Shown here: positions 1 through 64,000 of the stretch, in pieces
How the letters are laid out: each line of letters starts with the position of its first letter
Position numbering within the stretch: the stretch's first letter is position 1
IMG/VR virus record: IMGVR_UViG_3300030032_000362
Strand: one strand, 5' to 3'
DNA: 64,000 nucleotides
Source: a virus
Taxonomy: Duplodnaviria; Heunggongvirae; Uroviricota; Caudoviricetes
The notes under the pieces: generated by a model
Databases searched by the model: none
The model's input: only the letters and a program-made list of their open reading frames with translations
Told to the model about the DNA's origin: nothing
Made by a program: the position numbers and the translations under genes

Positions 1-417
1 GGACGAATTAGATGGGGTCTGCGATGTTGCCGGAGTTTTCTTTTCTTCTAGCGTACATACAATTGATGGGGCCGGAGAGTCGCTGGAAATATTAAACACA
101 GAAGCGCAGGTAACATTGTAATTTTTATCCGGATTATCAATTACCCGATAATTTCCATACGGAATTTCATATCTGCCCTCAAACTGATTAGACTGACTTA
201 ATGGGAAACGATATATTTTTCCGGCATCAATCTCTTGGATAAAAACATAGACACCATTTCCATCTTCTGACTCCATGCATTTTTTCAATGTGTTCTGGTC
301 ATATTTTTGTAACACAATTCCAATCGAGCCGGTATTTTCTGCTGCAGATGCTACAGAAACCGTTATTGGAAACATGAACAATGATAAAATTAACAATAAT
401 ATACTTACCTTTTTCAT
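1..417 (-). CDS. Secreted protein, partial; its C-terminus runs off the window start
   Basis: ATG at 415-417 overlaps the stop of the upstream gene (ATGA). The translation begins MKKVSILLLILSLFMFPITVSVASAAE, a typical signal peptide, and the frame stays open to position 1. It is absent from the ORF track because no stop codon lies inside the window. Confidence 0.5.
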   Translation of the reverse strand, partial: MKKVSILLLILSLFMFPITVSVASAAENTGSIGIVLQKYDQNTLKKCMESEDGNGVYVFIQEIDAGKIYRFPLSQSNQFEGRYEIPYGNYRVIDNPDKNYNVTCASVFNISSDSPAPSIVCTLEEKKTPATSQTPSNSS

Positions 418-1034
418 AAATAGCTCCTTCCTTGTGTAAATTTAGGGCCAAATTCAGCTTCATAAGCATCTCGTTTTCTTTTCTTTTCTTCTTCCCGCTC
501 GTAAAAAGCTTCTTGACGCTCTCTTGCTTTTATTTCTGCAACAATTGCATTGTAATTTAAGTCATGATTTTGAAATCCTAAAATATCATCAACCATGAAG
601 GTAATGCGGACCCTGGTTGGAAGTTCTTTTAAATTGTCGGAACATAATTCCCACGCAATAGGATTTGCCATTACAACATGATATTTTCCTTTTAATTCAA
701 TTGGAATAAATGAAAATTGAATTGTCGGATAAACATCGCTTTTTTCATTAAGCTGCTGTAACTTTTGTGTATTCTCTTGCAATAATTGATAGCATCGCAA
801 TAAGTTAGAATCGTTTGCGTTTTGAAAATATATGTCCACGGTTAATACATCTCCATATCTCTCAAACTTAAAATTAGCTCTCATAAAAGTGGCTTTTGTA
901 TCCAGCTGAATTGCTGTATCTTCTTTACATTCACCGGTAGAAATAATAACAGCAGTATTTGCTGTATGTTGATTATTTTCTTTTAAACAACACGCTGCTA
1001 ATATTTCTATAACAGAAAGTTCCTGTTCTGGCAT
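414..1034 (-). CDS. Hypothetical protein; start corrected from 1172 to the internal ATG at 1032-1034
   Basis: The ORF track extends to 1172, but the conserved promoter motif (1067-1080) and an AGGAGG RBS lie inside that extension. AGGAGG sits 8 nt before the ATG encoding MPEQELSV. Confidence 0.5.
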   Translation of the reverse strand: MPEQELSVIEILAACCLKENNQHTANTAVIISTGECKEDTAIQLDTKATFMRANFKFERYGDVLTVDIYFQNANDSNLLRCYQLLQENTQKLQQLNEKSDVYPTIQFSFIPIELKGKYHVVMANPIAWELCSDNLKELPTRVRITFMVDDILGFQNHDLNYNAIVAEIKARERQEAFYEREEEKKRKRDAYEAEFGPKFTQGRSYL

Positions 1035-1066
1035 AATAACGCCTCCTTTCAAAAAATCTTCTAAGT

Positions 1067-1080
1067 TTAATATGTCTGTC
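1067..1080 (-). promoter_or_regulatory. Conserved promoter-associated motif TTAATATGTCTGTC (functional orientation GACAGACATATTAA)
   Basis: One of at least 25 near-identical copies in the window. It lies 33 bp upstream of the ATG at 1034. Confidence 0.6.
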
Positions 1081-1154
1081 CGAAAGAGAAAATTCATACA
1101 AACATAAGTCTTCCTAGAAACAGTAATTAGTAGCTGCTCCTTGTGTCCCTCAGG

Positions 1155-1205
1155 TCTACAATACCTATACATATAGTCTGTGAAAAAATGAGGGTGGTAA
1201 TGAAA
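1155..1205 (-). promoter_or_regulatory. Long variant element (B-type), copy 1 of 3
   Basis: About 50 bp, CCCTCAGgtCTAcaATACCTATACATATAGTCTGTgAAAAAATGAGGGTGGTAA. It is nearly identical to the copies at 12395-12455 and 44005-44060 and contains AACAGACTATATG, which is related to the core motif. Confidence 0.5.
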
Positions 1206-1308
1206 TATATCATTTTTATCTTAAAATCAACGAGTTTTCGCCATTTTAAGGTTTATGTTGAAAAGAAAACAAAAATATTTTATAATAAAAAAGAAGGGAG
1301 GAATAAAA

Positions 1309-1656
1309 ATGACAATTAAAGAGGTAATCGCAAGGGAAAATGTTATTATAACCTTAGACGATGGCACGGAAATGGATTCAGAAAAAACTCCGGAAGAATT
1401 GCTGTTTATTCTTTCAAAAGGAAACACAATTAAAGATTTAGACCACGATGAATTAACAAAAGCTTTTGTTGATGGCTGTGAGAAAGACATGATGAAAGCA
1501 TTCGTTCAAAACTATGACTTTTGGTTAGGGCGATACGAAAGTGGTTATTGGGACAAAGAAACATTTGAAAAACGATTGGGTAAAACAAAAGACCATCCTT
1601 TCCGAAGAATTTCTGATGGAGAGGAAATGTGGGAAACATTAAAAAAGAGTTTATAA
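1309..1656 (+). CDS. Hypothetical small protein (115 aa), one of the few plus-strand genes
   Basis: GGAGG RBS then ATG at 1309 (MTIKEVIARENV). The track ORF 1255..1656 has been trimmed to this start. Confidence 0.5.
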   Translation: MTIKEVIARENVIITLDDGTEMDSEKTPEELLFILSKGNTIKDLDHDELTKAFVDGCEKDMMKAFVQNYDFWLGRYESGYWDKETFEKRLGKTKDHPFRRISDGEEMWETLKKSL

Positions 1657-1664
1657 CAAAAAAG

Positions 1665-1695
1665 AGTAGACATTATGCCTACTCTTTTCTTATTA
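1665..1695. terminator. Bidirectional rho-independent terminator
   Basis: AAAAGAGTAGacattatgCCTACTCTTTTCTT, a 7-bp stem flanked by an A-run and a T-run. It sits between convergent genes 1309..1656 (+) and 1706..2164 (-). Confidence 0.5.
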
Positions 1696-1705
1696 TGAGA
1701 AAAAT

Positions 1706-2164
1706 TTATTTTTCGCTCGGATATGCAGTTAGAATCTTCCAACCTCTTTCCGAATTGTCTTTGGCTAAAACAATGCTGGCATCCTCTACCATCATTGTTT
1801 TCCCACTTCTGAGCATCAATTTACCGGTAATTTCTTCACATTCTTCTGGCAAATTAAGTACCAGTTTAGTTCTTACTGGGCTCAACAACCATTCTGAAAT
1901 ATCACTTTGGTTTAACTCATCAGAAAGAACCATTGAAACATAGTTTTCAGCATCTTCTAAGGTGTAAAATGTAGATGCCATATTAACATCTCCATAAGAT
2001 AACCTCGCTGATAACTGCGCTTCACTCAAACCTACATGACACCATAAAGCATGACCATTATTGCTTTCTGCTTCTGCTAAAAACAATCCAACGGTCGACC
2101 TGATGTATGGTACTACATATTTTACTCTGTGTTCCTCGATTCTTGAATATATTGATTTTGACAT
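1706..2164 (-). CDS. Hypothetical protein (152 aa)
   Basis: Complete ORF with an RBS; no motif recognised. Confidence 0.45.
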   Translation of the reverse strand: MSKSIYSRIEEHRVKYVVPYIRSTVGLFLAEAESNNGHALWCHVGLSEAQLSARLSYGDVNMASTFYTLEDAENYVSMVLSDELNQSDISEWLLSPVRTKLVLNLPEECEEITGKLMLRSGKTMMVEDASIVLAKDNSERGWKILTAYPSEK

Positions 2165-2187
2165 AATTTGTGTCCTCCTTTAAATTT

Positions 2188-2601
2188 TTAATACTGTTTA
2201 ATTTTTCTTATCTCGTTTGCAGCAACTATATTGTAATTGCCGGCTCCTTTTGGGGAAAAACGATAATATATATTACCGTCAGTACCTTTTAATACTTCCG
2301 TAATCATGCCCTTAGAGCCTTTTTTGCTTCCAAGAGCTGCATATTCCCCTAAATCAGCAATAATTTGAACAAAATCACCTTTTTTAAACTTTTTCATTCG
2401 CTTAAAAAGATTAAAACTTGCGTCAATCAGGACATGCGCGCAAACTGTCCCACATAACACAATGTAAAAGAATCCAAACCCATGAAAAACACACTCTTCA
2501 TGAGCCGAATGAATAAGAAATGTCCAAATAAATGCGATAATCATACCGCAAACTAACGAAATACCTACAGTTACCACCTTTTTTGAATTAAATTTTGACA
2601 T
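2188..2601 (-). CDS. Small membrane protein (two N-terminal TM helices)
   Basis: Hydrophobic N-terminal segments VVTVGISLVCGMIIAFIWTFLI and FFYIVLCGTVCAHVLI. GGAGG RBS. Confidence 0.45.
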   Translation of the reverse strand: MSKFNSKKVVTVGISLVCGMIIAFIWTFLIHSAHEECVFHGFGFFYIVLCGTVCAHVLIDASFNLFKRMKKFKKGDFVQIIADLGEYAALGSKKGSKGMITEVLKGTDGNIYYRFSPKGAGNYNIVAANEIRKIKQY

Positions 2602-2629
2602 AATTTGTGTCCTCCTTTTAAATATTTAT

Positions 2630-3007
2630 TTAATTTTCATACCAGAGCTGTTTTGAGGCTTCATCCTCAAAATAAAGTTTACCAGACACTTTATTTGTAA
2701 AATAAGCCTTTACAAAATAATCCGGATACATCTCATTAGACATAGATGAAAATGCACGAATTGAGACATCATATCCTTTTTCAAGTAACAAATCAATTAT
2801 TTCATCACAAGGCTTTTCATCTGTTGTAATATAGCAACTTGTATTTCCGGATGAAATAGATTGGTTTACCTTTTCAATTGCCTTACGAATCTGTTCTGGC
2901 TTCATTGCTTTATATGCCTCTTTCGCTGGCAATAAGTCCATAGCAAGAAGTTCCTCCTGCTTAACTTCAATTATTTCTGTTCTTTTTGCTCTTTTAAATA
3001 ATTTCAT
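2630..3007 (-). CDS. Hypothetical protein (125 aa)
   Basis: Complete ORF; GGAGGACAC RBS upstream. Confidence 0.45.
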   Translation of the reverse strand: MKLFKRAKRTEIIEVKQEELLAMDLLPAKEAYKAMKPEQIRKAIEKVNQSISSGNTSCYITTDEKPCDEIIDLLLEKGYDVSIRAFSSMSNEMYPDYFVKAYFTNKVSGKLYFEDEASKQLWYEN

Positions 3008-3029
3008 AATTGTGTCCTCCTAAAAATTT

Positions 3030-3344
3030 TTACATGTTTCCAACCATATAATTACGGCTGGAATATTTTCTTTTCACTTTCTTTACCACTTCCGGACGCT
3101 CTGCCTGAGCTTTTGATAAAATTGGCATTGAAAGTTTGTTTTTCCTTTCTTCGCGAAGATTATAAGCTTCTACCACCTTCTGGTGATAGAGATTACCCGG
3201 AATCTCCTGTTCAAAAGAAATTGTAGCTTCCTTTTCGCCAATTTCAACGGAATAACAAATTGGTTCTCCGTCAAAACGGCTGCGATTCAACACCTCGCAG
3301 AGATACGGAATCATTTTTTTCTTTGTTTTGAATTTTTTTCTCAT
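3030..3344 (-). CDS. Hypothetical small protein, paralog of 9659..9895
   Basis: Both share the N-terminal pattern K-IPYL-VL-R---DG--I. AAGGAGGG RBS. Core promoter motif 34 bp upstream. Confidence 0.45.
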   Translation of the reverse strand: MRKKFKTKKKMIPYLCEVLNRSRFDGEPICYSVEIGEKEATISFEQEIPGNLYHQKVVEAYNLREERKNKLSMPILSKAQAERPEVVKKVKRKYSSRNYMVGNM

Positions 3345-3377
3345 TTTGTGCCCTCCTTATTGTTATAAATGATATTA

Positions 3378-3390
3378 TTAATATGTCTGC
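3378..3390 (-). promoter_or_regulatory. Conserved promoter motif copy (TTAATATGTCTGC)
   Basis: Lies upstream of the 3030..3344 operon, immediately after the VirB4 terminator. Confidence 0.6.
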
Positions 3391-3400
3391 TGAACTATAG

Positions 3401-3432
3401 CGACAAAAAAAAGAAGCCCCGAAGGGCCTCTC
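3401..3432 (-). terminator. Rho-independent terminator downstream of the VirB4 gene
   Basis: Minus-strand reading GAGAGGCCCTTCGGGGCTTCTTTTTTTT. Confidence 0.6.
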
Positions 3433-5853
3433 TTAATGTAAATCTGCTACAAAATCTTCCGGCTTTGTAGTCATTGCTTTATATAATTTCGTGTCTGACG
3501 GAAATTCATCAATAAATGGAATCATATTCTTTCCATCATAAATCAATCCTTGTCCATAACCACCATTTGTGATATACGAAAGCTGATTGTCGGAAATTGA
3601 ATAAATTTCCTGTAGTGTATCACGGTTAATCGGTGATTGTGATAATAAATATACAAAGGTGCAGTTATTAATTAATGCACGTGCTTTTTCGCTTGCTAAA
3701 AGGTCTTCCACATCTTGCGTAATACCGGTTGGAAGAGCTCCGTATTTACGTGCCATTTTGTACACTTTTTTTGTAAATTCAGCCGTACTGTCCAAATGTG
3801 TCAACAAATGGAATTCGTCCAAATAAATCCATGTTCGAATACCCTTTTTGTGATTTTCAATAATCTGGTTCCATAAGTTGTTAAAGCAAATAGTTAATCC
3901 CCATTCACGCATGTTGTCGCCGATGCCGGCAATATTATAACTTACAATACGCGAATTTGTATTTACGTTCGTCCGATGAGAAAACTTATCAAAGCTCGTA
4001 ATATACAATTCGAGAGCCGTTGCAATTTCCGTTGCTTCCATCTCTTCCTGCCCCATTAATATTTCATATAAATCTTGCAGCGTAGGCATTGCGTCTCTAT
4101 CAATTGTGATAGATGGGTCTTTTGCCCGTAGCTCCGTGATATGTTTCATATAATCACGATATACTAAACGTACACATCGGTTAATGATAGTTTTCTGAAT
4201 CGGGCTTAACCCATACATACCGCCTAGTGCAATTTCACAAATACTGCATATGTAATCTGATTTTACTGTAATCGGGTCGCCTTTTTCAGAATAACCTAAA
4301 TCCATATCCATTGGATTAAGATAATTGTCTTCATTAATATCAATCTTAACCTCTTCACCGCCAAGCAACTTCATCATTGGCGAGTACTCACCCTGCGGGT
4401 CAACGACATAAATACAATCATTTGTATTAAGTGCAACCTGATACATTTCTCGTTTAGCAGAAAAAGATTTACCGGTTCCCGGCATACCTAAAATAATGCC
4501 ATTACCATTAACCGAGAATTTACGATTATGGAAAATCATATTTCTGCTGACAGCATGTAAGCCATAATAAAATCCATCTTTTTGCATCAATTCTCGTGTT
4601 GAATATGGAACGAACGCACTGGTTTCTTCTGTCGTTGAAAGTTTGCTCATTTCGCTTGTGGACATAACGCATAACGGCAGAGAATCTTTAAAACCAAGTT
4701 CCTGTAAGGCATTCATGATACGAAACTTACATAAATGCTTTTCAACTACAGATTGAATTGTTTTAGTTTGTGAATCCAATTCCTCTTTTGAATCCGCATA
4801 GTGCATAACCAAAACATTTGTTAAAAACATTTTTTGGTCTTCTTCGGTGATGTCCGCCAACAAAAGGTCTGCATCTTTATATGCCTTTTTCACTTTTTCC
4901 GGAATTAATTCAGCAGAATAATTTCCTTTCACCGCCGTTTTTTGTGCTTCCATTACATCTTTTTTTGTTTTTGTCAATTGCCGCTCAACTAACTTTGTGG
5001 ACATTGCCGGGTCAAGAGGCTCAATATTGATTGTAGTAATCATATTAATCGGCAAATCCGTAATGTCCGAAATAATTTCCGGTGATAAACGAGTAACTGT
5101 TTCATAACGCAGTTTTAAAACACAGGCATATTTTTCATCCATTCTTATATAAGATGGGCGGAAAGAGAAAGACATTGGACCAATTAAGTCTTTCGTAGAA
5201 AGTCCATGCTTTTTCATATTCATATAATTAAATGTTTCTGCTTCTTTTCCATCAATATTTGCTCTGCGATAGAAATTACCCTCATCCCGATTCATAATGC
5301 TGTATAACAATTCAAGCCGTTCAATCAATGATAATTCAATCGTATCTTCATTTGATACATTCTTAATAGTCTTATTGATATTCGCTTTTAATGTATTAAA
5401 TCGAGATATAGCATCTTCTACGTTTTCTGCTTCAACGCTTAATGTCAAATATTTCAAATGCTGAATATTAGAACGTCCTTCTTTTGATTTTTCAATCAAA
5501 ATCTGATTATGTTCTTCACGATATTCGTCCAATGTATCGCCTTTCATCCGGCATAAAATATTTTTTTCAAATGTTTTTTTGCCCACTCGTTTATTATCAA
5601 TTGTTATCTGCATCAACATAGATGGGTCTAACAAATTAACTAAATCACGAAACATTTCCAAAATCTGTTCTGCATCTTCATCGGACGAAGTTTTCAAGTC
5701 AATATCTGTCAACCGAAAAGTTTTTGTAAAATATCCTTCCTCTGTTTCGATAATACCATCTTTATAAGCCCCTATATATGGTATTGTTTCCTGAACTGTT
5801 CGGCTGATTTTAAACTTTTTAGGACGTTTTTTTGTTACATTTTTCTGTTTCAT
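3433..5853 (-). CDS. virB4: Type IV secretion ATPase, VirB4 family (TcpF / Tn916 Orf16 / PrgJ-like)
   Basis: 806 aa. Walker A GILGMPGTGKSF. The N-terminus (ETIPYIGAYKDGIIETEEGYFTKTF) and overall length are typical of Gram-positive VirB4 homologs. Confidence 0.85.
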   Translation of the reverse strand: MKQKNVTKKRPKKFKISRTVQETIPYIGAYKDGIIETEEGYFTKTFRLTDIDLKTSSDEDAEQILEMFRDLVNLLDPSMLMQITIDNKRVGKKTFEKNILCRMKGDTLDEYREEHNQILIEKSKEGRSNIQHLKYLTLSVEAENVEDAISRFNTLKANINKTIKNVSNEDTIELSLIERLELLYSIMNRDEGNFYRRANIDGKEAETFNYMNMKKHGLSTKDLIGPMSFSFRPSYIRMDEKYACVLKLRYETVTRLSPEIISDITDLPINMITTINIEPLDPAMSTKLVERQLTKTKKDVMEAQKTAVKGNYSAELIPEKVKKAYKDADLLLADITEEDQKMFLTNVLVMHYADSKEELDSQTKTIQSVVEKHLCKFRIMNALQELGFKDSLPLCVMSTSEMSKLSTTEETSAFVPYSTRELMQKDGFYYGLHAVSRNMIFHNRKFSVNGNGIILGMPGTGKSFSAKREMYQVALNTNDCIYVVDPQGEYSPMMKLLGGEEVKIDINEDNYLNPMDMDLGYSEKGDPITVKSDYICSICEIALGGMYGLSPIQKTIINRCVRLVYRDYMKHITELRAKDPSITIDRDAMPTLQDLYEILMGQEEMEATEIATALELYITSFDKFSHRTNVNTNSRIVSYNIAGIGDNMREWGLTICFNNLWNQIIENHKKGIRTWIYLDEFHLLTHLDSTAEFTKKVYKMARKYGALPTGITQDVEDLLASEKARALINNCTFVYLLSQSPINRDTLQEIYSISDNQLSYITNGGYGQGLIYDGKNMIPFIDEFPSDTKLYKAMTTKPEDFVADLH

Positions 5854-5867
5854 AATAATACCCCTCC

Positions 5868-6236
5868 TTATTTAAAACGTTGCATTTCTTTGTCTTTTGA
5901 TTTTTTGGTTTTGATTACTTTTTTCTTGATTTTATAGCCGCACTTGTAAGTTCTTACTTTAGGCGATAACAAAGTTGGCAAAGCGCATTTTGCAAACTTT
6001 TCAATATGCATCCCATAAAATTTCCCCCAGCCAACAATAACAAAAGGAATCATTACAGCAATTAAAAGAAAGCCATTTTGGTCAGACATCATTTCAATAT
6101 CCGCAAAAAATATTGCTTTAATCAAATAAAAACACAAAAAACCTACGACAAGGCAGAATGCTTCTCGTGTAGAAAAAGGTCCAACTAATTTTTCTTTATA
6201 CTTGCGAACATCTCTATTTATATTTATCTTTTTCAT
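5868..6236 (-). CDS. Small T4SS membrane protein (VirB3 / PrgI / Orf17-like by position)
   Basis: 122 aa with two TM helices, immediately upstream of VirB4. That is the conserved position of VirB3-like genes in Firmicutes T4SS loci. Confidence 0.45.
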   Translation of the reverse strand: MKKININRDVRKYKEKLVGPFSTREAFCLVVGFLCFYLIKAIFFADIEMMSDQNGFLLIAVMIPFVIVGWGKFYGMHIEKFAKCALPTLLSPKVRTYKCGYKIKKKVIKTKKSKDKEMQRFK

Positions 6237-6275
6237 AAAAACTCCTTTCTTCCCCTGCCTAAACAGGGAACAATA

Positions 6276-7304
6276 CTATACTCCTGCAATGTCGTTCGCC
6301 AAACCTTGCGATTTCAATATCAACATCACTTCAGTAAAAATAACAATTAAGCAGGTAAATCCGGCGCCAATCATCGGTCCAATAACACTAGAACCATCTG
6401 TTCCGATTCCGTTTAATGCACCGCCAACAAGATTCGAGCAAACCATGCTGCCGGCATTTAAGATTCCGATAATTACAGCTCCTTGAATACAAGAGGCAAA
6501 AAATTTCTTTACATAAACCAATCCTCGGCCGGAAAATCCTTCTTGAACCATACTGATGCATCCAATAGGGGCCCATCCGCCGCGAACCATAATGTCAATA
6601 ATTCTTCCGTAGCATGTAGCATAAATAACTAGATTCAAAATTCGCGCAATAACATATGGGAAGAATGCTAAAAAAGTAATAACCCAGTCTGTAAGAGTGC
6701 CGGAATCCGACAAAACATAACCTAGCTTATTTAAGAAATCTATAATTCCTTTTGGGGCTGGAGCCGCGCTAACCGAGTCTGCTAAGGCATTTCCGATAGC
6801 AACAATTGCCTTTAAAATGTTATAACCGTTATCCATTAATGTTTTTGCGATAAAGAATTTAATTAAAAGACGAATTACTTGTTCAAAATCAAATCCATTG
6901 CGAGTTGCCTTGTCCAACAAATCCATTAAAAACATAACAACTAAAAGGGCTTCGCCCGCTAAAGCAACTGTGTCATAAGTTGTTTTTATCTGGTCATTGA
7001 TAGAGTTAATAAAATCACTTCCAGTTAAAGCGCTTTTCATATCATCCACTACACCATTCGCCACAATATACTTAAAAAAATCATATGGCGTTGTTTCACA
7101 GGCAGCATCAACACCGGTAGGATATTGACCATCCTGCTTGTAATTATCCGCTGTAACAGCCGGCTCCTTCATGTACTTTTCATACTCTTCATCAGCCGCA
7201 AATGCATGATTAACGGTTAATCCCGATAAAAAAATCGTATATATAAGAAAAGTCAGAAAAAACATTTTTATCTTTTTTCGTTGTTTACACATGCATAAAA
7301 ACAC
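6276..7304 (-). CDS. Polytopic membrane protein with signal peptide (VirB6 / PrgH / TcpH-like by position)
   Basis: 342 aa. N-terminal signal sequence then several TM segments. It occupies the VirB6-like slot upstream of VirB3/VirB4. Confidence 0.4.
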   Translation of the reverse strand: MFLCMCKQRKKIKMFFLTFLIYTIFLSGLTVNHAFAADEEYEKYMKEPAVTADNYKQDGQYPTGVDAACETTPYDFFKYIVANGVVDDMKSALTGSDFINSINDQIKTTYDTVALAGEALLVVMFLMDLLDKATRNGFDFEQVIRLLIKFFIAKTLMDNGYNILKAIVAIGNALADSVSAAPAPKGIIDFLNKLGYVLSDSGTLTDWVITFLAFFPYVIARILNLVIYATCYGRIIDIMVRGGWAPIGCISMVQEGFSGRGLVYVKKFFASCIQGAVIIGILNAGSMVCSNLVGGALNGIGTDGSSVIGPMIGAGFTCLIVIFTEVMLILKSQGLANDIAGV

Positions 7305-7316
7305 CTTCCTTTCTTG

Positions 7317-7826
7317 TTACGTTACTTTTACCCATTTCAAAATAGTTGTTACGCTAAAAGCAATTGCTCCGCCAAATAGCAGTTTGAGTCCTTTACTAAT
7401 TCCATCTGAGTTATCCTGCGCAAAGCCGAGGCCTGTAGAAAGACCACCATAAAGCGCAATAACAGCACCGATTACCTGTATAACAGATTCAATTGTTTTT
7501 AAAACATCTTTGAGCTGTGTTGAATCACCCATAAAAGTTCTTATATTTGCTAAAACCGCCCCTGCCGCTAATTCAGCAATGCCTTTTGAAAGCTGCTCTG
7601 CCTGGTCAGATGTCATAGCGATACCAAATTTCCATACACCAAGAACTAAAAAAACATCTCCAATCGTTTCTACGACTGGATATAAGTATTTGTTGCTCAA
7701 TACGCCAATTTTAGCGGCCGCTACTGCGCTGTCGGCGTAACCAACAGTAATGGATAAGGTTAAAATCGTAATCAAAAGAAGAAAAGAGAAAAAAAATTGT
7801 TTTTTTTGTTCATATGTTAATTTCAT
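7317..7826 (-). CDS. Pilin-like small membrane protein (VirB2/TrbC-like), paralog A
   Basis: Signal peptide plus two hydrophobic helices. The C-terminal half (IGAVIALYGGLSTGLGFAQDNSDGISKGLKLLFGGAIAFSVTTILKW) is about 70% identical to the neighbouring gene. Confidence 0.4.
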   Translation of the reverse strand: MKLTYEQKKQFFFSFLLLITILTLSITVGYADSAVAAAKIGVLSNKYLYPVVETIGDVFLVLGVWKFGIAMTSDQAEQLSKGIAELAAGAVLANIRTFMGDSTQLKDVLKTIESVIQVIGAVIALYGGLSTGLGFAQDNSDGISKGLKLLFGGAIAFSVTTILKWVKVT

Positions 7827-7892
7827 TCAATTTCCCCTTTCTATTGGGCGAAACTAATTTCCCGCCCAATAAGTTATTTTTTTAATAATTTT

Positions 7893-8285
7893 TTAGCCTT
7901 TAAAAGCAATCCATTTCAGAATGGTCGTGGTGCTAAACGCAATCGCTCCACCAATCAAAAATTTAAGTCCACGACTTTGTCCATCCGGATTATCTTGTGC
8001 ATACCCTAATCCTGCCGTTCCGCCGCCAAATAAGGCAACAACAGCGCCAATTACCTGAACAACAGTAGCTGCTATTTTAGGAAATTCATCAAGCCCAGTA
8101 ACTTTACTTTTTTCATTGATTTTTGTTACATTAATCGCTTCAGCACCGGATATTGATGATGCAACCATAAGCCCAACCATCATACAAAAAAGAGCTAAGC
8201 TGATTCCGTTTCTTTTGAACCATTCTTTTGCTCTTGTTTTGAATGGCTTTTTTTCTGTTACTTTTTGTTTACATGGTATTTTCAT
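7893..8285 (-). CDS. Pilin-like small membrane protein, paralog B
   Basis: The track ORF starts at TTG 8318. A better start is ATG 8283-8285 (MKIPCKQK), preceded by a GAGGA RBS. It has a long basic signal-peptide n-region and the conserved C-terminal block shared with 7317..7826. Confidence 0.4.
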   Translation of the reverse strand: MKIPCKQKVTEKKPFKTRAKEWFKRNGISLALFCMMVGLMVASSISGAEAINVTKINEKSKVTGLDEFPKIAATVVQVIGAVVALFGGGTAGLGYAQDNPDGQSRGLKFLIGGAIAFSTTTILKWIAFKG

Positions 8286-8332
8286 ATAAAAATTCCTCAC
8301 TTTCTCCCCGAAGGGCAATATTTTTTACAGAT

Positions 8333-8346
8333 TTAATATGTCTGTT
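8333..8346 (-). promoter_or_regulatory. Conserved promoter motif copy
   Basis: TTAATATGTCTGTT, about 48 bp upstream of ATG 8285. Confidence 0.6.
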
Positions 8347-8414
8347 TCGATAAGGAATTTTTAAATAACAAAAAAAAGACCCGGAAAACCGAGTCTCTTT
8401 CTGAGTATATTATA

Positions 8415-9344
8415 CTAATTATCCTTTGTTACAATAGAATTTGCGCCCTGAACCGTAATCCAACCATGAGATTTTCTAGCCTGTGCCAGCTCATAATCAA
8501 TCAGTTCTTTTGTCAAACTGTTAGAAATCTTTTTGTTCGCATTTGCTTCTGCATTGGACGAAATTTCCTTTGCTTTGGCATCTGCTTCTGCCTGCCGCTG
8601 CTTTACTTTGGCATCTGCTTCTGCTTTTTCAACAGATTTTTTGTTGTTAATCTGCTGCGTCTCGTATTCAATCTGCGCCTGCTGCTTTTTCGAAATGCGT
8701 TTATCATATTCTTTGTCAAATCCAATCTGGCTGATAACTACTTTGTTAATCTTAATTGTGTTTTCGCCGTATTTCCCATCAATAGACTCCTGCAATACTT
8801 TTAAAGTTTTTGGCTCAATCACGCTTCGATTTGTTACATCAACTGGATTTAATGTTTTAGATGCAGACTTAACAGCAGACGCTACTAACGTTTCCGGAAT
8901 CAAATTATCCGCATTTGTTACATTTGCGTAAATCCATGCAGAACGCTCCGGTAAAATCTGACAAGTTACGGTAATATCCGAAAACTGTACTGTGTTTCGT
9001 TCACTTGTTTCTGATTCAATAAGTGAATCTTCATAATATTTAACATCCTGCTGCTTGTTGTTAATCAATTCAATATGTTGCACAAAAGGCATTTTAAAAT
9101 TCAATCCATTCGATAATGGACGGTTATCAATCTGTCCAAATTTGGACGACACTCCGGTATAACCGGTTGGAATAATGGTAAATGACTGTCCGAGAACAAT
9201 AACTAAAATGCCTAATACAATTAAACTTGCCGGAATTGATTTTTTTACTTCTTCCTCTTCATAAGCTTTGTACATTATGTACCCAATTGAACTAAGTGCA
9301 ATCAGCACTCCAATAATAGTTACTACAATTTCCATTTCATTCAT
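8415..9344 (-). CDS. SPFH/band-7 family membrane protein with C-terminal coiled coil
   Basis: N-terminal TM helix. GYTGVSSKFGQIDNRPLSNGLNFKMPFVQ fits the prohibitin/stomatin core. The C-terminus is K/E/A-rich (AEADAKVKQRQAEADAKAKE). Confidence 0.5.
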   Translation of the reverse strand: MNEMEIVVTIIGVLIALSSIGYIMYKAYEEEEVKKSIPASLIVLGILVIVLGQSFTIIPTGYTGVSSKFGQIDNRPLSNGLNFKMPFVQHIELINNKQQDVKYYEDSLIESETSERNTVQFSDITVTCQILPERSAWIYANVTNADNLIPETLVASAVKSASKTLNPVDVTNRSVIEPKTLKVLQESIDGKYGENTIKINKVVISQIGFDKEYDKRISKKQQAQIEYETQQINNKKSVEKAEADAKVKQRQAEADAKAKEISSNAEANANKKISNSLTKELIDYELAQARKSHGWITVQGANSIVTKDN

Positions 9345-9549
9345 CCTTTCTTATTCATTTAACTTTACAGTTTCCTATTTTTCTTCTACATAATAATCTC
9401 CTTTCTACTAATCCCTGACGCACAAGGCCCAACGCAGTAATAGCAATTTAGTCAGGGAGTGCTGCGTTTTTTTCGAATCTCTTCGATTTGCTAACCTATC
9501 CATCCGCAGATGTAATAGGACCATATATGAATTAACTCTCTCTACATAC

Positions 9550-9614
9550 TTAATATGTCTGTTTTAAAATCAAATGAAAACCATATTATAAAGAAAATTT
9601 TCCTTACACATGTC
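9550..9614 (-). promoter_or_regulatory. Extended promoter/operator element (core motif plus inverted partner), copy 1 of 5
   Basis: TTAATATGTCTG then about 27 bp then CATATTATaAAG. It continues as AAAATTTTCCTTACACATGTC, which is shared with the 41499 copy. About 200 bp of structured leader separates it from the 8415..9344 start. Confidence 0.55.
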
Positions 9615-9658
9615 AAAAAGACAAAAGAAAAAGCCCCGGTTCTCCGAGGCTCTTTTCC

Positions 9659-9895
9659 TTATTTTTCAAAAATAACATCTTTCTTTTGTCTTTCTAACGC
9701 TTTCTTATATAAGCGATACGTAAAATTACCGACCATTTTCTGGTCATAAGTTACGATGGCAATTCCATCTTGTAAAGTAATTTTACAGTTTATAGATTTG
9801 CCATCATAGGTAGCTCTTTCCAATACCTTTGTCAAATACGGTACGAGAGTGCGCTTGTAATAAAAAGTCTTTCCATTATTTGTCTTTTTTTTCAT
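9659..9895 (-). CDS. Hypothetical small protein, paralog of 3030..3344
   Basis: Shares the N-terminal pattern with 3030..3344. Confidence 0.45.
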   Translation of the reverse strand: MKKKTNNGKTFYYKRTLVPYLTKVLERATYDGKSINCKITLQDGIAIVTYDQKMVGNFTYRLYKKALERQKKDVIFEK

Positions 9896-9898
9896 ACA

Positions 9899-10786
9899 CT
9901 ATTCTCCTTTTTCTTTTTTTAGAGTTTCAATGATTTCTTCAATTGTACTATATTTTTTCTTTGCGTGCATACGACTATACATTTTTTTTACATCAACACC
10001 ATAAGCATCGGCAATGGACTTAATTGTTGGATATTCTTTGTCATCCACAATATAATAATACGGTCTTTTTCCTAACATTCTTAAAACCACATCATCTAGA
10101 GATTTTTCCGGGTCTTTTATCAAATTTTCTTTTAACGTTGCCTCGGATAAATCATATTCTGCACATAACGCAGTTAAATTCTTCCATTTCTTACCTAAGC
10201 AATAAAAAGAAAAATCATATCTGGACTTTACCAGAGCAAACACGGCCTCTTCAATTGTCATGCCAGAATGCTTTACTCTGTATTGCAATGTTTGGCGAGA
10301 AATATTAAACACTTTAGATACCTCACCTAAACCATAATATTTTTTGCCTTGAATGGAATAAATTTCGGTTTTGTCCTTTTGGCGCACCGGAGTATTAATA
10401 ATTCTCTCAACGCTCCATTTACGGGTCAGCCTTTTTGTTACAAGGCTTTTTGAAAGCCCGGTCATTTTCACGATTTCCTCAATTGTAATAAATTTTCCTT
10501 TATAAGTTAAATCATATTTAAGAAAACTTTTTACAACTCCAGTAATTACTTTTTCTGATTTGCGCTTCTTTGTGTTAACCGCTTCTACCAACTGTTCATA
10601 ATTGATATTAAAATGGTCGGCCACTTCACGAAGCGTATTATAGCCTTTTCTAAAAGCTATCCATTTGTAAAAACTTAATGGCTGCTCATCCAAAGAAATT
10701 GGTGTTACTTTTGAATTTTTGTTCTGTCCCATCTGTTCAACATTGCATTGTTTATTAGACAATACAAATGGCCTTCCATCAGACAA
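9899..10786 (-). CDS. DNA-binding protein made of tandem helix-turn-helix-like repeats
   Basis: At least three roughly 45-aa repeats (e.g. ...GLSKSLVTKRLTRKWSVERII... and ...ISRQTLQYRVKHSGMTIEEAV...). They are homologous to 13766..14233. The annotated start is TTG; the true start may be the internal Met. Confidence 0.45.
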   Translation of the reverse strand: MSDGRPFVLSNKQCNVEQMGQNKNSKVTPISLDEQPLSFYKWIAFRKGYNTLREVADHFNINYEQLVEAVNTKKRKSEKVITGVVKSFLKYDLTYKGKFITIEEIVKMTGLSKSLVTKRLTRKWSVERIINTPVRQKDKTEIYSIQGKKYYGLGEVSKVFNISRQTLQYRVKHSGMTIEEAVFALVKSRYDFSFYCLGKKWKNLTALCAEYDLSEATLKENLIKDPEKSLDDVVLRMLGKRPYYYIVDDKEYPTIKSIADAYGVDVKKMYSRMHAKKKYSTIEEIIETLKKEKGE

Positions 10787-10875
10787 CTATAAAAACTACC
10801 TGTCTTTACAGTAAAATGTCTTTAGAAGACCTTTCTCCTTATTTTTATTTATTGCATAAAGCAAATTGTTATTAT

Positions 10876-10890
10876 TAATATGTCTGCTTA
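10876..10890 (-). promoter_or_regulatory. Conserved promoter motif copy (TTAATATGTCTGCTT)
   Basis: Upstream of 9899..10786 and adjacent to a hairpin terminator at about 10900-10935. Confidence 0.55.
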
Positions 10891-11305
10891 ACTATGATGA
10901 TAAAAAAAGAAGCCCTAATTTCTTAGGACTTCTTTGCTTTTTATAAATATGTATGATTTTATGGTTGAATCCCATCAGCTAAAGCTAATGGGATTTCTGA
11001 CTAATTATTTAAAGGAGAAAAAGAACTTAATGTTCTTGCTGTTGAAAACGATATTCAACCAAGTCTCCTCTGCAATTGGAAGAAAGAAAAGGGCAAGCAT
11101 TTCCGCAACACATCATCAGTGTGTCCATTTTTCGCTTTGCCCTTAATACCTTTTTCTGTGCCTTTCTCATTCACTCCGCAAAGTGCGAGCTTTCATCTTT
11201 TATAACTTCCCCAAATTTGAGGTTGCTATGGCTGTCCGCAAACACCGAAGGGCATTCTCATATCAGATAAATTTTTATAAAATTTATTAGGAAATATTGA
11301 TAATA

Positions 11306-11752
11306 TCATTTTGAAGCCTCCAATCTGCCAATCTGCCTATTGATTTTGAAATCCATTCTTCTCTCAACCACATCTTCGACTTGAAAAAGTAATTCCATCT
11401 GGCGGCACATGATTTTTACATCTGCCAATTCATCAATAATGTCCTCTCTTGCTTTATTTAAATTGATGATTTCAGATGTAGAATTTACATTTTCGCCTTT
11501 AGCAAGAGCAGATTTTCTCCTGTATTTAAGCAATGCTTTTGTCAGTTCTGACATCTCCTCGATGCACATATCGACCTGAGCCGGAGCCCCATATTCACAA
11601 ATACATCTTTTAAGTACATCATCTCTTTTGTTCGCATTATCCAATCTTTCTGCTGCTTCTTCTAATATTTCTACCGTTCCTTCAACTTCTCTTCCGAACG
11701 GTGGCGTTTTGTATGTATCAGCATATGCTCTAAGTTTTTCTGATATATTCAT
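11306..11752 (-). CDS. MazG-like nucleotide pyrophosphohydrolase (all-alpha NTP-PPase fold)
   Basis: EILEEAAERLDN and IIDELADVKIM resemble the paired EExxE/D metal-binding helices of MazG/HisE-type NTP-PPases. Confidence 0.45.
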   Translation of the reverse strand: MNISEKLRAYADTYKTPPFGREVEGTVEILEEAAERLDNANKRDDVLKRCICEYGAPAQVDMCIEEMSELTKALLKYRRKSALAKGENVNSTSEIINLNKAREDIIDELADVKIMCRQMELLFQVEDVVERRMDFKINRQIGRLEASK

Positions 11753-11772
11753 ATTTATTCCTCCTAATATTT

Positions 11773-12105
11773 CTAGTCTTGTTGTAACTGCTTCTTCACT
11801 TTAATCTCGTTAAAACCAGTTTCTGCCCGTCCAATAAAAAGCATGTCTTGCTGAATAAGCGGTATTGGTTTTTCAGAGATTTTCCCTACTCTTTTGCAAA
11901 AAGCTAAATATTCCGTTATTGTTGAACGAAAATCTGCTTCTGCTTTCTTTTTGGTATAGCCCATAATCGGCAAATAGTCTTGCTCAATGTTTATATGTCC
12001 TAAAAACACTTTGTCTTCCGCAGACCAATGAATTGCCGCTTTATACCCTTTGTATGGGCCTAATACTATCTGTTCAGTCATTTTCAATTTCCTTTCTTTA
12101 CGCAA
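11773..12105 (-). CDS. Hypothetical; possibly HicB-like antitoxin fold
   Basis: IEQDYLPIMGYTKKKAEADFRSTITEYL loosely fits HicB/UPF0150. No HicA partner was recognised. Confidence 0.3.
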   Translation of the reverse strand: MRKERKLKMTEQIVLGPYKGYKAAIHWSAEDKVFLGHINIEQDYLPIMGYTKKKAEADFRSTITEYLAFCKRVGKISEKPIPLIQQDMLFIGRAETGFNEIKVKKQLQQD

Positions 12106-12184
12106 ATATACAAGATATACTTACTATTTTTTGTCACCCTCCATATTTACCACCTCCTTTTGTTTTAAATTCTACTCTCTACAC

Positions 12185-12228
12185 TTAATATGTCTGTTTG
12201 AAATGAAAATCAAAATCATATTATGAAC
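12185..12228 (-). promoter_or_regulatory. Extended promoter/operator element, copy 2 of 5
   Basis: TTAATATGTCTGTTTGAAATGAAAATCAAAATCATATTATGAAC. Confidence 0.55.
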
Positions 12229-12394
12229 AAAAAATGTATAAGTAATGCTTGTAAGTCATAAATCAGTATGTTAAAATATTGATGACTAGGTTGCAGAAAC
12301 TTGTGATGCCTGTGACCGGAAGGGAGACCTAAGGGCCTCTCTTTTTTGTTCCCAAATGGGTAGTAGAAATAAAAGTTATATCTGCATCTCCTGT

Positions 12395-12455
12395 CCCCTC
12401 AGCCTTACACTACCTATACATATAGTCTGTTAAAAAAATGAGGGTGGTAAGAAAA
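12395..12455 (-). promoter_or_regulatory. Long variant element (B-type), copy 2 of 3
   Basis: CCCTCAGCCTTACACTACCTATACATATAGTCTGTTAAAAAAATGAGGGTGGTAA. Confidence 0.5.
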
Positions 12456-12578
12456 TGTATTGCTTTAGTCCCAAAGCCTACGTATTTTCGCTGTTTTTCT
12501 TTCTTGATTTTTCTTGTTTTTCAAAAATAGACAACTTTTTCCATTTGTGGTACAATAGAAAGAAAAAAGGGGGTTATT

Positions 12579-13088
12579 ATGGAAACTCAAAATTCAAATT
12601 TGGTTCAATCGAATAATATTTTCGAAAATGCTGAACCGTCCGACTTAAAATTTTTTGTCGTTACAACATTTTTGCCTTTCAGTCAATTCTTAGTCTCACA
12701 TCTTATGGAAAAATCATCTGAAATGAATAGTCTGAAAGAATGTAAAAAGGCGTTAAAGATTTACGCCATTGCCACTATTGTTATATTATCTCTTATAATA
12801 GGGATTGTTAGTGCAGTAACTAGTCCACCCGATTCATTAACTTCAAGATTTAAAACATCTTTAGAAATGAAAGTAGGTTATAGCGAAACACCTCTTCCAC
12901 GAATCAATGTACCAATACAAAAAGTGTATGCAGAAAATCCATCACTTATTGATATTGAAGAAAATGGGAGAATTACTGCAAAAAAGGCAGGAAGTACAAC
13001 TGTCACTTATCTTATTGATGGAAAAAAATTAACAACAGATGTTACGATAACAAAGGTAAAAAAGAAGAAAGGGAAAAAGAAAAAATGA
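12579..13088 (+). CDS. Membrane-anchored protein with C-terminal bacterial Ig-like (Big_2) domain and a lysine tail
   Basis: A TM helix (IYAIATIVILSLIIGIVSAV). IDIEENGRITAKKAGSTTVTYLIDGKKLTTDVTI is a Big_2-type strand pattern. The C-terminus is KKKKGKKKK. Confidence 0.45.
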   Translation: METQNSNLVQSNNIFENAEPSDLKFFVVTTFLPFSQFLVSHLMEKSSEMNSLKECKKALKIYAIATIVILSLIIGIVSAVTSPPDSLTSRFKTSLEMKVGYSETPLPRINVPIQKVYAENPSLIDIEENGRITAKKAGSTTVTYLIDGKKLTTDVTITKVKKKKGKKKK

Positions 13089-13741
13089 TGGATAAATCAA
13101 AATTAATGCAGGAGCGCGTTGTTTATCAAAGCAAAACAAGCAATATGCCATTGTTATATCAAATATTAGGCATTACTGGACGCGCCATATGGCCTGTAAT
13201 TTTTTATATTGCTATTTATTTTATCTGGACCCGCGTTTTTAATATCCGTTATATGCATCCGGATGATGTAAAAGCTGTTAAAGTGGTTGCAATTGTTCTT
13301 CTTGTTGGAGTTATATATTTAGTAATAAAACAAATAATTGTGGCATTGGATACCGTATCTTCATACCAACGATTTGATTTTATAATTACTACCAGCCGTA
13401 TAATCTTTTTTGATATAGATAGAATGCAAGAACAAAATCTTGACATTCAAAAGATATCAAATGTTGCAATTAATGCTTCCAGCCGGCAATATAATTATGC
13501 GACTATTTGTTTCTCCGTTGGAAGTGAAGAATACAATATATATGATGTTTTAGACCCGCAGTATGTAGTGGATATTTTCTACAAGGTAAAAGGAAAAGTC
13601 AAATTGGGCGACCAATTGCAAAACGCATATATAAATGATGTACTTACTCATCAGTCAGAAACAAACCAAGCAATCCTAAAAATGGGCGAGGCGATGGAGA
13701 AAATTGCAGCAACACAACAAAAGATACTGGAATCTAAATAA
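13085..13741 (+). CDS. Membrane protein (two TM helices, possible bPH-like domain)
   Basis: Overlaps the previous gene by 4 bp (ATGA). Two TM helices followed by a soluble domain. Confidence 0.4.
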   Translation: MMDKSKLMQERVVYQSKTSNMPLLYQILGITGRAIWPVIFYIAIYFIWTRVFNIRYMHPDDVKAVKVVAIVLLVGVIYLVIKQIIVALDTVSSYQRFDFIITTSRIIFFDIDRMQEQNLDIQKISNVAINASSRQYNYATICFSVGSEEYNIYDVLDPQYVVDIFYKVKGKVKLGDQLQNAYINDVLTHQSETNQAILKMGEAMEKIAATQQKILESK

Positions 13742-13785
13742 AAAAAGGCTTTGGGCTGAGATAGCTCAAAGCTTTTTGCTTTTAT
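13741..13785. terminator. Bidirectional terminator between convergent genes
   Basis: AAAAAAGGCTTTGGGCTGAGATAGCTCAAAGCTTTTTGCTTTT. It overlaps the 3' end of 13766..14233. Confidence 0.55.
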
Positions 13786-14233
13786 TATATTTCTCCATGT
13801 GAATTGCCTGCTCCGGAGTTAATCCTTTTTTCCTAACACGATATAAAAGTGTGCTAGTCGGCATATTATAATCTTTAGCAGCCTTTTGTAAACTATCATA
13901 CTCTTTCCCATCCACAGTAAAAGATTCCGTCTTTTCCATAGAGCGAATTGGTGTATCAATAATTCGACTTACTGGCCATTTTCGAGCAAGTCTTTTTTCT
14001 ATAATACTCTTTGATAGCCCTGACATATCCATAATTTGTTGTATCGTCAACACTTCTCCTTGATATGAGGAATCATACTTACGCATTTTCTTTATAATAC
14101 TGGTAAGATTTTTTTCGTTCTTTCGGGGAGTAATCTCGATATTTTTCTGTAATTCTTTTAAATTAAGTTTAAAATGTTCTGCTATTTGCTGTAAATCAGC
14201 ATATTCCTTATTATATACAATCCAATTTTCCAT
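13766..14233 (-). CDS. HTH-repeat DNA-binding protein (single-module paralog of 9899..10786)
   Basis: MDMSGLSKSIIEKRLARKWPVSRII and KEYDSLQKAAKDYNMPTSTLLYRVRKKGLTPEQA match the repeat units of 9899..10786. Confidence 0.45.
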   Translation of the reverse strand: MENWIVYNKEYADLQQIAEHFKLNLKELQKNIEITPRKNEKNLTSIIKKMRKYDSSYQGEVLTIQQIMDMSGLSKSIIEKRLARKWPVSRIIDTPIRSMEKTESFTVDGKEYDSLQKAAKDYNMPTSTLLYRVRKKGLTPEQAIHMEKYNKSKKL

Positions 14234-14374
14234 ATTTGTTCTCCATAATTTTTATATATTATAAGTATAGCCTATTTATTGAATAAATACAAGAAAAAGC
14301 CCATATTTCTGTATAGAACGTGAACTACTCGGATACAAGTAACCGAAAATCCCCGCCCTAAATACTTAAATTTC

Positions 14375-14581
14375 TCATTTATCGCTCTTTTTCGCTATTA
14401 CATATTTAAACTCTGTATTGCTAATATATTGAATTCCGGGAAGAGGCAGGCTATATTTGCCAATTAAATGATTGTATGTCTTTTTTATCAAAAAATAGTC
14501 TTCTCCCTGTGCGGCCATGGTTTCTATAATTTGAATTAGGCTTTTAGCCAGTTCCAATTTTTGTATTATTTCGGTGTTCAT
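14375..14581 (-). CDS. Hypothetical small protein (68 aa)
   Basis: Complete ORF with a GGAGAT RBS. Confidence 0.3.
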   Translation of the reverse strand: MNTEIIQKLELAKSLIQIIETMAAQGEDYFLIKKTYNHLIGKYSLPLPGIQYISNTEFKYVIAKKSDK

Positions 14582-14688
14582 ATTGATATCTCCTATTATG
14601 AAAATATTCTTATGATACCAAAAATACTGAATTTTATACTAAAAAAAAGAGCTAAAGCACAATAGTTTAGCTCTCTTTTCTTACAATA

Positions 14689-15045
14689 TTATTCAATTGG
14701 AACACTTAAATCTAAATAAAGTTTGTGAACGCTGCTTGGCTCTCCTTGCAAAACTCGCTGTAAATATGCTTTATATCCTATCATGTCTAGTTTTCCTGTA
14801 ACAAGCAATTTATCAATAACCATATCTAAAATAGCTAATGTATTTTCATCATATTGATGCGGCTTTTCAGAAAATGTAAAACAGCCACCTTTACCAAGAA
14901 CTTTATATTTTTTATCATATGGTGCATCAGAAAATTCATGCTGTAAAGTCGCTCGTTTTGATATTAACTCTCTTGTTTGCAAATCCACAACTTCCCATTG
15001 ACGAGGTCTAAAGATATAATATTCACCTAAAGAATTTTTTCCCAA
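14689..15045 (-). CDS. Hypothetical protein (118 aa), translationally coupled to the transglutaminase-like gene
   Basis: Overlaps 15027..15977 by 19 nt. Confidence 0.4.
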   Translation of the reverse strand: MGKNSLGEYYIFRPRQWEVVDLQTRELISKRATLQHEFSDAPYDKKYKVLGKGGCFTFSEKPHQYDENTLAILDMVIDKLLVTGKLDMIGYKAYLQRVLQGEPSSVHKLYLDLSVPIE

Positions 15046-15977
15046 AAGCTAGGAATGACAAATTGAGCAAGAAAATATTTTCCGTTTTCTTGATAAATTA
15101 CCGGCTTTGATACACCATTTTTTTCTATCCAGCAAGGGAAATTTCTTTTTGCTATATTAGGATATTCATTAAATATCTCTTTCTTTGATGCAGAAGTGGT
15201 ATCATAGCATAATTTTTCTATAGTATATTTATTTTGTATCGTCTCTTCGCCCTGTAAAAAATGAAGAAGCTTCTTTTTCTTTCCTAATTCAAATGGAGTT
15301 GCGTCCAATAAATACCATTTGCCATTGATTTGAACTTCATTCCACATATGGTCTTCGCTACAAACAATTACACATGGGATTTCATAATGATTACACAAAA
15401 CTTTAATTAAACTCGCTATCCCGGCGCAGCAGCCTTCTTTATGAGATAGAACATATCCAACATTTTGAGTTTCGCCTATGTCCTTTGCTTTATCAATATA
15501 ACTCCAACTTCGATATACAAATGTTCTTAATATAAATACAGTAATAGCGTAAATTTTGTATTGCGCCGGATAAGGTTCAATATATTTCAATTTTTCAAGT
15601 ATTTCATTATAACTTCTTTTGTATTCGAGTGCATCAGCATTAAAAATAACAGGATTATATAATTCATCTACATGCACTTCTATCATATATTTTCCATCTT
15701 CTTGTTTACTTAAAAGTCCTTGAAATTCTGCCCAAAAAATTTCAGGATGTTCAAGGGACAAAGTAATGCTCGCCCGATAAAGATTTTCTATTGTCATACA
15801 ATCCTTGCTCACAAGTATAATTGATTCTGTATTACATACCACATTTTCTATATCAAAGCAATATGTATGATATAATGTTGTATAAATTTGTTTCTCAATT
15901 TTTGTTAATTGCTTATAATAAAAATTGTTTGGTTCTTCTAAAACTGATTCCTTTAATTCTACATATTTGCTTGACAT
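15027..15977 (-). CDS. Cytoplasmic transglutaminase-like cysteine-protease-fold protein
   Basis: Cys-His-Asp core: HKEGCCAGIASLIKVLCNHYEIPCVIVCSEDHMWNEVQINGKWYLLDAT. No signal peptide. The whole protein is homologous to residues about 880-1180 of the 1312-aa surface protein. Confidence 0.6.
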   Translation of the reverse strand: MSSKYVELKESVLEEPNNFYYKQLTKIEKQIYTTLYHTYCFDIENVVCNTESIILVSKDCMTIENLYRASITLSLEHPEIFWAEFQGLLSKQEDGKYMIEVHVDELYNPVIFNADALEYKRSYNEILEKLKYIEPYPAQYKIYAITVFILRTFVYRSWSYIDKAKDIGETQNVGYVLSHKEGCCAGIASLIKVLCNHYEIPCVIVCSEDHMWNEVQINGKWYLLDATPFELGKKKKLLHFLQGEETIQNKYTIEKLCYDTTSASKKEIFNEYPNIAKRNFPCWIEKNGVSKPVIYQENGKYFLAQFVIPSFWEKIL

Positions 15978-16006
15978 ATCATTTCTCCTTCCAAAATTCT
16001 ATATTT

Positions 16007-16019
16007 TTAATATGTCTGC
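16007..16019 (-). promoter_or_regulatory. Conserved promoter motif copy (TTAATATGTCTGC)
   Basis: About 30 bp upstream of the ATG at 15977. Confidence 0.55.
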
Positions 16020-16212
16020 ACAAAAAGAAAAATTGAAATTAAACAGAGGATTCATTGACATTATGCTAAGTTTTTCGTACAATGATATTGAACCACTGAA
16101 CCCGCGAATGCGATGTAGGTGGTGTTTTTTTCTTAAATTACTTATAATAAAAAGGAAGACCTGAAATATTTTCAAGCCTTCCTAAACGAACATATTGATA
16201 ATTTTTCATTTT

Positions 16213-16629
16213 TTAAGCAGATTCTTCTTCCGCATTGCTTTCAGGTAATTCATCTATGTCATCTTGTAGTCCCATACACAAACCCATATATAATCTTGCA
16301 TCAACATCATCTAATACTTCTTTTGGTAATTTTCCTGCGCACCAAACTCCTTGTCTTTTAAATAATGATTTCAAAATAGTATATGGTTGTGCGCATATTA
16401 TGTATGATTCTTTCTCTAATTTCGTTGTTCCTAACTCAATAGTAACATTTGTTTCAAAATCTTTGCTTTCCGGGTCTGACGTTATCAGAAGAACTGTAAC
16501 GGCATCATAATTTTCAAAAATTGCACCCTCTTGTAATACTACTACAAATTTCCTTTTCCCCCTTGGAAAGTTTACATCAAAGGTATAAGGAAAATGTATA
16601 TAATAAATTTGCCCTCTTTCAAAATTCAT
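16213..16629 (-). CDS. mazF: MazF/PemK-family type II toxin (mRNA interferase fold)
   Basis: RGQIYYIHFPY...GKRKFVVVLQ...VLLITSDPESKDFE...SYIICAQPYTILKSLFKR follows the PemK/MazF pattern (RGdi--v-f-...RPvvVls...vvp-Ts...). Confidence 0.55.
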   Translation of the reverse strand: MNFERGQIYYIHFPYTFDVNFPRGKRKFVVVLQEGAIFENYDAVTVLLITSDPESKDFETNVTIELGTTKLEKESYIICAQPYTILKSLFKRQGVWCAGKLPKEVLDDVDARLYMGLCMGLQDDIDELPESNAEEESA

Positions 16630-16645
16630 AAATTAACCTTCTTTC

Positions 16646-16897
16646 TCACTTAATAGTTTTTTGCTGATGGATATGTAAGAGTTTTGTGTTTTCTGAACAT
16701 TTTTTGATATCATGTTCATTTGGTAAATGTCTTAAATTTTCATCCTTTAACACTTTACTGGCTCTTGTTTTTAATAATTCCATTTTTAATTTTATATTAC
16801 TTTGGGCTAAAACAGCTTGCATACCATCATCTCCTTTCGTTTTATCTTTTTTTCCCTTAAATAATTTAAACATAGAAAAACTCCTTTCATATTGCAA
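16646..16897 (-). CDS. Putative antitoxin partner of MazF (small, basic)
   Basis: Small ORF immediately upstream of the toxin with a 16-bp gap. The real start is probably an internal Met (MFKLFKGKKDK). Confidence 0.3.
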   Translation of the reverse strand: MQYERSFSMFKLFKGKKDKTKGDDGMQAVLAQSNIKLKMELLKTRASKVLKDENLRHLPNEHDIKKCSENTKLLHIHQQKTIK

Positions 16898-17036
16898 ATA
16901 TACAATACAAAAAGTGCAAAATTTGTAATTTTATATTTAAATCAATGGGATAATATTATTTTTTCTATATTATACAACAAAATTAGAGTAAAATCAACAA
17001 AGAAAAAAAAGAGGGAACTTATCGTCCCCTCTCTTA

Positions 17037-20000
17037 TCATTTCTTCACTTTCATTGTTTTCACAAATCCGGTCTTTTTCTTCTGAATCAGCTTTTTGTAC
17101 TTCTTCAACTGTTTCTTTGGCACCTTGAATGTAGCTTTCTTATAAATTCCTTTGAAAGCATTCTTTCCGATGCTCTTCAGCTTTGCTGCCTTAATAGTTA
17201 CTTTCTTCAGCTTCTTGCAGCCTTTGAAAGCATTTTTCGCAATCGAAGTTACGGTATACGTCTTTTTGCCAATCTTTACTTTATTCAAGATGGTAACGCT
17301 TTTCACTTTCTTCGATGTGCATTTCTTGACAACCGCATACTTTCCGGAAATAGCATATACCACTTTTCCTTTCGTTGCAGAAGTTACGGTTACTGCTTTT
17401 GGCTGCGCAGGTATAGGTTTTACGTTTGGCTGCGTAGGCATAGGCTTTACGTTTGGCTGCGGAACTGTTGGCTCTACATAATCATCATCAGACAACACCG
17501 GAACAGGATAGTCTGTTTCAATTTTATGATGTTCGTCTGTGACCGATTTTGCGCCCTTTAAAAAGTAATCATATCGAATCGGTTCTGTGTCATCCCATGT
17601 TGCATCTAGCAAATACCATTTTCCGTCAACCTGAATCTCATTCCACATATGGTCTACGCTGGACACGTTAATGCAAGGAATTTCATAATAATCGCATAAA
17701 ACTTTTATCATTTTTGCGTAAGATACGCAACATCCTTCTCCGTGTGTCATCATATAACCAATAGAACGAGTTTCATCCGTGCATACAGCGCCTAAAATAT
17801 TGGTTGAATTTCGATAACTATATGTGTTTACTACATAATCATGAATTAATTGTACTTTCCCTTTGATTGATGCTTGCTGAATTCCGGATTTGTCTAATGA
17901 TGAAATAATTCCATTAAAAAATCCTTTATATTCAAGAGCGTCTGCCTTAAAAGCAGTTTCATTATAAGCAGCTAAAGGCAAAACACCACTGGCATATCTT
18001 CCATCTACTTCTTTTACTCCGGAACCGTAAAAATAGAAAATCCAAAATATGGATGGATTATCCAAATATACGGCATAACTTGCATGCATCACATTTTTAT
18101 TTGTGATTTTATCAGTAGCGTAAAACATAATTTTTTTCATTTTACACTCGCCTTTATCCATGTCAAATTTATAATAATTATAAATTGTCGTATAGATTTT
18201 CTTCTCAACATCTGTGAGCTGGTTGTAATACCATTGATTGCTTTCCATCGGCTTTTCAGCATAAGGAATTTCTGTTTCAGTCCCATCAAGAGCCATTATT
18301 TGATTCGTTGGTCGTATCGTGTTGTTTGGATTCCACAAAGCCTTTAAATGGTAATCTGTAGCATTTTGAGGATTAATAATATCAACATAACCGTTTAGCT
18401 CCTCGCAGTACCATCCGGCAAAGGAATAGCCCTCTTTTGTCATGTATCTTGGTAAATCAATCGGGTCATCCTTATACTTATACTCTTTCGGGATTTCTGT
18501 TCCCTTCGGAAGAGTACCTCCATTTAAGTCAACAGAAATACGATAGGTTGTTCCTTCATATACCGCTTCCAAGGTCAAAGGACCGGAGGTATCTGCATCA
18601 ATTTTAGTAATAATCTTGTTGTTCAAGGTATTACGCCATCCGCAGACATAAAATCCCTTTCTCTTTACATTGGTCGGCAGGTCAAATTCATCACCGTAGG
18701 AGTAAGTTTTCGGGTATTCTCCAACAAACTCACCGCCAAGAGTATCATAAGTGATGCCGTAAATGCGGTTTGCTGCTTCCACATAGACTTTTAAGTTGTT
18801 CTTCAATGCATAATTGGACGGGAAAGGAATGGTTACGGTCGAATTCTTGTCTTCACAAGTTCCGGCACTTACCTCTGTTCCGTCTGCTGTTTCTACACGG
18901 TAGCTCTGAATATAACGGTTTGTATTGCACTTCATAATCAATGAATTGATTTTTTCGCCATACTCATACGTTACTTCGTTTGTTTTGTCCAGCTCACGGT
19001 CGCCAAGAAAAGCGGTTGTGTCACTGTACTTTGTACTGAATGTTACCGATGGCTTTTTATACCATGCGGCATAAAGCGTGGTGTCTTTTGCAATATCCCA
19101 CTTATTCTTTCCGGAACTGTAGTTGATTACAGCCGTTTCACGTTCCGTTACCGGAATCGTTTTTGTCCGGTCTGTTACCCATCCGGCAAAGTCATAAAAT
19201 TTGGAATACAGATATGGGAAGTCTTCCCATGCATCATAAGTAAACTCGTACTCTGTTTTCGACTGTGAATTCGTCACAAACGTTACTTTGTACGTGTTTG
19301 GTTTCCAAATAGCATATACAATTACAGTATCTACCTTTCCACTCAAATCGTCTACTACATCTCCATCTTTTGCATACGACCATCCGGTAAAGGAATAGCC
19401 GGTCTTCTCAAAACGGCATGTTGGATTGGCTTTTGTGTCATAGGTTACATCCAAGTCATCCATACTGCCGGAAGTGGCACCGTTCCCATCGAATACTACT
19501 TTGTGGGTTCTTGCCGTCCAATGTGCATAGAGCGTGTGGTTTTCCGCGCGGGTCATCTGTGTATCTTCCGTTACTTTTGTTCCACCTTTTTTTGCCGTGT
19601 ACCATCCGTCAAAGGTGTAACCGTATCGGGATGCCGTTGTTAAGGAATAATCCTTATCGAACGTGTTTGGCAATTCAGCGTCTTTCACTTCTCCTCCGTT
19701 AGCATCAAAAGATACTGTATAGGTGATTGGTTCCAGAATTGCCTTGAAAATAGAGTTGCAATCTACCGTCATGGTAGTTTCCGGTTCTAATTTCTCCGGC
19801 TCTCCTACTGCTTCTCCGTCTGCATTCATTGAATACTTTTCCCAACGAATCAGCTTATACCCTACGCTCGGATAAAAGTTTTCCGGCAGATTTGGTGAAA
19901 AAACTTCCTGATAGGAATGTTCTTCGTTCTGCACGTTGGTATTCTGATTGTTTCGGAAAGAAATCTGATAGACTTCCGGTGTCCATTTGGCATAGACATC

Positions 20001-20975
20001 TGTTCCATCCGGAACTTTCAATAAAACGCCGTCTTTGTCGAAAATCTGAGTGTTTTTCTCAAAATATCCTTCAAATACATAGTGGTCTTTCTTTGGTGGG
20101 TAGATGTTGCCGAAACTACGGCTTTTCTCATCCTCTTTACCCTCAAACACATATACCGAGTCATATTTCAGACCACTGCCCCCGCGGTTTACTTCACCGC
20201 CATCCGGAGCATCTGCATGAAGCGTAACTTCTTTTGCGGCCGCACCAATGTAAGGGAACTTGTCCGGGTCTTTTAAGATGGCCGGGATATTGGTTTTGTA
20301 CTTCGTTTTGTAAACAGTTTTTAATGTGTTTTCCGGAGTAGTTACTGGTCCGCGGAATACGAAACCGCTAGACGTATTATCTGTTCCGTCCAATGTAATA
20401 TTTGGAGAGTTGCAATAGACAAGATTTTGGTTAAAGCAGTTTTGTCCAATTTTTTCTAAAGAATCTGGCAAATAAATAGTTACATCTCCTCTATATCCTT
20501 CATCCTTGCTTCCATAACCATCCTGACTAAACGCCCAATCATTAACCGTTTTCAGCCCCGTACAAGCCGTGGCGTCAACGACAATGCCTGAACTGGTGAC
20601 GTTGAAGGAGCCGAGAAAAAACGAATCCTTGTTTTTCGCGTCTGCATCTCCTAATGATTCCACCTTGTGATAGGCGATGATTTTTCCATCTTCATTACAT
20701 TCCGGTACTTTATCCGGAATAATGATGTCTTTGGTGATTTTTTTTGAGAATTTTCCGTCCTGATATACTCCAATTATATGAACATTACGAGCTGCGCTGC
20801 TTTCATCGCCCGATACTGCATCATATTCCCAGATAATATCTCCCTGTTCTGTCCCTGCGTACCCACTCACCGCATTCTGTTTTCCCTCTTTAATATAACA
20901 AGAACCGACTAACAGGCCGGCAACAAACAATGTGCAGATAGCAAAGGATATAATATTTCTTTTTCTTGCTTTCAT
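17037..20975 (-). CDS. Giant secreted surface protein (1312 aa) with Listeria-Bacteroides repeats, a transglutaminase-like domain, a Pro-rich linker and a Lys-rich LRR-like C-terminal tail
   Basis: Signal peptide MKARKRNIISFAICTLFVAGLLVGSCY. Several GY-F-GW...LYA-W repeats. Cys-His-Asp core THGEGCCVSYAKMIKVLCDYYEIPCINVSSVDHMWNEIQVDGKWYLLDAT. Linker PTVPQPNVKPMPTQPNVKPIPAQP. The last roughly 110 aa are about 65% identical to the tail of the 1896-aa protein. Confidence 0.75.
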   Translation of the reverse strand: MKARKRNIISFAICTLFVAGLLVGSCYIKEGKQNAVSGYAGTEQGDIIWEYDAVSGDESSAARNVHIIGVYQDGKFSKKITKDIIIPDKVPECNEDGKIIAYHKVESLGDADAKNKDSFFLGSFNVTSSGIVVDATACTGLKTVNDWAFSQDGYGSKDEGYRGDVTIYLPDSLEKIGQNCFNQNLVYCNSPNITLDGTDNTSSGFVFRGPVTTPENTLKTVYKTKYKTNIPAILKDPDKFPYIGAAAKEVTLHADAPDGGEVNRGGSGLKYDSVYVFEGKEDEKSRSFGNIYPPKKDHYVFEGYFEKNTQIFDKDGVLLKVPDGTDVYAKWTPEVYQISFRNNQNTNVQNEEHSYQEVFSPNLPENFYPSVGYKLIRWEKYSMNADGEAVGEPEKLEPETTMTVDCNSIFKAILEPITYTVSFDANGGEVKDAELPNTFDKDYSLTTASRYGYTFDGWYTAKKGGTKVTEDTQMTRAENHTLYAHWTARTHKVVFDGNGATSGSMDDLDVTYDTKANPTCRFEKTGYSFTGWSYAKDGDVVDDLSGKVDTVIVYAIWKPNTYKVTFVTNSQSKTEYEFTYDAWEDFPYLYSKFYDFAGWVTDRTKTIPVTERETAVINYSSGKNKWDIAKDTTLYAAWYKKPSVTFSTKYSDTTAFLGDRELDKTNEVTYEYGEKINSLIMKCNTNRYIQSYRVETADGTEVSAGTCEDKNSTVTIPFPSNYALKNNLKVYVEAANRIYGITYDTLGGEFVGEYPKTYSYGDEFDLPTNVKRKGFYVCGWRNTLNNKIITKIDADTSGPLTLEAVYEGTTYRISVDLNGGTLPKGTEIPKEYKYKDDPIDLPRYMTKEGYSFAGWYCEELNGYVDIINPQNATDYHLKALWNPNNTIRPTNQIMALDGTETEIPYAEKPMESNQWYYNQLTDVEKKIYTTIYNYYKFDMDKGECKMKKIMFYATDKITNKNVMHASYAVYLDNPSIFWIFYFYGSGVKEVDGRYASGVLPLAAYNETAFKADALEYKGFFNGIISSLDKSGIQQASIKGKVQLIHDYVVNTYSYRNSTNILGAVCTDETRSIGYMMTHGEGCCVSYAKMIKVLCDYYEIPCINVSSVDHMWNEIQVDGKWYLLDATWDDTEPIRYDYFLKGAKSVTDEHHKIETDYPVPVLSDDDYVEPTVPQPNVKPMPTQPNVKPIPAQPKAVTVTSATKGKVVYAISGKYAVVKKCTSKKVKSVTILNKVKIGKKTYTVTSIAKNAFKGCKKLKKVTIKAAKLKSIGKNAFKGIYKKATFKVPKKQLKKYKKLIQKKKTGFVKTMKVKK

Positions 20976-21053
20976 AAATAATCTCCTTTCTTAAAGCGAT
21001 TCAGTTGTACGGCAGTTAGTTACTACCGGACTCCTGTTGTTTTTAGTATAGTA

Positions 21054-21067
21054 TTAATATGTCTGTT
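21054..21067 (-). promoter_or_regulatory. Conserved promoter motif copy
   Basis: TTAATATGTCTGTT upstream of the 17037..20975 gene. Confidence 0.6.
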
Positions 21068-21127
21068 AAGTAATTGATACAACTTAACATATGAAGGAGA
21101 AAGAGATAGCCCTCTATGAGATAGGGA

Positions 21128-21688
21128 CTATCCCTGTACGGTATCTTTTAAACTTATTTCAGATGGCTCCTTTATAGTATCTTTTATGTTTTGCCATTTA
21201 TCTGATATATCATCTGTTTGTTCTTCTTCTAATTTTTCATTAACATTATGTAGCATTGGATACATTCTAATATCATATTTTTGAATATTTTTCACAATAG
21301 CAACTGCGCTTTCATCTTCTTGTGGATTAAATAAGTACTTTGCTATAATTTCAGGCAACTTCAATAACGAAATTATAATTGTCCCAAAAGATGACACAAG
21401 CGGTGTTAACGTTGCGGTAATCATATTAAATGAAACATGATTTGATTTTATCATATTTTGTATCATACTGATTGTGTATGTAATTGTATAATGAAATGTA
21501 TACACCAATCCACTTAATATAAACATAACAATAGCAAAAAACAACATCTTCATTATAAACTTTGCCCATGTATTTCGCCGTATTCCATTTACATAATTGT
21601 CAATTAATTTTGTATATCCATCAGAACGAGCTTCATGTCCTTCTTTCTTTGAATCTTTAATCGTTATCATCGCAAAGTACTTCTCCAA
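21128..21688 (-). CDS. Membrane protein (186 aa)
   Basis: Hydrophobic segments (FFAIVMFILSGLVYTF; LTPLVSSFGTIIISLL). Overlaps the upstream peptidase gene by about 30 nt. Confidence 0.4.
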   Translation of the reverse strand: MEKYFAMITIKDSKKEGHEARSDGYTKLIDNYVNGIRRNTWAKFIMKMLFFAIVMFILSGLVYTFHYTITYTISMIQNMIKSNHVSFNMITATLTPLVSSFGTIIISLLKLPEIIAKYLFNPQEDESAVAIVKNIQKYDIRMYPMLHNVNEKLEEEQTDDISDKWQNIKDTIKEPSEISLKDTVQG

Positions 21689-22358
21689 TTCTTTTTATTA
21701 TAGATGATTTTTTTACCTTAAAGTATCTTGCAAGATATTCAATTACAAAAATTTGGCTTCCATCCGGATTATATCTTTTATCACAACAAGCATCTATGTA
21801 TTGTTTCATAAATAATTCACGTGGCATAAGCAATTCAGCTGCGAAACGGTCTGCCCGTATTTCTTTTTCAGAACAATGATTGTTTTTGGGATAAGTTTCC
21901 GTAAATAAATGATTTTTATTCCGATATTTAGGATTTCCCAAACAATCAAATAAATAATGACCAAGTTCATGAGCTGCTACAAAACGTTGATGTTCAAATG
22001 GTTCATTTTTATCTGTTGCAATTACTTTGTCATAATCAAGACATTTTTCTGTTGTTCCGTGAACATAAATTACACCAGATATTTTTTTTCTTAATTTTGA
22101 CACACCAAACACTTTTAAACCAAAAGCCTCTATTATTGGTTCAATTGGCGTTTCTCCACGATAATTATAACCAAGACATTTTGATATATCTAATATCTCA
22201 TGTGCAATTTCAGCCGCCTGCTTTGGCGTAAGATTTTGCAAAGACTCGCCTGGTTCTTTCGTGAGACGATTAATTAAATTTTCAAAGTCCTTTCGTGCTT
22301 TCATTGTCTTATCCTTTTCTTTTTGGTTTATCTTATTAAATCTGATTATATTTCCCAT
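21657..22358 (-). CDS. ImmA/IrrE-family zinc metallopeptidase (DUF955/COG2856)
   Basis: HEXXH motif AHELGHYLFDCLG. The start was moved to ATG 22356-22358 (MGNIIRF), which has an AAAGGGGG RBS; the track ORF extends to 22442. Confidence 0.55.
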   Translation of the reverse strand: MGNIIRFNKINQKEKDKTMKARKDFENLINRLTKEPGESLQNLTPKQAAEIAHEILDISKCLGYNYRGETPIEPIIEAFGLKVFGVSKLRKKISGVIYVHGTTEKCLDYDKVIATDKNEPFEHQRFVAAHELGHYLFDCLGNPKYRNKNHLFTETYPKNNHCSEKEIRADRFAAELLMPRELFMKQYIDACCDKRYNPDGSQIFVIEYLARYFKVKKSSIIKRIGEVLCDDND

Positions 22359-22569
22359 AGTACAACCCCCTTTTCTGTTACTGTAGTGTATCAGATAAGT
22401 TGTAGCTTGTCCCATGAAATTTGTCGAATAGATATTATTCATCTATTTGACACTTTTATTATAACAAAAAACTAATTATTTGACAAGTTTTGCAAATTAT
22501 ATTTTTGTCAATCATGTGAATGATTGAAAGTCACTGTATTATCTTTATAATAAAATCTTTCCCCATCTG

Positions 22570-23133
22570 TCATCTATTATATACCTCTGAAATACGCCTT
22601 TTAGCCGCAAGAAGAGGCACCCTAAAAATTTGTGATAGCATACTAATTATCATTTCCGGGTCACCAATTCGTTTAAACAATCCTTCATAAACATTTTTAA
22701 AATGTTCAGCAGGCATCAAGATGCAAGTAGCAAAATAATCCGCTTCTTGTTCTTCTTCTGATTTATCCTTATGAAAATCCACATGCAAAAAAGCAGTTTT
22801 TTTATTTATTCTGTTTTCATCATAATGTAATGCAAAATGTCCGAGTTCGTGTGCAACAATAAATCTTTGTTGGTAATCATCAAGGTTATCTTCAAATAAA
22901 ATTTCTTTTATTATAGTATCATTTTCTTTTCGGATTATAATTCCTCCATCTACATTTTCTTCATGAAAAGTAGCAGATGAGACTTCGAATCCTTTAGCTC
23001 TCGCTAAAATAATAGTATCAATAATTTCATTATCCATTCCCTGTCTAAACTTTTCCGCTTTTTGTTCAATTTCTTTTTTTCGTTCTAGTGTTAAGCGCAT
23101 ATATACCATACCCTCTATATTTGTTTTTTTCAT
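22570..23133 (-). CDS. ImmA/IrrE-family zinc metallopeptidase, second copy
   Basis: HEXXH motif VAHELGHFALHYDENR. 187 aa. Confidence 0.55.
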   Translation of the reverse strand: MKKTNIEGMVYMRLTLERKKEIEQKAEKFRQGMDNEIIDTIILARAKGFEVSSATFHEENVDGGIIIRKENDTIIKEILFEDNLDDYQQRFIVAHELGHFALHYDENRINKKTAFLHVDFHKDKSEEEQEADYFATCILMPAEHFKNVYEGLFKRIGDPEMIISMLSQIFRVPLLAAKRRISEVYNR

Positions 23134-23282
23134 GTAACTATCTCCTATTTTATCAATATATATTTCCTCTTGTCAACTATTATTATGCTCAAATAATAAG
23201 AAAATCCAATACACTATAATAGTAGTATTGTTTTCTAGCACCATATTGTTACAAAAGAATTGTTAAAATTACATTTCCCTTT

Positions 23283-23296
23283 TTAATATGTCTGTT
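23283..23296 (-). promoter_or_regulatory. Conserved promoter motif copy
   Basis: TTAATATGTCTGTT upstream of 22570..23133. Confidence 0.55.
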
Positions 23297-23603
23297 TGGC
23301 ATTAATTTAAATGCTCTATTGACAAAATTAGTGTTTAATCTCTATAATTTATGTATATTCTTAAGAAAGGAACGATATACAGTTGAACGATACATCAAAA
23401 TATGTCACATTATGTCACAACTTAATAGCAGAATACTTAGAAGACGATACCCCTAAGACGTTTAAGAATTATAAGCTGATAGTGAACTACTCGGAAATAA
23501 GTTACCGAGCTACTTGCTTCAACCACTGCTGCTTGGCTAATACGAAACAGTATATTAAAAAAAATAAGAGGGAGCATTTGCCCCCTCTTTTCTATTCCAG
23601 ATT

Positions 23604-26600
23604 TCATTTTCTGACTTTCATCGTCTTAACGAATCCGGTTTTCTTTGTGAACAGTTTCTTGTATTTCTTCAAATACTTCTTAGGCGCTTTAATCTTAGCC
23701 TTTTTACTGATACCCTTAATCGCGTTCTTTCCAATCTTTTTCAAGGAAACACTCTTAACGGTAATCGTTTTCAGTTTCTTGCAGCCCTTAAAGGCGTTTT
23801 TAGCGATTGCGGTTACTTTGTACTTTTTGCCGTTAATAGTTACTGTTTTCTGAATTGTTACCTTTTTCAGCTTTTTACTTGTAACCTTTTTAACGAAAGC
23901 ACTTTTACCGCTAACCTGGTATACTACCTTGCCTTTTGTTACCGTCTTAGCTTTTGTAGCAATCGTTTTTGATGGATTAAGCGATGGCGTCTGAATCGGT
24001 GATGGGTCTGAGCTCGGGCTAGGTGTTGGGTTTGGTTCCGGTCTAGGTGTTGGATTTGGCACCGGACTAGGAACAACAGGGTCAACAACATTACCCTTTG
24101 TTTTCCATACAGCATATACATCTGCGCCATTCACGCCCATAGTAACCTCTGTTACAATATCGCCATCTGTACCATCAGGCTCTTCCGCCCAACCAACGAA
24201 AGTATAACCAACACGTTCCGGCATTCGCATATTCAACACTGCTTTAGAACCCCAAATAAAGGTATCTTCGCTTTCCGTAAAGTCCGGTGCTCCTGCATAA
24301 TTCTGATGGAATCTTACTTTACCGTAGTCGCGGTCTAAGATAATCGTAAATGCAGCACCATCTTCTACTTTGTGTTTCAAAACAGAATCCGGATTTACAT
24401 GATAACCGTCCGGTACATGGAAGTCATAATTTGCTTCCAGTTTGAGGTCAGTGCCCTGTACAGCAGAGCCGGTAGCAACCGTTACTTCATATGTTTCGTC
24501 TGCTTTTTGAGTCTTTGTGGTGATTGTGTAACTTGTATCACCGGCAGTACCCCATACAGCATATAAAGTAATGCTTTCCTCTAAATCCGAAATCACATCA
24601 CCGGCTTTGTATTCCGGTTCTGTTGCCCCCTGAATGGTGGACCAACCAAGGAATACTCTTCCATCACGAGTTGTCTCGAATCCCGGCAAAGTAATTGTAT
24701 GACCCTCATAAACTGTCAACGTAGTAGCATCTGTTGTTCCACCATTGCCATTAAAAGCAATTTGATTTCCCTTTTGGTCATCGTCAACAGCCCAGATTGC
24801 ATACAAGTGAATCGTTTCTCCGGCAGATGCCAGATTGGTCGCTTTGTATTTATCATAATACTCAGCATTTGTTGCTTTTGCATCGCGGTTCCATCCAAGG
24901 AATTTGTAACCGGTACGTGTGAACGCGTTGGCGCTTAACTCCTGCTTAATATCAGAAGATAAAGTCTGTACATCCATCGTTCCGTTACCACCGTTTGCAT
25001 GATATGTGATAAAGTAATTTGCCGGTTTCCAAACAGCATACAAAGTTACTGTCTGATTCTTGCCCGCAAGGTCTTTTACGGTATCTTTGTCCGTATACAT
25101 TGCTTTCGTAGCATTTCTGTCGGTAGACCAACCGAGGAACTGATAACCTTTTCGGCCAAAAGCATTTTTCGTCAAATTGACGTTTGCTTTTGTATCAAAG
25201 GCATCTGCTTTCATAACGCCTTCTGTTGCTCCGTTGCCATTATAAGCAACTGTATACTGGTCATGTTTCCAAACAGCATACAAAGTAAGATTCATGGTTC
25301 CGTCCCATATTTTTGTAGACTTTCCGTTTTCGTCAAAGTATTGAACTCCGCCATTTTCGGAACTGAAATATCCTACAAAACTATAATCTTCTTTTTCCGG
25401 AATTACAATCGGAGGAATCGGTTTGCCGTTTACAACGTAAACTTTTTCATCTCCGTTAATACCGCCCATTGTGTTCAATTGAACAACATAAGCCGGTTTT
25501 CCGTAAGAAGTACAGGACTTATTCAAGTACGTCTGCGAATAAATATCCGCTGTAGAGTTGGTGTATCCTTTGATTTCTGCTTCATTCGGAACTAATGGAC
25601 CGGCCGGGAATTTACAATTTGGATTTTCTACACCCAAAACGTTAAGCATAGAATCTGCAAAAGCATTTTCCCCAAAGCTGATTAAGCTATCGCCGGTTGT
25701 GAACTCAGTAAGAGCGGTTCCGGCAAAAGCATTTTCACCAATTGTTTCAAACTGGTCCGTATCTTTTAAGGTTGTAAGAGAACTACAACCGTTAAATGCA
25801 TTGTTCGGGACATTCATTACTCCGCCAAAGGAAACACTGACTAAGCTTTCCGCTTCTTCAAATGCTCCTTCGCCCAATGTAATCCCCGTCTTTGGCAATT
25901 CAATTGCGGTAAGTCCAGAATTTGCAAATGCGCTTTCTCCGATTTCAGCCAAAATAGCTTCTTCATCGAACGAAATTGTTGTTAAATTCTTGCAGCCTTT
26001 AAAAGCGCCTGCATTGATTTTCTTTAACAACGGTCCAACGGTTACTTCAACAAGATGAGCCGGAGAATCCTGTACATAAGAATACTCTTCTGTCTTGTCT
26101 TTTTCATACCCAACCATAAGAGAAATCGGATATTCATGTGCCATAGCGAAGTCGTATGCTTTACTCTTGTAATAGCATTTAACAACTGTGCTGTTCGGGA
26201 ACACGGCGCTGATTTCATCATAAGTAAGGTTTGTACTCATTCCTTCAAAAGTTACTTCATTGAGAGTGAAACATCCATTAAATGCTCCTTTTCCAACTAA
26301 GACAACAGATTCCGGAATGGAAACTTCCGTTACGTTTGCCTTTGCAAAAGCAAATGCTCCAATATTAGATAAAACACTTTGGTCTTCAAATTCAATGGTC
26401 TCTAAAGCGGCAATACTGGAGAAAGCACGTTCTCCGATTGACTGTACTGTATTTGGAATTTCCAACTCAGCAATCTTTGTGTTATTGAATGCATAAGAAC
26501 CAATTGTCTGAACACGGCCCAGTGTAATATCTTTTAAGTTTACGCAGCTATCAAAAGCATTGTTTCCAATACTTGTGATATTAACCGGAATATCAAACGA

Positions 26601-29294
26601 TTCCATAGTTACTTCATCTTTGAAGAAATCATCCGGAATCGTTGTGAGAATTTCATAAGATTCACGGTTTGCGTTCTGGCAATAGCTTGCCACGCTTGAC
26701 CCCTGAAATCCAACCAATTTCTCTGTTGTATTCGGAATGGAATCTTTCTCCAAAGTAGTTCCCGGATTTTTCACCGTTACAGAATGTAAGTTTGTGTCAG
26801 CGAAAGCGTTTTTCTCAACCGTTTCTACCGAATACGGAATTGCTACATTTTTAACTGTGCAGCCGGCAAAAGCATTTGCCTGAATTGTTTCGCATACTTT
26901 GCTGATTTCCGGATTATCACTGTGCTTTTTCGGGCAGTAAACCAAAATGGATTTATCTTTATTGTAAAGCAATCCACCTTCTGATGCATAATCAGCATCT
27001 TTTGAGTTTACCGTAATGGATTCCAAGTTTGCAAATTTACTAAAATTCATGTCCGCAATATTATCTACATCAACGGCAAATGCAATTTTTTTAGCGTTTG
27101 CACATTCTGCATAAATAATAGAGCGAGTATTTTCTGAATTTTTGTAAATTGTTACGGTATCATCCGAAGTGTTGTAATCGTAAATATGAGTATAATTGGC
27201 TACATAATTGCGATTTCCAACAGAACCTTTTGTAATTACGACATCTTTTTCCGGAGTGTCACCGTTGCTGCCGGTCCATCCGTCAAATACATATCCCTGC
27301 TTTGTTGGTGTATTCAGATGAATATCATCATCCTCTACTGTATAATTGCTAACATTTGCAGCAGTTCCACCATTCAAATCATAAATGATTGAATAAGTGT
27401 TTTTGTCATAGACAGCAGACAATGATTTTGTTTCATTGATGGTATATGTTCCATTAAATCCATCCCAAGAAGAGAATGTATAACCTTTCTTTTCCGGAAC
27501 AGGCAAATTAATGGTTGTTCCACCGACTTTTACAATTGAAAAATCAGTTTCATAAATAGCTCCATCATAAGTTACTTTTCCACCATTTGAAGAGAGTTTT
27601 GTTTGATAACAAACAATTTTTTTAGCAGCGGATACATTTCCTGCGCTGTCTTTAGCGAAAAAGTAATAAGTTCCTGCAGCAGAAATTGTTTTATCTACCG
27701 AAAATGATTTTGTGGAAGCCACTTTGGTATAAGCAGAACTTACTGGACTAGCCGAAGTTCCAAAATAATAAGAAGTAACTCCTACATTATCACTAGCCTC
27801 TAACGTCACAGACTGATTTTTGCCCGCCGTAATATTAGAAGTAATACTTCCTTCCGGAGCAGTTTTATCCACAATTGCAAATATTTTTGTAACTGAACCG
27901 GAATAATTTCCTGTACCATTTATTACGGCAACGGCAGTTCCAACATTTGTATTGCTGCTGTAAGATACTGTATAGTCTCGTCCAAGCACCAAGGCCTTTT
28001 TAGTATAAGGATTTTTTGCCGTTACGCTATTGGTGATTGCACTTCCGATGTAAGGAACAGACGAATTCATCAAAGCAACCGAACAATCTGTTATCGGGCA
28101 TTTATCAACCATTAAAGTCCCCTCTATGAGGTTACTGTTTTTGGTTGATTTAATTGCCTTTGTATAATTGCCGGCATCCAAAACATCATCTTTTGTGTAG
28201 CCGGATAAGCCACTACCCATTGCATACCGTAAAGACTGATTTGCATTTGGCGCAACGAAATAATATCCTTTAGATGTTTGTTTCGTGTAATTGTAGCCAA
28301 CAAACCCACTTTCTGTCATAGCAGAATCAAGAGCGTCTGAAACAGTCTGTCCATAAGTAATAGATGATGCAATTGACTGATAATCACCATTTGCCTTCTT
28401 GTAAGATACATTTTTGGTAGTATCTAATGCTGCCTTGTAAATATTTAATGAAGCAGAGTTCGATGCATCAAGATAATTAAGGCAACATCCTGTTTCTGCA
28501 GAAGTATAGATTTTATCTTTTGCTGCGCTGTTTTCTCCATAGACAGTAAGCCATAACTTATCACTTTCGTCACAATCTGAACCCGTCTTATTAAAGGTCT
28601 TGTCATCTAACGAAATACTTGATGCAATGTTTCCAAACAGCAAATAACCATGTAAACTTGTGCAGTTATCAAATGCTGCTTGTAAATCACAAACATCATG
28701 ATTTGCGTCTCCCATTGGACACCAAATATGCTCTAATTTTCCACAATTCTGAAAAATACCTTTTGCATACTCTACCGGCGGAAGACGAAATACTTCAACC
28801 AAATTTACACAATTAGCAAAAGCATATTCCAAAACGCCATCTCCGTCCAATTTCATGCCGGAATTCAGCCCACCAATAACATACTTGATTTTCTTTTTAG
28901 CAGCAGTTGACATGTTAGTCAAACAATTGCCCATAACATAATAACCGGCATCATCCATTTTCGCAGACGGACGGTTATTTTCCATCTTGTAAAAAGCAAA
29001 AACGCCATTTTTATCAATGCCCCAATAGGTAATTAATGCGTTATTCACATAAGAATAACCAGCGGTTCCACTTTCAACAATGGAGTTGACATCAAAAGAG
29101 ACATTCGAAAGATTGCGTTTTTCTGCGCTTTCTTCATATTCGGCAACAGACCCGGTTGCTACACTTTGCACAGCGGCTTTGCTTCGGATTGAACCGATAT
29201 TACCGCTTAAAAGCATTGCTAAAGCCAAAACTCCGGCTACCGAACGTTTAAAGATTTTTCTTTTTCTCATGAAAATAAAATCTCTCCTTTCCAA
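23604..29294 (-). CDS. Giant secreted surface protein (1896 aa) with BspA-type leucine-rich repeats, Listeria-Bacteroides repeats, Ig-like regions, a Pro-rich linker and a Lys-rich LRR-like C-terminal tail
   Basis: Signal peptide (KRSVAGVLALAMLLSGNIGSIRSKAA). Many NAF-GC--L--V-IP-SV--IG--AF units. GY-F-GW...LYAVW repeats. Linker PVVPSPVPNPTPRPEPNPTPSPSSDPSP. The tail KGKVVYQVSGKSAFVKK...GFVKTMKVRK is shared with 17037..20975. Confidence 0.8.
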   Translation of the reverse strand: MERRDFIFMRKRKIFKRSVAGVLALAMLLSGNIGSIRSKAAVQSVATGSVAEYEESAEKRNLSNVSFDVNSIVESGTAGYSYVNNALITYWGIDKNGVFAFYKMENNRPSAKMDDAGYYVMGNCLTNMSTAAKKKIKYVIGGLNSGMKLDGDGVLEYAFANCVNLVEVFRLPPVEYAKGIFQNCGKLEHIWCPMGDANHDVCDLQAAFDNCTSLHGYLLFGNIASSISLDDKTFNKTGSDCDESDKLWLTVYGENSAAKDKIYTSAETGCCLNYLDASNSASLNIYKAALDTTKNVSYKKANGDYQSIASSITYGQTVSDALDSAMTESGFVGYNYTKQTSKGYYFVAPNANQSLRYAMGSGLSGYTKDDVLDAGNYTKAIKSTKNSNLIEGTLMVDKCPITDCSVALMNSSVPYIGSAITNSVTAKNPYTKKALVLGRDYTVSYSSNTNVGTAVAVINGTGNYSGSVTKIFAIVDKTAPEGSITSNITAGKNQSVTLEASDNVGVTSYYFGTSASPVSSAYTKVASTKSFSVDKTISAAGTYYFFAKDSAGNVSAAKKIVCYQTKLSSNGGKVTYDGAIYETDFSIVKVGGTTINLPVPEKKGYTFSSWDGFNGTYTINETKSLSAVYDKNTYSIIYDLNGGTAANVSNYTVEDDDIHLNTPTKQGYVFDGWTGSNGDTPEKDVVITKGSVGNRNYVANYTHIYDYNTSDDTVTIYKNSENTRSIIYAECANAKKIAFAVDVDNIADMNFSKFANLESITVNSKDADYASEGGLLYNKDKSILVYCPKKHSDNPEISKVCETIQANAFAGCTVKNVAIPYSVETVEKNAFADTNLHSVTVKNPGTTLEKDSIPNTTEKLVGFQGSSVASYCQNANRESYEILTTIPDDFFKDEVTMESFDIPVNITSIGNNAFDSCVNLKDITLGRVQTIGSYAFNNTKIAELEIPNTVQSIGERAFSSIAALETIEFEDQSVLSNIGAFAFAKANVTEVSIPESVVLVGKGAFNGCFTLNEVTFEGMSTNLTYDEISAVFPNSTVVKCYYKSKAYDFAMAHEYPISLMVGYEKDKTEEYSYVQDSPAHLVEVTVGPLLKKINAGAFKGCKNLTTISFDEEAILAEIGESAFANSGLTAIELPKTGITLGEGAFEEAESLVSVSFGGVMNVPNNAFNGCSSLTTLKDTDQFETIGENAFAGTALTEFTTGDSLISFGENAFADSMLNVLGVENPNCKFPAGPLVPNEAEIKGYTNSTADIYSQTYLNKSCTSYGKPAYVVQLNTMGGINGDEKVYVVNGKPIPPIVIPEKEDYSFVGYFSSENGGVQYFDENGKSTKIWDGTMNLTLYAVWKHDQYTVAYNGNGATEGVMKADAFDTKANVNLTKNAFGRKGYQFLGWSTDRNATKAMYTDKDTVKDLAGKNQTVTLYAVWKPANYFITYHANGGNGTMDVQTLSSDIKQELSANAFTRTGYKFLGWNRDAKATNAEYYDKYKATNLASAGETIHLYAIWAVDDDQKGNQIAFNGNGGTTDATTLTVYEGHTITLPGFETTRDGRVFLGWSTIQGATEPEYKAGDVISDLEESITLYAVWGTAGDTSYTITTKTQKADETYEVTVATGSAVQGTDLKLEANYDFHVPDGYHVNPDSVLKHKVEDGAAFTIILDRDYGKVRFHQNYAGAPDFTESEDTFIWGSKAVLNMRMPERVGYTFVGWAEEPDGTDGDIVTEVTMGVNGADVYAVWKTKGNVVDPVVPSPVPNPTPRPEPNPTPSPSSDPSPIQTPSLNPSKTIATKAKTVTKGKVVYQVSGKSAFVKKVTSKKLKKVTIQKTVTINGKKYKVTAIAKNAFKGCKKLKTITVKSVSLKKIGKNAIKGISKKAKIKAPKKYLKKYKKLFTKKTGFVKTMKVRK

Positions 29295-29346
29295 TAAAAA
29301 AATTAACAGTTACTCATGTAATGCTCTCTTCTCCATTACACTTATA

Positions 29347-29360
29347 TTAATATGTCTGTT
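29347..29360 (-). promoter_or_regulatory. Conserved promoter motif copy
   Basis: TTAATATGTCTGTT 27 bp upstream of the 23604..29294 start region. Confidence 0.6.
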
Positions 29361-29415
29361 AGCCCACCCTAAAAACAAACAAGAAAAAAAGAGCCCTTTT
29401 CAGGCTCTTTACATT

Positions 29416-30402
29416 TTATAATTCTATATCATCATCTTGCGGTATTATCTTATTTTCCAATTCAATATTTTTTAAATATTCTGGATAAATCATTTTATCA
29501 AAACGAGTTTCTACACTTTCCATTATATATTGTTTTCTTTCTTTTGAACATATCTCCCAATCTCCTACCTTCTCTGGAATAGCAGAAATAAATTGTCTAA
29601 TATCTGGCAATTTCTCTTTTATAATAGGCGACAAACGCTTTATTGCTTCCTTTAACTCTAAATCATCATATTGAATCATTTTTTTTGCCGAAAGTATATG
29701 CCCATCTACTTCATAAGCAGTACGAGACCCAATATATAAATCACTTTTATTTTTATCATGTATTATTTTATTTATCCTTTCGTCACTCGATTTATTAGAA
29801 AAAGAATTGCCATTATCATATACCGGAGCAACATTATATGTTTTATTCTTTTCATTATATAAGAGTCCCCAATTGCCGTTATTTCTATCTGTATTATCAA
29901 TAAGTATATCAACAACCACCATATTCCAAAATCTTGAAATTGCGTCAGGACATTTTTTTACAATAGGATTATATTGTAAATGCAATAATAATTCTTTGAG
30001 ATTGACTCTATCTCCTGTTCCAGAATAATGCATTTGTTCATCTAATGTTTTTGACAATTCTTTATTTGCTGCATTTTTTAAGCTTCTCATTTCCATAAGA
30101 GAGCCTCTTGTTTTGCAAAAATCTTTACAAGCAACTACTACTTTATTGTTTCTAACTCCAAGTGCCGTTTCGTGAACAGGAATACCTAACATATCATATA
30201 TATGGCTTCCAACAAATTCAGATAATGGAGAGGTTGTATAAGACATGCCTAAAGGTGTTTTAAACGCTCGTTCTGTTTTAGGATATTTTATAATCCAATA
30301 ACTATTTCCCATCATAATACCATCTTTGTCCCCAGCCATGCCAGCATAAGAACCATGCCGGTCACTATATTCACAATTTTCAAAATTATAAATATTAATC
30401 AT
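29416..30402 (-). CDS. HipA-like serine/threonine kinase domain protein
   Basis: VVVDILIDNTDRNNGNWGLL and NVAPVYDNGNSF resemble the HipA C-terminal catalytic-loop and activation segments (D-H-KN-S...aP-YD). Confidence 0.45.
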   Translation of the reverse strand: MINIYNFENCEYSDRHGSYAGMAGDKDGIMMGNSYWIIKYPKTERAFKTPLGMSYTTSPLSEFVGSHIYDMLGIPVHETALGVRNNKVVVACKDFCKTRGSLMEMRSLKNAANKELSKTLDEQMHYSGTGDRVNLKELLLHLQYNPIVKKCPDAISRFWNMVVVDILIDNTDRNNGNWGLLYNEKNKTYNVAPVYDNGNSFSNKSSDERINKIIHDKNKSDLYIGSRTAYEVDGHILSAKKMIQYDDLELKEAIKRLSPIIKEKLPDIRQFISAIPEKVGDWEICSKERKQYIMESVETRFDKMIYPEYLKNIELENKIIPQDDDIEL

Positions 30403-30406
30403 ATTA

Positions 30407-30697
30407 TCAATCCTTTCCGTTCACCGAATATTTCCATGTAACAATATCCCATTGTTCCATTGTCATTACTCCACTGGCAACATAATTTTTACACAAAACA
30501 TCTATTGCATCTGCAACACACATGTACTCGATATTATTTTTTCTATCCAGCTCTTCCGCTTCTTCTATTGTGTTTTGCAACAATTTAGGAAGTGGGAAAT
30601 CTATTACCACATCTTCACGTATAAAATTAAATGTTTCTTTTTTTTCCATAATTATTTTCCTCCTCATAAAAACACATAGTACGCAGAGGCCCACCAT
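30407..30697 (-). CDS. Small hypothetical protein upstream of the HipA-like gene (possible partner)
   Basis: 4-bp gap to the kinase gene. The likely start is the internal MEKKETF. No HTH recognised. Confidence 0.35.
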   Translation of the reverse strand: MVGLCVLCVFMRRKIIMEKKETFNFIREDVVIDFPLPKLLQNTIEEAEELDRKNNIEYMCVADAIDVLCKNYVASGVMTMEQWDIVTWKYSVNGKD

Positions 30698-30780
30698 TTT
30701 AGTGGTGGGCTATTGAAAATGTCACCCCTTTAAAAAATATTGTATATTTTTTCTTTATTATAGCATATCCTGATGTATTT

Positions 30781-33069
30781 TTACAGCATAATGTCCCACA
30801 AATTTGCATCCTGTTCCTGCATAGCAATTTTAAGTTTCTCTGATTTTTCTTTTTCTTCTTTTGCTATCTTCTTTTCAGTTTCCGTTTTCGCAACCTTTTC
30901 GTTTTCATGTTCCAATTCCAAACATTCTTTTAATTGCTCCGGATTTCCATTACAGACCTTGTTCAAAATTGACTCAGTTTCATAACTAGGCCCATTAATT
31001 ACTTTTTTCTCATCTCGCGCAATTTCTTTCTTGTAGCGAGCAACCTTATCATCATGTGATTGTTTTTTGTCTATCTTAGAATCAATTACACGTTGACTAT
31101 TATATGGAATTTCATAACGAAGTGCTTTATCAGCGTCCCCAGTTAAATGATATTTTGGATGTTCTGTGTAATTGTATTTTGTTGTATAAAAAGGTTTTTC
31201 TCCTCGAATAAATACAATACAATCATTATCCGCCATTTCACGAATCTGGTTAAAATCTAACAAATCCGTTCCAGTATAATTATAAGACTCGTTTCCTCCG
31301 CCTTTTCCACCAATAGAAGTTCCCTGCTGACGTTTCGTTGTTTTACCAAGCATAGCCTGAATATATTCAATCATGTCTTTTTCCTGACTGCCAAGGAAAA
31401 TCATAGTATCGCAGTTTCCAATAATAGTACTCATATCATCATCCCACATTTTTTTCAACTGACTTTGATTCTGCAAGATAATGGTACACCACATTTTATA
31501 AGAACGCATCGTTGCAATTTTTTCAACAAATCCGGGAATTTTACCAACATTCGCAAATTCGTCCAATAGAAAACGTATATTATATGGTAACGTTCGGTCG
31601 CCGGGAACAATTTTTCCTCCGGCATTGGCTAAAAACCATTCTGCTGCTTTCTTATTAAGGAAGCGTTCAATAAAAATATCTTCTTTACTGACAATTTCAT
31701 AATGATTTTCTTTTTCGACAATCTTTGCGCTCTGAAGCATTTTCTTCTTTGCTTTTACTTCTTCAATCGTTTCACCCCATAAGAAAGTTTCCGTCAATCC
31801 ATTTACTTCCTTTTGTAAAAAATAACTATGAGGATATATATTTTCTACTAAATAATACAAATATTCAAACAACTGCGTATACAAACAAGCAGCAATAAAG
31901 TTAAATGCCTTATCCGCAGTAGGAATAATAATAAACAAAACCTGTTTTTTTCTTCCCAATTCTTCTAAATGCAATTCATCTCTTTTTAATAAACTAGCTA
32001 CATTGCTATAATCAAATGCGCTCAATCGAGTCATTGTTGTAATCAACACAGATTTCAATGTCTTACCGGATGCAATACGAAATTCCTTATAACATTTCGT
32101 TGCCATACTTTCCGGGTTACCGGCTTCTTTATTTGCTTTTTCGTAATTATCAAACAATATATCCAATTCGGATTTCGCAGAGGAATTATTTTCATCCACC
32201 TCTGCCAAACGAATCAATTTCATCGCTGTCGATAAATTACACTCTTCTTTTGGCAGCTTTTCCATCATGTAAAAAGAAATTGCCTGTAATAATACCGTCA
32301 TGGAATCATCCCATATCTGGTCTCCTCCGGAAGTGCCTTCTTTTCGTGTATTTTCTACAATACAATTTACCATAGAGCGAACACCATTTTCATCTCGAAT
32401 ATAAGCATACGGGTTATAGCATAGAGAATCTGACATTTTACTAAGGTTAAAAATTTTAATTTCATAACCGGCATCTTCCAATGGTCCAGCTAAAGCTTCC
32501 GTTAATTCTCCTTTTGGGTCAGTAAATACATAGGAGCTATTCATCTGCAACCCATTTGGCTTAACAAGCGAAAATGATTTGCCAGTACCGGACCCTCCGA
32601 AAACAATCTGATGGCAGTTTCTTCGTGTTTTACTACCATTCATGGACATATACAAATCTTTTGCCAAAATTATATTATCTGCTCCATTTGTTTTAATCGA
32701 ACGAAATGGCGTATTATACTTTTTGTTATATGCCTTCATATCCGTATTCCACTTAGCAGAACCTCCGGCATCCTTATCTGTATCTCTTCTTATTACCATT
32801 AAATACGCATATAACATTATAATACCAAAGATACAAGTCCCAACCATTGGATAAACAAATGAATATGACGTAAATGGCAAAATAGCAAGCGGCTTTTCCT
32901 GTATGTGTTCCATTGCTAATTGCATAATCTTTATCGGATTGTTTTCATACTCCGGTTTGATACAACCCATATGTAAGGTGAATAATAAAAGCAATAAATA
33001 AAGGATTCCTCCGCAAAATATAAACATTTTCCGGATTCCGCGTAATCTTTCTTCCTTATTATTAGGCAT
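30781..33069 (-). CDS. virD4: Type IV coupling protein, VirD4/TraG family
   Basis: 762 aa. N-terminal TM helices. Walker A VFGGSGTGKSF and TDPKGE motif as in TraG/VirD4 T4CPs. Confidence 0.85.
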   Translation of the reverse strand: MPNNKEERLRGIRKMFIFCGGILYLLLLLFTLHMGCIKPEYENNPIKIMQLAMEHIQEKPLAILPFTSYSFVYPMVGTCIFGIIMLYAYLMVIRRDTDKDAGGSAKWNTDMKAYNKKYNTPFRSIKTNGADNIILAKDLYMSMNGSKTRRNCHQIVFGGSGTGKSFSLVKPNGLQMNSSYVFTDPKGELTEALAGPLEDAGYEIKIFNLSKMSDSLCYNPYAYIRDENGVRSMVNCIVENTRKEGTSGGDQIWDDSMTVLLQAISFYMMEKLPKEECNLSTAMKLIRLAEVDENNSSAKSELDILFDNYEKANKEAGNPESMATKCYKEFRIASGKTLKSVLITTMTRLSAFDYSNVASLLKRDELHLEELGRKKQVLFIIIPTADKAFNFIAACLYTQLFEYLYYLVENIYPHSYFLQKEVNGLTETFLWGETIEEVKAKKKMLQSAKIVEKENHYEIVSKEDIFIERFLNKKAAEWFLANAGGKIVPGDRTLPYNIRFLLDEFANVGKIPGFVEKIATMRSYKMWCTIILQNQSQLKKMWDDDMSTIIGNCDTMIFLGSQEKDMIEYIQAMLGKTTKRQQGTSIGGKGGGNESYNYTGTDLLDFNQIREMADNDCIVFIRGEKPFYTTKYNYTEHPKYHLTGDADKALRYEIPYNSQRVIDSKIDKKQSHDDKVARYKKEIARDEKKVINGPSYETESILNKVCNGNPEQLKECLELEHENEKVAKTETEKKIAKEEKEKSEKLKIAMQEQDANLWDIML

Positions 33070-33071
33070 GA

Positions 33072-34520
33072 TTAATCACCCACTTCCGGCTCAGCTTCAG
33101 GCAATGCATGTGTTGCATTTGTTGTCTGAATATCATTCAGCATATCATCAAGACTTGCTTTGTAATCAAGGTCTTCAATGTCTACTTCTTTATCAATAAT
33201 CTGTTCCGTAACATGCTCATAACGTTCAATATATCCTTTAATCAAATCAGCTGCTTGACTTTTTTCTTCCTCGCTCCATTTTGCGATATCTGCATCTGGG
33301 TCTGTATTTGTCCCTGAAACTAAATAATTCTCTAATGTCATATCACCATTCATGACATCCTGCAGCATCATTTTATCCACGATGGCATCATATGGCTGCA
33401 CTAATTGCGTCATAGATACTTTTCGTATATAAGCATTTTTTACTTCTTTTTCAAATAAAATCTGCGCCTTTTCTTCCAGACTGGCATACATCGGGAACTT
33501 TCTTTTTCCCTGCACTAATTTTTCTAACGCTTCTTTGTCATCTTTAACAGCTTCGTATTCGTCCTTCTCCAAAACAACCGGAGCCCTCATAGAAGACACT
33601 TCCTGTTTATATACTCTAGCAAGATTGCTGAAATCTTCCTGCCCTTTAACTTTTCTCATAATTTGCGGAGTACCATCTTTTCGAATCGTTTGATGATTTA
33701 AATTATCTCCGCTTACTTCAATTACATTGCTGGTGCACGTGCCGGATACAACATAAAAATTTCGAGTAGCCTTATTAGCCCCAATATAATTCATTGATTT
33801 TGTAATGGCATCTACTTCATTTTGACGAATCATATGCTGCCGTGTTCCGGAAATTCCATCAAATTCGACCTCTGTTCTTGCCAGACAAGATTCAACTTTT
33901 TTACGGTCTTTCGGGTTGCAGTAAAAAGCCTGCCTTGTTTCACCGGCATCTCCTTCCTGCTCTACTTTGCTGAACATAACACCATTTACTCTAAATTGCT
34001 CTGACAACATGTTCGCCTTTACTTCATCCATCGCCGGCAATTGCATAAGTGTTGGATATCCATTTTTGCTTGCGCTGTATTTTAACGTAGGAAGGCTAAC
34101 TTCAACCGAATTTGACAAAACATTTCCTAATTCATCCATTCGCGTCTGTCCAATAGAAAGCGCCCTTTCCTTTGCAATCTGTGCTAAAAGCATATCTTCT
34201 TCTCGTACAAAAGCTACAACCGTACCGGTGTACGGCCCTTTTACAACTCGACCGGAAACCATGCCTTTTCCGCCCAATGCATGAAATTCATCTTCGAAAT
34301 CTTTGAGTGCGAAATCTTTTGGTACAAAACATGGCGGCAGATAGTTCGGGTTATCTACTAAATGTTCATTCATAGATTTCATTAATGCATGATAATCTGC
34401 TTTTTGTCCCCATTTTTGAGACACAGACTGCAAGATTTCTCCAAATACTTTTGGCATATCGGTAGCTATATCTGCAAATCGGGCAAAACCTTGTAATGTA
34501 TCTTGTTCTACAGTTCCCAT
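33072..34520 (-). CDS. Hypothetical acidic protein co-transcribed with the coupling protein (conjugation accessory candidate)
   Basis: 482 aa. The stop overlaps the VirD4 start region (2-bp gap). No catalytic motif recognised. It occupies the position of PcfB-like accessory genes in Firmicutes transfer loci. Confidence 0.4.
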   Translation of the reverse strand: MGTVEQDTLQGFARFADIATDMPKVFGEILQSVSQKWGQKADYHALMKSMNEHLVDNPNYLPPCFVPKDFALKDFEDEFHALGGKGMVSGRVVKGPYTGTVVAFVREEDMLLAQIAKERALSIGQTRMDELGNVLSNSVEVSLPTLKYSASKNGYPTLMQLPAMDEVKANMLSEQFRVNGVMFSKVEQEGDAGETRQAFYCNPKDRKKVESCLARTEVEFDGISGTRQHMIRQNEVDAITKSMNYIGANKATRNFYVVSGTCTSNVIEVSGDNLNHQTIRKDGTPQIMRKVKGQEDFSNLARVYKQEVSSMRAPVVLEKDEYEAVKDDKEALEKLVQGKRKFPMYASLEEKAQILFEKEVKNAYIRKVSMTQLVQPYDAIVDKMMLQDVMNGDMTLENYLVSGTNTDPDADIAKWSEEEKSQAADLIKGYIERYEHVTEQIIDKEVDIEDLDYKASLDDMLNDIQTTNATHALPEAEPEVGD

Positions 34521-34551
34521 TCTTCATCATCCTTTCTTATTAATTCTTTCT

Positions 34552-34565
34552 TTTAATATGTCTGT
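34552..34565 (-). promoter_or_regulatory. Conserved promoter motif copy
   Basis: TTAATATGTCTGTT about 32 bp upstream of ATG 34520. Confidence 0.6.
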
Positions 34566-34638
34566 TTGCCTTTGTTTTTTTCTGCTATAACAAAAAAGAC
34601 ATATTATAAATATCAATCAAATAAAAGGAGGGTTAGAT

Positions 34639-35340
34639 ATGGCATACTTCAATCGTGACAAAATTTACGAAACATTGGACGGGATAACCGTTGCAGAAAA
34701 GCTTGGCCTTGATGTTTCAAATCATGGCCGGCTTGAAATTTTGTGTACAAATTTAGACCATGATGACACACACAAAAATAACTGTGTTTTAAACAAAAGA
34801 GGACATTATTGTTTTGTGTGTGACCGGCAGACCAACTTAGAGGGCATGGTAATGAATGTTTGCGGAATTGATTATCAAAAAGCCCTTGAAACACTCGCCG
34901 GATGGGCCGGCATTGCTCCGGAGAAAAAGGCTACTGATATTAAGCCTGTAAACAAACCGCCTTTATCCCAAAAAGAGATTGAGGAATTAAATCTTGACCT
35001 TGAAACGCCTCATGCCGTAGCAGATATTACTTCTTATGGAAATTATCGGACAAAAGAAACACGAGAACGTGATATCGCCGGTTATTATCTGAATGGCGAA
35101 AATCGTAACTTTTCCTTAAAACGACTATGGGAAGAAGACCCGGATACTTACCGGGTTATCATGAACGGGAAAATTATGGAACGGCTACATGCAATTGTAG
35201 AAAGCGGTTATTTGTATTCTTCCAAAGAAGGAAAAGAATTTTTGAAAATGACCGGAACCAGTTATTCAGCAATGAAACGTGTATTAAATCAAGAAGCGGC
35301 TCAGCTAATTGCAGCTAGGAAAAAATTGTATGCTATGTAA
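34639..35340 (+). CDS. CHC2-type zinc-finger protein (DNA-primase N-terminal-like)
   Basis: CTNLDHDDTHKNNCVLNKRGHYCFVCDRQTNLEGMVMNVCGIDYQKALETLAGWAGI matches the DnaG/TraC zf-CHC2 pattern (C--H--TPSF-V....YHCFGCG-GG-VI-FV). No TOPRIM domain. Confidence 0.5.
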   Translation: MAYFNRDKIYETLDGITVAEKLGLDVSNHGRLEILCTNLDHDDTHKNNCVLNKRGHYCFVCDRQTNLEGMVMNVCGIDYQKALETLAGWAGIAPEKKATDIKPVNKPPLSQKEIEELNLDLETPHAVADITSYGNYRTKETRERDIAGYYLNGENRNFSLKRLWEEDPDTYRVIMNGKIMERLHAIVESGYLYSSKEGKEFLKMTGTSYSAMKRVLNQEAAQLIAARKKLYAM

Positions 35341-35442
35341 AAAAAAGGTCACTCGGCGTTAAAACCGAGTGATTTTTTTCTTTTCTCTAGAAATATAAGA
35401 TTTTTTGTGATACTAGAAGTTGCCATGCGAACACCTCTTTAG

Positions 35443-36405
35443 CTATTGCTCGTATAAGTACTGGTCTTTATCATCTTTTGTAACAAGAAAACCATTTTCT
35501 TCCTTTTTAAAGTATCTTTTGTTGTAATCAATTTTAGTTATATCAATGTCTTTTGAATATGGACGGTCAATATAACGAAACAGTCCGCTGTTTTCCACTT
35601 TATAATATCCAGAAATAAAGGATTTCGAAGTAGTTATTTCAGCAAATCCGGACTGATACTGGATTGTTTTCGTCCAATAATTCTCAATATTGCTAAATAC
35701 ACGCACATCTGCTTTGGTCTTAATTGTATAGGGGGTTGTGCCAGCATAAATTTGAACCTTTAATTCTGTATCTGTATTAAGATTCTTAATGCAGCCGTTT
35801 TCTCCTAAATCTTTTTGAGAAAGTTTCTTTCCGTTAATGGAATCAATTGTAAATGTTTGGTAATATTCATTATCGGTTTCCTCAACACGATGCATTACTT
35901 TGTCAAATGGACCATTTTCCAAAAGATTGGCTATATAATTTGATGTAATCAACTTACCGTTTTCTGATAAATTAATTCCTCGTAGACCGATTGTATAACC
36001 ATCATCTGAAAATCGTTCCCATTCAAATACATTGTTAATTGTTTCTGATGTTTTGTATACAATACTGTCATCTTGATACATGGTAGGAATGATTAACTCA
36101 TCTTTTCCCTTTTTGTAAAACCAGTTTCTTGTTGGCTCCGGTTCATCATCTTGCGCCAAAACATACTCTGCATCTGTTTCTTCATTTTTATAGAAACTTT
36201 GCTCCCCGTATGGGATTTCGTAAAATTCATCACCATGCTTAATATAATAGCAGTCATCCTGTAAATCATCTTTTGTATGAATCTGTATCGCATAAGGGTC
36301 CGGGGTATTGGACGGCGTATCAATAAATGGATTTTCGCAGCCGGTATTCGTCAGCATAACAACACAAACCATAGTTACCGCTAGTATTTTCTTAATAACT
36401 TTCAT
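35443..36405 (-). CDS. Lipoprotein (320 aa)
   Basis: Signal peptide with lipobox (MLTNTGC). Tyr- and Asp-rich soluble domain. Confidence 0.45.
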   Translation of the reverse strand: MKVIKKILAVTMVCVVMLTNTGCENPFIDTPSNTPDPYAIQIHTKDDLQDDCYYIKHGDEFYEIPYGEQSFYKNEETDAEYVLAQDDEPEPTRNWFYKKGKDELIIPTMYQDDSIVYKTSETINNVFEWERFSDDGYTIGLRGINLSENGKLITSNYIANLLENGPFDKVMHRVEETDNEYYQTFTIDSINGKKLSQKDLGENGCIKNLNTDTELKVQIYAGTTPYTIKTKADVRVFSNIENYWTKTIQYQSGFAEITTSKSFISGYYKVENSGLFRYIDRPYSKDIDITKIDYNKRYFKKEENGFLVTKDDKDQYLYEQ

Positions 36406-36427
36406 AACAATCTCCTTTCTACTACTT

Positions 36428-36441
36428 TTAATATGTCTGTT
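36428..36441 (-). promoter_or_regulatory. Conserved promoter motif copy
   Basis: TTAATATGTCTGTT 23 bp upstream of ATG 36405. Confidence 0.6.
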
Positions 36442-36657
36442 ATATCTCTTTTTCTTCTACAAAATCCTGACAATTTGTTCGCGCAGGCAAATAGAAAAAA
36501 AAGAAGCCTTAGCCTCTCTTTAATTAAATACTTGTAATTTTTTGTGCTTATATTTCACGAAACATAAGCTTTAGCGAGTAGTATAACACCCTCACCATTC
36601 GACTGCAAAATCAACCGTTACCGGTAGCAGGCTTAAAGCCTGTATATATGCCGTTTT

Positions 36658-37122
36658 TTATTCCGGATAAGATATATCATATGTATCAATTACAGTTCCT
36701 TTAGGAACATACAATTCCGCGCTATCAATCGAGCCACCTCTTTTTTTAATAATTATATGAGGTGTTTCTGATTTACTTAATGTATCGTAAACTGTAGCCC
36801 ACTGCATAGGAACACGGTCAATAGATTTCCCGCCCTTTTTGTTGATTCGGTAAAAGTAATAATAATCATCTTTTTCTGCTCCACCGGTTCCTAAAAAGAA
36901 ACAAGAAGAATATTCTGATTGAGTTTTCACACTACATATATCATATTTTTCTGTTGATGTCGTCAACGATGACATCAATAAAGCTACAAGTAAAGCAATA
37001 AAGCCACTAATAACAAAAATCATTCCAACTTCGCTTTCTAAAGGGAAAGATATAAATAAACCAACTAGTACTAAAGCAGCTCCGACTATTGAAATTATTG
37101 TTGATATTGTTCCTAAATCCAT
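36658..37122 (-). CDS. Membrane-anchored protein (154 aa)
   Basis: Two N-terminal TM helices, then a soluble domain. Confidence 0.4.
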   Translation of the reverse strand: MDLGTISTIISIVGAALVLVGLFISFPLESEVGMIFVISGFIALLVALLMSSLTTSTEKYDICSVKTQSEYSSCFFLGTGGAEKDDYYYFYRINKKGGKSIDRVPMQWATVYDTLSKSETPHIIIKKRGGSIDSAELYVPKGTVIDTYDISYPE

Positions 37123-37871
37123 TTCTCATTCCTTCTATCTCATATTCTTCTATTAATAACTCTACATTGACGTAATCATAGCTATAATCCAAAATACTTT
37201 AGCACTTTAGTTATTAAAAAAATAATAAATATTGCTAATATAGTAATTTGATTTATTTTAACGGCTTTTTCTGCGTCTCCGTGTCGTATAATTATATTGT
37301 ATCCATAAATGGCACAAACACCAAAAACACAATAGGGAATTATTGTACTTATCATTGGCTCACATCCTCTCGTTCCCTCTTAAAAGAGAATTAACATGCT
37401 GAATTCATACAATCGTATTCAAAGGAATTCATGTTGTCATCCCAACTGCTAATTTCGAAAATTTTTATTGCAACTTTTACATTGCTTTTCATAAATACAC
37501 AAAAGCTAAAAGAATTAAAGCACTTACTATTTTTACGGCGGGGCTTGTAAATGCATGTAATTCGCCACTATCAATTTTATATGAATAAAGATTCAAGGAA
37601 CAAAAAACCAAAAAAATAACAAATAATGCATTCCTTATAATAATTAGTGCCATTATCGCATCCTCCTTTTCCCCTCCTAAGCAGGAATTAGCATACTTTT
37701 TTAATGTCTCTTGAAAACTGCTCGCATCCGGTCACCAGATGCTTTGTCCTATTACTCCGAGACATGCAACTGCCTATATGCCTTACTCGTAATTATCATA
37801 TAGTTAGTCACAGTTACAGTTTTTCCAACTATTCATCGTACGAGATTACCAAAATAGTCTAAGCAGAAAAA

Positions 37872-37944
37872 TGAAAGAGTCCGGAATCGAACCGAAACTA
37901 CAGTGTGGCCGACTGTTGTGCTTAACCTTTACACTACTCTTTCA
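37872..37944 (-). tRNA. tRNA-like element with non-canonical anticodon loop (reads as GCC/Gly but lacks U33)
   Basis: Acceptor GAAAGAG/CTCTTTC. D-arm GTGT-AAAGGTTAA-GCAC. T-arm TTCGG-TTCGATT-CCGGA. The anticodon loop is CGGCCAC (G at position 33) and the variable loop is only 3 nt. Possibly a pseudo-tRNA. Confidence 0.35.
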
Positions 37945-37949
37945 AAAAA

Positions 37950-38025
37950 GGGCGTTGGCCGGACTCGAACCGGCACCTCTTAATGTATTTCACTAAGCGA
38001 GCTACCAATCGCTCTCCACCGCCAC
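37950..38025 (-). tRNA. tRNA-like element; anticodon arm is aberrant
   Basis: Good D-arm (GAGC-GATTGGTA-GCTC) and T-arm (GCCGG-TTCGAGT-CCGGC). The acceptor has one mismatch and there is an extra nucleotide before the anticodon stem. The loop is GAAATAC (A33). Confidence 0.3.
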
Positions 38026-38219
38026 GCCTGTCACGTATTGCATATGCAAGGTTGAATTTCACATTCGTTCATTAATCTATGAACGATAATAAAGACATTT
38101 ATCTACAAATTAAGCTTTTTCCTTTATACATCCACGCGCGTTAAGTAACGCTTTACAAAAAATTATTTCATATTTTTACATTTTAGTCTCGTCTCTAATC
38201 CGATTCATACAATCACCTC

Positions 38220-39317
38220 CTATCTTGAAATATCTTCATTTAACTCAGACGATGTTTTTGCGTTTGACTCAGCAGCCTTTAATGTGATTTCATTAGTTTC
38301 TAAATCATATACGCAAGAATCTTTTTCTAATTTCTCATTTGCTTTCGCCTGAATCCGGCTTTCTCTCAGCTGTTCTCTTGATACATCAGACGTTTTCTGC
38401 TCTGCCGTACCAAGCATATCTCCTAAAATACCCATAGAAGCGATGCTTTGGCTTAAATCTGTCGGGATAAAGATTTTTGTAGCCTGTCCATCCGCAACAT
38501 CTTTCATTGCTTCAATGGATTTCAAACGCAGCACGTTGTCATTCATCTGCGAATTAGCCAACATGCGAATACCATCTGCCTCTGCCTCATACACAAGCTT
38601 AATTGACTTGGCCTTGCCTTCTGCCAGTGCAATTGCGGCATCCTTTTCCGCCTCCGCAGCTAACACTTTAGCCTGACGGTCTCCTTCTGCCATTGCCACT
38701 ACAGATTCTTTGTGTGCCTGAGCCTGAAGCAATGTCTCTCTTCGCTCGCGTTCTGCACGCATCTGTTTTGTCATAACTTCTTCGATTTCAGCCGGAGGAA
38801 TAATATTTTTGATTTCTACACGACTGACGCGAATTCCCCAAGCATCTGTTGCTTCATCCAAAATCTTCTGCATTTTAGCGTTAATAACTTCTCTGGACGA
38901 GAGCGTTTCGTCCAATTCCATTTCTCCGATAATGCTTCGGAGTGTTGTTGCCGTCAGATTTCGTAATCCGGAAGATGGGTCTTCTGCACCATATGTAAAT
39001 TTCTTAGGGTCAAAAATAGTTGCATAAACAACCGAATCAATCTGCATCGTTACATTATCTTTTGTGATAACATTCTGCGGCGGATAATCCAAAACCTGCT
39101 CTTTTAAGGTAATATACCGCACTACGTTATCAATAAATGGGACTTTTACATGAAGTCCGGCCTGCCAAGTTGCCTTATATTTTCCTAATCGTTCAATAAT
39201 CCGACAGGAAGATTGAGGAACCACCTGCACATTTTTTGCAATAATACCGATTACAACCAAAACAATAACTGCTAAAATAATCATACCGATACTAATACTT
39301 ACATCCATAATAATCAC
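38220..39317 (-). CDS. SPFH/band-7 (stomatin/QmcA-YqiK-like) membrane protein
   Basis: N-terminal TM helix then QVVPQSSCRIIERLGKYKATWQAGLHVKVPFIDNVVRYITLKEQVLD and the A/E-rich coiled coil QAKVLAAEAEKDAAIALAEGKAKSIKLVYEAEADG. Confidence 0.75.
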   Translation of the reverse strand: MIIMDVSISIGMIILAVIVLVVIGIIAKNVQVVPQSSCRIIERLGKYKATWQAGLHVKVPFIDNVVRYITLKEQVLDYPPQNVITKDNVTMQIDSVVYATIFDPKKFTYGAEDPSSGLRNLTATTLRSIIGEMELDETLSSREVINAKMQKILDEATDAWGIRVSRVEIKNIIPPAEIEEVMTKQMRAERERRETLLQAQAHKESVVAMAEGDRQAKVLAAEAEKDAAIALAEGKAKSIKLVYEAEADGIRMLANSQMNDNVLRLKSIEAMKDVADGQATKIFIPTDLSQSIASMGILGDMLGTAEQKTSDVSREQLRESRIQAKANEKLEKDSCVYDLETNEITLKAAESNAKTSSELNEDISR

Positions 39318-39419
39318 CTTTTTGCGAAAACTTTTTCGCTATCCTTTCTTAAAATTCATTGTTGCTTTGTCCATTTTATTATTGGACGAACAAAACCTTT
39401 GACCTCCTTTTCGCTATTG

Positions 39420-39700
39420 TTTCCTACGGTTTCCCGCGTTGGATATTCTTCCAACGCAGGCATTTTAATTATTTCAGCAGGGACTACCGTAACGCCTGCC
39501 TTATCCGGTAATGAACCGGAATCTTGATGTGGAGAGGAATCGAACCTCACATGATGCCTTTGTCCATATCCTTTCGGCTCACTTTGGCATCGTACTTGTG
39601 GTTTCCTGCGTCTCCCTTTCCGCCACACATCAACTTGTTATTGGATGGATTCAGAGAGACCTTACGCTTCCGGAAGCGCCCCTTGCTCTAAACTAAGTTC
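39420..39700 (-). ncRNA. Structured non-coding region (unidentified RNA; several long inverted repeats and a tRNA-like T-arm)
   Basis: GCGTTGGA-tattct-TCCAACGC (8-bp stem) and GCAGGC...GCCTGC. GAGGTTCGATTCCTC is a T-arm-like motif but no acceptor stem follows it. The region carries no convincing protein-coding signal. Confidence 0.2.
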
Positions 39701-39778
39701 TGGTAAAACAACCAAATTATTACAATCTTTATCCATCTAAGATTAAAACGGTCTATTACATCACTATTGTGATGCAAA

Positions 39779-39867
39779 CGCAGACAATAGGATTTGAACC
39801 TATACACCGTTGCCAGTTACTAACGCTTTAGCAAAGCGCCGCCTTACCAATTAGGCTTATATCTGCA
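39779..39867 (-). tRNA. tRNA-Ser(GCT)
   Basis: Acceptor GCAGATA/TGTCTGC. 3-bp D-stem. Anticodon loop TTGCTAA. Long variable arm. T-arm ATAGG-TTCAAAT-CCTAT. Confidence 0.7.
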
Positions 39868-40432
39868 AAAAATAAACATGATTAAGGTTTCCCTTTATCC
39901 ATTATAAACTCAGTCATATTCGGCCACCGTGATGATAAGTCTGAGCGTTCAGGAGCGACCCTTGGCTTCTTACCACTGTCTAAGCACGAGTGGGAATGAT
40001 GCCCACAAATTTCACGGTTCTTTCAGAGAATGTTATATTTTCTATTTGCTCCGCAAAGCAAAAGATAATTTTAATTATAATTCTGCCATACCGCTACTTT
40101 AACGAATTTCTTGTGTTATACCCTGATTTCTCAGGTTTAAGGCAAACTGACTTGTTGAGATTTCCGTTTAGTCCGTGGTCTCTCACACCTCTCACATCAA
40201 CGGATTATTCCCGAACATCGGGCGTCTATTATGTCAGCCACAAGGATTCTGCTTTTGACCTCTTTATAATGATACACCACACAGCGTTGTTGACAGTTTC
40301 TGTCTTCATATCAAGAATCACTTCTTAATAAAAGTTGTTAATCAATTCAATATCTCATAATTGATTCAACTCATTACCATGCGTCTCAGCAGGATTGAAA
40401 ACTCCTTCTTCACTGAGGTAATCATGTTTAAA

Positions 40433-40503
40433 TGACGGCTGCGGGACTCGAACCCACACTTATAGGATGAAAACCTATTGTCTTACCTTTTGACTAAGCC
40501 GCC
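40433..40503 (-). tRNA. tRNA-Glu(TTC)
   Basis: Acceptor GGCGGCT/AGCCGTC. Anticodon stem ATAGG/CCTAT with loop TTTTCAT. T-arm GTGGG-TTCGAGT-CCCGC. 71 nt. Confidence 0.75.
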
Positions 40504-40774
40504 ATTCCCCTCTCTCGCAAAAAGAGAGGAGGCCAACCCAAAAAATAAAGAAAACCATAACATCTTTGAAACTCCCCGACTTGCTTTTTGCAAGTTCTCA
40601 TAACTACTAAAGATGTCTATAACTGCCAGCAAAAACCTGGTCGCAATATCTTTGTTTTGCTCTCTACAGTTACAGTTTTTTGCCAAGACCCAACCTGCGA
40701 CTGGTTAAGCCATTTTGGCTTCAGGAAGTTTGTCCTATGCGTTCCTATCCTCCCTCGCTAGAGAAAGTGAAACG

Positions 40775-40903
40775 CAAATCTGACGGTAAGGATTCGAACC
40801 TTACAAATTCGGGCAGTTCATGAAGAAAGTTTCAAATGGGAAAAAAACAAACTCTTGCAACTTATTCTTCTCGCCCGATGCATTTCCATAAATGCTAACG
40901 TCA
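40775..40903 (-). tRNA. tRNA-like gene whose anticodon stem is interrupted by about 60 nt (intron-like insertion or disrupted tRNA)
   Basis: 5' acceptor CTGACGT, D-arm GCAT-TTATGGAA-ATGC, 5' anticodon stem TCGGG; then about 60 nt; then CCCGA, ATTTG, T-arm TAAGG-TTCGAAT-CCTTA, and 3' acceptor CCGTCAG-A. Confidence 0.3.
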
Positions 40904-40950
40904 GAGCCAAGGTTCACATATGTCAAAATTTTGTCCATTATCATGGACAG

Positions 40951-41022
40951 CAGCGGTAGCAGGATTCGAACCTGCGAATACAGGAGTCAAAGTCCTGTGC
41001 CTTACCACTTGGCGATACCGCT
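40951..41022 (-). tRNA. tRNA-Gln(TTG)
   Basis: Acceptor AGCGGTA/TACCGCT. D-arm GCC-AAGTGGTAA-GGC. Anticodon loop CTTTGAC. T-arm GCAGG-TTCGAAT-CCTGC. Confidence 0.75.
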
Positions 41023-41157
41023 AGGTTTTGTCAAGGTGCTTGCTTTTCCGCCTTGACATAACAGAATAAACTATCCGAAAGAGGTGGATTATTAGTTCCA
41101 AACGCATATCATGATACATTGGAAAAATGTTTCACGATACATGCAAGCATTAAGGAG

Positions 41158-41229
41158 AGGAAGATATGGGATTTGAACCCATGACCATTCGGTTAACAGC
41201 CGAACGCTCTGCCGCTGAGCTAATCTTCC
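41158..41229 (-). tRNA. tRNA-Asn(GTT)
   Basis: Acceptor GGAAGAT/ATCTTCC. D-arm GCTC-AGCGGCA-GAGC. Anticodon loop CTGTTAA. T-arm ATGGG-TTCAAAT-CCCAT. Confidence 0.75.
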
Positions 41230-41325
41230 TTTTGCCCGAAGCGTTTGCGGTTATCACTCCGGACTTTGGGGGATTTTCTATAAATTCGATACATACGAAA
41301 AAGGTTTTCCGCAAACTTTAAGAAA

Positions 41326-41399
41326 TGGGGAGCGTGGGACTCGAACCCACGACCAACTGTGTATAAGACAGACACTCTAACCAACTGAGTTAGCTCCCT
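41326..41399 (-). tRNA. tRNA-Ile-like with UAU anticodon (reads AUA)
   Basis: D-arm ACTC-AGTTGGTTA-GAGT. Anticodon stem CTGT/ACAG with loop CTTATAC. T-arm GTGGG-TTCGAGT-CCCAC. The acceptor has 6 bp plus one A-C mismatch. Confidence 0.5.
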
Positions 41400-41498
41400 A
41401 TTTTATTGGCTGTGTTCTCCAAAAATGTGTTCTCCGCTATGTGCCCTCCTTTAATGTGTTCTCCATGTAAGAATGTTTTTTTAATCATCCTTACACTA

Positions 41499-41573
41499 CT
41501 AATATGTCTGTTTTGAATTGAAATGAAAACGATATTATGAGCAAAATTTTCCTTACACATGTCGTTACTCATT
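41499..41573 (-). promoter_or_regulatory. Extended promoter/operator element, copy 3 of 5
   Basis: CTAATATGTCTGTTTTGAATTGAAATGAAAACGATATTATGAGCAAAATTTTCCTTACACATGTC. Confidence 0.55.
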
Positions 41574-41586
41574 TGTTCTCACATTC

Positions 41587-41600
41587 TTAATATGTCTGTT
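41587..41600 (-). promoter_or_regulatory. Conserved promoter motif copy
   Basis: TTAATATGTCTGTT, followed by a GCTCCCCGAAGGGAGC hairpin terminator at about 41610-41640. Confidence 0.55.
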
Positions 41601-41657
41601 CAGAATTAAAAAATCATACAAAAAAGCTCCCCGAAGGGAGCCTTTTACAAAATCAAA

Positions 41658-42014
41658 TTAAAAATTATTTTCCCAACGCCAATTATGTTCCGGGTCCTCG
41701 TCCAATTCCTTGATTCGCTGAATTAGCGTTTCGATGCTATAACCACATGCTCCTATAAGCATATTGTTGGCAATCTGGAACTCTTTTTCTGTTTCGCAAT
41801 CAGAAAAGGCATATAAAATACCTCTCGCCATATCAATGGTAAGATTATCATCTTCCTGAATAGCGTCATAAAAATTCTCGCCCAATTTGTCCTCAAAGTT
41901 TTCAATTTCTTTTTTTGCATTTGCAATAATATTATTTTTCTTCTGCATATTATCAGCATTTAAATATTTTGACAAGATTTTCTTTTGCTTATCCGTCATA
42001 ACTATCTTACTCAT
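41658..42014 (-). CDS. Hypothetical protein (118 aa)
   Basis: Complete ORF with RBS AAGGAGGA. Confidence 0.45.
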   Translation of the reverse strand: MSKIVMTDKQKKILSKYLNADNMQKKNNIIANAKKEIENFEDKLGENFYDAIQEDDNLTIDMARGILYAFSDCETEKEFQIANNMLIGACGYSIETLIQRIKELDEDPEHNWRWENNF

Positions 42015-42038
42015 AATTAGTCCTCCTTGTTATTTAAT

Positions 42039-42338
42039 TTATTTACTGCATTTTTCATTATTTGCATACCAATTGCGTAGATTGCGGTTTATTGCATCAA
42101 TCTCATTCATTCTTTTGTTTTCGTCCACAGATGTTTTTCTTACACCATTTTCTGTGTACGCAAATTCTACTGGCAATTTGTTTTTTGTCATATGTCGGAT
42201 TCTATCTGCGTTAGTAAATTCCTTCTCTTCCTCCTTAGCCATTGTTTCTTCCTCTTTACGTCTTTTTTCTAACTCTAGCTCCTCTTCTTCTAATATTTGA
42301 GCAAAACAGAAGTAATTCTGTATAAACTGTCTACCCAT
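42039..42338 (-). CDS. Hypothetical K/E-rich protein (99 aa)
   Basis: Complete ORF. Confidence 0.4.
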   Translation of the reverse strand: MGRQFIQNYFCFAQILEEEELELEKRRKEEETMAKEEEKEFTNADRIRHMTKNKLPVEFAYTENGVRKTSVDENKRMNEIDAINRNLRNWYANNEKCSK

Positions 42339-42353
42339 TTGTATTCTCCTTTC

Positions 42354-42632
42354 TTATCTTAAAATAACCCCGCGTCTTTTCAACTCTTTTTCCATTGCCT
42401 TGATATTGGCATAACGCCAACTGTTGTCTCCGGAAACGTTATTTTGTTTTTTTAAGAATTTAATTGTGTTATCCAAATGAAGCGTAGTCATATCTTTTAT
42501 AGCAATCACTTTTCCATTCCACGTTTTCCAATGAGTTATTGGACGGGATGGACGAGAATCATACGCCTCATGCGGCTCATCGCCTAAGTATTCATCAGGC
42601 ATCGCAGCCATCATTTCAAATCCTAACGACAT
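42354..42632 (-). CDS. Hypothetical protein (92 aa)
   Basis: Complete ORF with RBS GAAGGAGG. Confidence 0.4.
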   Translation of the reverse strand: MSLGFEMMAAMPDEYLGDEPHEAYDSRPSRPITHWKTWNGKVIAIKDMTTLHLDNTIKFLKKQNNVSGDNSWRYANIKAMEKELKRRGVILR

Positions 42633-42716
42633 TTTAATTACCTCCTTCTAAGTATTCCTTTTTTCTTTTGAACTGAATCGTTCAAGATTAATTGGATATT
42701 ATCTAAGGACAAGATG

Positions 42717-43096
42717 ATTTAGCAAAAATCACTTTCATCCATACCATAATACTGTTGCGCATCAATATAATATTGGTCATCATGTAATGGAGTTCTCTTA
42801 GCTCTTTCAAAATACTTGCCAATATCTAACCAACATTGATGTTTCGTAAGAGGTTGAATATCCATGTCTAAGTGATTGTTGATGAATAATATTGTCTTTT
42901 CCTGTTTTTTCGTTGGTTTATATTTCTCAGGAATCTTCCATTCATCATCTAAATATGTAATTTTACAGGACTTACAAACAAATTTTTTATGTTCAACTTT
43001 CTGATAATAAGTCTATTCATCTTCCCAATGATAAAACCCTTCCATTTTGCAATAGGTTTTATTATCCATTTCTTTATTGCAATTAGGGCACTTCAT
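42717..43096 (-). pseudogene. Zinc-ribbon protein gene interrupted by a single in-frame TAG (nonsense pseudogene or stop-codon readthrough)
   Basis: AGGAGG RBS, then ATG at 43094-43096. The translation MKCPNCNKEMDNKTYCKMEGFYHWEDE reaches TAG at 43013-43015. The same frame stays open for another 98 codons (TYYQKVEHKKFVCKSCKITYLDDEW... to TAA 42717). The two CxxC pairs lie on opposite sides of the TAG. Confidence 0.5.
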
Positions 43097-43262
43097 ATTC
43101 TCGCCTCCTAAAAAATCAATACCTTTCTCACTATCGTTTGTAAAACATTAATATCTGTAATCTGCTTTACCATTTTAAGCTGTACGCTCATATCATCTTC
43201 CTTTTTAATTTCTTTTATCAATCTATCTGCTTGTTTATTTATTTCTATTGTTTTTGTAAAAC

Positions 43263-43859
43263 TCATACTTCATTGCCTCCTTTATCATCCAATTGTTTCT
43301 TTGCCAGTTTAAATGCAAACATGTAAATATCAAGAATATCGGTTTCTTCCCGACCAATATTTTTTACAATTTCATACGCATCCTCTTCTAGTGCGGCTAA
43401 TGAATCATATCCTTTATTTCCGATGCCTTTTCCGTCATCAAAATCTATTAAGATATTATCCATAACAACATCAAGTTCATTTGAATCAACGCATAAATAA
43501 CCCAACCAATCATTTTTTTCTGCCAGTTCTTTCAACTGTTCTTTGGCTTTTTCCATATCATAATTGTAAATCGGCCTGCTGTGACAAAGTATCTTTTCCT
43601 TAAAATAGTCGATGTTATTTACATAATCAGAAAATTTGTCAAAGGTCATATTATCAAAATTTGCAGCAATTAACTCGCCTAAATCCCCACTAATATGCAA
43701 TCGGCAATAATCTTCTTCAAAAAGAAACCGAATTCGATAAATATTTGTATCCGGCGCTTTAAAGTCCAATACTTTAATGTTTCCATAGTCAGCAAAAGCT
43801 GCTACATGGTTTTCAAAAATTTCCTTCCATAATTCTGAATTGAATTTTCTTTTATGCAT
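43263..43859 (-). CDS. Hypothetical protein (198 aa)
   Basis: Complete ORF with RBS AAGGAGGAAT. Confidence 0.45.
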   Translation of the reverse strand: MHKRKFNSELWKEIFENHVAAFADYGNIKVLDFKAPDTNIYRIRFLFEEDYCRLHISGDLGELIAANFDNMTFDKFSDYVNNIDYFKEKILCHSRPIYNYDMEKAKEQLKELAEKNDWLGYLCVDSNELDVVMDNILIDFDDGKGIGNKGYDSLAALEEDAYEIVKNIGREETDILDIYMFAFKLAKKQLDDKGGNEV

Positions 43860-43916
43860 AGAATTCCTCCTTTTTTAATTTGATTGTTAATACCTCCATG
43901 ATGTTTGCTGTATAAT

Positions 43917-43930
43917 AATAATATGTCTGT
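43917..43930 (-). promoter_or_regulatory. Conserved promoter motif copy (ATAATATGTCTGTT)
   Basis: About 58 bp upstream of ATG 43859. Confidence 0.55.
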
Positions 43931-44004
43931 TTATCCGGCAAGATAAAATCCCAATATAAAGAAAACTGGTAGGGAAACCAGAAATTGTAACTGTAAGCAG
44001 CTAA

Positions 44005-44060
44005 CCCTCAGCTCTATATTACCTATACATATAGTCTGTGAAAAAAATGAGGGTAGTAAT
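44005..44060 (-). promoter_or_regulatory. Long variant element (B-type), copy 3 of 3
   Basis: CCCTCAGCTCTATATTACCTATACATATAGTCTGTGAAAAAAATGAGGGTAGTAA. Confidence 0.5.
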
Positions 44061-44157
44061 ATTATATATTAAACACTCTCTGTAACATACCATTTTCCGT
44101 TGTTTTTCACAAAAAAAAGACTTCCTAAATTATAGAAAGCCTCTTTTCGTACTTAAA

Positions 44158-44697
44158 TCAATCAAGTGGTAGATTTTTTATCTGCTTTTCCGTCATGACT
44201 TTGTATTTTAGCAAAAGATTTACCATAATCTCTGCATCATTATCACAAAGGTCATGTTTTGGATGATAAGCCATCGCATCTGCGATTTCCTGCATTCCTT
44301 CTTTAACAGAAATATGTTTGTTTCCGTCATAATCAATAAATCTCTTATTGGACACAACATCAAGCACTTCATCAAGCTTAACGCTATGCGTCCACGTTGC
44401 AATTGCTGAAAATTCTTCATCGGTCAAAGTATCTTCGTCAGTCTCTAATGCTTGAATATCGACTAACTCGATGTATTCTACGGAATCTTCATCACAGTTA
44501 AATTCCGGACACAAAGAACACCAAAGTTCTTCTAAGTCGGATAAATTAATTGCATCCAGTTCTGTTTCGTCCAATGTATCATCCTTATTGATAAATCCGA
44601 TTCGATAAACATGAGTTGAATCGGAACCAGACGGAATAACAACATTTTTCCCTGCTTCTAAAATTGTCATATAACTTCCTCCTAATCTACAAACCAC
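44158..44697 (-). CDS. Hypothetical acidic protein (179 aa)
   Basis: Complete ORF. Confidence 0.4.
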   Translation of the reverse strand: MVCRLGGSYMTILEAGKNVVIPSGSDSTHVYRIGFINKDDTLDETELDAINLSDLEELWCSLCPEFNCDEDSVEYIELVDIQALETDEDTLTDEEFSAIATWTHSVKLDEVLDVVSNKRFIDYDGNKHISVKEGMQEIADAMAYHPKHDLCDNDAEIMVNLLLKYKVMTEKQIKNLPLD

Positions 44698-44860
44698 TCA
44701 CCGACTTTATTACCGTTGATGTCCATAATGCTGCCATTATTACGACCATCAGCAAGGTCTCTTGAAATTTCGGTAAGATTTCTCTGCAATTCACAGCGTC
44801 CGGCAAATGTAAGTCCATCACCGTCATTATATGCGGCTCCGCCTGTTTTAATCTTAATGT

Positions 44861-45133
44861 CTAACATAATTTAACCTCCCTTTCAATTGTGAGTTTGGTA
44901 TTTCCTGGGTAAGTTTCATAAAGCGATTTACACCACGCCTCATCATAAATTTTCTCCTCCAAGAATAAAATATCCTGAGCACGATGAGTTGTCTTAAAAT
45001 AAAATGTTTTACGCCCATCTTCAGAATCTTTTGCATCATTTTTCCATTTGGCAATAATTACAATAAGACTTTTTTCGTCTTCTTTTGTCATTTCTCCGGC
45101 TAAAAAACCGGTATATAATTTGTAATTACTCAT
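44861..45133 (-). CDS. Hypothetical protein (90 aa)
   Basis: Complete ORF with RBS AGGAGG. Confidence 0.4.
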   Translation of the reverse strand: MSNYKLYTGFLAGEMTKEDEKSLIVIIAKWKNDAKDSEDGRKTFYFKTTHRAQDILFLEEKIYDEAWCKSLYETYPGNTKLTIEREVKLC

Positions 45134-45331
45134 TTTTTTACCTCCTTAATTCCCTAAGCAGGAATTTTTTCTCTCCATTTTCTGATTCGAACAGGATATG
45201 TTACATTTTCTCTGTATGTTTTTAACTGTACTTTTGCATCTGCAAGGTTTTCACAGTTAACTTCAATATCCCATCCATAGCCACAATTTCCTTCGATTAC
45301 ATAGCAATCTTTTGTCTTTCTCTTATACATA

Positions 45332-45574
45332 TTAATTCTCCTTTCCGTTAAGCCGGAACCAAAGGGCTCCCTGCATGAACTGCACCAATCCTTCTACACT
45401 TTTACTATGACAAAGCATATTTTCAAATGTCATTGGACGGTCAGCCTTGTAAATGTAATAACCATCCGGTGCTTTATAAAAAGAAACCGGAGTTACACAG
45501 TTTTCAAAACCAATTAACACCCCTTTTCCAATGGGGTTACTTGTGATTTTTTCTCTGATTTTAGTTTCTGTCAT
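45332..45574 (-). CDS. Hypothetical protein (80 aa)
   Basis: Complete ORF with RBS AGGAGGAC. Confidence 0.4.
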   Translation of the reverse strand: MTETKIREKITSNPIGKGVLIGFENCVTPVSFYKAPDGYYIYKADRPMTFENMLCHSKSVEGLVQFMQGALWFRLNGKEN

Positions 45575-45592
45575 AATATTGTCCTCCTTAAA

Positions 45593-45928
45593 TTAGCTTG
45601 CCATACTTAAAGATTTCCACCAAGCCTTGCCACCGCCGGGAATATCATAGAATCTCAAAAATGCGTTAATATGGCGCATTGTAGTTGCGCTATACTCATC
45701 CCACAGTTTCTCAAATTTACCATTTCGAATTCGGCAAACGGTTGTAGCGTAACTCATTAATTCCACATCTCCGTTGTCGTATTCCGTTACAATAGCTTTG
45801 TTGTAAAAACTTTTTCTTGCATCGCCGATTGCCGGCAGTTCAAATCTCTTCATATCCATACCTCCTTGATTTTTACGTCTCCGTATTGTTTTATTGATAC
45901 TATTAATATGTCTGTCAGATAGGCGCAT
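45593..45928 (-). CDS. Hypothetical protein (about 90-111 aa)
   Basis: Complete ORF. The likely start is internal (MDMKRFEL), preceded by GGAGG. Confidence 0.4.
   Translation of the reverse strand: MRLSDRHINSINKTIRRRKNQGGMDMKRFELPAIGDARKSFYNKAIVTEYDNGDVELMSYATTVCRIRNGKFEKLWDEYSATTMRHINAFLRFYDIPGGGKAWWKSLSMAS
45903..45916 (-). promoter_or_regulatory. Conserved promoter motif copy (TTAATATGTCTGTC)
   Basis: Upstream of the 45593..45928 coding start; it overlaps only the annotated N-terminal extension. Confidence 0.5.
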
Positions 45929-45970
45929 AAAAAAAAGACTCTCCGAAGAGAGCCTTATTAAATAACAAAA

Positions 45971-46606
45971 TTAGCATACTTTTTTCCAGTTAATAGTTTG
46001 TATGTAGCCATCTGCCTGATAAATATGAAGTTCTTCATCGGCCGGAATATCATACTCTTTTCTACAATATTCTTCCAGACCGGACTGTGATGCCTTCCAT
46101 AAAGTGTCATCTGTAATTACATCATCATAAGATTCTGTGTCTGTAACAATTGTAACGCAAGACACTCTGTTGAAATAAAAAGCTTCAAGCAGCTTTACAT
46201 CAACATCTCCTTTAATAATATAATTTTGCCATTCACGCTGACAAGCACCCCGGATAGTGCCGGTAGTAAATGTATCTTTCGGATATAATACACGAAGTAC
46301 AGCCATAAAAATATCCTCTGTGCATCTGCAATTCTCATACAATTCTTTAAGTTTTGCATTTGCTTCATCGGATAAATCTTCTGGATATTCACCCCAAGCA
46401 TCAATATCATCCAAAACTTCTTTTGTTCTTTGATACCATGATGCCTCTGAGAAATTGTTGTAATCCCGATTTCCAGTTAATACAACTTCTTCATCAAAAT
46501 TTTCACAATCAACATAATCTCTCCACATAGCACTTTTGGTATATAAATAATCTGTGCTACTTCCAGTGTTATCAATTCTAATTTCTGTCATAATATTATC
46601 CTCCAA
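45971..46606 (-). CDS. Hypothetical acidic protein (211 aa)
   Basis: Complete ORF with RBS GGAGGA. A hairpin terminator (GGCTCTCTTCGGAGAGTCTTTTTTTT, minus-strand reading) follows at about 45930-45965. Confidence 0.45.
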   Translation of the reverse strand: MEDNIMTEIRIDNTGSSTDYLYTKSAMWRDYVDCENFDEEVVLTGNRDYNNFSEASWYQRTKEVLDDIDAWGEYPEDLSDEANAKLKELYENCRCTEDIFMAVLRVLYPKDTFTTGTIRGACQREWQNYIIKGDVDVKLLEAFYFNRVSCVTIVTDTESYDDVITDDTLWKASQSGLEEYCRKEYDIPADEELHIYQADGYIQTINWKKVC

Positions 46607-46950
46607 TCTTTTAAGTAAATTATTGTTTCACTACTTGCTATCCTAAAGAAATACCACCTGGAAACCTATACAGTGGAAGTGGTTCTTCGCCTTGATTCGT
46701 TTTTTGCACTCCGCATAAAACACCTTTGTATTCACCATGCCAAACTTCTAATTTCCAGTTATACTTCTTTGCTATTTTTTTCAGTTCTTCATTCATTTTA
46801 ATTTCCTCCATTTCTTTGTTTAATTATTTCAACATGTGCATCTCCACGACCAATGGCCGCGCCAAAATACTTTTTCATAATACTTGCAGCCTTTACAGCC
46901 AACATTTTTTCTTTTAGATTTACTAGTCTTTCTTTTGCAAAAAAATGCCA

Positions 46951-47550
46951 TTATTTTGCCTCCAATTCTTTTAAAATTTTTATAACCTCTTTATCTCGCT
47001 CATTTAATTCAAGCCCTTTTTCTACATGATTTAACCAATTTGCCAAAGGGCTAATAGATTCAAGTTCAAGATAATATCCAACAAACTCTTCTATATTTGC
47101 AGTCTTAGTAAATAATACTGATGCATCAAATCTAGGGTCTTTACTTCCATCACTGGACACTTCATCAAAACATTTTTTCCATCTTTCATTATATCTCGCA
47201 ATATAATACTGTTTTGTTTTCATGTAGTCCTCACATAATTCTTTATAGGCTTTTTTAGCAGCTTCTTTTAACTTTGCTTCCCAATCGTTGTCCGCAAAAT
47301 CAATTTCATATTCGTACCATTCCTGGTCATCATCATGTTGCCAACAACCTTCCTTATTTTTTAATAAGCCATAAAAGGCGCTACAATATATCGTTTTTTC
47401 TGTTGTATTATCAATACAAATATTGTACTCAACCGCTCGTTCATCGTTTCCATACTGGACTTCTCCCCATGAATCATAACATTCATGGTTTTGAATCGCT
47501 TTTAAAATTTTGTCTTTTCTCACATTACTTATATAAATAAATTTGCTCAT
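46951..47550 (-). CDS. Hypothetical protein (199 aa)
   Basis: Complete ORF with RBS GGAGGAAAAT. Confidence 0.45.
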   Translation of the reverse strand: MSKFIYISNVRKDKILKAIQNHECYDSWGEVQYGNDERAVEYNICIDNTTEKTIYCSAFYGLLKNKEGCWQHDDDQEWYEYEIDFADNDWEAKLKEAAKKAYKELCEDYMKTKQYYIARYNERWKKCFDEVSSDGSKDPRFDASVLFTKTANIEEFVGYYLELESISPLANWLNHVEKGLELNERDKEVIKILKELEAK

Positions 47551-47573
47551 ATATTTTCCTCCATTTCTTTTTC

Positions 47574-47900
47574 TTAAACCATAAATTCTCCTGCAATATA
47601 CAGTCTGGCAAGATTCAGTCCCTCTTTTAAATATCTTGAAGTCATGTGCGTGATATTCGTAAATTCATCATCTTTGTTTCGAATATAAATTTCAGGAATT
47701 TCTTTCTCTACATTCCATGCATACCGGTTACTAAATGCCATAAGTGAGTTTGTGTAAACAACACAATCTTTTTGCCTCTCCAACAACTCATCAAGAAAAG
47801 CAATATTGGACGAAACGCCACTGGCGGCGTCAACAATATAATAAAAGCTTTCCTTTAGTTTCGGTGTTCTTAGGCAGGAATCTTCAAAATATATTTTCAT
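47574..47900 (-). CDS. Hypothetical protein (108 aa)
   Basis: Complete ORF with RBS AAAGGAGAT. Confidence 0.4.
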   Translation of the reverse strand: MKIYFEDSCLRTPKLKESFYYIVDAASGVSSNIAFLDELLERQKDCVVYTNSLMAFSNRYAWNVEKEIPEIYIRNKDDEFTNITHMTSRYLKEGLNLARLYIAGEFMV

Positions 47901-47962
47901 AAACTATATCTCCTTTCCTTTTTTGTTATTTAATTTCAACTCCTCTTGTTTTTAATATAGTA

Positions 47963-47976
47963 TTAATATGTCTGTT
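47963..47976 (-). promoter_or_regulatory. Conserved promoter motif copy
   Basis: TTAATATGTCTGTT, followed by the GCCCCCGAAGGGGC hairpin terminator (about 47995-48020) of the upstream unit. Confidence 0.55.
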
Positions 47977-48019
47977 TTAAGAAATAAACAAAAGAAAAAG
48001 CCCCCGAAGGGGCTTCATG

Positions 48020-48561
48020 GAATTACAATAAATTTTGAACTGCACCAACAAGATTAAAATATTCCATACCGTATAATCTAGCAACATTTCCGCCATCATA
48101 GCGGGATTCCTGTTCTTCCTTGTCGGAACACGGGATATCAATGCCCTTTTCGTCCAATAATTCCTCAAACAACTCTACAATTTCTGTTGCATGAGCATTT
48201 TTTGTGCTTCAACATCATCACAATTTTTAACTCCCGGAAAATTGAGAGCCTCGTCAGGCAATTGAGGCAATGGCATCCAAAATAATACTTCTTTTGTTAC
48301 ATCAGCTTCTGCTTTTGAGTCAACGTATTTTCCTAAACACCATATTTTTTCTGGTTCGATAAATCGTGCTTTCCTTGTGTAAATTTCATCAAACTTAGGT
48401 AAATATTCTCCCTTTGACTTGCGGTGTTCGATGATTAGATAATAACCACTTTCTGATGGAGATTTTAATGCCGCCGGAATCCATGTCCGAGCAGCATTAT
48501 AACCATCATGAAAACCATTCTCATAGGTTGATTTCATAAAAAGTCCTCCTTTTAGCAGCAA
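48020..48561 (-). pseudogene. DUF551-like protein gene split by a frameshift at an A-run near 48170-48180
   Basis: The 128-aa ORF (48175..48561) ends ...VLFWMPLPQLPDEALNF...MLMQQKL*. A shift of 1 nt at GCACAAAAAATGC opens a clean extension (...ATEIVELFEELLDEKGIDIPCSDKEEQESRYDGGNVARLYGMEYFNLVGAVQNLL*) that runs to about 48020. Confidence 0.45.
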
Positions 48562-48833
48562 ACGCCAAGCCAGCCGTGATATTCTTCTTTAATATATTTG
48601 TTATATAAGAAGTCACACGCCTTTTCTCTGGCTTCCTTATTGATTTTCCATGAATTGCAAACGCAGATTTTATGTACCAATCTCTGCAACAACATAATTG
48701 GACATGCCGTTTTTCTTAATCTCTGCAATTCGTCTCCGAAAACCTCTTCTACTTTTGCTGCCACGATTTTTTCTGCTGAATTTTTACTCATATCTGTCCT
48801 CCTGTTTGTTTTAATCTTTTTTGTTACATTCAA
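48552..48833 (-). CDS. Hypothetical protein (about 79-93 aa)
   Basis: Complete ORF; overlaps the downstream gene by 10 nt. Confidence 0.35.
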   Translation of the reverse strand: MNVTKKIKTNRRTDMSKNSAEKIVAAKVEEVFGDELQRLRKTACPIMLLQRLVHKICVCNSWKINKEAREKACDFLYNKYIKEEYHGWLGVCC

Positions 48834-48906
48834 TTTTTTTAAAAAATGTGTTCAAAATCTTCTGGTATTCCCATAATATTCTCCTTTCTTGTTAATAAAA
48901 TCATTT

Positions 48907-48920
48907 TTAATATGTCTGTT
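48907..48920 (-). promoter_or_regulatory. Conserved promoter motif copy
   Basis: TTAATATGTCTGTT. Confidence 0.55.
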
Positions 48921-48981
48921 TTCTTTATATACAAAAAACCACCATGATAAATCATGATGGCTTTTGTGAGAGCAAAAAGTA

Positions 48982-49566
48982 TTAATTGTCTAATTCCTGC
49001 CAAGGTCCATAAAATCCGTATTCTCCAAAACCTTGAACAACTTCGTCATCTTCGTCTGCTTTAACGCCATACCATGGAAGAATTGCAACAACCGGTTCTG
49101 GGTTGGTGCTCCAAGGGGAGCGTTCTGTCTCATCCAAAATACGTATATCTTTTTGTGTATACGCAATGCCGGCTTCGGCTTTTTTCATTGCATCTTCTAA
49201 AGAATAAGCTGTCTCGCTTCCGGTTCCAGTTCCAAAATCTACTGTATAACGGCCTTCAGCAAAATCAAATCCAAATTTTTCTAACAAGTTTCCATTTTCA
49301 TCAACATCAAGAGCTTCAATAAACCATTCTTTTACTTTAACAGTTCCATCATCTTGATGAATTGCGGAACAAAATTTTTCATCCAATTTTTTTGCTTTAT
49401 CCACAAATTCTGTGTAAGTTGCAAAATCATTTTCGTCCCATATTTCTACACATTTTATGGTATTTGGAAAATCAAATGCCCCACAAATTGTATCACCCTT
49501 TTGAAAATTTGAGTATTCTGCCTCCGGCATAATCTTTTCTGCATATCCAAATCTACATAACTGCAT
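48982..49566 (-). CDS. Hypothetical acidic protein (194 aa)
   Basis: Complete ORF with RBS AAGGAGGAT. Confidence 0.45.
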   Translation of the reverse strand: MQLCRFGYAEKIMPEAEYSNFQKGDTICGAFDFPNTIKCVEIWDENDFATYTEFVDKAKKLDEKFCSAIHQDDGTVKVKEWFIEALDVDENGNLLEKFGFDFAEGRYTVDFGTGTGSETAYSLEDAMKKAEAGIAYTQKDIRILDETERSPWSTNPEPVVAILPWYGVKADEDDEVVQGFGEYGFYGPWQELDN

Positions 49567-49578
49567 ATTAAATCCTCC

Positions 49579-49788
49579 TTATCTTAAATACCAATCTGCG
49601 GCTTTGCATTCAAAACCAACAATATTGTTAGAATTGAAGCGGGTTTTCTTTTTTCCCTGATAAACCTCAACGTACTTATCGCCGTCATTATCAGCCTGAA
49701 AACGAATTTTTGTTACTCCGCGTAATGTTTTTACATCTCCATTTGTAATAATAATAATCTGATTCATAATAATCCTCCTTTTACACAT
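49579..49788 (-). CDS. Hypothetical small protein (about 63-69 aa)
   Basis: Complete ORF with RBS AAGGAGGAT. Confidence 0.35.
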   Translation of the reverse strand: MCKRRIIMNQIIIITNGDVKTLRGVTKIRFQADNDGDKYVEVYQGKKKTRFNSNNIVGFECKAADWYLR

Positions 49789-49987
49789 ATGCTTTTCTTA
49801 CAAGTTCTCCGTTTTCTGTCACTTGCATAAATTCGTCATCACCAGACCATAGCAGTAATTCTCTTTTTTGAGAAACGGTTAGTTCATCATGCATTCGAAG
49901 CAATTCGCTCATACAAATATCATTTCTCATGTATTGCTTTTTTACTATGGTTACAAAATCTAAACTAGTGAAAAAATATTTACTCAT
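49781..49987 (-). CDS. Hypothetical small protein (68 aa)
   Basis: Complete ORF with RBS AGGAGG. Confidence 0.35.
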   Translation of the reverse strand: MSKYFFTSLDFVTIVKKQYMRNDICMSELLRMHDELTVSQKRELLLWSGDDEFMQVTENGELVRKAYV

Positions 49988-50204
49988 AATAACAACCTCC
50001 TATGGATATACACAGCCGATGTTAAAATTTTCTTCAAACCAACAATGGTCTGACACTTCCGGAACATCCACAATGATATGGTCATCATGCACTTCTGTTA
50101 CTGTGCCGGAATAGAATTTTTCGTCCAATCGGCAATCTACTTTTTGCCCTACATGAAATAAATTTTTAATCATGCCCTACCTCCTAATGTTTTTTTAGAT
50201 ACAT

Positions 50205-50218
50205 TTAATATGTCTGTT
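50205..50218 (-). promoter_or_regulatory. Conserved promoter motif copy
   Basis: TTAATATGTCTGTT, 32 bp upstream of a 58-aa ORF (about 49996-50172) that is too short for the track. Confidence 0.5.
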
Positions 50219-50519
50219 GATTAAACTTCTTAATTAATGCGTAATTACGGCAGCCTTTTTACTTTTAAGTTATTATTATTTGAAAGCTAATTAGCGCTTG
50301 AAAAATACAAAATCCACCTACTCCAATAACAACAAAGCCAAAATATACAAATACAAATTTATCCAGAAACAAAGAGAAATAAAGAATTATAATTCCAACT
50401 ATTACTAAAATAATTCCAATTATTAAAAGTATCATTCCTAAATCCATATCTAAATCCTCCTTTATTAAATTTCACAAACGGCCATGTTTTCAATATGCAA
50501 CCATAATTTCATTTCTCCC

Positions 50520-50715
50520 CCAAACTTTAGCCTAAGTCTTTAATTAAGGTCGGTTTTCCAACATACTTGTTAGATGCAAATATATCATAGACATATCTTT
50601 GGACTTATACCAACTTTCCGTATCTGTTACCTTAATTTAGCCTGTGCTTTTATTCCACATGTGTGCAGTGCTTTCTTGAGAACTAGTTTTTCATCCTAGC
50701 GACTTAGGCTTAACG
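50520..50715. repeat. About 180-bp non-coding segment bounded by 12-bp inverted repeats (TTAGCCTAAGTC ... GACTTAGGCTAA)
   Basis: TTAGCCTAAGTC at about 50527-50538 and its reverse complement at about 50700-50712. A third partial copy (TAATTTAGCCTG) lies at about 50636. Confidence 0.3.
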
Positions 50716-50765
50716 CGAAGTGGTGGAATTGAACCACGCTTAGTATAAAAGACACCTACTTGTCT
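50690..50765 (-). ncRNA. Truncated tRNA-like element (acceptor, D-arm and T-arm present; anticodon arm replaced by about 12 nt)
   Basis: Reverse complement reads GCGGAGT-TA-AGAC-AAGTAGGT-GTCT-TTTTATACTAAG-CGTGG-TTCAATT-CCACC-ACTTCGC-G. Total length about 60 nt. Confidence 0.25.
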
Positions 50766-50814
50766 TAACTCCGCCAAATTACTATATTCAACTCCTTAAC
50801 AAATCTTCTATTCT

Positions 50815-51294
50815 CTACAATAATATTTGCAATTCAATTAACGCATGAAAAACACAAAGCGTACCAACCATGCAAAGGCCCCAGCCAATCATTGGCTTTT
50901 TTAAACTTTCCGCCTCAAAAAACCAATAAAGAATCTTAACCCCTATAAAAATGCAAATAATTCCAACAATTGCATATATAATTCCCGGCAAATTCCATAT
51001 AGGTGCATTTAATTTGTGTGAATCACGGTGCGCCTTTTCAGCTCTCCATTCTTGAAACCCTGCTTCCTTGTGGTAATCTTCTTGTGCCTTTTGATACCCC
51101 TGTTCTTCTGCCCGCTGAATAGGGTCTGCTGTTGCAGATGGATAAGAGGTGTCATAATTTTGGTGATTATCATTGCAACAGCAACATGCTTTTGCTGACA
51201 TTGGAATAGTTGCACCTAATACAGTACATAAAAGCAATGTTAAAAATAATATCTTTTTCATGTCTAACCCCTCCCTAATATCGAACTTTTCCAA
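50815..51294 (-). CDS. Secreted or membrane protein with Cys cluster (signal peptide, two C-terminal TM helices)
   Basis: MKKILFLTLLLCTVLGATIPMSAKACCCCND... Two C-terminal hydrophobic helices. Confidence 0.4.
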   Translation of the reverse strand: MEKFDIREGLDMKKILFLTLLLCTVLGATIPMSAKACCCCNDNHQNYDTSYPSATADPIQRAEEQGYQKAQEDYHKEAGFQEWRAEKAHRDSHKLNAPIWNLPGIIYAIVGIICIFIGVKILYWFFEAESLKKPMIGWGLCMVGTLCVFHALIELQILL

Positions 51295-51910
51295 TCCATT
51301 CTTCTATTTCTTTTTTAAGAGCTGACATATCTTCTTTCGAAATCATTCGTCTTTTTAGTGATAGGTGGTTATTAATGTATACATTACTCATACAATTAAT
51401 TGTGTCTTTATATCTTTGAGCACGAGTATTCGTAAATAGCGGCTCTCCTGCTGCTTTATTAGATATAAAATAGAGCACTCCAATAAGTAACATAATGCAT
51501 GAAGGCACGGTAACAATAAAGCGTATAAAATCGTTCATAAAGAGAAATGGGGAAATCAGTAATAATGCAGAAGCAATAACAAGTCCCCAATATATGTATG
51601 TAACGGCATTAAGCATTTTTTGTTTTGGATGCCCTAAACAAGTAGCGCCATCAATATACCATTTTTCTGGACTCTTTTTGCATGATGAATATTTGAATTC
51701 CACATTTATCGGAGCATCTTTATCCAAAATGCTAATAAGCTTCTTTTTGATTAAATATAGGCCGACGTAAAATCCGATAACAATAAGTACCGGTCCAATA
51801 ACCAATCCAATCAATTGCAGGATTAGCGACAAACAAGCGAAATAATCAGTTGTTACACTTTTGCGCTGTAACTGGTTTACAATATTAGTTAATTTTTCTA
51901 CTGGAAACAT
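51275..51910 (-). CDS. Polytopic membrane protein (211 aa)
   Basis: About four TM helices. Confidence 0.4.
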   Translation of the reverse strand: MFPVEKLTNIVNQLQRKSVTTDYFACLSLILQLIGLVIGPVLIVIGFYVGLYLIKKKLISILDKDAPINVEFKYSSCKKSPEKWYIDGATCLGHPKQKMLNAVTYIYWGLVIASALLLISPFLFMNDFIRFIVTVPSCIMLLIGVLYFISNKAAGEPLFTNTRAQRYKDTINCMSNVYINNHLSLKRRMISKEDMSALKKEIEEWIGKVRY

Positions 51911-52012
51911 ATCAATTCCTCCTTATTTATTATCAATAAAAAATTACAAACCAAAGAAGAACAAGCACTAAAAGAGTTAAAAATACTATAATAATTGACA
52001 TAAGCAAATCGT

Positions 52013-52264
52013 TTACAGCTTCTTCTGCTTCTTCTGCTTCTTTTTTCTTTTTTTCTTCTGTTCTTTTTTAAAGCGCTTATATGCTCTTTCCTCTGCTTCT
52101 TTAAGAATATCCGGCGTTGCCGTTGGACCGGCGGTGATTAAAGCGCTTTGATTTTGACATTGTTCACAGGTACACTCTTTCGCAGATACTATAGAAGCAC
52201 TGCACATCATAAGACAAATAGCGGTAACGCTAAATAAAATTGCCTTCTTTACTTTTTTCAACAT
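52013..52264 (-). CDS. Small secreted Cys-rich protein with lysine-rich tail
   Basis: Signal peptide, then CTCEQCQ, then KKEQKKKRKKKQKKQKKL. Confidence 0.35.
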   Translation of the reverse strand: MLKKVKKAILFSVTAICLMMCSASIVSAKECTCEQCQNQSALITAGPTATPDILKEAEERAYKRFKKEQKKKRKKKQKKQKKL

Positions 52265-52328
52265 AATAATATCCTTCCTTTCTCTTTTTTAGCAATGTGC
52301 TCTCCGTTATTGTGTTCTCCTTATATAT

Positions 52329-52372
52329 CTAATATGTCTGTTTTGAATTAAAACGAAAATCATATTATGAGC
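52329..52372 (-). promoter_or_regulatory. Extended promoter/operator element, copy 4 of 5
   Basis: CTAATATGTCTGTTTTGAATTAAAACGAAAATCATATTATGAGC. Confidence 0.55.
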
Positions 52373-52462
52373 GTTTTTTTGAAATAAGATTTCTTGAAAT
52401 GTTTGATGGAGTATGTTAAGATGCCGATATACGATAGCAATTAGTAAAAGAAAGGAAATATT

Positions 52463-52651
52463 ATGTTTGTAAAACCGATAAAAATTGAGTTGATTACATC
52501 GGACGATTCAAAAGTTGTTATAAGCCTGCATCCTAGTCAAAAATGGGAATTAACAAGAAAAGATTCCTATTTTATAGTATCACGAAAGAATATTATGCTT
52601 TTTCTAACGGAAGAAGAATTTCATAAATCTTTTCAAGAAAAAAGACCGTAG
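52463..52651 (+). CDS. Small plus-strand ORF (62 aa), hypothetical
   Basis: AAAGGAAAT RBS and ATG at 52463, followed by a bidirectional hairpin terminator (AGACCGTAGGAATTATCCTATCGGTCTCTTTCTTTTT) at about 52640-52680. Confidence 0.3.
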   Translation: MFVKPIKIELITSDDSKVVISLHPSQKWELTRKDSYFIVSRKNIMLFLTEEEFHKSFQEKRP

Positions 52652-52680
52652 GAATTATCCTATCGGTCTCTTTCTTTTTA

Positions 52681-53163
52681 TTATGAAAAAATATTTGGTT
52701 CGTGTTCTCTCATTGAAAAATATGGATGTGAATTATCTCCAATCACAATATGGTCTTCTAACTTAATATCCATAACTTTCCCGGCTTCAATAAGTCGATT
52801 GGTTATTTCATAATCAGCATTGGACGGAATTGGATTACCGCTTGGATGATTATGTACGATTACAAAATGATTTCCTCCGGATAGTAATAATCTGGTAAAA
52901 ATTTCCTGTATCCCGATTAAAGATTGGTTTATTTTCCCATGGCTTACTTCAAATATCCCCTTTGGTTTTAATTTAGTGTTCATGGAGATAAGCCATGCTC
53001 GTTCTTCCGCGAGCCGGTCCGCATGAAAAACTTCGCTCATCATTTTATAGATACTCTCTGGGTCCGGATGCATTACAACATAATCACACATGAACTCCTT
53101 TACAAGCATTGGTTTTCTCTCTTCATCCAATTCTAAGTTATACGAAATAATTTTCATGTTCAT
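52681..53163 (-). CDS. radC: RadC-like JAB/MPN-domain protein (DUF2466)
   Basis: The HNHPSGNPIPSNADYEITNRL motif (HNHPSG...PS--D) is diagnostic of RadC-type JAB domains. Confidence 0.7.
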   Translation of the reverse strand: MNMKIISYNLELDEERKPMLVKEFMCDYVVMHPDPESIYKMMSEVFHADRLAEERAWLISMNTKLKPKGIFEVSHGKINQSLIGIQEIFTRLLLSGGNHFVIVHNHPSGNPIPSNADYEITNRLIEAGKVMDIKLEDHIVIGDNSHPYFSMREHEPNIFS

Positions 53164-53684
53164 TCCTCCTTTCCGGCAGCAGTTTCTTCTTTCGGAACGG
53201 AAGGAAGTATTGGGTCAAGCCATTTTTTAGGATAAAAAATATCCTTACATCCTTTAAGATAATAATATTTTTTGGAATTAAGGGAAAAACTGCCTTCTAT
53301 AATGTCTTCTTTATTTACCTGTTTTTTCATCTCTGAAAGCAATATTTCTGTTGGAAGTGATTTTTTCTTTCTGAGTTTCTTAATTATTCCTTCTCGGAGT
53401 CGTACTTTGTCACCGACTTCAAATTTTATTACTTTTTTGAGTGGGACTGTCTTTTGAGGATTTATTGAGTACATTGGTGTCCTCGTCATTGTCCCAGCAG
53501 CGGGTAATAGTTCAATTGCTTTTGTCTGGTAGCAAAATTCTTCTACATCATTAAACCGAGTTGGCTCGTTAAGGGTCCCGGCCCATATATAACCGGCTTT
53601 CTCCGCTAGTTCCATCAGAAGCCAATACTCTCCAACGTTTTTGATTTCTATTTCTGTGGTTTTTCTTAGTCTTTTTAATCTCAT
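53160..53684 (-). CDS. Hypothetical protein (174 aa), translationally coupled to radC-like
   Basis: 4-bp overlap (ATGA) with the downstream gene. Confidence 0.4.
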   Translation of the reverse strand: MRLKRLRKTTEIEIKNVGEYWLLMELAEKAGYIWAGTLNEPTRFNDVEEFCYQTKAIELLPAAGTMTRTPMYSINPQKTVPLKKVIKFEVGDKVRLREGIIKKLRKKKSLPTEILLSEMKKQVNKEDIIEGSFSLNSKKYYYLKGCKDIFYPKKWLDPILPSVPKEETAAGKEE

Positions 53685-53695
53685 ATTTATTCCTC

Positions 53696-54016
53696 CTATT
53701 TTTTAATCTCTTTCCAACCGGATATATCTCGATAGTAAAATCGAGTACCGTTTTTTCGTTCAATAGCAACAACATCACTGACGGATAATGTATGCCCGCT
53801 TCGATTTTGCGGTTTACTAAATCGGGCAGCTACATCTTCTAATATCGCTAAATCATCCTGATTTATTAATGTTATTTCTTTACAATATTGAATTTCATCA
53901 ATGATTACTTCGCAATACACCGCCCGGTAATCATTTAATGAGTAATTGTTTTTTGCTATCTCCCATGGGGCGGAATAATACTCCGCATTTGTTTGAAAAA
54001 TAATAAATCTACTCAT
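53696..54016 (-). CDS. Hypothetical protein (106 aa)
   Basis: Complete ORF with RBS AGGAG. Confidence 0.4.
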   Translation of the reverse strand: MSRFIIFQTNAEYYSAPWEIAKNNYSLNDYRAVYCEVIIDEIQYCKEITLINQDDLAILEDVAARFSKPQNRSGHTLSVSDVVAIERKNGTRFYYRDISGWKEIKK

Positions 54017-54491
54017 TCTTCGTCTCCTAATTTTAATTTCTTAAGTGCGCATATAGCCATTGCTCTATATTTCAATTTCTTTATTTTAGCAGCTTTGACA
54101 TTTTCTTCACATGTTGGCAGACGACATATCATTCTGTCTCTTTTATTTTCTGTTTTAAGAAATTCTATTGCATCAGATATTTCATCTGTGTTGTAAAACT
54201 TTTTCTTTGCATCTTTCATTATTGCTCTTCCTTTCCATGCTCGCCCATGAGATAACCCACGGGCGAGATGCTTTTACTGTAAGCTATACAAGCCTGACCT
54301 CCGAAAAGTATCTGCTTTAACTTCTCCGCTTACATTATCACAGCCTCCATATATTGTATTACAACGATATGGATAAGCGGTTACGCTTTCTCCGTTATGG
54401 TCTTCTTTGATGCCATACATTACCATGTTGTTTTCTACGTATACTTCATAGCCTTTTAGTATATGCCATCCATCTTTCATATTCATACCTC

Positions 54492-55037
54492 CTACATAAT
54501 GTTAAAATCATCGAGCGAGAAATATATATTTCCGCCGTCTGCCTCTGCCATAATCTGCTCTTTTGAATAATTTGGCGGATAGGCAAAGATTTGATTTCCT
54601 TCTACACTTATTGCGACATATCCTTTTTTCGAAAATTTTTTGAACTGCTTTTCTGCATCAAATAATTTAAGAAAATCAGAGACGATATATACAATGGAAT
54701 TGGACGCCATAGTCTCCTTGGTGATGTCCTCTTCCGGAATGTATGGATGGGTTTTACGAAACCATTCACATTCTTTTTTGTATTGCTCCGGACGTTCCTG
54801 ATACAAATTTATAACAAATTCGTTCGGAACTTTCTTTGCATAGGCAATAATAGTTTTCATCATTGCTTCTTCCGCTTCTTTGGAAATATATTCAACATCT
54901 TCCGGACCACCATCTGCATAATCCGCATAAGTACCAATACGTTTTCCATCTAAGTAAAGACTGGCTGTGCAGCCATATCCTTCTCTTCCGGTCAATCTTT
55001 TAATATTCTTCATTTGAAAATTCATAATTTTAGCCAT
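54492..55037 (-). CDS. Hypothetical protein (181 aa)
   Basis: Complete ORF with RBS GGAGG. Confidence 0.4.
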   Translation of the reverse strand: MAKIMNFQMKNIKRLTGREGYGCTASLYLDGKRIGTYADYADGGPEDVEYISKEAEEAMMKTIIAYAKKVPNEFVINLYQERPEQYKKECEWFRKTHPYIPEEDITKETMASNSIVYIVSDFLKLFDAEKQFKKFSKKGYVAISVEGNQIFAYPPNYSKEQIMAEADGGNIYFSLDDFNIM

Positions 55038-55046
55038 AATTACCTC

Positions 55047-55358
55047 CTATTCCGGCAGCAGTTGGATAATGCATCCATACTCACCTGCTCGATACACGTT
55101 AATTTTTTCTGCGTAATATTTTTTACACAATCCATCATCATCATAAACCTCCATCCATTTACAAAATTCAGTTATTTTCTTATAATGATTTGGAATCTCA
55201 ACTTCCGGGTCGTCTACAATGTACGCACTGTAACAACCATCTTCGCCAAAGTTAAGAATCTGTGCACGAAGTCCTTCTTTTGGTTTTGGTCCTATAAGCG
55301 CTAAAGCGGCTACATCTGACGAACCAATATCTTCTTTTCGGTCTTTGTAAAATTTCAT
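55047..55358 (-). CDS. Hypothetical protein (103 aa)
   Basis: Complete ORF with RBS AGGAGG. Confidence 0.4.
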   Translation of the reverse strand: MKFYKDRKEDIGSSDVAALALIGPKPKEGLRAQILNFGEDGCYSAYIVDDPEVEIPNHYKKITEFCKWMEVYDDDGLCKKYYAEKINVYRAGEYGCIIQLLPE

Positions 55359-55389
55359 AACGAATTACCTCCTTGATTAAAATAAATTT

Positions 55390-55857
55390 TTACTGACAGC
55401 GAATAATTCCGCCACAAGTTTCCATTACTCCAATTTCGCCGATTTCCTGTTCTCCGGTTGTGAGATTGCAGCAGTTAGATAAGACATAATAAACACCGTT
55501 GTTTACATACATAGGCATCGCTTCATTTCCCGGCAAGTCTTCTTCTGATACAAACAGCAAATCTGCTAATGTTCCGAAAGTTGTCTCTGAAACAACAACG
55601 TGATACACATGACAGTTATAAGCTTCTTCTGTCTCCTTTATCAGACGTTCAATATCATCACCACTTGAAAACTCCGACAAATGATATACAACTCCAATTG
55701 CTGAAGTTCCTCCAACATATTGAGGAACAAGAGCTCTCCTTTTAGACAAAAGAATTTCTCCCGGCTCTATTTGCAAAAAATCAGAAAAATTTACGCCTAT
55801 TTTTGCTAATCGCCGTTCTCCTATTTTTGTAAGTTCTTCATAAACTTCTTTTTTCAT
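55390..55857 (-). CDS. Hypothetical protein (155 aa)
   Basis: Complete ORF; a promoter motif at 55888-55900 is about 30 bp upstream. Confidence 0.4.
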   Translation of the reverse strand: MKKEVYEELTKIGERRLAKIGVNFSDFLQIEPGEILLSKRRALVPQYVGGTSAIGVVYHLSEFSSGDDIERLIKETEEAYNCHVYHVVVSETTFGTLADLLFVSEEDLPGNEAMPMYVNNGVYYVLSNCCNLTTGEQEIGEIGVMETCGGIIRCQ

Positions 55858-55887
55858 AAAATCTTCCTTTTATTATTTTTGATATTA

Positions 55888-55900
55888 TTAATATGTCTGT
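55888..55900 (-). promoter_or_regulatory. Conserved promoter motif copy (TTAATATGTCTGT)
   Basis: Upstream of the 55390..55857 operon. Confidence 0.55.
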
Positions 55901-56328
55901 AATAATGAGCAATAAAAAAACAGCCTTGTATATAAGACTGTTTTTTGTCCTGCGAAAATTCCCATCCAAAATTCTTAAATTTCAAATAATTCATTGCCCG
56001 AAAAGTTGCTCATGTCTTGTAATACTGCATGAGCAAATTCCTTTGAGTAGTTATTCCACAATTCGTCTTGTAATTTTTCGGAATCATGAATGTGTTCTAA
56101 CTCATTGTCTTTTATAAATTTTTTCATTAAATTTTTCATTCTGTATTCATAATTTTCTTCAATTGTTGGTATGTACATAGTTATCACTCCTTATTATTAT
56201 GCAATATTTCTTTTAGCTTAGGTTTAATATACTCATCAAAAATGTACCATCGCCGATAAGATTATCTTCTTTTTGATAATACCATCCGTAGATATTATTG
56301 TCAATGTATGCTAACACTTTATACCTCC

Positions 56329-56790
56329 TCAACTATGTAGACTATTTTGCTGCCTTTTCGGTAATATTGTGCGTGATTCTTTCGTAGGATATGGTTCTGA
56401 TAGTGGCTGCCATGCCGTTACAATTCCATATTCCAGTGGCACTCTTACAACTTTCGGAATATCTCCTCTTTCCATATCAATTTCGCTTTCCAGATATCTT
56501 GCAGTCATATACCATACCAAAACAAACCAACTATCGTAATCCGGGTTAAACCACCCGACCGTCTGTCCGTATATCGTTATAACATGATATCTAGGGCAGA
56601 TACTTCCTTTATGCTCCGCATTATCTGGCAACCTCTCACCGCATGGAATCCAACCGTTGTTGTATTCTTCTGCTACTTTCTGCACGATTGAATATGCTCT
56701 ATTGATTCCATTGTTGTACTCCTCCGGAGTAGGTTTTCCTGCAATTTCTCTTTCCAATCGCTCCAAAATCTTCTTAAATGCTTTTTTCAT
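56329..56790 (-). CDS. DUF551-like protein (paralog of the frameshifted 48020..48561 gene)
   Basis: GWIPCGERLP ... VVRVPLEYGIVTAWQPLSEPY. The W-P--ERLP and aW-PLPePY blocks are shared with 48175..48561 (TWIPAALKSP ... VLFWMPLPQLP). Confidence 0.4.
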   Translation of the reverse strand: MKKAFKKILERLEREIAGKPTPEEYNNGINRAYSIVQKVAEEYNNGWIPCGERLPDNAEHKGSICPRYHVITIYGQTVGWFNPDYDSWFVLVWYMTARYLESEIDMERGDIPKVVRVPLEYGIVTAWQPLSEPYPTKESRTILPKRQQNSLHS

Positions 56791-56877
56791 TTTGATTCAC
56801 CTTCCTTTAACCGTTTCAACTTTTCCAATGCTTCTATTCGATAATTTCCCTTTACAATTCATCTGCATCAATCAATC

Positions 56878-57267
56878 TCATTCTTCATCACTCCAATCAA
56901 ACTTGCATCCGCAATTGCTGCAATAATTCGGTGCATCGTTGTTATCAAGAACCCCTGGGTCGTGACTTACTAACATCACTTTACCACAAGAACAATGATA
57001 TTTACTTACCTCATCGCCAAAATTAAGCTCAAATATAGGTTTTACTAATCTGGCCTCCTTTTCTGCTCTTTTGCCCTCTTGTTCCATTCCATTTTCTTTT
57101 ACTATTTCGATTGCTCGCTCTATCATTCTTCTTTGGGTGCAATCACGGCATGGGATATCTCCAACAGGACAATTATCAAAGTCACACGCATCAAGTTCGC
57201 ACAGTTCTTTCAACTGTTCCAAGATTGACATATCAGATGCTTTTTTGTTGTTTGTTAATCTCTCCAT
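56878..57267 (-). CDS. Cys-rich putative zinc-binding protein (129 aa)
   Basis: CDFDNCPVGDIPCRDCTQRR and YHCSCGKV...YCSNCGCKF provide several CxxC pairs. Confidence 0.35.
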   Translation of the reverse strand: MERLTNNKKASDMSILEQLKELCELDACDFDNCPVGDIPCRDCTQRRMIERAIEIVKENGMEQEGKRAEKEARLVKPIFELNFGDEVSKYHCSCGKVMLVSHDPGVLDNNDAPNYCSNCGCKFDWSDEE

Positions 57268-57303
57268 TTCTACTTTCCTCCTTATTGTTTATATATTATA
57301 TTC

Positions 57304-57317
57304 TTAATATGTCTGTT
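57304..57317 (-). promoter_or_regulatory. Conserved promoter motif copy
   Basis: TTAATATGTCTGTT about 37 bp upstream of ATG 57267. Confidence 0.55.
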
Positions 57318-57402
57318 TTACACAAAAACTGAATCGTCATTATAAGAAAAAATATTTTATTTTGGTATAAAAAAGCCTAACCGTTTGGTCAGGCTTTCTT
57401 CG

Positions 57403-58380
57403 TTACTGTACAGAAGCATTATCTTCTTGCAGTTTTTTCATTAAACGATAACCGATATCCGCTATTTTATACGCCCATGTATCACCTACACAATACATAG
57501 TATTGATACCGACAAGGCTTGGGCCGTTATCATATCTGGCTCCTTTGGTAAGATATTTGGAGCGGATATGTTTTGCTGTCATCAAAAGGTTCTCCTCTCC
57601 ACTGGCAGCGTTAATACCCTCTGCTTCATCGGAATATACACCAAAGCCGGTGTAGTTATGGTCTTCTTTTGCGCGCTTAGAAGTTCCCCATCCGCTTTCT
57701 AATGCAGAAAGTGCACATATGGCAATTGCGTTAATATGTAATTCTCTTTCGATTTTTACATAAACCGGAGCAAACTCCTGCAAGTCGGTATCCTGCAAAA
57801 TCTGCCGCATCTGTTTAACTGAAATATTGCTGACTTCCGTAACATCATTCGGATTGAATACAACGCCATCAAGAGAATTCAATTCTCGCAAGTCAATCTT
57901 CATCTGAGAAAGTATCTGTTTTTCCATATCGACATTCTGGCTTAATTTTTTCTTTTCAGCCTCTAATGTTTTAATCCGTTCACTAATCTTCTTTTCTTTT
58001 AAGATTTTCTTAACAGCATTTGTGTCAATTTCTCGATATGCGAAATTCTGCGTTTCCCATAGTCCATCTTGCAAATTATCAACAAATGGTGATTTTCGCT
58101 CTTCCATTAGCTGATTTTGCACATTTGCATCTTTTTGAGATTTCTGTAATTTAATCTCAGATGCAACATCTCTCTTTTTTTCTCTAAATGTTTTTACCAC
58201 TTTGGACTGACGCTTCATATCCTCTTTAAGCTCTTCTACTTTTGAAGTGACCTCTGGAGAAACATATACGACTCGCTTCATTTCAACCTCTTTAACGTCC
58301 TTTTCTACGGCTGATGCATTATGAAACATTCCACCAACAATACTTAATGTAGCTGCTACTGCAATAATCATTCTTTTCAT
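57403..58380 (-). CDS. Secreted peptidoglycan hydrolase with glucosaminidase (FlgJ-like) domain and N-terminal coiled coil
   Basis: Signal peptide. A long K/E-rich coiled coil. C-terminal AICALSALESGWGTSKRAKEDHNYTGFGVY matches the mannosyl-glycoprotein endo-beta-N-acetylglucosaminidase signature (AALESGWG-S). VirB1-like role in a T4SS context. Confidence 0.6.
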   Translation of the reverse strand: MKRMIIAVAATLSIVGGMFHNASAVEKDVKEVEMKRVVYVSPEVTSKVEELKEDMKRQSKVVKTFREKKRDVASEIKLQKSQKDANVQNQLMEERKSPFVDNLQDGLWETQNFAYREIDTNAVKKILKEKKISERIKTLEAEKKKLSQNVDMEKQILSQMKIDLRELNSLDGVVFNPNDVTEVSNISVKQMRQILQDTDLQEFAPVYVKIERELHINAIAICALSALESGWGTSKRAKEDHNYTGFGVYSDEAEGINAASGEENLLMTAKHIRSKYLTKGARYDNGPSLVGINTMYCVGDTWAYKIADIGYRLMKKLQEDNASVQ

Positions 58381-58426
58381 ATGAAAATTCCTCCTTATTA
58401 TTTAATGATTACATTCTTAATATGTC

Positions 58427-58439
58427 TGTAAGGCAAAGC
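58427..58439 (-). promoter_or_regulatory. Conserved promoter motif copy (TTAATATGTCTGT)
   Basis: About 47 bp upstream of ATG 58380. Confidence 0.55.
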
Positions 58440-58459
58440 ATTTTGAAAAGAGCAGCTAT

Positions 58460-58830
58460 ATTACCCCACCATAATGGTTATATATAAATTTGTTATATAT
58501 GAAATCTATCCCGCTATGATGATATAAAAATTAAAAACTATTCCCACTATGATGTTTATTGTTATTCCCGACATACTGGGTATTTTTTGTCATATATGAA
58601 AACGTATTATAATGTTTTTGCTATTAAAAAGGGGAATGTCCCCACCATAGAGGAATCCCCACTGTTCCACTATACAGAGAAAGTTTATTTTCCCCACTAT
58701 AGAGTGGTTCATCTTCAAAGCGGGTACCGGAATTCTAATTTCCTTACCCCACCATAGCGGTATTACATCGTTTCCCACCATGACGGCAGTTCCGATTACG
58801 ATTTACCGTCTACATAGAGGGATGATTTAT
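58460..58830. repeat. Iteron array: about 10 copies of an imperfectly palindromic 14-16-bp motif (consensus tCCCCACyATAGAGG)
   Basis: Copies at about 58463, 58508, 58542, 58565, 58638, 58656, 58691, 58746, 58771 and 58805 (the last reversed). Examples: CCCCACCATAGAGG, CCCCACTATAGAGTGG, CCCCACCATAGCGG, TCCCACCATGACGG. The array is flanked by two copies of TTTTTGTCATATAT-GAAAAC-ATTATA (58584 and 58866). It sits in an 860-bp gap with no ORF. Confidence 0.6.
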
Positions 58831-59244
58831 TATCGTGGGAGGGCAATCCAATACAAGGAAATATTTTTTTGTCATATATAGAAAAACATTATATCAATTA
58901 TTTCACAAAGAGTTTAAGCCGGTCTTCCTCGTCCAATGATTTTATTTATTCCTACTACATCTCCGGATACTCTTCTTCCTTAGTGGCAGCAGTTATTTCT
59001 TATGCGAGTACATCTGATTATGGTATAATTTGATGTGAGAAAATAGGTTAAGTATAAACCTAATATACAATTGCGTAGAAAGTATATATACTTTTTTCTT
59101 TTTGAACAGGAAAAAATAATACTATATAACACAAAAGACGCCTGCTTAATGCAAGCGTCTTCGCTACTCTTTCTTCCTATAAATGGTAGACGAGCTATAA
59201 TATCACTAATTATAATTTCGTATTTTATACTCCAATCATTTCCA

Positions 59245-61113
59245 TCACTCCTTTTCGTTTAAAAGTGCTTTGTTTGTAATTTGCTTATCCATAACAGTGG
59301 CCAATTCAGTTACAAATCTTGATTCTCGCATCTTCTTTCCTCTTGAACGGTTTGTATACGAGATATGTAAAAAATCTTTTGCCCTTGTCATAGCTACATA
59401 GAACATCCGGCGTTCCTCTTCAATGTCATTAATCTCGCCCTTGTGTGAATATGGCGTAAAACCTTCATTAGCGTTAATAATGAATACATGTTTAAATTCT
59501 AAACCTTTAGAGCCATGCATTGTCATCAAATAGATGCCCTCTTTTGTCTCGTCAATACTCTTTTTTAGAGTAAACGTATAATCTTTTGCATATTCAACCC
59601 ATTCATCGAAAGAATCAAATGTTTTTGATGTATCAACAATCTCATCCAGAATATCAATTAATTCCTGAGGATTCATCCTGTTGTAATCCGCAAAATCAAG
59701 CAAGGCCTTTTTATAATCCATGTGATTGATTAAATAATCCAAAAAGCTTTGTAATTTCATACGGCTCATGGTTTTTATATCCTGTTTAAACCGAAAAATA
59801 TTTCTTGCAATGTATGGTTTACGATGCATAACGCCCCATTCAACTAAATCATCTAAGCTCTTGCTCTGCTGCAAGGCTTCATTAGGAATATATCGCGTTG
59901 GACGCTTTAAAGCTTTTTTGATTTCACCAAACGGAGCAGTATTTATACTTTTTCCGAGTTCATGAAAGCGAACAATGTCTTTAAAAATCCAATGTTCAAA
60001 CAAATTGACAACACCTTCTGTTTTTGCGACAAACGGAATGTCAGCATCCATTAAAACAGATGCGATTTTAGGGCATTCTTTATTTGTGCGATAGATAATA
60101 GCAATATCGTCTAGTGAGGTGCCTTTATTAAGCAGTTTTTTAATATCGCCTATAACGCCTATAGCTTGGAGTTCCGGCGTGCGGTATGGCTTAATCTCAA
60201 TAGAACCCTTTTCACGAACTGATTTGAAATCTTTATCAAATCGCTTCGAATTTGATTTAATGAATTCAGAAGCAGCACTTACAATTTTTTCTCCGGAACG
60301 ATAATTCGTATCAAGTGTAATCCTTTTTGCATTTGCTTTTTTTTCAAATGCTAACATAATTTCCGGTTTTGCTCCTCTGAACTGATAAAGTGATTGGTCA
60401 TCATCTCCAACAATACATAAATTATTGCGAGGGTTCGCTAATAATTCGATTAATTCCATTTGTGTATGACATACATCTTGACACTCATCTACCTGGATGT
60501 ATTGATATCGGTCACGCCAACAATCCAATATGTCCTTATTTTTTTTTAGTAGTTTTAAGCATTCAATCTGCATATCATCATAATCAATTTTTTTATTTTG
60601 CTTACAATAATTACAGTACTCATTGAAAATCAACTGTAATTGCTCTTCCCGGCAACCGCATTCGATGTCATAGGGCGGTTTAAGCATTCCGGATTTAATA
60701 TTACTGATAGCGCTTACCAAATCCTTGATTAAAGTATTAATGTCTTCTGTGTAAATTTTGTTGTTCTTTATGATTTCGCGCAAAACATTCCATTCATCTC
60801 TTTCTGTTAACACATTCTCATATGTATAATCAAAAGAAGTTGTTAATATAGCCAATGCAACAGAATGAATTGTGCCAAAAGTAACACCCGGTGTCTCGCA
60901 TTGAGTTAAAGCCTCATATCTCATCTGCATTTCTTTAGCAGCAGCTTTTGTAAATGTAATGACCAATATGTTGTATGGATTTACACCTTTTTCAATTAAT
61001 TTAGCCGTTCGATTTACTACAACTGTGGTTTTTCCAGAACCCGGTCCGGCCACTACAATTAACGGGCCATCTTTATGATTGATAGCCGCTTTTTGTTCTT
61101 TATTAAAACTCAT
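59245..61113 (-). CDS. UvrD/Rep/PcrA-family superfamily-1 DNA helicase
   Basis: 622 aa. Walker A AGPGSGKTT. TIHSVA. DExx block QVDECQDV. IVGDDDQSLYQFRGA. TNYRSG. MTMHGSKGLEFKHVFI. YVAMTRAK. Confidence 0.85.
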   Translation of the reverse strand: MSFNKEQKAAINHKDGPLIVVAGPGSGKTTVVVNRTAKLIEKGVNPYNILVITFTKAAAKEMQMRYEALTQCETPGVTFGTIHSVALAILTTSFDYTYENVLTERDEWNVLREIIKNNKIYTEDINTLIKDLVSAISNIKSGMLKPPYDIECGCREEQLQLIFNEYCNYCKQNKKIDYDDMQIECLKLLKKNKDILDCWRDRYQYIQVDECQDVCHTQMELIELLANPRNNLCIVGDDDQSLYQFRGAKPEIMLAFEKKANAKRITLDTNYRSGEKIVSAASEFIKSNSKRFDKDFKSVREKGSIEIKPYRTPELQAIGVIGDIKKLLNKGTSLDDIAIIYRTNKECPKIASVLMDADIPFVAKTEGVVNLFEHWIFKDIVRFHELGKSINTAPFGEIKKALKRPTRYIPNEALQQSKSLDDLVEWGVMHRKPYIARNIFRFKQDIKTMSRMKLQSFLDYLINHMDYKKALLDFADYNRMNPQELIDILDEIVDTSKTFDSFDEWVEYAKDYTFTLKKSIDETKEGIYLMTMHGSKGLEFKHVFIINANEGFTPYSHKGEINDIEEERRMFYVAMTRAKDFLHISYTNRSRGKKMRESRFVTELATVMDKQITNKALLNEKE

Positions 61114-61120
61114 ATTTTAC

Positions 61121-61423
61121 CTACTTTCTTTTTTTGATTTTGTTGTTTTTAATCACAATAGCTGCCAACGCAACAAATAAAACAATAAGAACTAATGCAT
61201 TATATTTATTGTTTTTTGCCACATCAGTCCCAATTTCTTTAAATTCTTCTTCAGGACTTAAAGTTGCTTTTGGCGTTGGGCTCGCAATCGTTGCGGCACT
61301 ATTTGTTGCGCTTTCAACATTGTATTCATATTGACTTGCAGGTTGCATTGTAGTTTCTGCCTTTGCATAATTAAATGGCAATGCCATAATTACAAGAGCT
61401 ATCATTAAAATATATTTTTTCAT
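61121..61423 (-). CDS. Small secreted/membrane-anchored protein (signal peptide plus C-terminal TM)
   Basis: MKKYILMIALVIMALPFNYAKAE and a C-terminal LVLIVLFVALAAIVI. Stop and start are 7 bp from the helicase gene. Confidence 0.4.
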   Translation of the reverse strand: MKKYILMIALVIMALPFNYAKAETTMQPASQYEYNVESATNSAATIASPTPKATLSPEEEFKEIGTDVAKNNKYNALVLIVLFVALAAIVIKNNKIKKRK

Positions 61424-61484
61424 AAAAATCCTCCTTTTGTTATTGTGATATTATTAATAGTCTCCTTTTATTATCGTGACACTA

Positions 61485-61528
61485 TTAATATGTCTGTTTT
61501 TAGATGAAATAAAAATCATATTATGAGA
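61485..61528 (-). promoter_or_regulatory. Extended promoter/operator element, copy 5 of 5 (plus a degenerate core copy at about 61451-61464)
   Basis: TTAATATGTCTGTTTTTAGATGAAATAAAAATCATATTATGAGA. Confidence 0.55.
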
Positions 61529-61552
61529 AAAAAGGCTTCATTAGAAGCCTCT

Positions 61553-62146
61553 TTAACAACATTCAGTTAATATATCAACTGCAACTTGGTTCAGCCCTTT
61601 ATCCGACTTCATAATTTTAAGAGCTTCTTCTTTTGACCGTTTTTTATGATATACGCGGTCTGCGGTCAACGCTTCATAGACATCAGCTACGCTCACTATT
61701 TGAGTTAATATATCAATTTTATGTCCTCGTAATTTTTGTGGATATCCACTTCCATCTAGCCGTTCATGATGATGATATACAATATCTACAACTGTACGAT
61801 TAAAATCCAATTGCTTTAATACCCAAAAGCCGTACTGGGGATGACACTCAATTAAGGTTCTATCATCCTGAGTTAATTTTTTGGCTTTATTAAGCACGTC
61901 TTGATTTACATAAGATTTTCCAATATCATGTAATAAAGCTCCTACTGCTAAATCAATTTTTTGTTGCAAATTAAATCCATACACTTCGGCTATTTGCAAA
62001 GCAATATCACACGTCCGGCTGCAATGCTCAAATACATCTTCACCTAATGAATATTGAAAATCTTTTGTATATTTATCCTTAATAATATTTAATGCAATAT
62101 CTTTAATATTTTTCATGCATAATTTGCACCTCCTTAACATAATCAT
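61553..62146 (-). CDS. HD-GYP domain protein (putative c-di-GMP phosphodiesterase or signalling HD hydrolase)
   Basis: HDIGK then HHHERLDGSGYPQ: the HD plus GYP signature. Confidence 0.65.
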   Translation of the reverse strand: MIMLRRCKLCMKNIKDIALNIIKDKYTKDFQYSLGEDVFEHCSRTCDIALQIAEVYGFNLQQKIDLAVGALLHDIGKSYVNQDVLNKAKKLTQDDRTLIECHPQYGFWVLKQLDFNRTVVDIVYHHHERLDGSGYPQKLRGHKIDILTQIVSVADVYEALTADRVYHKKRSKEEALKIMKSDKGLNQVAVDILTECC

Positions 62147-62147
62147 T

Positions 62148-62161
62148 TTTAATATGTCTGT
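62148..62161 (-). promoter_or_regulatory. Conserved promoter motif copy
   Basis: TTAATATGTCTGTT upstream of 61553..62146. A related TTAATATGATGC lies at about 62189. Confidence 0.5.
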
Positions 62162-62175
62162 TAAAACCTAAAAAA

Positions 62176-62751
62176 TTATATAAGAATACTTAATATGATG
62201 CAGCAGCTAATATATAAATAGGGAATTAGGGCCTTAGATTTGTCACTTTTCCTCATATAACAAACAATACTATATAAGAAAAAACAAACACACGCTGTCA
62301 ATATAGTTATAAGCAATATAAAATAATAAATTTTACCAAAGACCGCCAAATAATGAATAGCAACCCCTACACAAAGGAATGAGGCTTTTTTATTCCATTT
62401 TCGAAATCGGCCTAGAAGCATAATGCCTAAAAAGAAAAATACCATGGAAAAAGTTTCTTCTTGCACATCCGCAAAAGATGTCTTCATCACAATAATTCGA
62501 ATTGTGTATAAAATAATGCCTATGCAAATAAATAAAATTCCTTGCCAATTTGCAATTTCTTTCTTATACACATCTTTTATTGATGCATAAATTAAAAACC
62601 CAAAGATTGAAATTATTGGACAAATCAATAGCATTTTTGTTACTAAAGGCATACTAATTGGAAGTATATGTATACCTATACTAATCAGGCTAATTAAACA
62701 TAAACATACTGAAAATATAAAATATCGACTATTTTTTTTTATAAATATCAT
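62176..62751 (-). CDS. Polytopic membrane protein (191 aa)
   Basis: About five TM helices. Confidence 0.4.
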   Translation of the reverse strand: MIFIKKNSRYFIFSVCLCLISLISIGIHILPISMPLVTKMLLICPIISIFGFLIYASIKDVYKKEIANWQGILFICIGIILYTIRIIVMKTSFADVQEETFSMVFFFLGIMLLGRFRKWNKKASFLCVGVAIHYLAVFGKIYYFILLITILTACVCFFLYSIVCYMRKSDKSKALIPYLYISCCIILSILI

Positions 62752-62806
62752 ACATTGTTCCTCTCTTTCTTGATTAACTTTATATACCTATTTTGAACAT
62801 TTATTT

Positions 62807-64000
62807 TCACGACCGGCACTTATCAGCATAATTATCATATCGTTTTGCTATATAATAATAATACAAACCTCTGAGTCCGAAATCAATTGTGCAGGCAAGT
62901 CCAAAACCAATTAAACTAAATCCGCATTTCCACATCACAAATGTAACCGGGACGCGAATAAAAATGCCAATAACACCGCCATACCGTAAATATTCTGTTC
63001 GTCCATAACAACTAAGAACTGACTTGTACACCTCATAGAATAACAGACTAATACAATCTGTCATATACACGGCTAACCATATCAAACAGTTCAATAACGG
63101 TACCGCGCCATGATAAAATAGTAAAAGCACATATGCAAAACTGTATTCAATCCCTAATAACAGTAATCCATATTTCTTTATTAAAATTTTTGCACCTGTT
63201 ATTAGCTTTCGGTTCATCAATTTCAACCGAGCCAAACAATACACACCAAAATTATTTGTAAATTCTTCGCTATTACAAATAATGCCATATACAACACAGT
63301 GAATGGCATATAATCGTGTATCTAACCTTGCAGCCATCGCTCCATATGACAGAGTAGCAACTTTACCCATCAATCGGTCAATCACAATATCCTTCCCCTT
63401 TGAAAATGCCTCTTTCATAAATCCTATATTAACTTTTTTGTGTAATATTCGAGAACGATATAATAAAAACGCATCATAAACAAAATAAGCAATTCCGGTT
63501 GTTATGACCAAATAATATACTGGGTATCTATTGACGTAGACTAACACATCTAACGTAATTGCAATTATCCAATACATAATATCTGCAATAAATACCGCTT
63601 TGTTCTCAAACTGATACATTAAATAAGTATTTAAATAATCACCAATCTGCCGAAACGGTATTGTGAACAAATAACACAACATCAATTTATTAAAAATATC
63701 TATTTGTGGAACCGTTAGATGATAAATGATATGTATACTACGATAAATTAACAATCCAAGTATCAACATGAAAATACTGGACAAAAATCCAAGCAGCATA
63801 CAAGTCTTTTCCTCTTTTTGTGTATTTATATACGCATATTTACCAATGTTGTAAACGCTTTGAAACGCCCAAATCATCGGAATATAACTACCATAAGCAA
63901 TGACAGAATCAATGCTAACTTTATTAGCAAATCCATCATCAATAACATTTGCTAATATCGTATACACTGCTTGAAATACAAAAAATAAAAACTGTCTCAT
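62807..64000 (-). CDS. Polytopic membrane protein (at least 397 aa); may extend beyond the window end
   Basis: About 10-12 TM helices, a polysaccharide-flippase/MATE-like architecture with no firm motif. ATG falls exactly at the window edge (63998-64000), so the true 5' end is uncertain. Confidence 0.4.
   Translation of the reverse strand: MRQFLFFVFQAVYTILANVIDDGFANKVSIDSVIAYGSYIPMIWAFQSVYNIGKYAYINTQKEEKTCMLLGFLSSIFMLILGLLIYRSIHIIYHLTVPQIDIFNKLMLCYLFTIPFRQIGDYLNTYLMYQFENKAVFIADIMYWIIAITLDVLVYVNRYPVYYLVITTGIAYFVYDAFLLYRSRILHKKVNIGFMKEAFSKGKDIVIDRLMGKVATLSYGAMAARLDTRLYAIHCVVYGIICNSEEFTNNFGVYCLARLKLMNRKLITGAKILIKKYGLLLLGIEYSFAYVLLLFYHGAVPLLNCLIWLAVYMTDCISLLFYEVYKSVLSCYGRTEYLRYGGVIGIFIRVPVTFVMWKCGFSLIGFGLACTIDFGLRGLYYYYIAKRYDNYADKCRS

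Follow-up and report, generated by a model that had tools for sequence, protein, structure and literature searches.

Near-identical copies of one 14-nt motif stand ahead of gene after gene in the stretch of DNA analysed here (the window, 64,000 nt), and the question is what kind of signal they represent and what reads it. The explanation we favour, and to which we give about an even chance of being right, is that the motif is the complete core promoter (approximately -18 to +1) of a regulon that spans an integrative conjugative element (ICE), likely read by a dedicated sigma-like factor. The window is part of this ICE and not of a phage, and the ICE resides in the chromosome of a Firmicute from the human gut. 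A reading of the letters alone (the sequence-only reading) had spoken of uniformity across about 60 kb; the ICE is at least 105 kb long and runs past both window ends. It encodes a Firmicute-type T4SS (VirB4, VirD4, PrgI, TrbL_2, Maff2-like, and Mob_Pre proteins), with a VirB4 of the CD1110 family. Its left junction adjoins a host tRNA-Glu(CTC), past the PolC/ApbE genes, and the G+C content drops there from 0.40 to 0.33. No integrase was seen in the approximately 106 kb of reconstructed ICE; a relative, L256, terminates with an excisionase and a tyrosine integrase.

Distribution and orientation of the motif

The exact 14-mer TTAATATGTCTGTT occurs 15 times in the window, always on the + strand, and never in 100 shuffles. 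Allowing one mismatch gives 24 copies, and allowing two gives 28 matches (26 on the + strand), compared with 1.75 expected. A 9-nt core, ATATGTCTG, is present 25 times on the + strand, where chance predicts none, and is absent from the other; the earlier count of at least 25 copies is thus reached with near-exact copies included, and not by the exact 14-mer. Across the approximately 106 kb of reconstructed ICE there are at least 43 copies, 38 on the main coding strand and 5 on the other, all co-oriented with the downstream gene.

The copies that face - strand genes follow one another through the window and are exact unless a variant is given. The first, at 1067-1080 (GACAGACATATTAA), precedes a 206-aa T4SS-associated gene (414-1034) and then 187-aa and 1450-aa genes. 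The next, at 3378-3391 (AGCAGACATATTAA), lies 17 nt past a terminator, ahead of 3030-3344 and further genes including an RNase_A_bac toxin, and the copy at 8333-8346, also past a terminator, heads the Maff2-like/VirB6-like/PrgI/VirB4 operon (8285 down to 3433). Beyond it, copies precede an SPFH/Band_7 gene (9550-9563; gene 8415-9335), a 295-aa multi-HTH gene (10875-10888, AGCAGACATATTAA, past a terminator; gene 9899-10786), 11773-12081 with an NTP-pyrophosphohydrolase-like gene at 11306-11752 (12185-12198), and a transglutaminase-like gene (16007-16020, TGCAGACATATTAA; gene 15027-15977). A 1312-aa surface protein gene (17037-20975) follows the copy at 21054-21067, an IrrE/ImmA-like gene (22570-23133) the copy at 23283-23296, and a 1888-aa LRR/Flg_new surface protein gene (23604-29270) the copy at 29347-29360, which stands past a terminator. 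The copy at 34553-34566 serves a 482-aa putative relaxase and the VirD4 coupling protein (34520 down to 30781), and that at 36428-36441, with a Shine-Dalgarno sequence 12 nt past the 14-mer, a lipoprotein gene (35443-36405). Two tandem copies, at 41587-41600 (past a terminator) and 41499-41512 (ending in TTAG), head a tRNA array and a ROOL RNA with no ORF, which indicates that the signal is transcriptional and unrelated to translation.

To the right of this array, copies precede 43263-43859 (43918-43931, ending in TTAT), a small-ORF cassette from about 45856 downstream (45903-45916, GACAGACATATTAA, past a terminator), 47574-47900 (47963-47976, past a terminator), 48552-48791 (48907-48920), 50000-50173 (50205-50218), 52013-52264 (52329-52342, ending in TTAG), 55390-55857 (55888-55901, TACAGACATATTAA), and 56878-57267 (57304-57317). 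The last three stand before a glucosaminidase gene (58417-58430, TACAGACATATTAA; gene 57403-58380), 61121-61423 with a UvrD-like helicase gene at 59245-61113 (61485-61498), and an HD-domain gene (62149-62162; gene 61553-62116). One core copy falls within a longest-ORF call (45593-45928), the true start of which is probably downstream.

The motif is not strictly one-stranded and follows gene orientation, as shown by a variant, AAAAGACATATTAT on the + strand at 34594-34607, that lies 32 nt upstream of a + strand CHC2 zinc-ribbon gene (34639-35340) and forms a back-to-back promoter pair with the copy at 34553-34566. A single orientation had been claimed for all copies; it holds for 25 of 25 core copies and fails for this 26th. 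Measured from the motif 5' end, the start codon is never closer than 32 nt and lies at 32-60 nt for approximately 70% of copies, as proposed (30-60 bp), and at 72-172 nt for the rest. A terminator directly before the motif was found for 11 of 34 copies with a strict terminator finder and for about 16 of 34 by eye, fewer than the "most" originally asserted. Where present, its stem mostly ends 17-27 nt upstream of the motif, and between terminator and gene the motif is the sole conserved sequence. The statement that essentially every transcription unit is marked was slightly too strong, given 18 intergenic gaps of at least 70 nt without the motif, several of which have canonical sigma-A-type promoters.

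These distributions bear on whether the motif is a promoter at all. A polar DNA signal of another kind, such as a roadblock "stoperator", a complementary-strand priming site, a Chi/KOPS-like sequence, or a cassette recombination junction, would explain the strong strand bias. Homology with an ICE variant, L244, restarts exactly at the copy at 50205-50218, which therefore marks a cassette-exchange junction. The + strand reading of the motif also contains GTC, the T7 primase recognition triplet, and the ICE encodes the CHC2 primase-type zinc-ribbon protein. However, each of the five opposite-strand copies, which include three back-to-back pairs, heads an opposite-strand gene, so that orientation tracks transcription and not replication or transfer polarity. 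The spacing to the Shine-Dalgarno sequence and start codon stays within a narrow range for about 70% of copies, a purine is conserved at position 18, and none of the 25 core copies lies within a confidently called gene. Where a strong terminator closes the preceding unit, the next gene requires a promoter of its own, and the motif is the one conserved sequence available there. We consider a non-promoter signal highly improbable.

Anatomy of the promoter

Read along the transcript, the consensus extends to 19 nt, AACAGA-CATATT-AAnAnT-R, in place of the 14 bp first described. In a logo of 34 copies, positions 3-12 are invariant and position 2 is conserved in 33; since these copies were picked by a 14-mer match, the invariance at 3-12 arises partly by construction. 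Outside the picking pattern, 30 of the 34 carry T17 and all 34 have a purine at position 18. The hexamer CATATT, at positions 6-11 in 34 of 34 copies, has the character of a sigma-70-family -10 element. The sequence-only reading had placed TATTAA there; CATATT is the better assignment because it alone preserves A(-11) and T(-7) across every lineage variant (CATAAT, CATCCT, CATACT, TATGTT, and TATACT). TATTAA, or any hexamer farther downstream, is excluded as the -10 element by Shine-Dalgarno sequences that begin as little as 4 nt past the 14-mer (the copy at position 4801 of the extension beyond the window and that at 924 in the relative L261). Such proximity means that +1 lies no later than about position 18, and with CATATT as the -10 element these Shine-Dalgarno sequences stay within the transcript. 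The invariant purine 6 nt past the hexamer fits +1, a start position that we infer from this geometry.

The absence of a consistent -35 element was borne out: the mean best match to TTGACA is 2.9 of 6, compared with 2.56 at random positions. Positions -15/-14 are AG in all copies and not TG, so that the motif does not qualify as a canonical sigma-A promoter. No conserved activator site was found at about -35 to -60; upstream of position 0, conservation is limited to T-richness and, at about one third of the private promoters, a second element termed box B. Box B (YATAATATGrTTTTyrTTT) carries a sigma-A-like -10 hexamer, YATAAT, that ends 21 nt upstream of the 14-mer. In the window it lies at 9572-9591, 12207-12226, 41521-41540, 52351-52370, and 61507-61526, ahead of the copies at 9550, 12185, 41499, 52329, and 61485, respectively, and as a variant at 57326-57345 ahead of the copy at 57304; it could permit factor-independent early expression. 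At many copies an unrelated terminator hairpin, which ends 17-27 nt away, occupies the upstream region and leaves no room for an activator site. Without a -35 element and without such room, the motif is a self-contained core promoter, and its specificity would be read by the transcription machinery itself. Folding of the region from -12 to +48 revealed no secondary structure (mean z 0.3 sense and -0.2 antisense) and left the motif bases mostly unpaired. There is no conserved stem-loop of the kind that defines hairpin or single-stranded DNA promoters (N4 virion RNA polymerase, Frpo).

Host contrast, lineage variants, and the repressor alternative

The host flank (PolC to tRNA-Glu, 7.2 kb) uses TTGACA-17-TATAAT promoters and has no motif copy in its intergenic DNA, which bears out the proposals that the motif is an element-specific promoter-type signal and not a plain housekeeping promoter. 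A minority of ICE maintenance genes likewise have canonical TTGACA/TATAAT promoters. On the - strand, a 155-aa protein gene with three HTH-like repeats (13766-14233), a paralogue of the 295-aa gene at 9899-10786, has the host-type promoter TTATTC-17-TATAAT (14258-14286). An IrrE/ImmA-like metalloprotease gene (21657-22442) has TTGTCA-17-TATAAT with TG (22458-22486), and a MazF-type toxin-antitoxin pair (16213-16873) has TTGATT-17-TATAAT with TG (16969-16997). On the + strand, membrane-protein genes at 12579-13741 follow TAGACA-17-TACAAT with TG (12528-12556), and a 115-aa gene at 1309-1656, facing the RNase toxin gene, follows TTGAAA-17-TATAAT (1258-1286). The last four units lack the motif. 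The ICE would thus have two promoter tiers: a canonical sigma-A tier for maintenance and regulatory genes (toxin-antitoxin pairs, the ImmA-like protease, the tri-HTH protein, and immunity-like membrane proteins) and a private tier for transfer genes, leading-region-like cassettes, surface proteins, and the tRNA/ROOL array.

Related ICEs, ordered by VirB4 identity to the ICE studied here, carry variants of the same signal. L261 (64%), with a locus G+C content of 45%, has C(A/T/G)GACATAYT; L256 (63%) has CAGACAT(AA/CC)TAA; L258 (56%) has CAGACATATTAT; and L277 (46%) has yTnACATATTAA. L260 (53%) and L276 (47%) share A(A/T)AGGTAT(G/A)(T/C)TA. The copies in these relatives occur on both strands, each before a gene on the same strand, and the YATnnT core is kept; no such motif was found in a distant C. 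perfringens plasmid (VirB4 41%). CAGACATAYT is retained in relatives of 32-45% G+C, and a sister lineage has AGGTATRYTA; the motif co-varies with element lineage and not with host G+C content. The architecture is kept while its sequence varies by lineage, an indication of a dedicated specificity factor.

With TGnTATAAT, the extended -10 sequence of sigma-A, the motif shares G(-14), A(-11), T(-10), A(-9), and T(-7), and given these bases sigma-A may weakly recognise it. This leads to a second explanation, a serious rival that we nevertheless hold only tentatively and that the sequence-only reading had raised as a repressor-controlled switch: the motif would be a weak pseudo-extended -10 (xAGA-CATATT) read by host sigma-A and overlapped by the asymmetric operator of a master repressor that silences the integrated ICE and is removed on induction, in the manner of ImmR/ImmA (ICEBs1), L5 operators and stoperators, KorA/KorB (plasmid RK2), or MrpR/SPBRE (prophage SPbeta). 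The protein encoded at 13766-14233 is a candidate motif-binding repressor and the ImmA/IrrE-like protease (21657-22442) a candidate anti-repressor, and both have canonical promoters. The near-invariance over 14 nt is more easily explained by a protein operator than by the consensus of a sigma factor. Furthermore, more than 20 asymmetric, transcription-oriented 13-mers in promoters and short intergenic spaces constitute the published pattern of operators and stoperators in the cluster A mycobacteriophage L5, whose binder, gp71, is a monomer with two DNA-binding domains (PMC9283540). The ICE resembles L5 in its many intergenic 13-14-mers (at least 43 copies), their orientation tied to transcription, and its tri-HTH protein.

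However, most L5 sites are roadblocks within long operons transcribed from a few sigma-A promoters, whereas about half of the sites in this Firmicute ICE directly follow intrinsic terminators and lie at a fixed distance from +1 and from the Shine-Dalgarno sequence. These sites must themselves be promoters, whichever protein overlaps them. Reading by sigma-A should also have selected a good -35 element or a TG, and the motif has neither, although other genes of this ICE have canonical promoters with both. No member of the tri-HTH family turned up in the related-ICE loci that share the motif, the 295-aa paralogue is only 57-59% identical between ICE variants with an unchanged motif, and a structural model of the tri-HTH protein had no significant match in Foldseek.

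Candidate readers and comparison with known systems

Under the dedicated-factor reading, CATATT(A) would act as the -10 element, AACAGA as a lineage-specific upstream extension that stands where a TGn/TRTG "extended -10" would, and transcription would start at the invariant purine 6 nt past the hexamer. The most likely reader would be host core RNA polymerase with a dedicated sigma-like factor that recognises only the extended -10 region. The search for it proceeded protein by protein against Pfam together with precomputed Pfam annotation, with PHROGs and NCBIfam on 75 unannotated ORFs, with signature regular expressions, and with phmmer against PDB for four large unknown proteins. No sigma-70-family, T4 gp55-like, or single- or multi-subunit RNA polymerase gene was found in approximately 106 kb, with the right arm covered to the Mob_Pre gene. 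The earlier remark that no sigma factor is annotated thus extends to this larger region; the proposal of one dedicated factor is strengthened by the co-variation among related ICEs, although the factor itself did not appear. It is probably element-encoded, in the right arm beyond Mob_Pre or among the many unannotated ORFs.

Known regulons offer partial parallels. T4 late promoters (TATAAATA; gp55, gp33, and the sliding clamp) are likewise -35-independent, with a conserved -10-region element before every unit of the regulon, and the streptococcal ComX/sigma-X cin-box (TACGAATA) is also a -10-region element only. In both cases a small dedicated sigma directs the host core polymerase. By contrast, the ICE motif is far longer (14 near-invariant positions, 19 in total), its setting is neither a phage nor a competence regulon, and no gp55, ComX, or sigma-70-family gene was detected in the approximately 106 kb. 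Closer in setting are the Tn916/Tn1549/Tn5397-type conjugative transposons of Clostridia, Firmicute elements that share the CD1110 family of VirB4. They carry orphan sigma genes, eight in C. difficile 630, presumed to transcribe element genes (PMC7438776). In the ICE studied here the promoter is evident and a sigma gene is not.

Most sigma regulons have fewer near-invariant positions; conservation to this degree typically marks the sites of a sequence-specific DNA-binding protein or the promoters of a phage-type RNA polymerase. A promoter of a non-sigma polymerase (phage-type single-subunit or YonO/crAss-like, from the right arm or an unrecognised protein) would be a continuous 19-nt recognition sequence ending at the start site, as in T7 and SP6. 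The motif has a matching layout, with an A/T-rich 5' end, a G/C-containing core, an A/T-rich segment just ahead of +1, and a start at a purine. Its core, GACATATTA, is similar to GACACTATA of the SP6 promoter. As in T7-like phages, a promoter and a terminator accompany every short unit, and near-invariance extends over more than 40 copies. The UCS promoters of the yeast cytoplasmic linear plasmids pGKL1/2 share with those of T7 and SP6, and with the ICE motif, a short, continuous, near-invariant sequence that abuts +1 before each gene, with a terminator for every unit. We nevertheless rate this explanation as improbable, since no RNA polymerase family match exists in about 106 kb and no DxDxD motif occurs in any double-psi beta-barrel-like ORF of at least 150 aa. 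The large conserved 1450-aa unknown corresponds to a lysozyme-domain protein of L277, and all lineage variants keep the YATnnT typical of a sigma-70-family -10 element, unlike the T7/SP6/pGKL1/2 promoters.

The dedicated-factor reading also has counterparts among conjugative elements in which one element-encoded regulator and one motif coordinate most operons, namely AcaCD (IncC plasmids), SetCD (SXT/R391 ICEs), and KorA/KorB (IncP). AcaCD and SetCD boxes number about 10-20 and are placed at the -35 of otherwise sigma-70-type promoters or farther upstream, and KorA/KorB operators are palindromic; the ICE motif, in contrast, is itself the -10/+1 region, asymmetric, without a -35, and present in more than 40 copies. 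No FlhDC-, KorA-, or KorB-like protein was found in the ICE.

The 42-64 kb part of the window resembles a leading region, with many small co-oriented ORFs, RadC, YodL, acidic proteins, and repeated promoters, which recalls the Frpo/ssi leading regions (PMC11541004). Frpo promoters are long single-stranded DNA hairpins that mimic -35/-10 elements (PMC11541004), whereas the unstructured ICE motif drives T4SS and surface-protein genes as well.

Distribution and anatomy of the recurrent motif

The exact 14-mer TTAATATGTCTGTT occurs 15 times in the window, on the + strand every time (0/100 dinucleotide-preserving shuffles). Allowing up to two mismatches yielded 28 matches (1.75 expected), of which 26 lie on the + strand, and the 9-nt core ATATGTCTG has 25 copies on that strand and none on the other. 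Because the minus strand carries nearly all of the genes, each copy reads AACAGACATATTAA toward its downstream gene. These counts bear out the description given in the sequence-only reading, with three corrections: its figure of at least 25 copies holds when near-exact copies are included but not for exact ones; the distance of about 30–60 bp to the start codon applies to about 70% of the copies (32–60 nt) and not to the remainder; and a terminator directly precedes the motif in roughly half of the copies rather than in most. In most of the terminator-preceded copies, 17–27 nt separate the end of the stem from the motif, which is the sole conserved sequence in the gap between terminator and gene. 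One of the two other-strand matches (AAAAGACATATTAT, 34594–34607) lies 32 nt upstream of a + strand gene (34639–35340). Across the integrative conjugative element (ICE) reconstructed around the window, at least 43 copies were counted, 38 on the main coding strand and five on the other; each of the five is followed by a gene on its own strand, and three belong to back-to-back promoter pairs.

An alignment of 34 copies gave the consensus AACAGACATATTAAnAnTR, in which positions 3–12 are invariant and position 2 is kept in 33/34, although this invariance is partly by construction since the copies were picked by their match to the 14-mer. Position 17 is T in 30/34 copies and position 18 a purine in all 34, while only T-richness was seen upstream. 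At 16–18 nt spacing, the best TTGACA match averaged 2.9/6, versus 2.56 at random positions, and AG stands where an extended -10 would have TG. Secondary structure around the motif did not exceed chance on either strand, which rules out a hairpin or single-stranded DNA promoter. With no -35, close terminators and no structure, the motif must therefore hold a complete, very compact core promoter. We consider it very probable that the motif serves as the core promoter for a regulon spanning the ICE, and the chance that it is a non-promoter DNA signal is very slight.

The sequence-only reading had taken TATTAA (positions 8–13) as the -10 box, an assignment that we abandon in favor of CATATT (positions 6–11). 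Sigma-70-family proteins flip out the A at -11 and the T at -7, and the CATATT frame offers both. The same positions in related ICEs read CATAAT, CATCCT, CATACT, TATGTT or TATACT, all conforming to YATnnT. The 8–13 frame places an A at -7 and loses this pattern in the relatives, whose variants in that frame lack A-11 or T-7. Furthermore, a Shine-Dalgarno sequence begins 4 nt past the 14-mer at position 4801 of the 81-kb extended sequence and at position 924 of L261, a related locus, so that +1 must fall at or before approximately position 18, the invariant purine 6 nt after CATATT. With either TATTAA or AAnAnT (positions 12–17) as the -10, +1 would fall within the Shine-Dalgarno sequence or past it in some copies. 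From the A-11/T-7 match, the YATnnT pattern in relatives and the Shine-Dalgarno limit, we infer a promoter composed of AACAGA (-18 to -13), CATATT (-12 to -7), an AAnAnT discriminator and a putative +1 at the purine of position 18. A sporulation-sigma reading was also considered, given that CATATTA resembles the sigma-G -10 box CATACTA, but the matching -35 is absent. Approximately one-third of the private promoters are accompanied by a second element, box B (YATAATATGrTTTTyrTTT), whose YATAAT hexamer ends 21 nt upstream of the 14-mer and in several copies is preceded by TG; by its sequence, box B looks like a sigma-A -10 box in tandem with the private promoter.

A two-tiered conjugative element

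The record is classified as viral; however, a phage identity was rejected, as its large proteins are LRR/Flg_new surface proteins and type IV secretion system (T4SS) parts, and capsid and terminase genes are absent. Among the products encoded by the window are the coupling protein VirD4, the VirB4 ATPase ("CD1110 family") and proteins of the PrgI, VirB6-like and Maff2-like types. Two giant surface proteins of the LRR/Flg_new kind, a glucosaminidase, ImmA/IrrE-like proteases, toxin-antitoxin pairs and a UvrD-like helicase are encoded there as well. A 20-kb tract of small ORFs, along with RadC and YodL, resembles a plasmid leading region. Two SPFH/Band_7 genes (8415–9335 and 38220–39317) were also noted. 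Joining the window to near-identical loci gave the 81-kb sequence, and extension leftwards from there was continued until host genes were reached. These host genes encode PolC, ApbE, FMN-binding proteins and tRNA-Glu(CTC), and G+C drops from about 0.40 to about 0.33 at the junction; these features together show that the element is an ICE with its insertion site next to a tRNA gene. One related element terminates in an excisionase and a tyrosine integrase. Rightwards, a Mob_Pre gene is followed by non-coding DNA with iteron-like repeats, and the ICE continues beyond both, for a length of at least about 105 kb. In exact-protein look-ups, the element turned up in many assemblies from the human gut, with contigs reaching 367 kb, and the index of the assembly collection lists one of its proteins in 177 blocks, indicating that it is widespread in the human gut. 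Contigs that carry the ICE include ERZ28565840 scaffold_21 (353 kb, ICE at approximately 119–225 kb), ERZ27286937 k141_698795 (367 kb) and ERZ918343 k127_114927. Megablast against phage and plasmid collections returned no annotated relative; the matches consisted of 3 kb in an 11-kb "Bacteriophage sp." record that lacks annotation and of a single tRNA.

The motif was not found in the intergenic DNA of the 7.2-kb host flank, which shows TTGACA-17-TATAAT, and the motif-less units of the ICE carry canonical promoters. The latter include the MazF-type pair (genes 16213–16873; promoter 16969–16997, minus strand, TTGATT-17-TATAAT) and the ImmA-like protease gene (promoter 22458–22486, minus strand, TTGTCA-17-TATAAT), both with TG before the hexamer, as well as the gene of a 155-aa protein with three helix-turn-helix (HTH) modules (promoter 14258–14286, minus strand, TTATTC-17-TATAAT), the HipA-like kinase unit (29416–30402, host-type promoter) and the + strand genes at 1309–1656 and 12579–13741. 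The motif is thus not a flavor of host promoter, and the ICE is two-tiered. Together with the poor -35 score and the AG in place of TG, this upholds the earlier view that the motif is no plain housekeeping promoter. Host promoters at the HipA-like unit and the MazF pair are consistent with maintenance functions that stay on while the rest of the element is silent.

To our knowledge, how Firmicute ICEs are regulated is understood only in a few small models, namely ICEBs1, Tn916 and ICESt3, in which long operons are served by one or two promoters. Phages and yeast linear plasmids are known to have element-wide private promoters, as are, by way of activator boxes, proteobacterial conjugative elements. 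In the literature searched, we found no description of one in a Firmicute ICE, and the motif string appears in no relevant paper. In its organization, the present ICE resembles a T7-type phage: over more than 100 kb, more than 40 short units share the same private promoter, often with their own terminator. Among these units is an array of seven tRNAs (37871–41400, minus strand) that contains a ROOL RNA (39864–40441; RF03087, 368 bits against a gathering score of 99). Two motif copies precede the array and, judged by position, probably drive all of it. An ICE carrying ROOL and tRNAs, among them the unusual tRNA-Ile(AAT) and tRNA-Ile(TAT), is worth a study of its own.

Lineage variants and the reader of the promoter

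VirB4 homologs form a graded series, and the private-promoter architecture is kept down to about 46% VirB4 identity, in loci that span 32–45% G+C and in which the motif copies follow gene orientation in all relatives listed. The motif reads C(A/T/G)GACATAYT in L261, CAGACAT(AA/CC)TAA in L256, CAGACATATTAT in L258, yTnACATATTAA in L277 and A(A/T)AGGTAT(G/A)(T/C)TA in the sister lineage of L260 and L276. Promoters of this VirB4 clade can be classed as CAGACATAYT, ACATATTAA or AGGTATRYTA. No comparable motif was found in a C. perfringens plasmid with a CD1110-family VirB4 (41% identity). These lineage-specific variants indicate that the promoter diversifies with the element lineage, the pattern that would be expected if an element-borne specificity factor reads it.

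The element-encoded factor proposed in the sequence-only reading therefore gains from the lineage tracking of the promoter, but no sigma-70-family, gp55-like or polymerase-like protein was found in the approximately 106 kb of the ICE examined, up to the Mob_Pre region. About 70 proteins were compared with Pfam, 75 unannotated ORFs with PHROGs and NCBIfam, and four large unknown proteins with the PDB (phmmer); the search also included a scan for DxDxD and regular expressions for sigma regions. In L277, the counterpart of a conserved 1450-aa unknown protein has a lysozyme domain. Recognition by a non-sigma polymerase appears improbable.

The main alternative, possible but less probable, is a composite promoter/operator, in which a weak sigma-A promoter is overlapped by the operator of a master repressor. 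The distribution of the motif matches the operator/stoperator pattern of cluster A mycobacteriophages, which have more than 20 asymmetric 13-mers oriented with transcription and a repressor that acts as a monomer with two DNA-binding domains (PMC9283540). The ICE encodes the 155-aa protein (13766–14233, minus strand) and a 295-aa multi-HTH paralog (9899–10786, minus strand), and the 155-aa protein and the ImmA-like protease are both under host-type promoters, as a repressor and an anti-repressor would be. Moreover, G-14, A-11, T-10, A-9 and T-7 of TGnTATAAT are kept in the motif, making weak sigma-A recognition conceivable. However, weak sigma-A promoters should have gained a -35 or a TG, and neither is present despite the neighboring canonical promoters. 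In addition, no member of the 155-aa family was seen in the loci of motif-bearing relatives. The AlphaFold model of the 155-aa protein (pLDDT 75) has three modules, each of a beta-hairpin and three helices, and Foldseek against the PDB gave nothing significant, with the I-TevI DNA-binding domain at rank 2 (E = 1.3). The 295-aa paralog has about five HTH-like repeats, is represented by only four clusters among 5.8 billion sequences, and no homolog was found in the relatives' loci. It is hypervariable, with 57–59% identity between variants whose motif is identical, compared with 92–97% for the ICE backbone. This speaks against the repressor reading and makes the paralog unlikely as a specificity factor; it suggests diversifying selection, for example for exclusion or immunity specificity.

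Regarding the reader itself, we see about an even chance that it is a dedicated sigma-like factor rather than plain sigma-A, a model that is not mutually exclusive with the composite promoter/operator. More tentatively, and short of an even chance, the ICE family may carry its own promoter-specificity subunit, co-diversified with the -35-less 19-nt promoter (CAGACATATT versus AGGTATRYTA lineages). Such a subunit would be a highly divergent minimal sigma or a new kind of protein that redirects the host core RNA polymerase, and would constitute a private, orthogonal transcription system of gut Firmicute conjugative elements that also drives the element-borne tRNA/ROOL array. If a dedicated factor does read the promoter, it would provide a single switch for transfer, anti-defense cargo and surface adhesins in gut bacteria, offer a ready-made orthogonal promoter/factor pair for engineering Clostridia and probably define a new protein family; should the reader be a novel protein, the system could become a new family. 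The lineage variants represent a natural co-variation screen for the factor, and a position weight matrix of the motif is a practical marker by which the element and its gene cassettes can be delimited in metagenomes.

Gene cassettes and outlying motif copies

Gene cassettes vary among ICE variants, and one breakpoint falls exactly on a promoter copy (50205–50218). Compared with window 10965–11257, the variant locus L253 carries a defense-like SIR2/HAD_SAK_2/YpsA cassette (5007–7587) inserted just upstream of a terminator–promoter module; the repeated modules may serve as recombination joints. Within the T4SS operon, a CdiA-CT-type RNase A toxin domain gene (1706–2164, minus strand) faces the conserved 115-aa gene at 1309–1656 (+ strand), whose canonical promoter appears constitutive, an arrangement kept in L256 and L261. 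The two may encode a T4SS-delivered toxin and its immunity protein. In the right arm of the ICE (L271 12040–12870), 800 nt of non-coding DNA separate the Mob_Pre gene from the next promoter. This stretch has four to five iteron-like repeats, CC(G/A)TCATGGTGGGAGA, and is a candidate oriT or replication origin on sequence grounds. From the same region, CCGTCATGGT recurs in the 464-nt gap 3′ of the helicase gene (window ~58781–59245).

In L260 (~4400–4550 and 19010–19100), two ATGTCT copies lie just upstream of the AGGTATGTTAT promoter (ATGTCTTATTAyGArATGTCTGATTT). On the opposite strand ATGTCT reads AGACAT, which is the core of the window motif, and the pair may be an operator related to the promoter core of the other lineage. 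Scans of genome and viral contigs with the bare 14-mer gave single chance matches only, and the motif combined with a Shine-Dalgarno pattern matched 32 IMG/VR loci versus 18 and 8 for two permuted-motif controls, barely above chance. Among those 32 loci, two unrelated families of temperate phages from the human gut each have one identical motif copy (L280 1647–1660 and L305 2521–2534); their genes include ERF, a ParB-like gene, a methylase and a serine integrase. If real, these copies hint at cross-talk or a host-encoded reader; their identity to the ICE copies extends to 19–23 nt, and each precedes a tiny ORF antisense to the ParB/methylase operon.

Follow-up and report, generated by a model that had tools for sequence, protein, structure and literature searches.

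Composite core-plus-module promoters as a candidate regulatory class in a large conjugative element of gut bacteria

A block of about 50 bp recurs five times in the window, by which we mean the whole 64,000-nucleotide stretch of DNA analysed here, and it raises the question of what kind of signal such a block represents and which genes it governs. An earlier note read it as an operator-like element, in which inverted arms about 27 bp apart bracket a promoter and are bound by a dimeric regulator, and took the five sites to mark a subset of operons. We propose instead that the five sites are composite minus-strand promoters, in which a 13-bp core and a 28-bp upstream module would be read together as a separately tuned promoter class, an explanation to which the sequence evidence leads us to give an even chance.

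The copies that had been placed at 9550, 12185, 41499, 52329 and 61485 are all present, with TAATATG beginning one base later in each (9551, 12186, 41500, 52330 and 61486; Table 1). The pattern TAATATGTCTGTT-N19-ATATTAT gives five matches in the window and none in 100 dinucleotide-preserving shuffles, and the right-arm block AAAAyCATATTATGAG, searched in the window at zero to two mismatches, is found at these five sites only. In four of the five copies the arms TAATATG and CATATTA match over all 7 nt, although 24 nt rather than about 27 lie between them and the right arm of the copy at 41500 reads GATATTA. The further 21 bp said to be common to the first and third copies (GACATGTGTAAGGAAAATTTT on the minus strand) is there, and it is kept at both promoters in relatives. 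All five sites are oriented for minus-strand firing, and therefore the targets of the sites at 41500 and 61486 lie on the other side from that assigned before. The former would drive the tRNA/ROOL array itself rather than the first operon beyond the array, and the latter would drive a 100-aa gene and a UvrD-like helicase gene, while the HD-domain gene, taken previously as the HD-GYP target, lies upstream. The labels MazG and HicB, also given to one unit in that note, have no Pfam confirmation. A structured RNA or DNA hairpin at the five sites was considered and rejected, as RNA folding gave z-scores of -1.2 to +0.5 against shuffled sequence and hence no extra stability, and no Rfam family was matched there. 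The leader that separates the SPFH start codon from the 9551 promoter (9345-9545, minus strand) contains a long-range CCCTGAC...GTCAGGG pairing and likewise has no Rfam match.

Table 1. Coordinates of the promoter features, with the composition of the module by position. Positions are those of the window unless a contig is named; negative positions are counted from the inferred start.
Feature	Position	Strand	Remarks
Core promoter AACAGACATATTA	9551..9563	-	Inferred -18 to -6; inferred start near 9545
Predicted target of the 9551 promoter, SPFH/Band_7 gene	8415-9344		Reached via a leader of ~200 nt
Upstream module tttt-tct-T-TATAATATG-g-TTTT-ca-ttt	9571..9598	-	Inferred -26 to -53
Extra 21 bp GACATGTGTAAGGAAAATTTT	9594..9614	-	Same block at the 41500 copy
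Core 12186-12198 with module 12206-12233	12186..12233	-	Predicted to drive ORFs 11773-12105 and 11306-11752
Core 41500-41512 with module 41520-41547	41500..41547	-	Arm variant ATC
Predicted target of the 41500 promoter	37871-41400		tRNA array, ROOL RNA, second SPFH gene
Second promoter, core-only	41588-41600		88 bp upstream of the 41500 promoter
Core 52330-52342 with module 52350-52377	52330..52377	-	Predicted to drive small secreted protein gene 52013-52264 and downstream ORFs
Core 61486-61498 with module 61506-61533	61486..61533	-
Predicted targets of the 61486 promoter	61121-61423; 59245-61113		100-aa signal-peptide protein gene; UvrD-like helicase gene
Degenerate version	57305..57352	-	Core and TTATAAT in register; ATG and T-run lost
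Degenerate version	43919..43966	-	TTATATT in the window, TTATAAT in relative L160; same register
Back-to-back core pair	34554..34606		34554-34566 minus; 34594-34606 plus, toward the primase-like gene
Sources of the lineage core series	L122, L123, L125, L195, L196, L197; window 34554-34606		Intergenic region of primase-like and ~480-aa genes in the L contigs
Candidate sigma factor gene	L199 10001-10876; also L162, L166		Encoded by relatives that share the same core
Module (35 contexts)	-53 to -50		A/T only
Module	-49		T 31/35
Module	-48		G 22/35
Module	-47		C 23/35
Module	-46		T 35/35
Module	-45		y
Module	-44 to -39		ATAATA
Module	-38		T; C in 5
Module	-37		G 30/35
Module	-36		r
Module	-35 to -32		TTTT
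Module	-31, -30		y, r; R-30 in 34/35
Module	-29 to -26		TTTt; T at -29 to -27 in 30-32/35
Between module and core	-25 to -21		Five variable positions
Before the core	-20, -19		AA, then core

The part of each site that is shared most widely is the core. There are about 26 copies of TAATATGTCTGTT in the window, almost all on the plus strand, and at up to two mismatches the window has 32 matches where 4.2 would be expected. Read on the minus strand this sequence is (A/G/T)(A/G)CAGACATATTA, and its copies are oriented, lying 20-45 nt 5' of a ribosome-binding site and usually with a terminator just upstream. The primase-like gene is the sole plus-strand gene cluster that has the core motif, which is reversed there, and in six lineages the 100-160 bp between this gene and a gene of ~480 aa upstream of VirD4 hold two back-to-back cores. 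The core consists of a CATATT hexamer, with A at -11 and T at -7, together with an invariant G at -14, and the hexamer is followed after 6 nt by a purine. Counted from the inferred start, T at -1 and a purine at +1 are found in all 35 of the module contexts described below, and T at -1 in 74 of 81 core-only contexts. This is the -10 geometry of the sigma-70 family (A-11, T-7 and a purine about 7 nt on), given that the start position is an inferred one. Among close orthologues the core has no differences at all (0/273). Lineages in which VirD4 is 45-58% identical have the core variants AATAGTCATACTA, AAAGGTATACTA, TAGGTATGTT and AGCAGACATACT, all of which have G-14, A-11 and T-7. An assignment of CAGACA in the core as a -35 element with a -10 element downstream was rejected because it fits one copy only. 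The 13-bp core AACAGACATATTA would behave as a promoter of the extended -10 type, and the even chance given above applies to core and module jointly. The lineages also provide a series of cores (CAGACATATTA, TAGTCATACTA, GGTATACTA, GGTATGTTA and CAGACATACT) in which G-14, A-11 and T-7 are always retained, and which is a natural set for studying the co-evolution of sigma factors and promoters.

The fit of the core to AACA-N6-TW, the pattern of the late promoters of jumbo phage AR9, had prompted a phage reading of the whole stretch. That reading was rejected because the window encodes a VirD4-like coupling protein of the CD1115 family, VirB4-like and VirB6-like proteins, a cell-wall hydrolase and two giant LRR/Flg_new adhesins, and because other lineages break the AACA. 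The stretch, though filed as a virus of the Caudoviricetes, is a large conjugative element of gut bacteria and not a phage. Its genes, almost all on the minus strand, also include those of ImmA/IrrE-like proteases, RadC, a UvrD-like helicase and two SPFH proteins, and its RNA genes are seven tRNAs and one ROOL RNA. The ROOL RNA is full-length and lies inside the tRNA array at 39864-40441 on the minus strand (Rfam RF03087, 368 bits); it is apparently co-transcribed with the seven tRNAs and the SPFH gene from the promoters at 41588 and 41500. A relative about 95% identical is present in Clostridium sp. AF37-5. In a search for the nearest annotated phage and plasmid records no plasmid matched and one unannotated 11-kb 'Bacteriophage sp.' fragment matched an adhesin gene, and an exact-protein look-up of the VirD4 returned no record. 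Scans of viral contigs with the 15-mer, with the extended pattern and with a TAGTATG-type pattern gave chance matches only or none. Literature searches for the motif strings returned nothing relevant and those for comparable gut elements were likewise empty, and in these searches no description of the motif or of the module was found.

The module is present on roughly a fifth of the core promoters. A scan of metagenome contigs with the extended pattern gave 67 loci, of which about 50 belong to the family, and these were reduced to 35 distinct contexts; most of the family loci share only the promoter element with the window and have unrelated flanks. The same block recurs in the same register in all 35 contexts from relatives, in agreement with the view that the sites mark a subset of operons. 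The consensus is an asymmetric 28 bp, W4-TGC-T-yATAATAyG-r-TTTT-yr-TTTt, at inferred positions -53 to -26. Because the search pattern fixed or restricted ATAATAT, several neighbouring positions and the spacing, these features are partly conserved by construction, but the other module positions were free, and T-46, A/T at -53 to -50, T-49, R-30 and T at -29 to -27 are conserved among them. The register is also constant in all ten promoters from loci that were not selected by the pattern, five in the window and five in contig L199 (one with a variant T-run). No module was seen without a core, and across the 81 core-only contexts there is no conserved upstream element beyond terminator T-tracts, with a few intermediates that keep TTATAAT in register. 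The sole off-register module promoter is that of L137/L139 (AAACAGAACAGACATATTA), in which a 5-bp AACAG duplication shifts the module by half a helical turn and which thus amounts to a natural spacing mutant. The pentamer-repeat spacer of the window (TGAAA-like) is not conserved in relatives.

Between close orthologues, module differences (3.4%) are hardly rarer than those of the flanks (4.2%), which counts against the module model, and the case for selection therefore rests on the comparison of unrelated contexts. The promoter at 55889 is core-only in the window, with a weaker core (TACAGAC), and its orthologue in L142, about 93% identical, has the full module together with AACAGAC, so the module is gained or lost on short time scales. 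A hidden Markov model of the module, run against lineages with other cores (~110 kb, mostly transfer regions), had no match beside their cores. In the small sample of about 25 promoters from five other lineages there is no same-register block, and in two of them CATACTA is preceded by TAGTATG, but at distances of 33 and 45 nt.

The lineage-specific cores are most naturally explained by a recognition factor that has evolved along with the element. In ~600 kb of related sequence, a search with the conserved E. coli sigma-70 segment as its seed found one ORF, P0123, which encodes 291 aa. Its product passes the Pfam cut-offs for Sigma70_r4 and r4_2, shows full-length alignment to sigma factors of solved structure, FliA and SigF among them, and is 28% identical to SigD. 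It is thus predicted to be a group-3-like sigma factor of the sigma-28/sigma-F-like kind. The gene is absent from the 64,000-nt window, and only three things tie it to window-like contigs: a common motif, occurrence in the same metagenomes and comparable coverage. In the relatives it lies in an operon 324aa-68aa-sigma behind a module promoter. On the sigma contig L199 there are also genes for PolIII alpha, a topoisomerase, SSB, a RecJ-like protein, a signal peptidase, a Tad4-like protein and an integrase, with that core motif upstream of them all. Together with the actin-like partition protein of a further related contig (L157/L191), this gene content suggests a very large, self-sufficient conjugative element. 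We envisage that the core is probably read by RNA polymerase with this sigma-28/sigma-F-like factor of the element family.

How the module would act together with the core can be framed more closely. Something that touches module and core together is suggested by four features: the register is fixed, 5 bp are variable, conservation over 28 bp is asymmetric and no copy stands alone. The module would then be contacted jointly with the core. In a polymerase version, the contacts would be made by sigma region 4, at about -35 to -27, and by the alpha C-terminal domains, near -42 and -52 where the A/T blocks are centred; in a regulator version, an element-encoded protein would occupy a class-II position centred at about -41; and both versions may apply at once. 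Our guess is that the effect would be activation, that is, stronger expression. The TTTTyr segment lies 17 bp from CATATT, and its poor fit to the published -35 consensus sequences counts against this explanation. Most operators are palindromic and the module is not, in that ATAATAT alone is symmetric and the flanking pairs show no co-variation. As judged from these alignments, the module is a real regulatory signal, but probably not a two-armed operator.

The two-armed operator is nevertheless the reading from which this analysis began, and it holds that a dimeric element-encoded regulator binds TAATATG and CATATTA and so brackets or occludes the promoter, making one repressed regulon of the five operons. 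The arms are perfect in 25 of the 35 contexts as well as in four of the window copies, the repeat search gives 16-nt arms at 75% for the site at 61486, and the arm centres are about 31 bp apart, near three helical turns, and therefore on the same face of the helix, although half-sites at such a distance are unusual for one dimer. The right-arm block does recur in relatives, but in the other 10 contexts it reads TAATACG, TAATATC or TAATATA with the core unchanged, and orthologous promoters vary between ATG and ACG. The repeat is thus broken without compensation and the symmetric reading is only partly supported: the promoter-overlapping, selected cis-element stands and the symmetric operator probably does not. 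Moreover, T-46, the TGC and the two T-runs lack a mirror-image counterpart, and the left arm is the -10 end of every core promoter and so cannot alone define a subset. The two other-lineage promoters with TAGTATG upstream of CATACTA could be taken as the same arrangement at other spacings; the ~110 kb sampled from lineages with other cores, however, has no cognate block in the same register. Two tandem-HTH proteins encoded nearby are possible regulators. They are paralogues built of HTH modules of ~50 aa (13766-14233, minus strand, 3 modules; 9899-10786, minus strand, 5-6 modules), and in relatives about 89% identical in DNA the short one is 99-100% identical and the long one 56-59%. Neither has a family, PDB or fold match. 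The 155-aa HTH protein has near-identical homologues only, and its AF2 model, of moderate quality (pLDDT 68), has no significant PDB match, the I-TevI DNA-binding domain at rank 2 (E = 2.3) not being evidence. The symmetric bracket model is consequently weak, and we regard it as quite unlikely. In reverse complement the module reads yrAAAAyCATATTA, which resembles the core aAAACAGACATATTA, and this resemblance is consistent only if G-14 and C-16 are replaced by A. A distinctly improbable alternative, of about the same standing, takes that literally: the module would be an inverted core copy of shifted specificity (G-14 to A, C-16 to A), read by a second element-encoded factor in a two-state switch. 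That factor may be a paralogous sigma-like protein or a tandem-HTH array protein spanning ~40 bp, and if this were true the switch would be one between 'resident/maintenance' and 'transfer' programmes, and would be a promoter design for which no counterpart has been described.

The same bases can also be read as promoters of other kinds. An overlapping promoter of host sigma-A, with yATAAT at inferred -45 to -40 as its -10, would give expression ahead of the element sigma or in its absence, and leave sigma-specific expression from the core for later; the perfect or near-perfect TATAAT inside the module fits this proposal, which we consider unlikely. The hexamer is TATAAT in 13 of the 35 contexts and CATAAT in 22, it survives in the degenerate versions at 57305 and 43919/L160 and in the PolIII promoter, all arm polymorphisms (ATG, ACG, ATC, ATA) fall outside it, and the gene set resembles 'early/maintenance' functions. 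Promoters of the -10-only and extended -10 types are common in Clostridia (PMC7438776). The canonical TGnTATAAT is found in four of the 35 contexts, but in most the TG is one base out of register (TGCTCATAAT), so the module does not have the extended -10 form of host sigma-A, TGnTATAAT with a start 6-8 nt on. Nor does this reading explain the fixed register to the core, the lack of solitary modules, the conserved upstream TGC-T or the downstream GrTTTTyrTTT, and its start would be expected inside the T-run. The clear sigma-A-type promoters of the element differ, having the form TTGnnn-N17-TGnTAAnAT at 12249-12277 and 52393-52421, and a promoter of that canonical type is also present in the sigma operon, some 75 nt upstream of the module there. 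Those two window promoters, of similar TTGnAA-N17-TGtTAAnAT type, lie in the plus-strand regions 12249-12345 and 52393-52651, both with AGTATGTTAA, and face away from the module promoters; the one at 12249-12277 is followed by ~60 nt and a terminator-like hairpin, and so may make a small RNA, and that at 52393-52421 by a 62-aa ORF. Two of the three plus-strand gene clusters of the window adjoin module promoters, and genuine back-to-back core pairs exist, as would suit a module that is an inverted, specificity-shifted core firing on the plus strand to make short antisense or terminator-only RNAs or to insulate against read-through. On that strand the module does read CATATT, ATrAGC and a purine at the mirrored start in 35/35 contexts, followed by an A/T run. 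It is, however, without the G-14 that is invariant in all real cores of all lineages, its equivalent of A-11 is replaced in five of the 35 contexts, only the upstream terminator lies ahead of it in most contexts, and the two neighbouring plus-strand clusters have canonical promoters of their own. The back-to-back pair at 34554..34606 serves as a comparison because its spacing varies between lineages, as it does in true divergent pairs, whereas the spacing of the module is fixed, and a divergent promoter is thus very unlikely. What remains is that the module is a functionless remnant of a duplicated promoter cassette spread by recombination. That close orthologues conserve it no better than their flanks, and that orthologous promoters gain or lose it (55889 without, L142 with), agree with such a relic, yet about 20 near-invariant positions persist in 35 contexts in which the neighbouring 5 bp have changed to saturation and the flanks bear no relation to one another, and the association with gene classes is non-random, which makes this reading barely credible.

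The composite promoter explanation also gives the two promoter types distinct sets of genes. In the window the module promoters precede an SPFH gene, a small-ORF pair, the tRNA/ROOL/SPFH array, small secreted proteins, and the 100-aa protein with the UvrD-like helicase. In relatives they precede genes for RecD2, an AAA ATPase, the actin-like partition protein, the signal peptidase, the Tad4-like protein and PolIII alpha, as well as the integrase operon and the 324aa-68aa-sigma operon. The core-only promoters precede the VirB4, VirB6, VirD4, hydrolase and adhesin operons. The module class would thus comprise maintenance, replication, anti-defence and stable-RNA genes with the sigma operon, and the core-only class transfer and adhesins. 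The regulatory grammar of the element becomes readable in this way: each transcription unit has one 13-bp core, the core varies between lineages, and the module sets off a second architectural class. Should maintenance, replication and anti-defence prove to be separated from transfer by the module, it would provide a handle for predicting and engineering the expression of large conjugative elements in gut Firmicutes, an annotation of operons from sequence alone, and a route to the trans-acting factor.

In kind the module is a promoter upstream element or an operator and involves no new principle, and no known class fits module and core in every respect. One of the nearest known systems is an UP element with a -35 region, as at rrnB P1 and the sigma-D-dependent flagellin promoter of Bacillus subtilis: A/T blocks near -42 and -52 precede an element in the -35 region, their register to the -10 is fixed, the promoters concerned are a subset with a stable-RNA operon among them, and a candidate sigma-28-family factor goes with them. 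The module is, however, far more sequence-specific than UP elements (T-46 invariant, ATAATA fixed by the search pattern, G/C at -48, -47 and -37), and its TTTTyr matches no known -35 consensus well. The KorB class I operators of the IncP-1 plasmid RK2 lie about 39-40 bp upstream of the start, and the module, like these operators, those of KorA or the R388 network, is repeated in many copies at a fixed position on a subset of the promoters of a conjugative element and sorts operons into groups. It differs from the KorB/KorA operators in being non-palindromic, in having a Firmicute as the host of its element, and in belonging to promoters that are element-specific and not of the ordinary host type; no cognate repressor gene or ParB-like protein for it was identified on the element. 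The middle promoters of phage T4, which combine a MotA box at -30 with a -10 element, share with it a -10-driven core, no canonical -35 and a conserved upstream box at fixed spacing, but the module is longer than the MotA box and further upstream, and the element appears to bring a sigma factor of its own and not to appropriate one. The extended -10 promoter TGnTATAAT has been described for Clostridioides difficile (PMC7438776), and the core, too, is an elongated -10 region that has G at -14 but lacks a conserved -35, while the module contains yATAAT; the core, however, has AG and not TG, with 13 fixed lineage-specific bases, and the TG of the module is mostly out of register. Finally, the conjugative-transposon sigma factors of Clostridia are, like the candidate described here, sigma-70-family proteins of mobile elements presumed to transcribe their own element, and their promoters are essentially undefined (PMC7438776). 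Here, unlike there, a candidate consensus with two architectural classes can be read from the sequence, and the element thus supplies a candidate promoter grammar for the mobile-element sigma factors of Clostridia.

What the first reader, a model, noticed from the sequence alone, without database searches (positions are those of the whole stretch)
17037..29294. Two giant adhesin-like proteins share a conserved Lys-rich LRR-like C-terminal tail in place of an LPxTG anchor
Both proteins end with a Pro-rich linker, then about 110 aa that are about 65% identical (KGKVVY-xSGK-A-VKK-TSKK-K-VTI...IAKNAFKGCKKLK...GFVKTMKVKK). There is no sortase motif. The tail is very basic, suiting non-covalent binding to teichoic acids or membrane. 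The upstream domains (Listeria-Bacteroides repeats, BspA LRR, Ig-like) are classic adhesion modules. Together they probably play the mating-pair-formation / aggregation role that PrgB-type proteins play in enterococcal plasmids.
Basis: partly seen in the sequence, partly recalled or inferred. Interest (0 to 1): 0.6.

Follow-up and report, generated by a model that had tools for sequence, protein, structure and literature searches.

The report
Lysine-rich LRR tail on surface proteins
Two very large secreted proteins on a gut-bacterial conjugative element end in the same small, extremely lysine-rich leucine-rich-repeat domain, a module that ends many unrelated secreted proteins in Lachnospiraceae and probably holds them on the cell surface without a sortase anchor.

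Summary
Both proteins (1312 aa and 1888/1896 aa, minus strand) end with a Pro-rich linker and a 112-aa tail. The tails are 71% identical, 34% Lys, contain no acidic residues and carry a net charge of +39. Neither protein has a C-terminal LPxTG.

The tail is not a new fold. It passes the Pfam LRR_5 (BspA-type LRR) threshold and models confidently as a minimal LRR with an N-cap, two repeats and a C-cap helix.

It is a general module, not one specific to conjugation. In 1.43 Mb of mostly Lachnospiraceae loci, 118 of 119 copies lie within 10 aa of a stop codon. They sit on 106 distinct proteins, most with a signal peptide, whose other domains include GH5, GH43, GH84, CAP and Big_2. Related proteins in other Firmicutes carry SLH or dockerin modules at the same position.

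The best reading, inferred rather than shown, is a non-covalent electrostatic surface-retention module.

The mating or aggregation role is weakly supported. The gene pair keeps its synteny in three element variants next to the coupling protein. However, a close p1 orthologue sits among housekeeping genes, each gene has its own terminator, and no PrgB-type domain is present.

The parts
17037..20975 (-). p1: 1312-aa secreted multidomain protein. Order of parts: signal peptide or possible lipoprotein, degenerate N-terminal region, InlB-type B-repeats, transglutaminase-like domain, Pro-rich linker, basic LRR_5 tail.
   Evidence: ORF and translation. Pfam: Flg_new 1.1e-35, Transglut_core 24.1 bits (cut-off 23), LRR_5 35.7 bits (cut-off 27.7). 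About 47 orthologue clusters at 67-93% identity.
20898..20975 (-). p1 signal peptide with a lipobox-like LLVGSC (residues 1-26)
   Evidence: Sequence. LLAGSC is conserved in 44 of 47 orthologues and absent in the 3 most divergent. Lipoprotein status is not proven.
18336..19976 (-). p1 Listeria-Bacteroides (InlB B-repeat, Flg_new) repeat region, about residues 334-880
   Evidence: Pfam Flg_new 4 stretches, TIGR02543 3 stretches. The boundaries were read from the repeat motif in the sequence and are approximate.
17481..18239 (-). p1 transglutaminase-like (papain-fold) domain, residues 913-1165. It has Cys-His-Asp motifs GCCVSYA / DHMWNE / LLDATWDD. The Pfam core is 17601-17861.
   Evidence: Pfam Transglut_core residues 1039-1125. 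AF2 model m57147474e85a, pLDDT mostly 70-90. Top Foldseek hit is S. pyogenes TglA, 9crn, E 6.7e-10 over 279 columns. The motifs align with 9crn by phmmer.
17376..17480 (-). p1 Pro-rich linker (residues 1166-1200, YVEPTVPQPNVKPMPTQPNVKPIPAQPKAVTVTSA)
   Evidence: Sequence. pLDDT is below 50 for model residues 259-285. It is the least conserved segment among orthologues, 41% identity.
17040..17375 (-). p1 tail: 112-aa Lys-supercharged minimal BspA-type LRR domain (beta-hairpin N-cap, two LRR_5 repeats, C-cap helix)
   Evidence: Pfam LRR_5 36.1 bits for the tail alone. AF2 pLDDT 94. Foldseek hits 4gt6, 6mlx, 4oju. phmmer hits the last repeat plus C-cap of 4fs7, E 1e-18. It is 95-97% conserved among orthologues.
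17007..17035 (-). Terminator-like hairpin with a T-run immediately after the p1 stop codon
   Evidence: 12-bp stem. This is a consensus match only.
23604..29294 (-). p2: 1888/1896-aa secreted multidomain protein (probable start ATG 29270). Order of parts: SPase-I type signal, N-terminal region, B-repeats, large LRR_5 array, five B-repeats, Pro-rich linker, basic LRR_5 tail.
   Evidence: Pfam LRR_5 8e-74 (4 stretches), Flg_new 8.3e-43 (5 stretches). Only one orthologue cluster, P0391, 96% identity, 250 members.
25605..27152 (-). p2 internal, non-basic BspA-type LRR array (about residues 715-1230), containing the non-functional internal LPKTG
   Evidence: Pfam LRR_5 best stretch 884-1011. Weak tblastn similarity of the tails to 25719-26888. 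Sequence. Boundaries are approximate.
23943..24086 (-). p2 Pro-rich linker (about residues 1737-1784)
   Evidence: Sequence. 13 Pro in 30 aa. Not homologous to the p1 linker.
23607..23942 (-). p2 tail: 112-aa Lys-supercharged minimal LRR_5 domain
   Evidence: Pfam LRR_5 33.8 bits. 71% identical to the p1 tail, with synonymous sites saturated. The same tail plus 3' flank is 95% identical in DNA on a p1-like paralogue in L003.
23566..23589 (-). Terminator-like hairpin after the p2 stop codon
   Evidence: 10-bp stem, 6 GC pairs, T-run.
29388..29410 (-). Terminator-like hairpin between the HipA-like gene and the p2 start, suggesting p2 is its own transcription unit
30781..33069 (-). Context: type IV coupling protein (VirD4/TraG family) of the conjugative element
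   Evidence: Pfam T4SS-DNA_transf 2.1e-61, TraG-D_C 4.4e-29.
3433..5853 (-). Context: VirB4-like conjugation ATPase. A VirB6-like membrane protein lies at 6276-7304 (weak match).
   Evidence: Pfam P-loop_TraG 1.7e-11. TrbL_2 is weak here but is also called on the homologous gene in L001.
15027..15977 (-). Neighbouring 316-aa transglutaminase-like protein, conserved downstream of p1 in related elements
   Evidence: Pfam Transglut_core 5.3e-07. Homologues of 429-431 aa follow p1 in L086 and L088.

Best explanation
The shared tail is a complete but minimal BspA-type leucine-rich-repeat domain (Pfam LRR_5). It has a beta-hairpin N-cap, two repeats and a C-cap helix. Its solvent-exposed positions are almost all lysine: net charge about +39, with no acidic residue. 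A disordered Pro-rich linker tethers it to the rest of the protein.

It is one instance of a module that Lachnospiraceae place at the extreme C-terminus of many Sec-secreted, otherwise acidic, multidomain proteins. These include glycoside hydrolases, CAP proteins, Ig-like stalk proteins and LRR/B-repeat adhesin-like proteins.

Most likely mechanism (inferred, not shown): the C-terminus is the last part to leave the Sec channel. The polycationic domain then sticks electrostatically to anionic envelope polymers such as teichoic or lipoteichoic acids or other acidic wall polysaccharides. The Pro-rich segment spans the wall and the N-terminal modules project outward. This gives the same topology as an LPxTG, SLH or GW-anchored protein, but without sortase.

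p1 and p2 are therefore surface-displayed proteins carried by a conjugative element. p1 combines B-repeats with a transglutaminase-like enzyme domain. p2 combines a large LRR array with B-repeats. They may help cell-cell contact during mating, but nothing here shows that.
For: SHOWN:
- LRR_5 membership: the tails alone score 36.1 and 33.8 bits against a cut-off of 27.7. The AF2 model has pLDDT 94. Foldseek and phmmer hit BspA-type LRR structures 4gt6, 6mlx, 4oju and 4fs7, including the terminal repeat plus C-cap of 4fs7.
- Charge: +39 per tail, while the rest of each protein has pI about 5.
- Selection: synonymous sites between the two tails are saturated while 71% of residues and 32 Lys columns are kept. 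Among 47 p1 orthologues the tail is 95-97% identical, against 41-72% for the preceding 400 residues.
- Modularity: the linker is predicted disordered and the tail folds on its own. Homology begins exactly at the tail. A p1-like paralogue carries the p2-type tail and 3' flank at 95% DNA identity.
- Distribution: at least 446 confirmed stretches in GTDB genomes, and the best 79 loci are nearly all Lachnospiraceae. 118 of 119 C-cap-containing copies end within 10 aa of a stop codon, and 33 of these were not used to build the model. Across 106 distinct proteins the last 75 aa carry +14 to +30, and the rest is net negative in 93 of 106. 84 of 100 complete ORFs have a signal-like N-terminus and only 7 have a lipobox-like motif, by a crude heuristic. 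Among the 79 seed ORFs the only LPxT[GAN] match was one internal LPGTA, with none at a C-terminus.
- Payloads are diverse: GH5, GH43, GH84, GH20, CBM6, CAP, Big_2, DUF6273, Transglut_core.
- Positional equivalence: related Flg_new/LRR_5 proteins of other Firmicutes end in SLH (P0214, P0232, P0448) or dockerin (P0396) modules.

INFERRED: binding to anionic wall polymers and the resulting topology.
Against: - There is no experimental or direct computational evidence of wall binding.
- LRR domains are classically protein- or ligand-binding. LRR is not mentioned in the monoderm surface-display review PMC5817068, which covers the known wall-binding modules.
- p1 may already be lipid-anchored through a lipobox-like LLVGSC, which would make a second anchor unnecessary.
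- The GTDB sample was selected with patterns taken from the Lys-rich C-cap and ranked by similarity to the query. Basicity and terminal position are therefore partly built in for the 79 seed loci.
- The wall-polymer chemistry of the host lineage is unknown.
- The proteins could simply be released into the medium.
Confidence: 0.5

Rival explanations
1. Dedicated conjugation adhesins. p1 and p2 are the element's mating-pair-stabilisation or aggregation factors, functionally like PrgB of pCF10 or the thioester-domain adhesin of pLS20. The tail is only their means of attachment. This is compatible with the anchor model but adds a specific role.
For: - Both genes lie on the same strand between the T4CP (30781-33069) and the SPFH/VirB6/VirB4 genes.
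- The order p2 - M78 peptidase(s) - p1 - transglutaminase-like gene is kept in two further element variants, L086 and L088, with p1 at 90% and 83% identity.
- Surface adhesins on Gram-positive conjugative elements are an established theme (PMC7726212, PMC8092201).
Against: - A p1 orthologue (82% protein identity, 93% DNA identity over the N-terminal 2.5 kb) lies on a 1.1-Mb contig among ComEC, holA, signal peptidase and GH43 genes, with no T4SS genes within 10 kb.
- Terminator-like hairpins follow both genes and one precedes p2, which suggests separate transcription units.
- No polymer-adhesin (GbpC/PrgB), thioester or Cna-type domain was found by Pfam.
- p1 carries an enzyme-like domain.
- The flanking genes are accessory types: HipA-like kinase, M78 peptidases, MazF.
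Confidence: 0.25
2. The tail is the distal binding tip rather than the anchor. The protein would be held by its N-terminus (lipid anchor in p1), and the polycationic LRR would bind anionic targets on other cells or in the environment, such as recipient teichoic acids, extracellular DNA, sulfated or sialylated mucins, or acidic plant polysaccharides.
For: - A lipobox-like motif is conserved in 44 of 47 p1 orthologues.
- LRR_5 proteins such as BspA, LrrG/HupY and PcpA are known as ligand-binding adhesins. p2 gives a partial NCBIfam HupY/LrrG hit and the tail gives a phmmer hit to PcpA.
- Polycations bind DNA, lipoteichoic acid and mucin non-specifically (general knowledge).
Against: - Only 7 of 100 family members have a lipobox-like motif, and 5 of those are p1 orthologues.
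- p2 and most other members have no other retention signal.
- The Pro-rich spacer followed by a terminal module is the architecture typical of wall-proximal ends.
- SLH and dockerin modules occupy the same position in related proteins.
- The payloads are too diverse for one shared external ligand.
Confidence: 0.15
3. The tail is a docking module that binds a specific acidic surface protein (S-layer or scaffold), analogous to cohesin-dockerin pairing, rather than binding wall polymers.
For: - LRRs are protein-interaction folds.
- The module is lineage-restricted.
- Tail genes cluster: 25 loci have more than one within 20 kb.
- Dockerin occupies the same position in a related protein.
Against: - No candidate receptor was identified.
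- The extreme and variable charge (+14 to +30 over 75 aa), with conservation mainly of core residues and Lys, suggests non-specific electrostatics rather than a specific interface.
Confidence: 0.08
4. There is no special function. The tail is just the last repeats of an ordinary LRR_5 domain, and its lysine richness is compositional drift in an AT-rich genome.
For: - The window has 30-43% GC, and Lys codons are AT-rich.
- A profile built from the tail hits 377,244 protein clusters as a generic LRR_5 repeat.
Against: - The same proteins are acidic outside the tail.
- The tail is the best-conserved segment of p1.
- Synonymous sites are saturated while amino acids are kept.
- 118 of 119 copies are terminal.
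- The internal LRR_5 array of p2 is not basic.
Confidence: 0.04

Closest known systems
BspA-type / TpLRR leucine-rich repeat proteins (Pfam PF13306 LRR_5; structures 4fs7, 4gt6, 6mlx, 4h09, 4oju)
   Same: The tail passes the Pfam gathering score. It has the same repeat motif (V..IG..AF.gC..L), the same fold by Foldseek, and the same C-cap (..VP...L..Y..). The family is common in gut Firmicutes (PMC2843621).
   Different: The tail has only two repeats plus caps. Nearly every exposed position is Lys (+39). It is always at the extreme C-terminus behind a linker and is used as an appendage on unrelated payloads. The solved proteins are long, near-neutral arrays that form the main body of the protein.
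Listeria InlB (LRR + B-repeat + C-terminal GW modules)
   Same: It is a secreted protein without LPxTG that carries the same B-repeat family (Flg_new is the InlB B-repeat). It is retained non-covalently by a strongly basic C-terminal module that binds lipoteichoic acid (established knowledge).
   Different: The tail is an LRR solenoid, not SH3-like GW modules. The NCBIfam internalin models score 29-45 bits against cut-offs of 1050-1600. The LRR class differs.
SLH, CWB1 (choline-binding), CWB2, LysM, WxL and dockerin surface-attachment modules of Firmicutes (review PMC5817068)
   Same: All are C-terminal, non-covalent, portable modules attached to diverse secreted enzymes and adhesins. SLH or dockerin sits at the equivalent position in related Flg_new/LRR_5 proteins.
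   Different: There is no sequence or fold relationship. None of these Pfam families matches p1 or p2. Binding by the LRR tail is not demonstrated.
PrgB/Asc10 aggregation substance and other polymer-adhesin-domain proteins of conjugative plasmids (PMC7726212); thioester-domain adhesin of pLS20 (PMC8092201)
   Same: These are large surface proteins encoded inside Gram-positive conjugative elements. PrgB binds lipoteichoic acid and DNA through a positively charged surface.
   Different: There is no homologous domain and no LPxTG. p1 also occurs in a chromosomal housekeeping neighbourhood with no T4SS genes within 10 kb. A role in transfer is untested.
Streptococcus pyogenes TglA, a transglutaminase-like domain protein (PDB 9crn)
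   Same: The pre-tail domain of p1 matches it by fold (E 6.7e-10, 279 columns), and the Cys/His/Asp motifs align.
   Different: Sequence similarity is marginal (E 0.083). I found no paper on TglA in the library, so no function can be transferred.

Membership tests
Pfam LRR_5 (BspA-type LRR) | Score at or above the curated gathering threshold | tested here: met
   Tails alone score 36.1 and 33.8 bits against a cut-off of 27.7.
Pfam LRR_5 (BspA-type LRR) | Right-handed beta-solenoid LRR fold matching solved BspA/TpLRR-type structures | tested here: met
   AF2 pLDDT 94. Foldseek probability 1.00 to 4gt6, 6mlx and 4oju. phmmer hits 4fs7 at E 1e-18.
Sortase-anchored LPxTG surface protein | C-terminal LPxTG followed by a hydrophobic segment and a short basic tail | tested here: not met
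   There is no C-terminal motif. The only LPKTG is internal, in an LRR repeat of p2. The C-termini are hydrophilic and Lys-rich.
Known non-covalent wall-binding modules (SLH, CW_binding_1/2, GW/SH3, LysM, WxL) | Pfam match to one of these families | tested here: not met
   Pfam scans of both whole proteins and of the tails list none at E<=0.01. NCBIfam gives nothing for the tails.
New wall-binding module (hypothesis) | Physical binding of the tail to the cell wall or its anionic polymers | not testable with these tools
   Only indirect evidence is available: terminal position, charge, payload diversity and positional equivalence.
PrgB/aggregation-substance-type conjugation adhesin | Polymer adhesin (GbpC-like) domain plus LPxTG anchor | tested here: not met
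   No such Pfam family was found in p1 or p2, and there is no LPxTG.
PrgB/aggregation-substance-type conjugation adhesin | Promotes donor-recipient aggregation and raises transfer frequency | not testable with these tools
   This needs mating assays. The context evidence is mixed.
Internalins (InlA/InlB/InlH) | Internalin-type N-terminal cap plus LRR, meeting the NCBIfam cut-off | tested here: not met
   internalin_H scores 45.4 bits against 1050, and internalin_A scores 29 against 1600. The matches cover only the B-repeat region.
Bacterial lipoprotein (p1 only) | Lipobox [LVI][ASTVIG][GAS]C at the end of the signal peptide | tested here: inconclusive
   LLVGSC/LLAGSC fits a permissive pattern and is conserved in 44 of 47 orthologues, but is absent in the three most divergent. 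No dedicated predictor was available.
Transglutaminase-like superfamily (p1 residues about 913-1165) | Pfam Transglut_core match plus a Cys-His-Asp triad | tested here: met
   The score is 24.1 bits against a cut-off of 23, so marginal. The fold matches TglA 9crn at E 6.7e-10. The CxxYA / HxWN / DxTW motifs align. Catalytic activity was not tested.
Conjugative element with a Gram-positive type IV secretion system (context) | Coupling protein plus VirB4-type ATPase, with VirB6-like protein and wall hydrolase | tested here: met
   T4SS-DNA_transf 2.1e-61, P-loop_TraG 1.7e-11, weak TrbL_2, and a glucosaminidase-domain protein at 57403-58380. No relaxase was recognised; ORF 33072-34520 has no Pfam hit.

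The most novel reading that the evidence does not exclude
The lysine-supercharged terminal LRR_5 minidomain would be a previously unrecognised, Lachnospiraceae-wide class of non-covalent cell-envelope anchor: an LRR fold repurposed as an electrostatic wall-binding module. These bacteria would use it instead of, or alongside, sortase to display hundreds of enzymes and adhesins. Mobile elements would borrow and shuffle it as a tail-plus-terminator cassette to decorate the donor surface.
Probability: 0.4. Interest if true: 0.65.

Novelty: new variant of a known kind. Interest (0 to 1): 0.42.

Why it matters
Lachnospiraceae are among the most abundant human gut bacteria, and how they keep enzymes and adhesins on their surface is poorly described. 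If this small polycationic LRR domain is a general anchor, it would have three uses:
- It would give a simple sequence signature for predicting the surface proteome of the family.
- It would provide a portable tag for surface display in hard-to-engineer gut anaerobes.
- It would help explain how conjugative elements change the surface of their hosts.

If it is only a terminal LRR repeat, the finding reduces to two ordinary, already-annotatable LRR/B-repeat proteins on a mobile element.

Tried and rejected
1. A profile search of 1.84 billion representatives with the tail alignment returned 377,244 hits dominated by giant generic LRR_5 repeat proteins. It was useless for locating the tail within proteins.
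2. The search for homologous proteins with the tail listed only proteins of 212 aa or less, mostly gene fragments, so it gave no architecture information.
3. PLSDB searches found nothing: megablast of the 12-kb region and tblastn of the tail. The low-complexity filter and the scarcity of Lachnospiraceae plasmids make this uninformative.
4. Eight literature searches found no description of a basic LRR anchor in Lachnospiraceae and no paper on TglA.
5. A recent duplication or gene conversion between p1 and p2 is rejected. DNA identity is about 70%, synonymous sites are saturated, and the linkers and 3' regions are not homologous.
6. A compositional artefact is rejected (see the last rival explanation).
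7. The internal LPKTG of p2 is rejected as a sorting signal because it lies within an LRR repeat.
8. Pfam scans of 20 other ORFs in the window mostly gave no hits. No relaxase, replication gene or integrase was recognised, so plasmid versus ICE remains undecided.
Full report
**Observation**

The window carries two long minus-strand ORFs: p1 at 17037-20975 (1312 aa) and p2 at 23604-29294 (1896 aa from a TTG). A gene caller on the source contig starts p2 at the ATG at 29270, giving 1888 aa.

Their C-termini are alike. BLASTP gives 59% identity over 124 aa, E 1e-23. tblastn without composition correction gives 65% over 124 aa. A global alignment of the last 112 aa gives 79 identities in 111 columns, with 32 shared Lys columns. 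No third copy exists in the window.

Each 112-aa tail has 34-35% Lys, no Asp or Glu, pI about 10.7-10.9 and net charge +39. The remainder of each protein has pI about 5.

Both tails follow Pro-rich segments with 9 and 13 Pro in 30 aa. At the DNA level homology starts exactly at TKGKVVY and the linkers are unrelated.

There is no C-terminal LPxTG. The single LPKTG in p2 lies inside an LRR repeat.

**What the tail is**

Each tail alone passes the Pfam gathering threshold of LRR_5, the BspA-type LRR: 36.1 and 33.8 bits against 27.7. NCBIfam has no model for it.

AlphaFold2 folds it with mean pLDDT 94 into a beta-hairpin, short parallel strands and a C-terminal helix. Foldseek's best PDB matches are BspA/TpLRR-type proteins 4gt6, 6mlx, 4oju, 4fs7 and 4h09. 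phmmer aligns it best to the last repeat plus C-cap of B. ovatus 4fs7, E 1e-18.

So it is a complete but minimal LRR_5 domain with an N-cap, two repeats and a C-cap. Its hydrophobic core positions are conserved (I, A, F, C, L, G, Y) and its remaining positions are largely Lys.

A model of p1 residues 913-1312 shows a folded transglutaminase-like domain, a linker with pLDDT below 50, and then the independently folded tail.

**Selection and modularity**

Between p1 and p2 the tail-coding DNA is about 70% identical. Synonymous sites are saturated and dN is about 0.22. The similarity is therefore old and maintained by selection, not a recent duplication.

Among 47 p1 orthologues the tail is 95-97% identical to p1. 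The preceding 400 residues are 41-72% identical, and the linker is only 41%.

In locus L003 a p1-like paralogue (P0168) carries the p2-type tail. That includes 45 nt beyond the stop codon, at 95% DNA identity to window 23559-23978. Tails are thus exchanged as cassettes.

**Distribution**

The best 79 loci are almost all Lachnospiraceae. They include the isolate Clostridium sp. AF37-5, whose copy is 99% identical to the p1 tail.

In 78 of these 79 loci the match lies 0-28 aa from the stop codon of an ORF of 200-2068 aa.

An HMM of the last 75 aa was run against every stop-to-stop ORF in 89 sources totalling 1.43 Mb. It found 119 domains that include the C-cap, of which 118 end within 10 aa of a stop. 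Thirty-three of these were not used to build the model. Twenty-five loci hold more than one such gene.

Across 106 distinct proteins the last 75 aa carry +14 to +30 (median +23). The rest of the protein is net negative in 93 of 106.

A crude heuristic finds a signal-like N-terminus in 84 of 100 complete ORFs. It finds a lipobox-like motif in only 7, of which 5 are p1 orthologues.

Pfam on 52 of these proteins shows very diverse payloads: Big_2 (10), DUF6273 (5), GH5 (4), CAP (4), GH43 (3), CBM6 (2), Transglut_core (2), and single cases of GH84, GH20 and others.

Related Flg_new/LRR_5 proteins from other Firmicutes end in SLH (P0214, P0232, P0448) or dockerin (P0396) modules at the same position.

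Caveat: the seed loci were selected by similarity to a Lys-rich, C-cap-containing query. Basicity and terminal position are therefore partly built in for those seeds. The 33 non-seed copies and the payload diversity are the more independent evidence.

**Mechanism**

The features are a portable, always-terminal, polycationic folded domain behind a Pro-rich spacer. It sits on otherwise acidic Sec substrates that mostly lack a lipobox and, in the set I checked, lack a C-terminal LPxTG. It occupies the slot of SLH or dockerin in related proteins.

Together these point to a non-covalent surface-retention module that binds anionic envelope polymers. This is an inference. No tool here tests binding. 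The monoderm surface-display review PMC5817068 does not mention LRR at all, and my literature searches found no description of such an anchor.

The alternatives are a distal polyanion-binding tip, a docking module for a surface protein, or no special role. They are weighed under the rival explanations.

**The rest of the proteins**

p1 has the following parts:
- a signal peptide with a lipobox-like LLVGSC, conserved as LLAGSC in 44 of 47 orthologues
- InlB-type B-repeats (Flg_new 1.1e-35)

The evidence for that third domain is Pfam Transglut_core at 24.1 bits against a cut-off of 23. Its fold matches S. pyogenes TglA (9crn) at E 6.7e-10, and the Cys/His/Asp motifs align.

p2 has an SPase-I-type signal, B-repeats, a large non-basic LRR_5 array (8e-74) and five more B-repeats. 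No Ig-like Pfam family was detected at E<=0.01.

**Context and the conjugation claim**

The window comes from a 143.8-kb human-gut metagenome contig. It encodes a type IV coupling protein (30781-33069) and a VirB4-like ATPase (3433-5853). It also encodes a weak VirB6-like protein (6276-7304) and a glucosaminidase-domain protein. It is therefore a conjugative element. I recognised no relaxase, replication gene or integrase, so plasmid versus ICE is undecided.

In favour of a role tied to the element, the order p2 - M78 peptidase(s) - p1 - transglutaminase-like gene ... SPFH is kept in two other variants, L086 and L088.

Against a dedicated mating role:
- A p1 orthologue at 82% identity lies on a 1.1-Mb contig among ComEC, holA, signal peptidase and GH43 genes without T4SS genes. 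It is next to an IS and other LRR_5/fn3 proteins.
- Terminator-like hairpins directly follow both genes and one precedes p2.
- The neighbours are accessory-type genes: HipA-like kinase, two M78 peptidases and MazF.
- There is no homology to PrgB polymer-adhesin or thioester adhesin domains (PMC7726212, PMC8092201).
- p2 has a single orthologue cluster (P0391, 96% identity, 250 members), so it looks specific to this element.

I put the chance that these proteins measurably aid transfer at about one in four.

**Verdict**

It is too narrow, because the tail is a family-wide module already classifiable as LRR_5.

What may be new is the functional reading of a Lys-supercharged terminal LRR minidomain as a general Lachnospiraceae surface anchor. 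That reading is cheap to test. I rate the finding as a new variant of a known kind, with interest 0.42.

Noticed in passing
window 39864-40441 (-), with tRNAs at 37871-38023 and 39778-41400 (-): A full-length ROOL RNA (Rfam RF03087, 368 bits against a cut-off of 99) lies inside an array of seven tRNA genes on the same strand of the conjugative element. The tRNAs are Gly-GCC, Ile-AAT, Ser-GCT, Glu-TTC, Gln-TTG, Asn-GTT and Ile-TAT.
   Followed up: partly
window about 16040-17000 (MazF-like ORF 16213-16629, small ORF 16646-16897): The MazF/PemK toxin cassette directly downstream of p1 is an insertion specific to this variant. Related elements L004, L086 and L088 align continuously on either side of it but lack these roughly 960 bp.
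   Followed up: partly
window 17481-18239 (-), p1 residues 913-1165; also ORF 15027-15977 (-): p1 contains a transglutaminase-like domain with intact Cys/His/Asp motifs whose fold matches S. pyogenes TglA (9crn). A separate transglutaminase-like protein is encoded just downstream and is conserved in related elements. The function is unknown.
   Followed up: partly
p1 residues about 801-1200 (window 17376-18575): This stretch is hypervariable among otherwise 80-97% identical orthologues (41-72% identity). DNA identity to the chromosomal copy drops to 72.5% here, against 93-94% on both sides. This suggests diversifying selection or recombination in the enzyme-like region.
   Followed up: no
L003 5280-5699 versus window 23559-23978: A p1-like paralogue (P0168) carries the p2-type tail and its 3' flank at 95% DNA identity. 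This is direct evidence that the tail plus downstream region is swapped between genes.
   Followed up: partly
window 1243-1664; L083 8647-9069; L003 73-495: A 423-bp segment covering a small ORF is 95.5% identical between the element and the chromosomal p1 locus, where it lies just upstream of the p1 orthologue. In the window it lies about 15 kb from p1.
   Followed up: no
window 8415-9344 (-) and 38220-39317 (-): The element encodes two SPFH/Band_7 family proteins. One lies next to the VirB6/VirB4-like genes and is conserved in related elements.
   Followed up: no
window 21657-22442 and 22570-23133 (-); 29416-30402 (-): Two ImmA/IrrE-type M78 peptidase genes lie between p2 and p1, and a HipA-like kinase gene lies just upstream of p2. 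The kinase gene ends at a bidirectional terminator-like hairpin at 29388-29410.
   Followed up: no
window 41658-57267: This is a long run of small same-strand ORFs. The six tested (43263-43859, 45971-46606, 46951-47550, 48982-49566, 51275-51910, plus 62176-62751 outside the run) have no Pfam match. ORF 33072-34520 (482 aa), next to the coupling protein where a relaxase might be expected, also has no Pfam hit.
   Followed up: no
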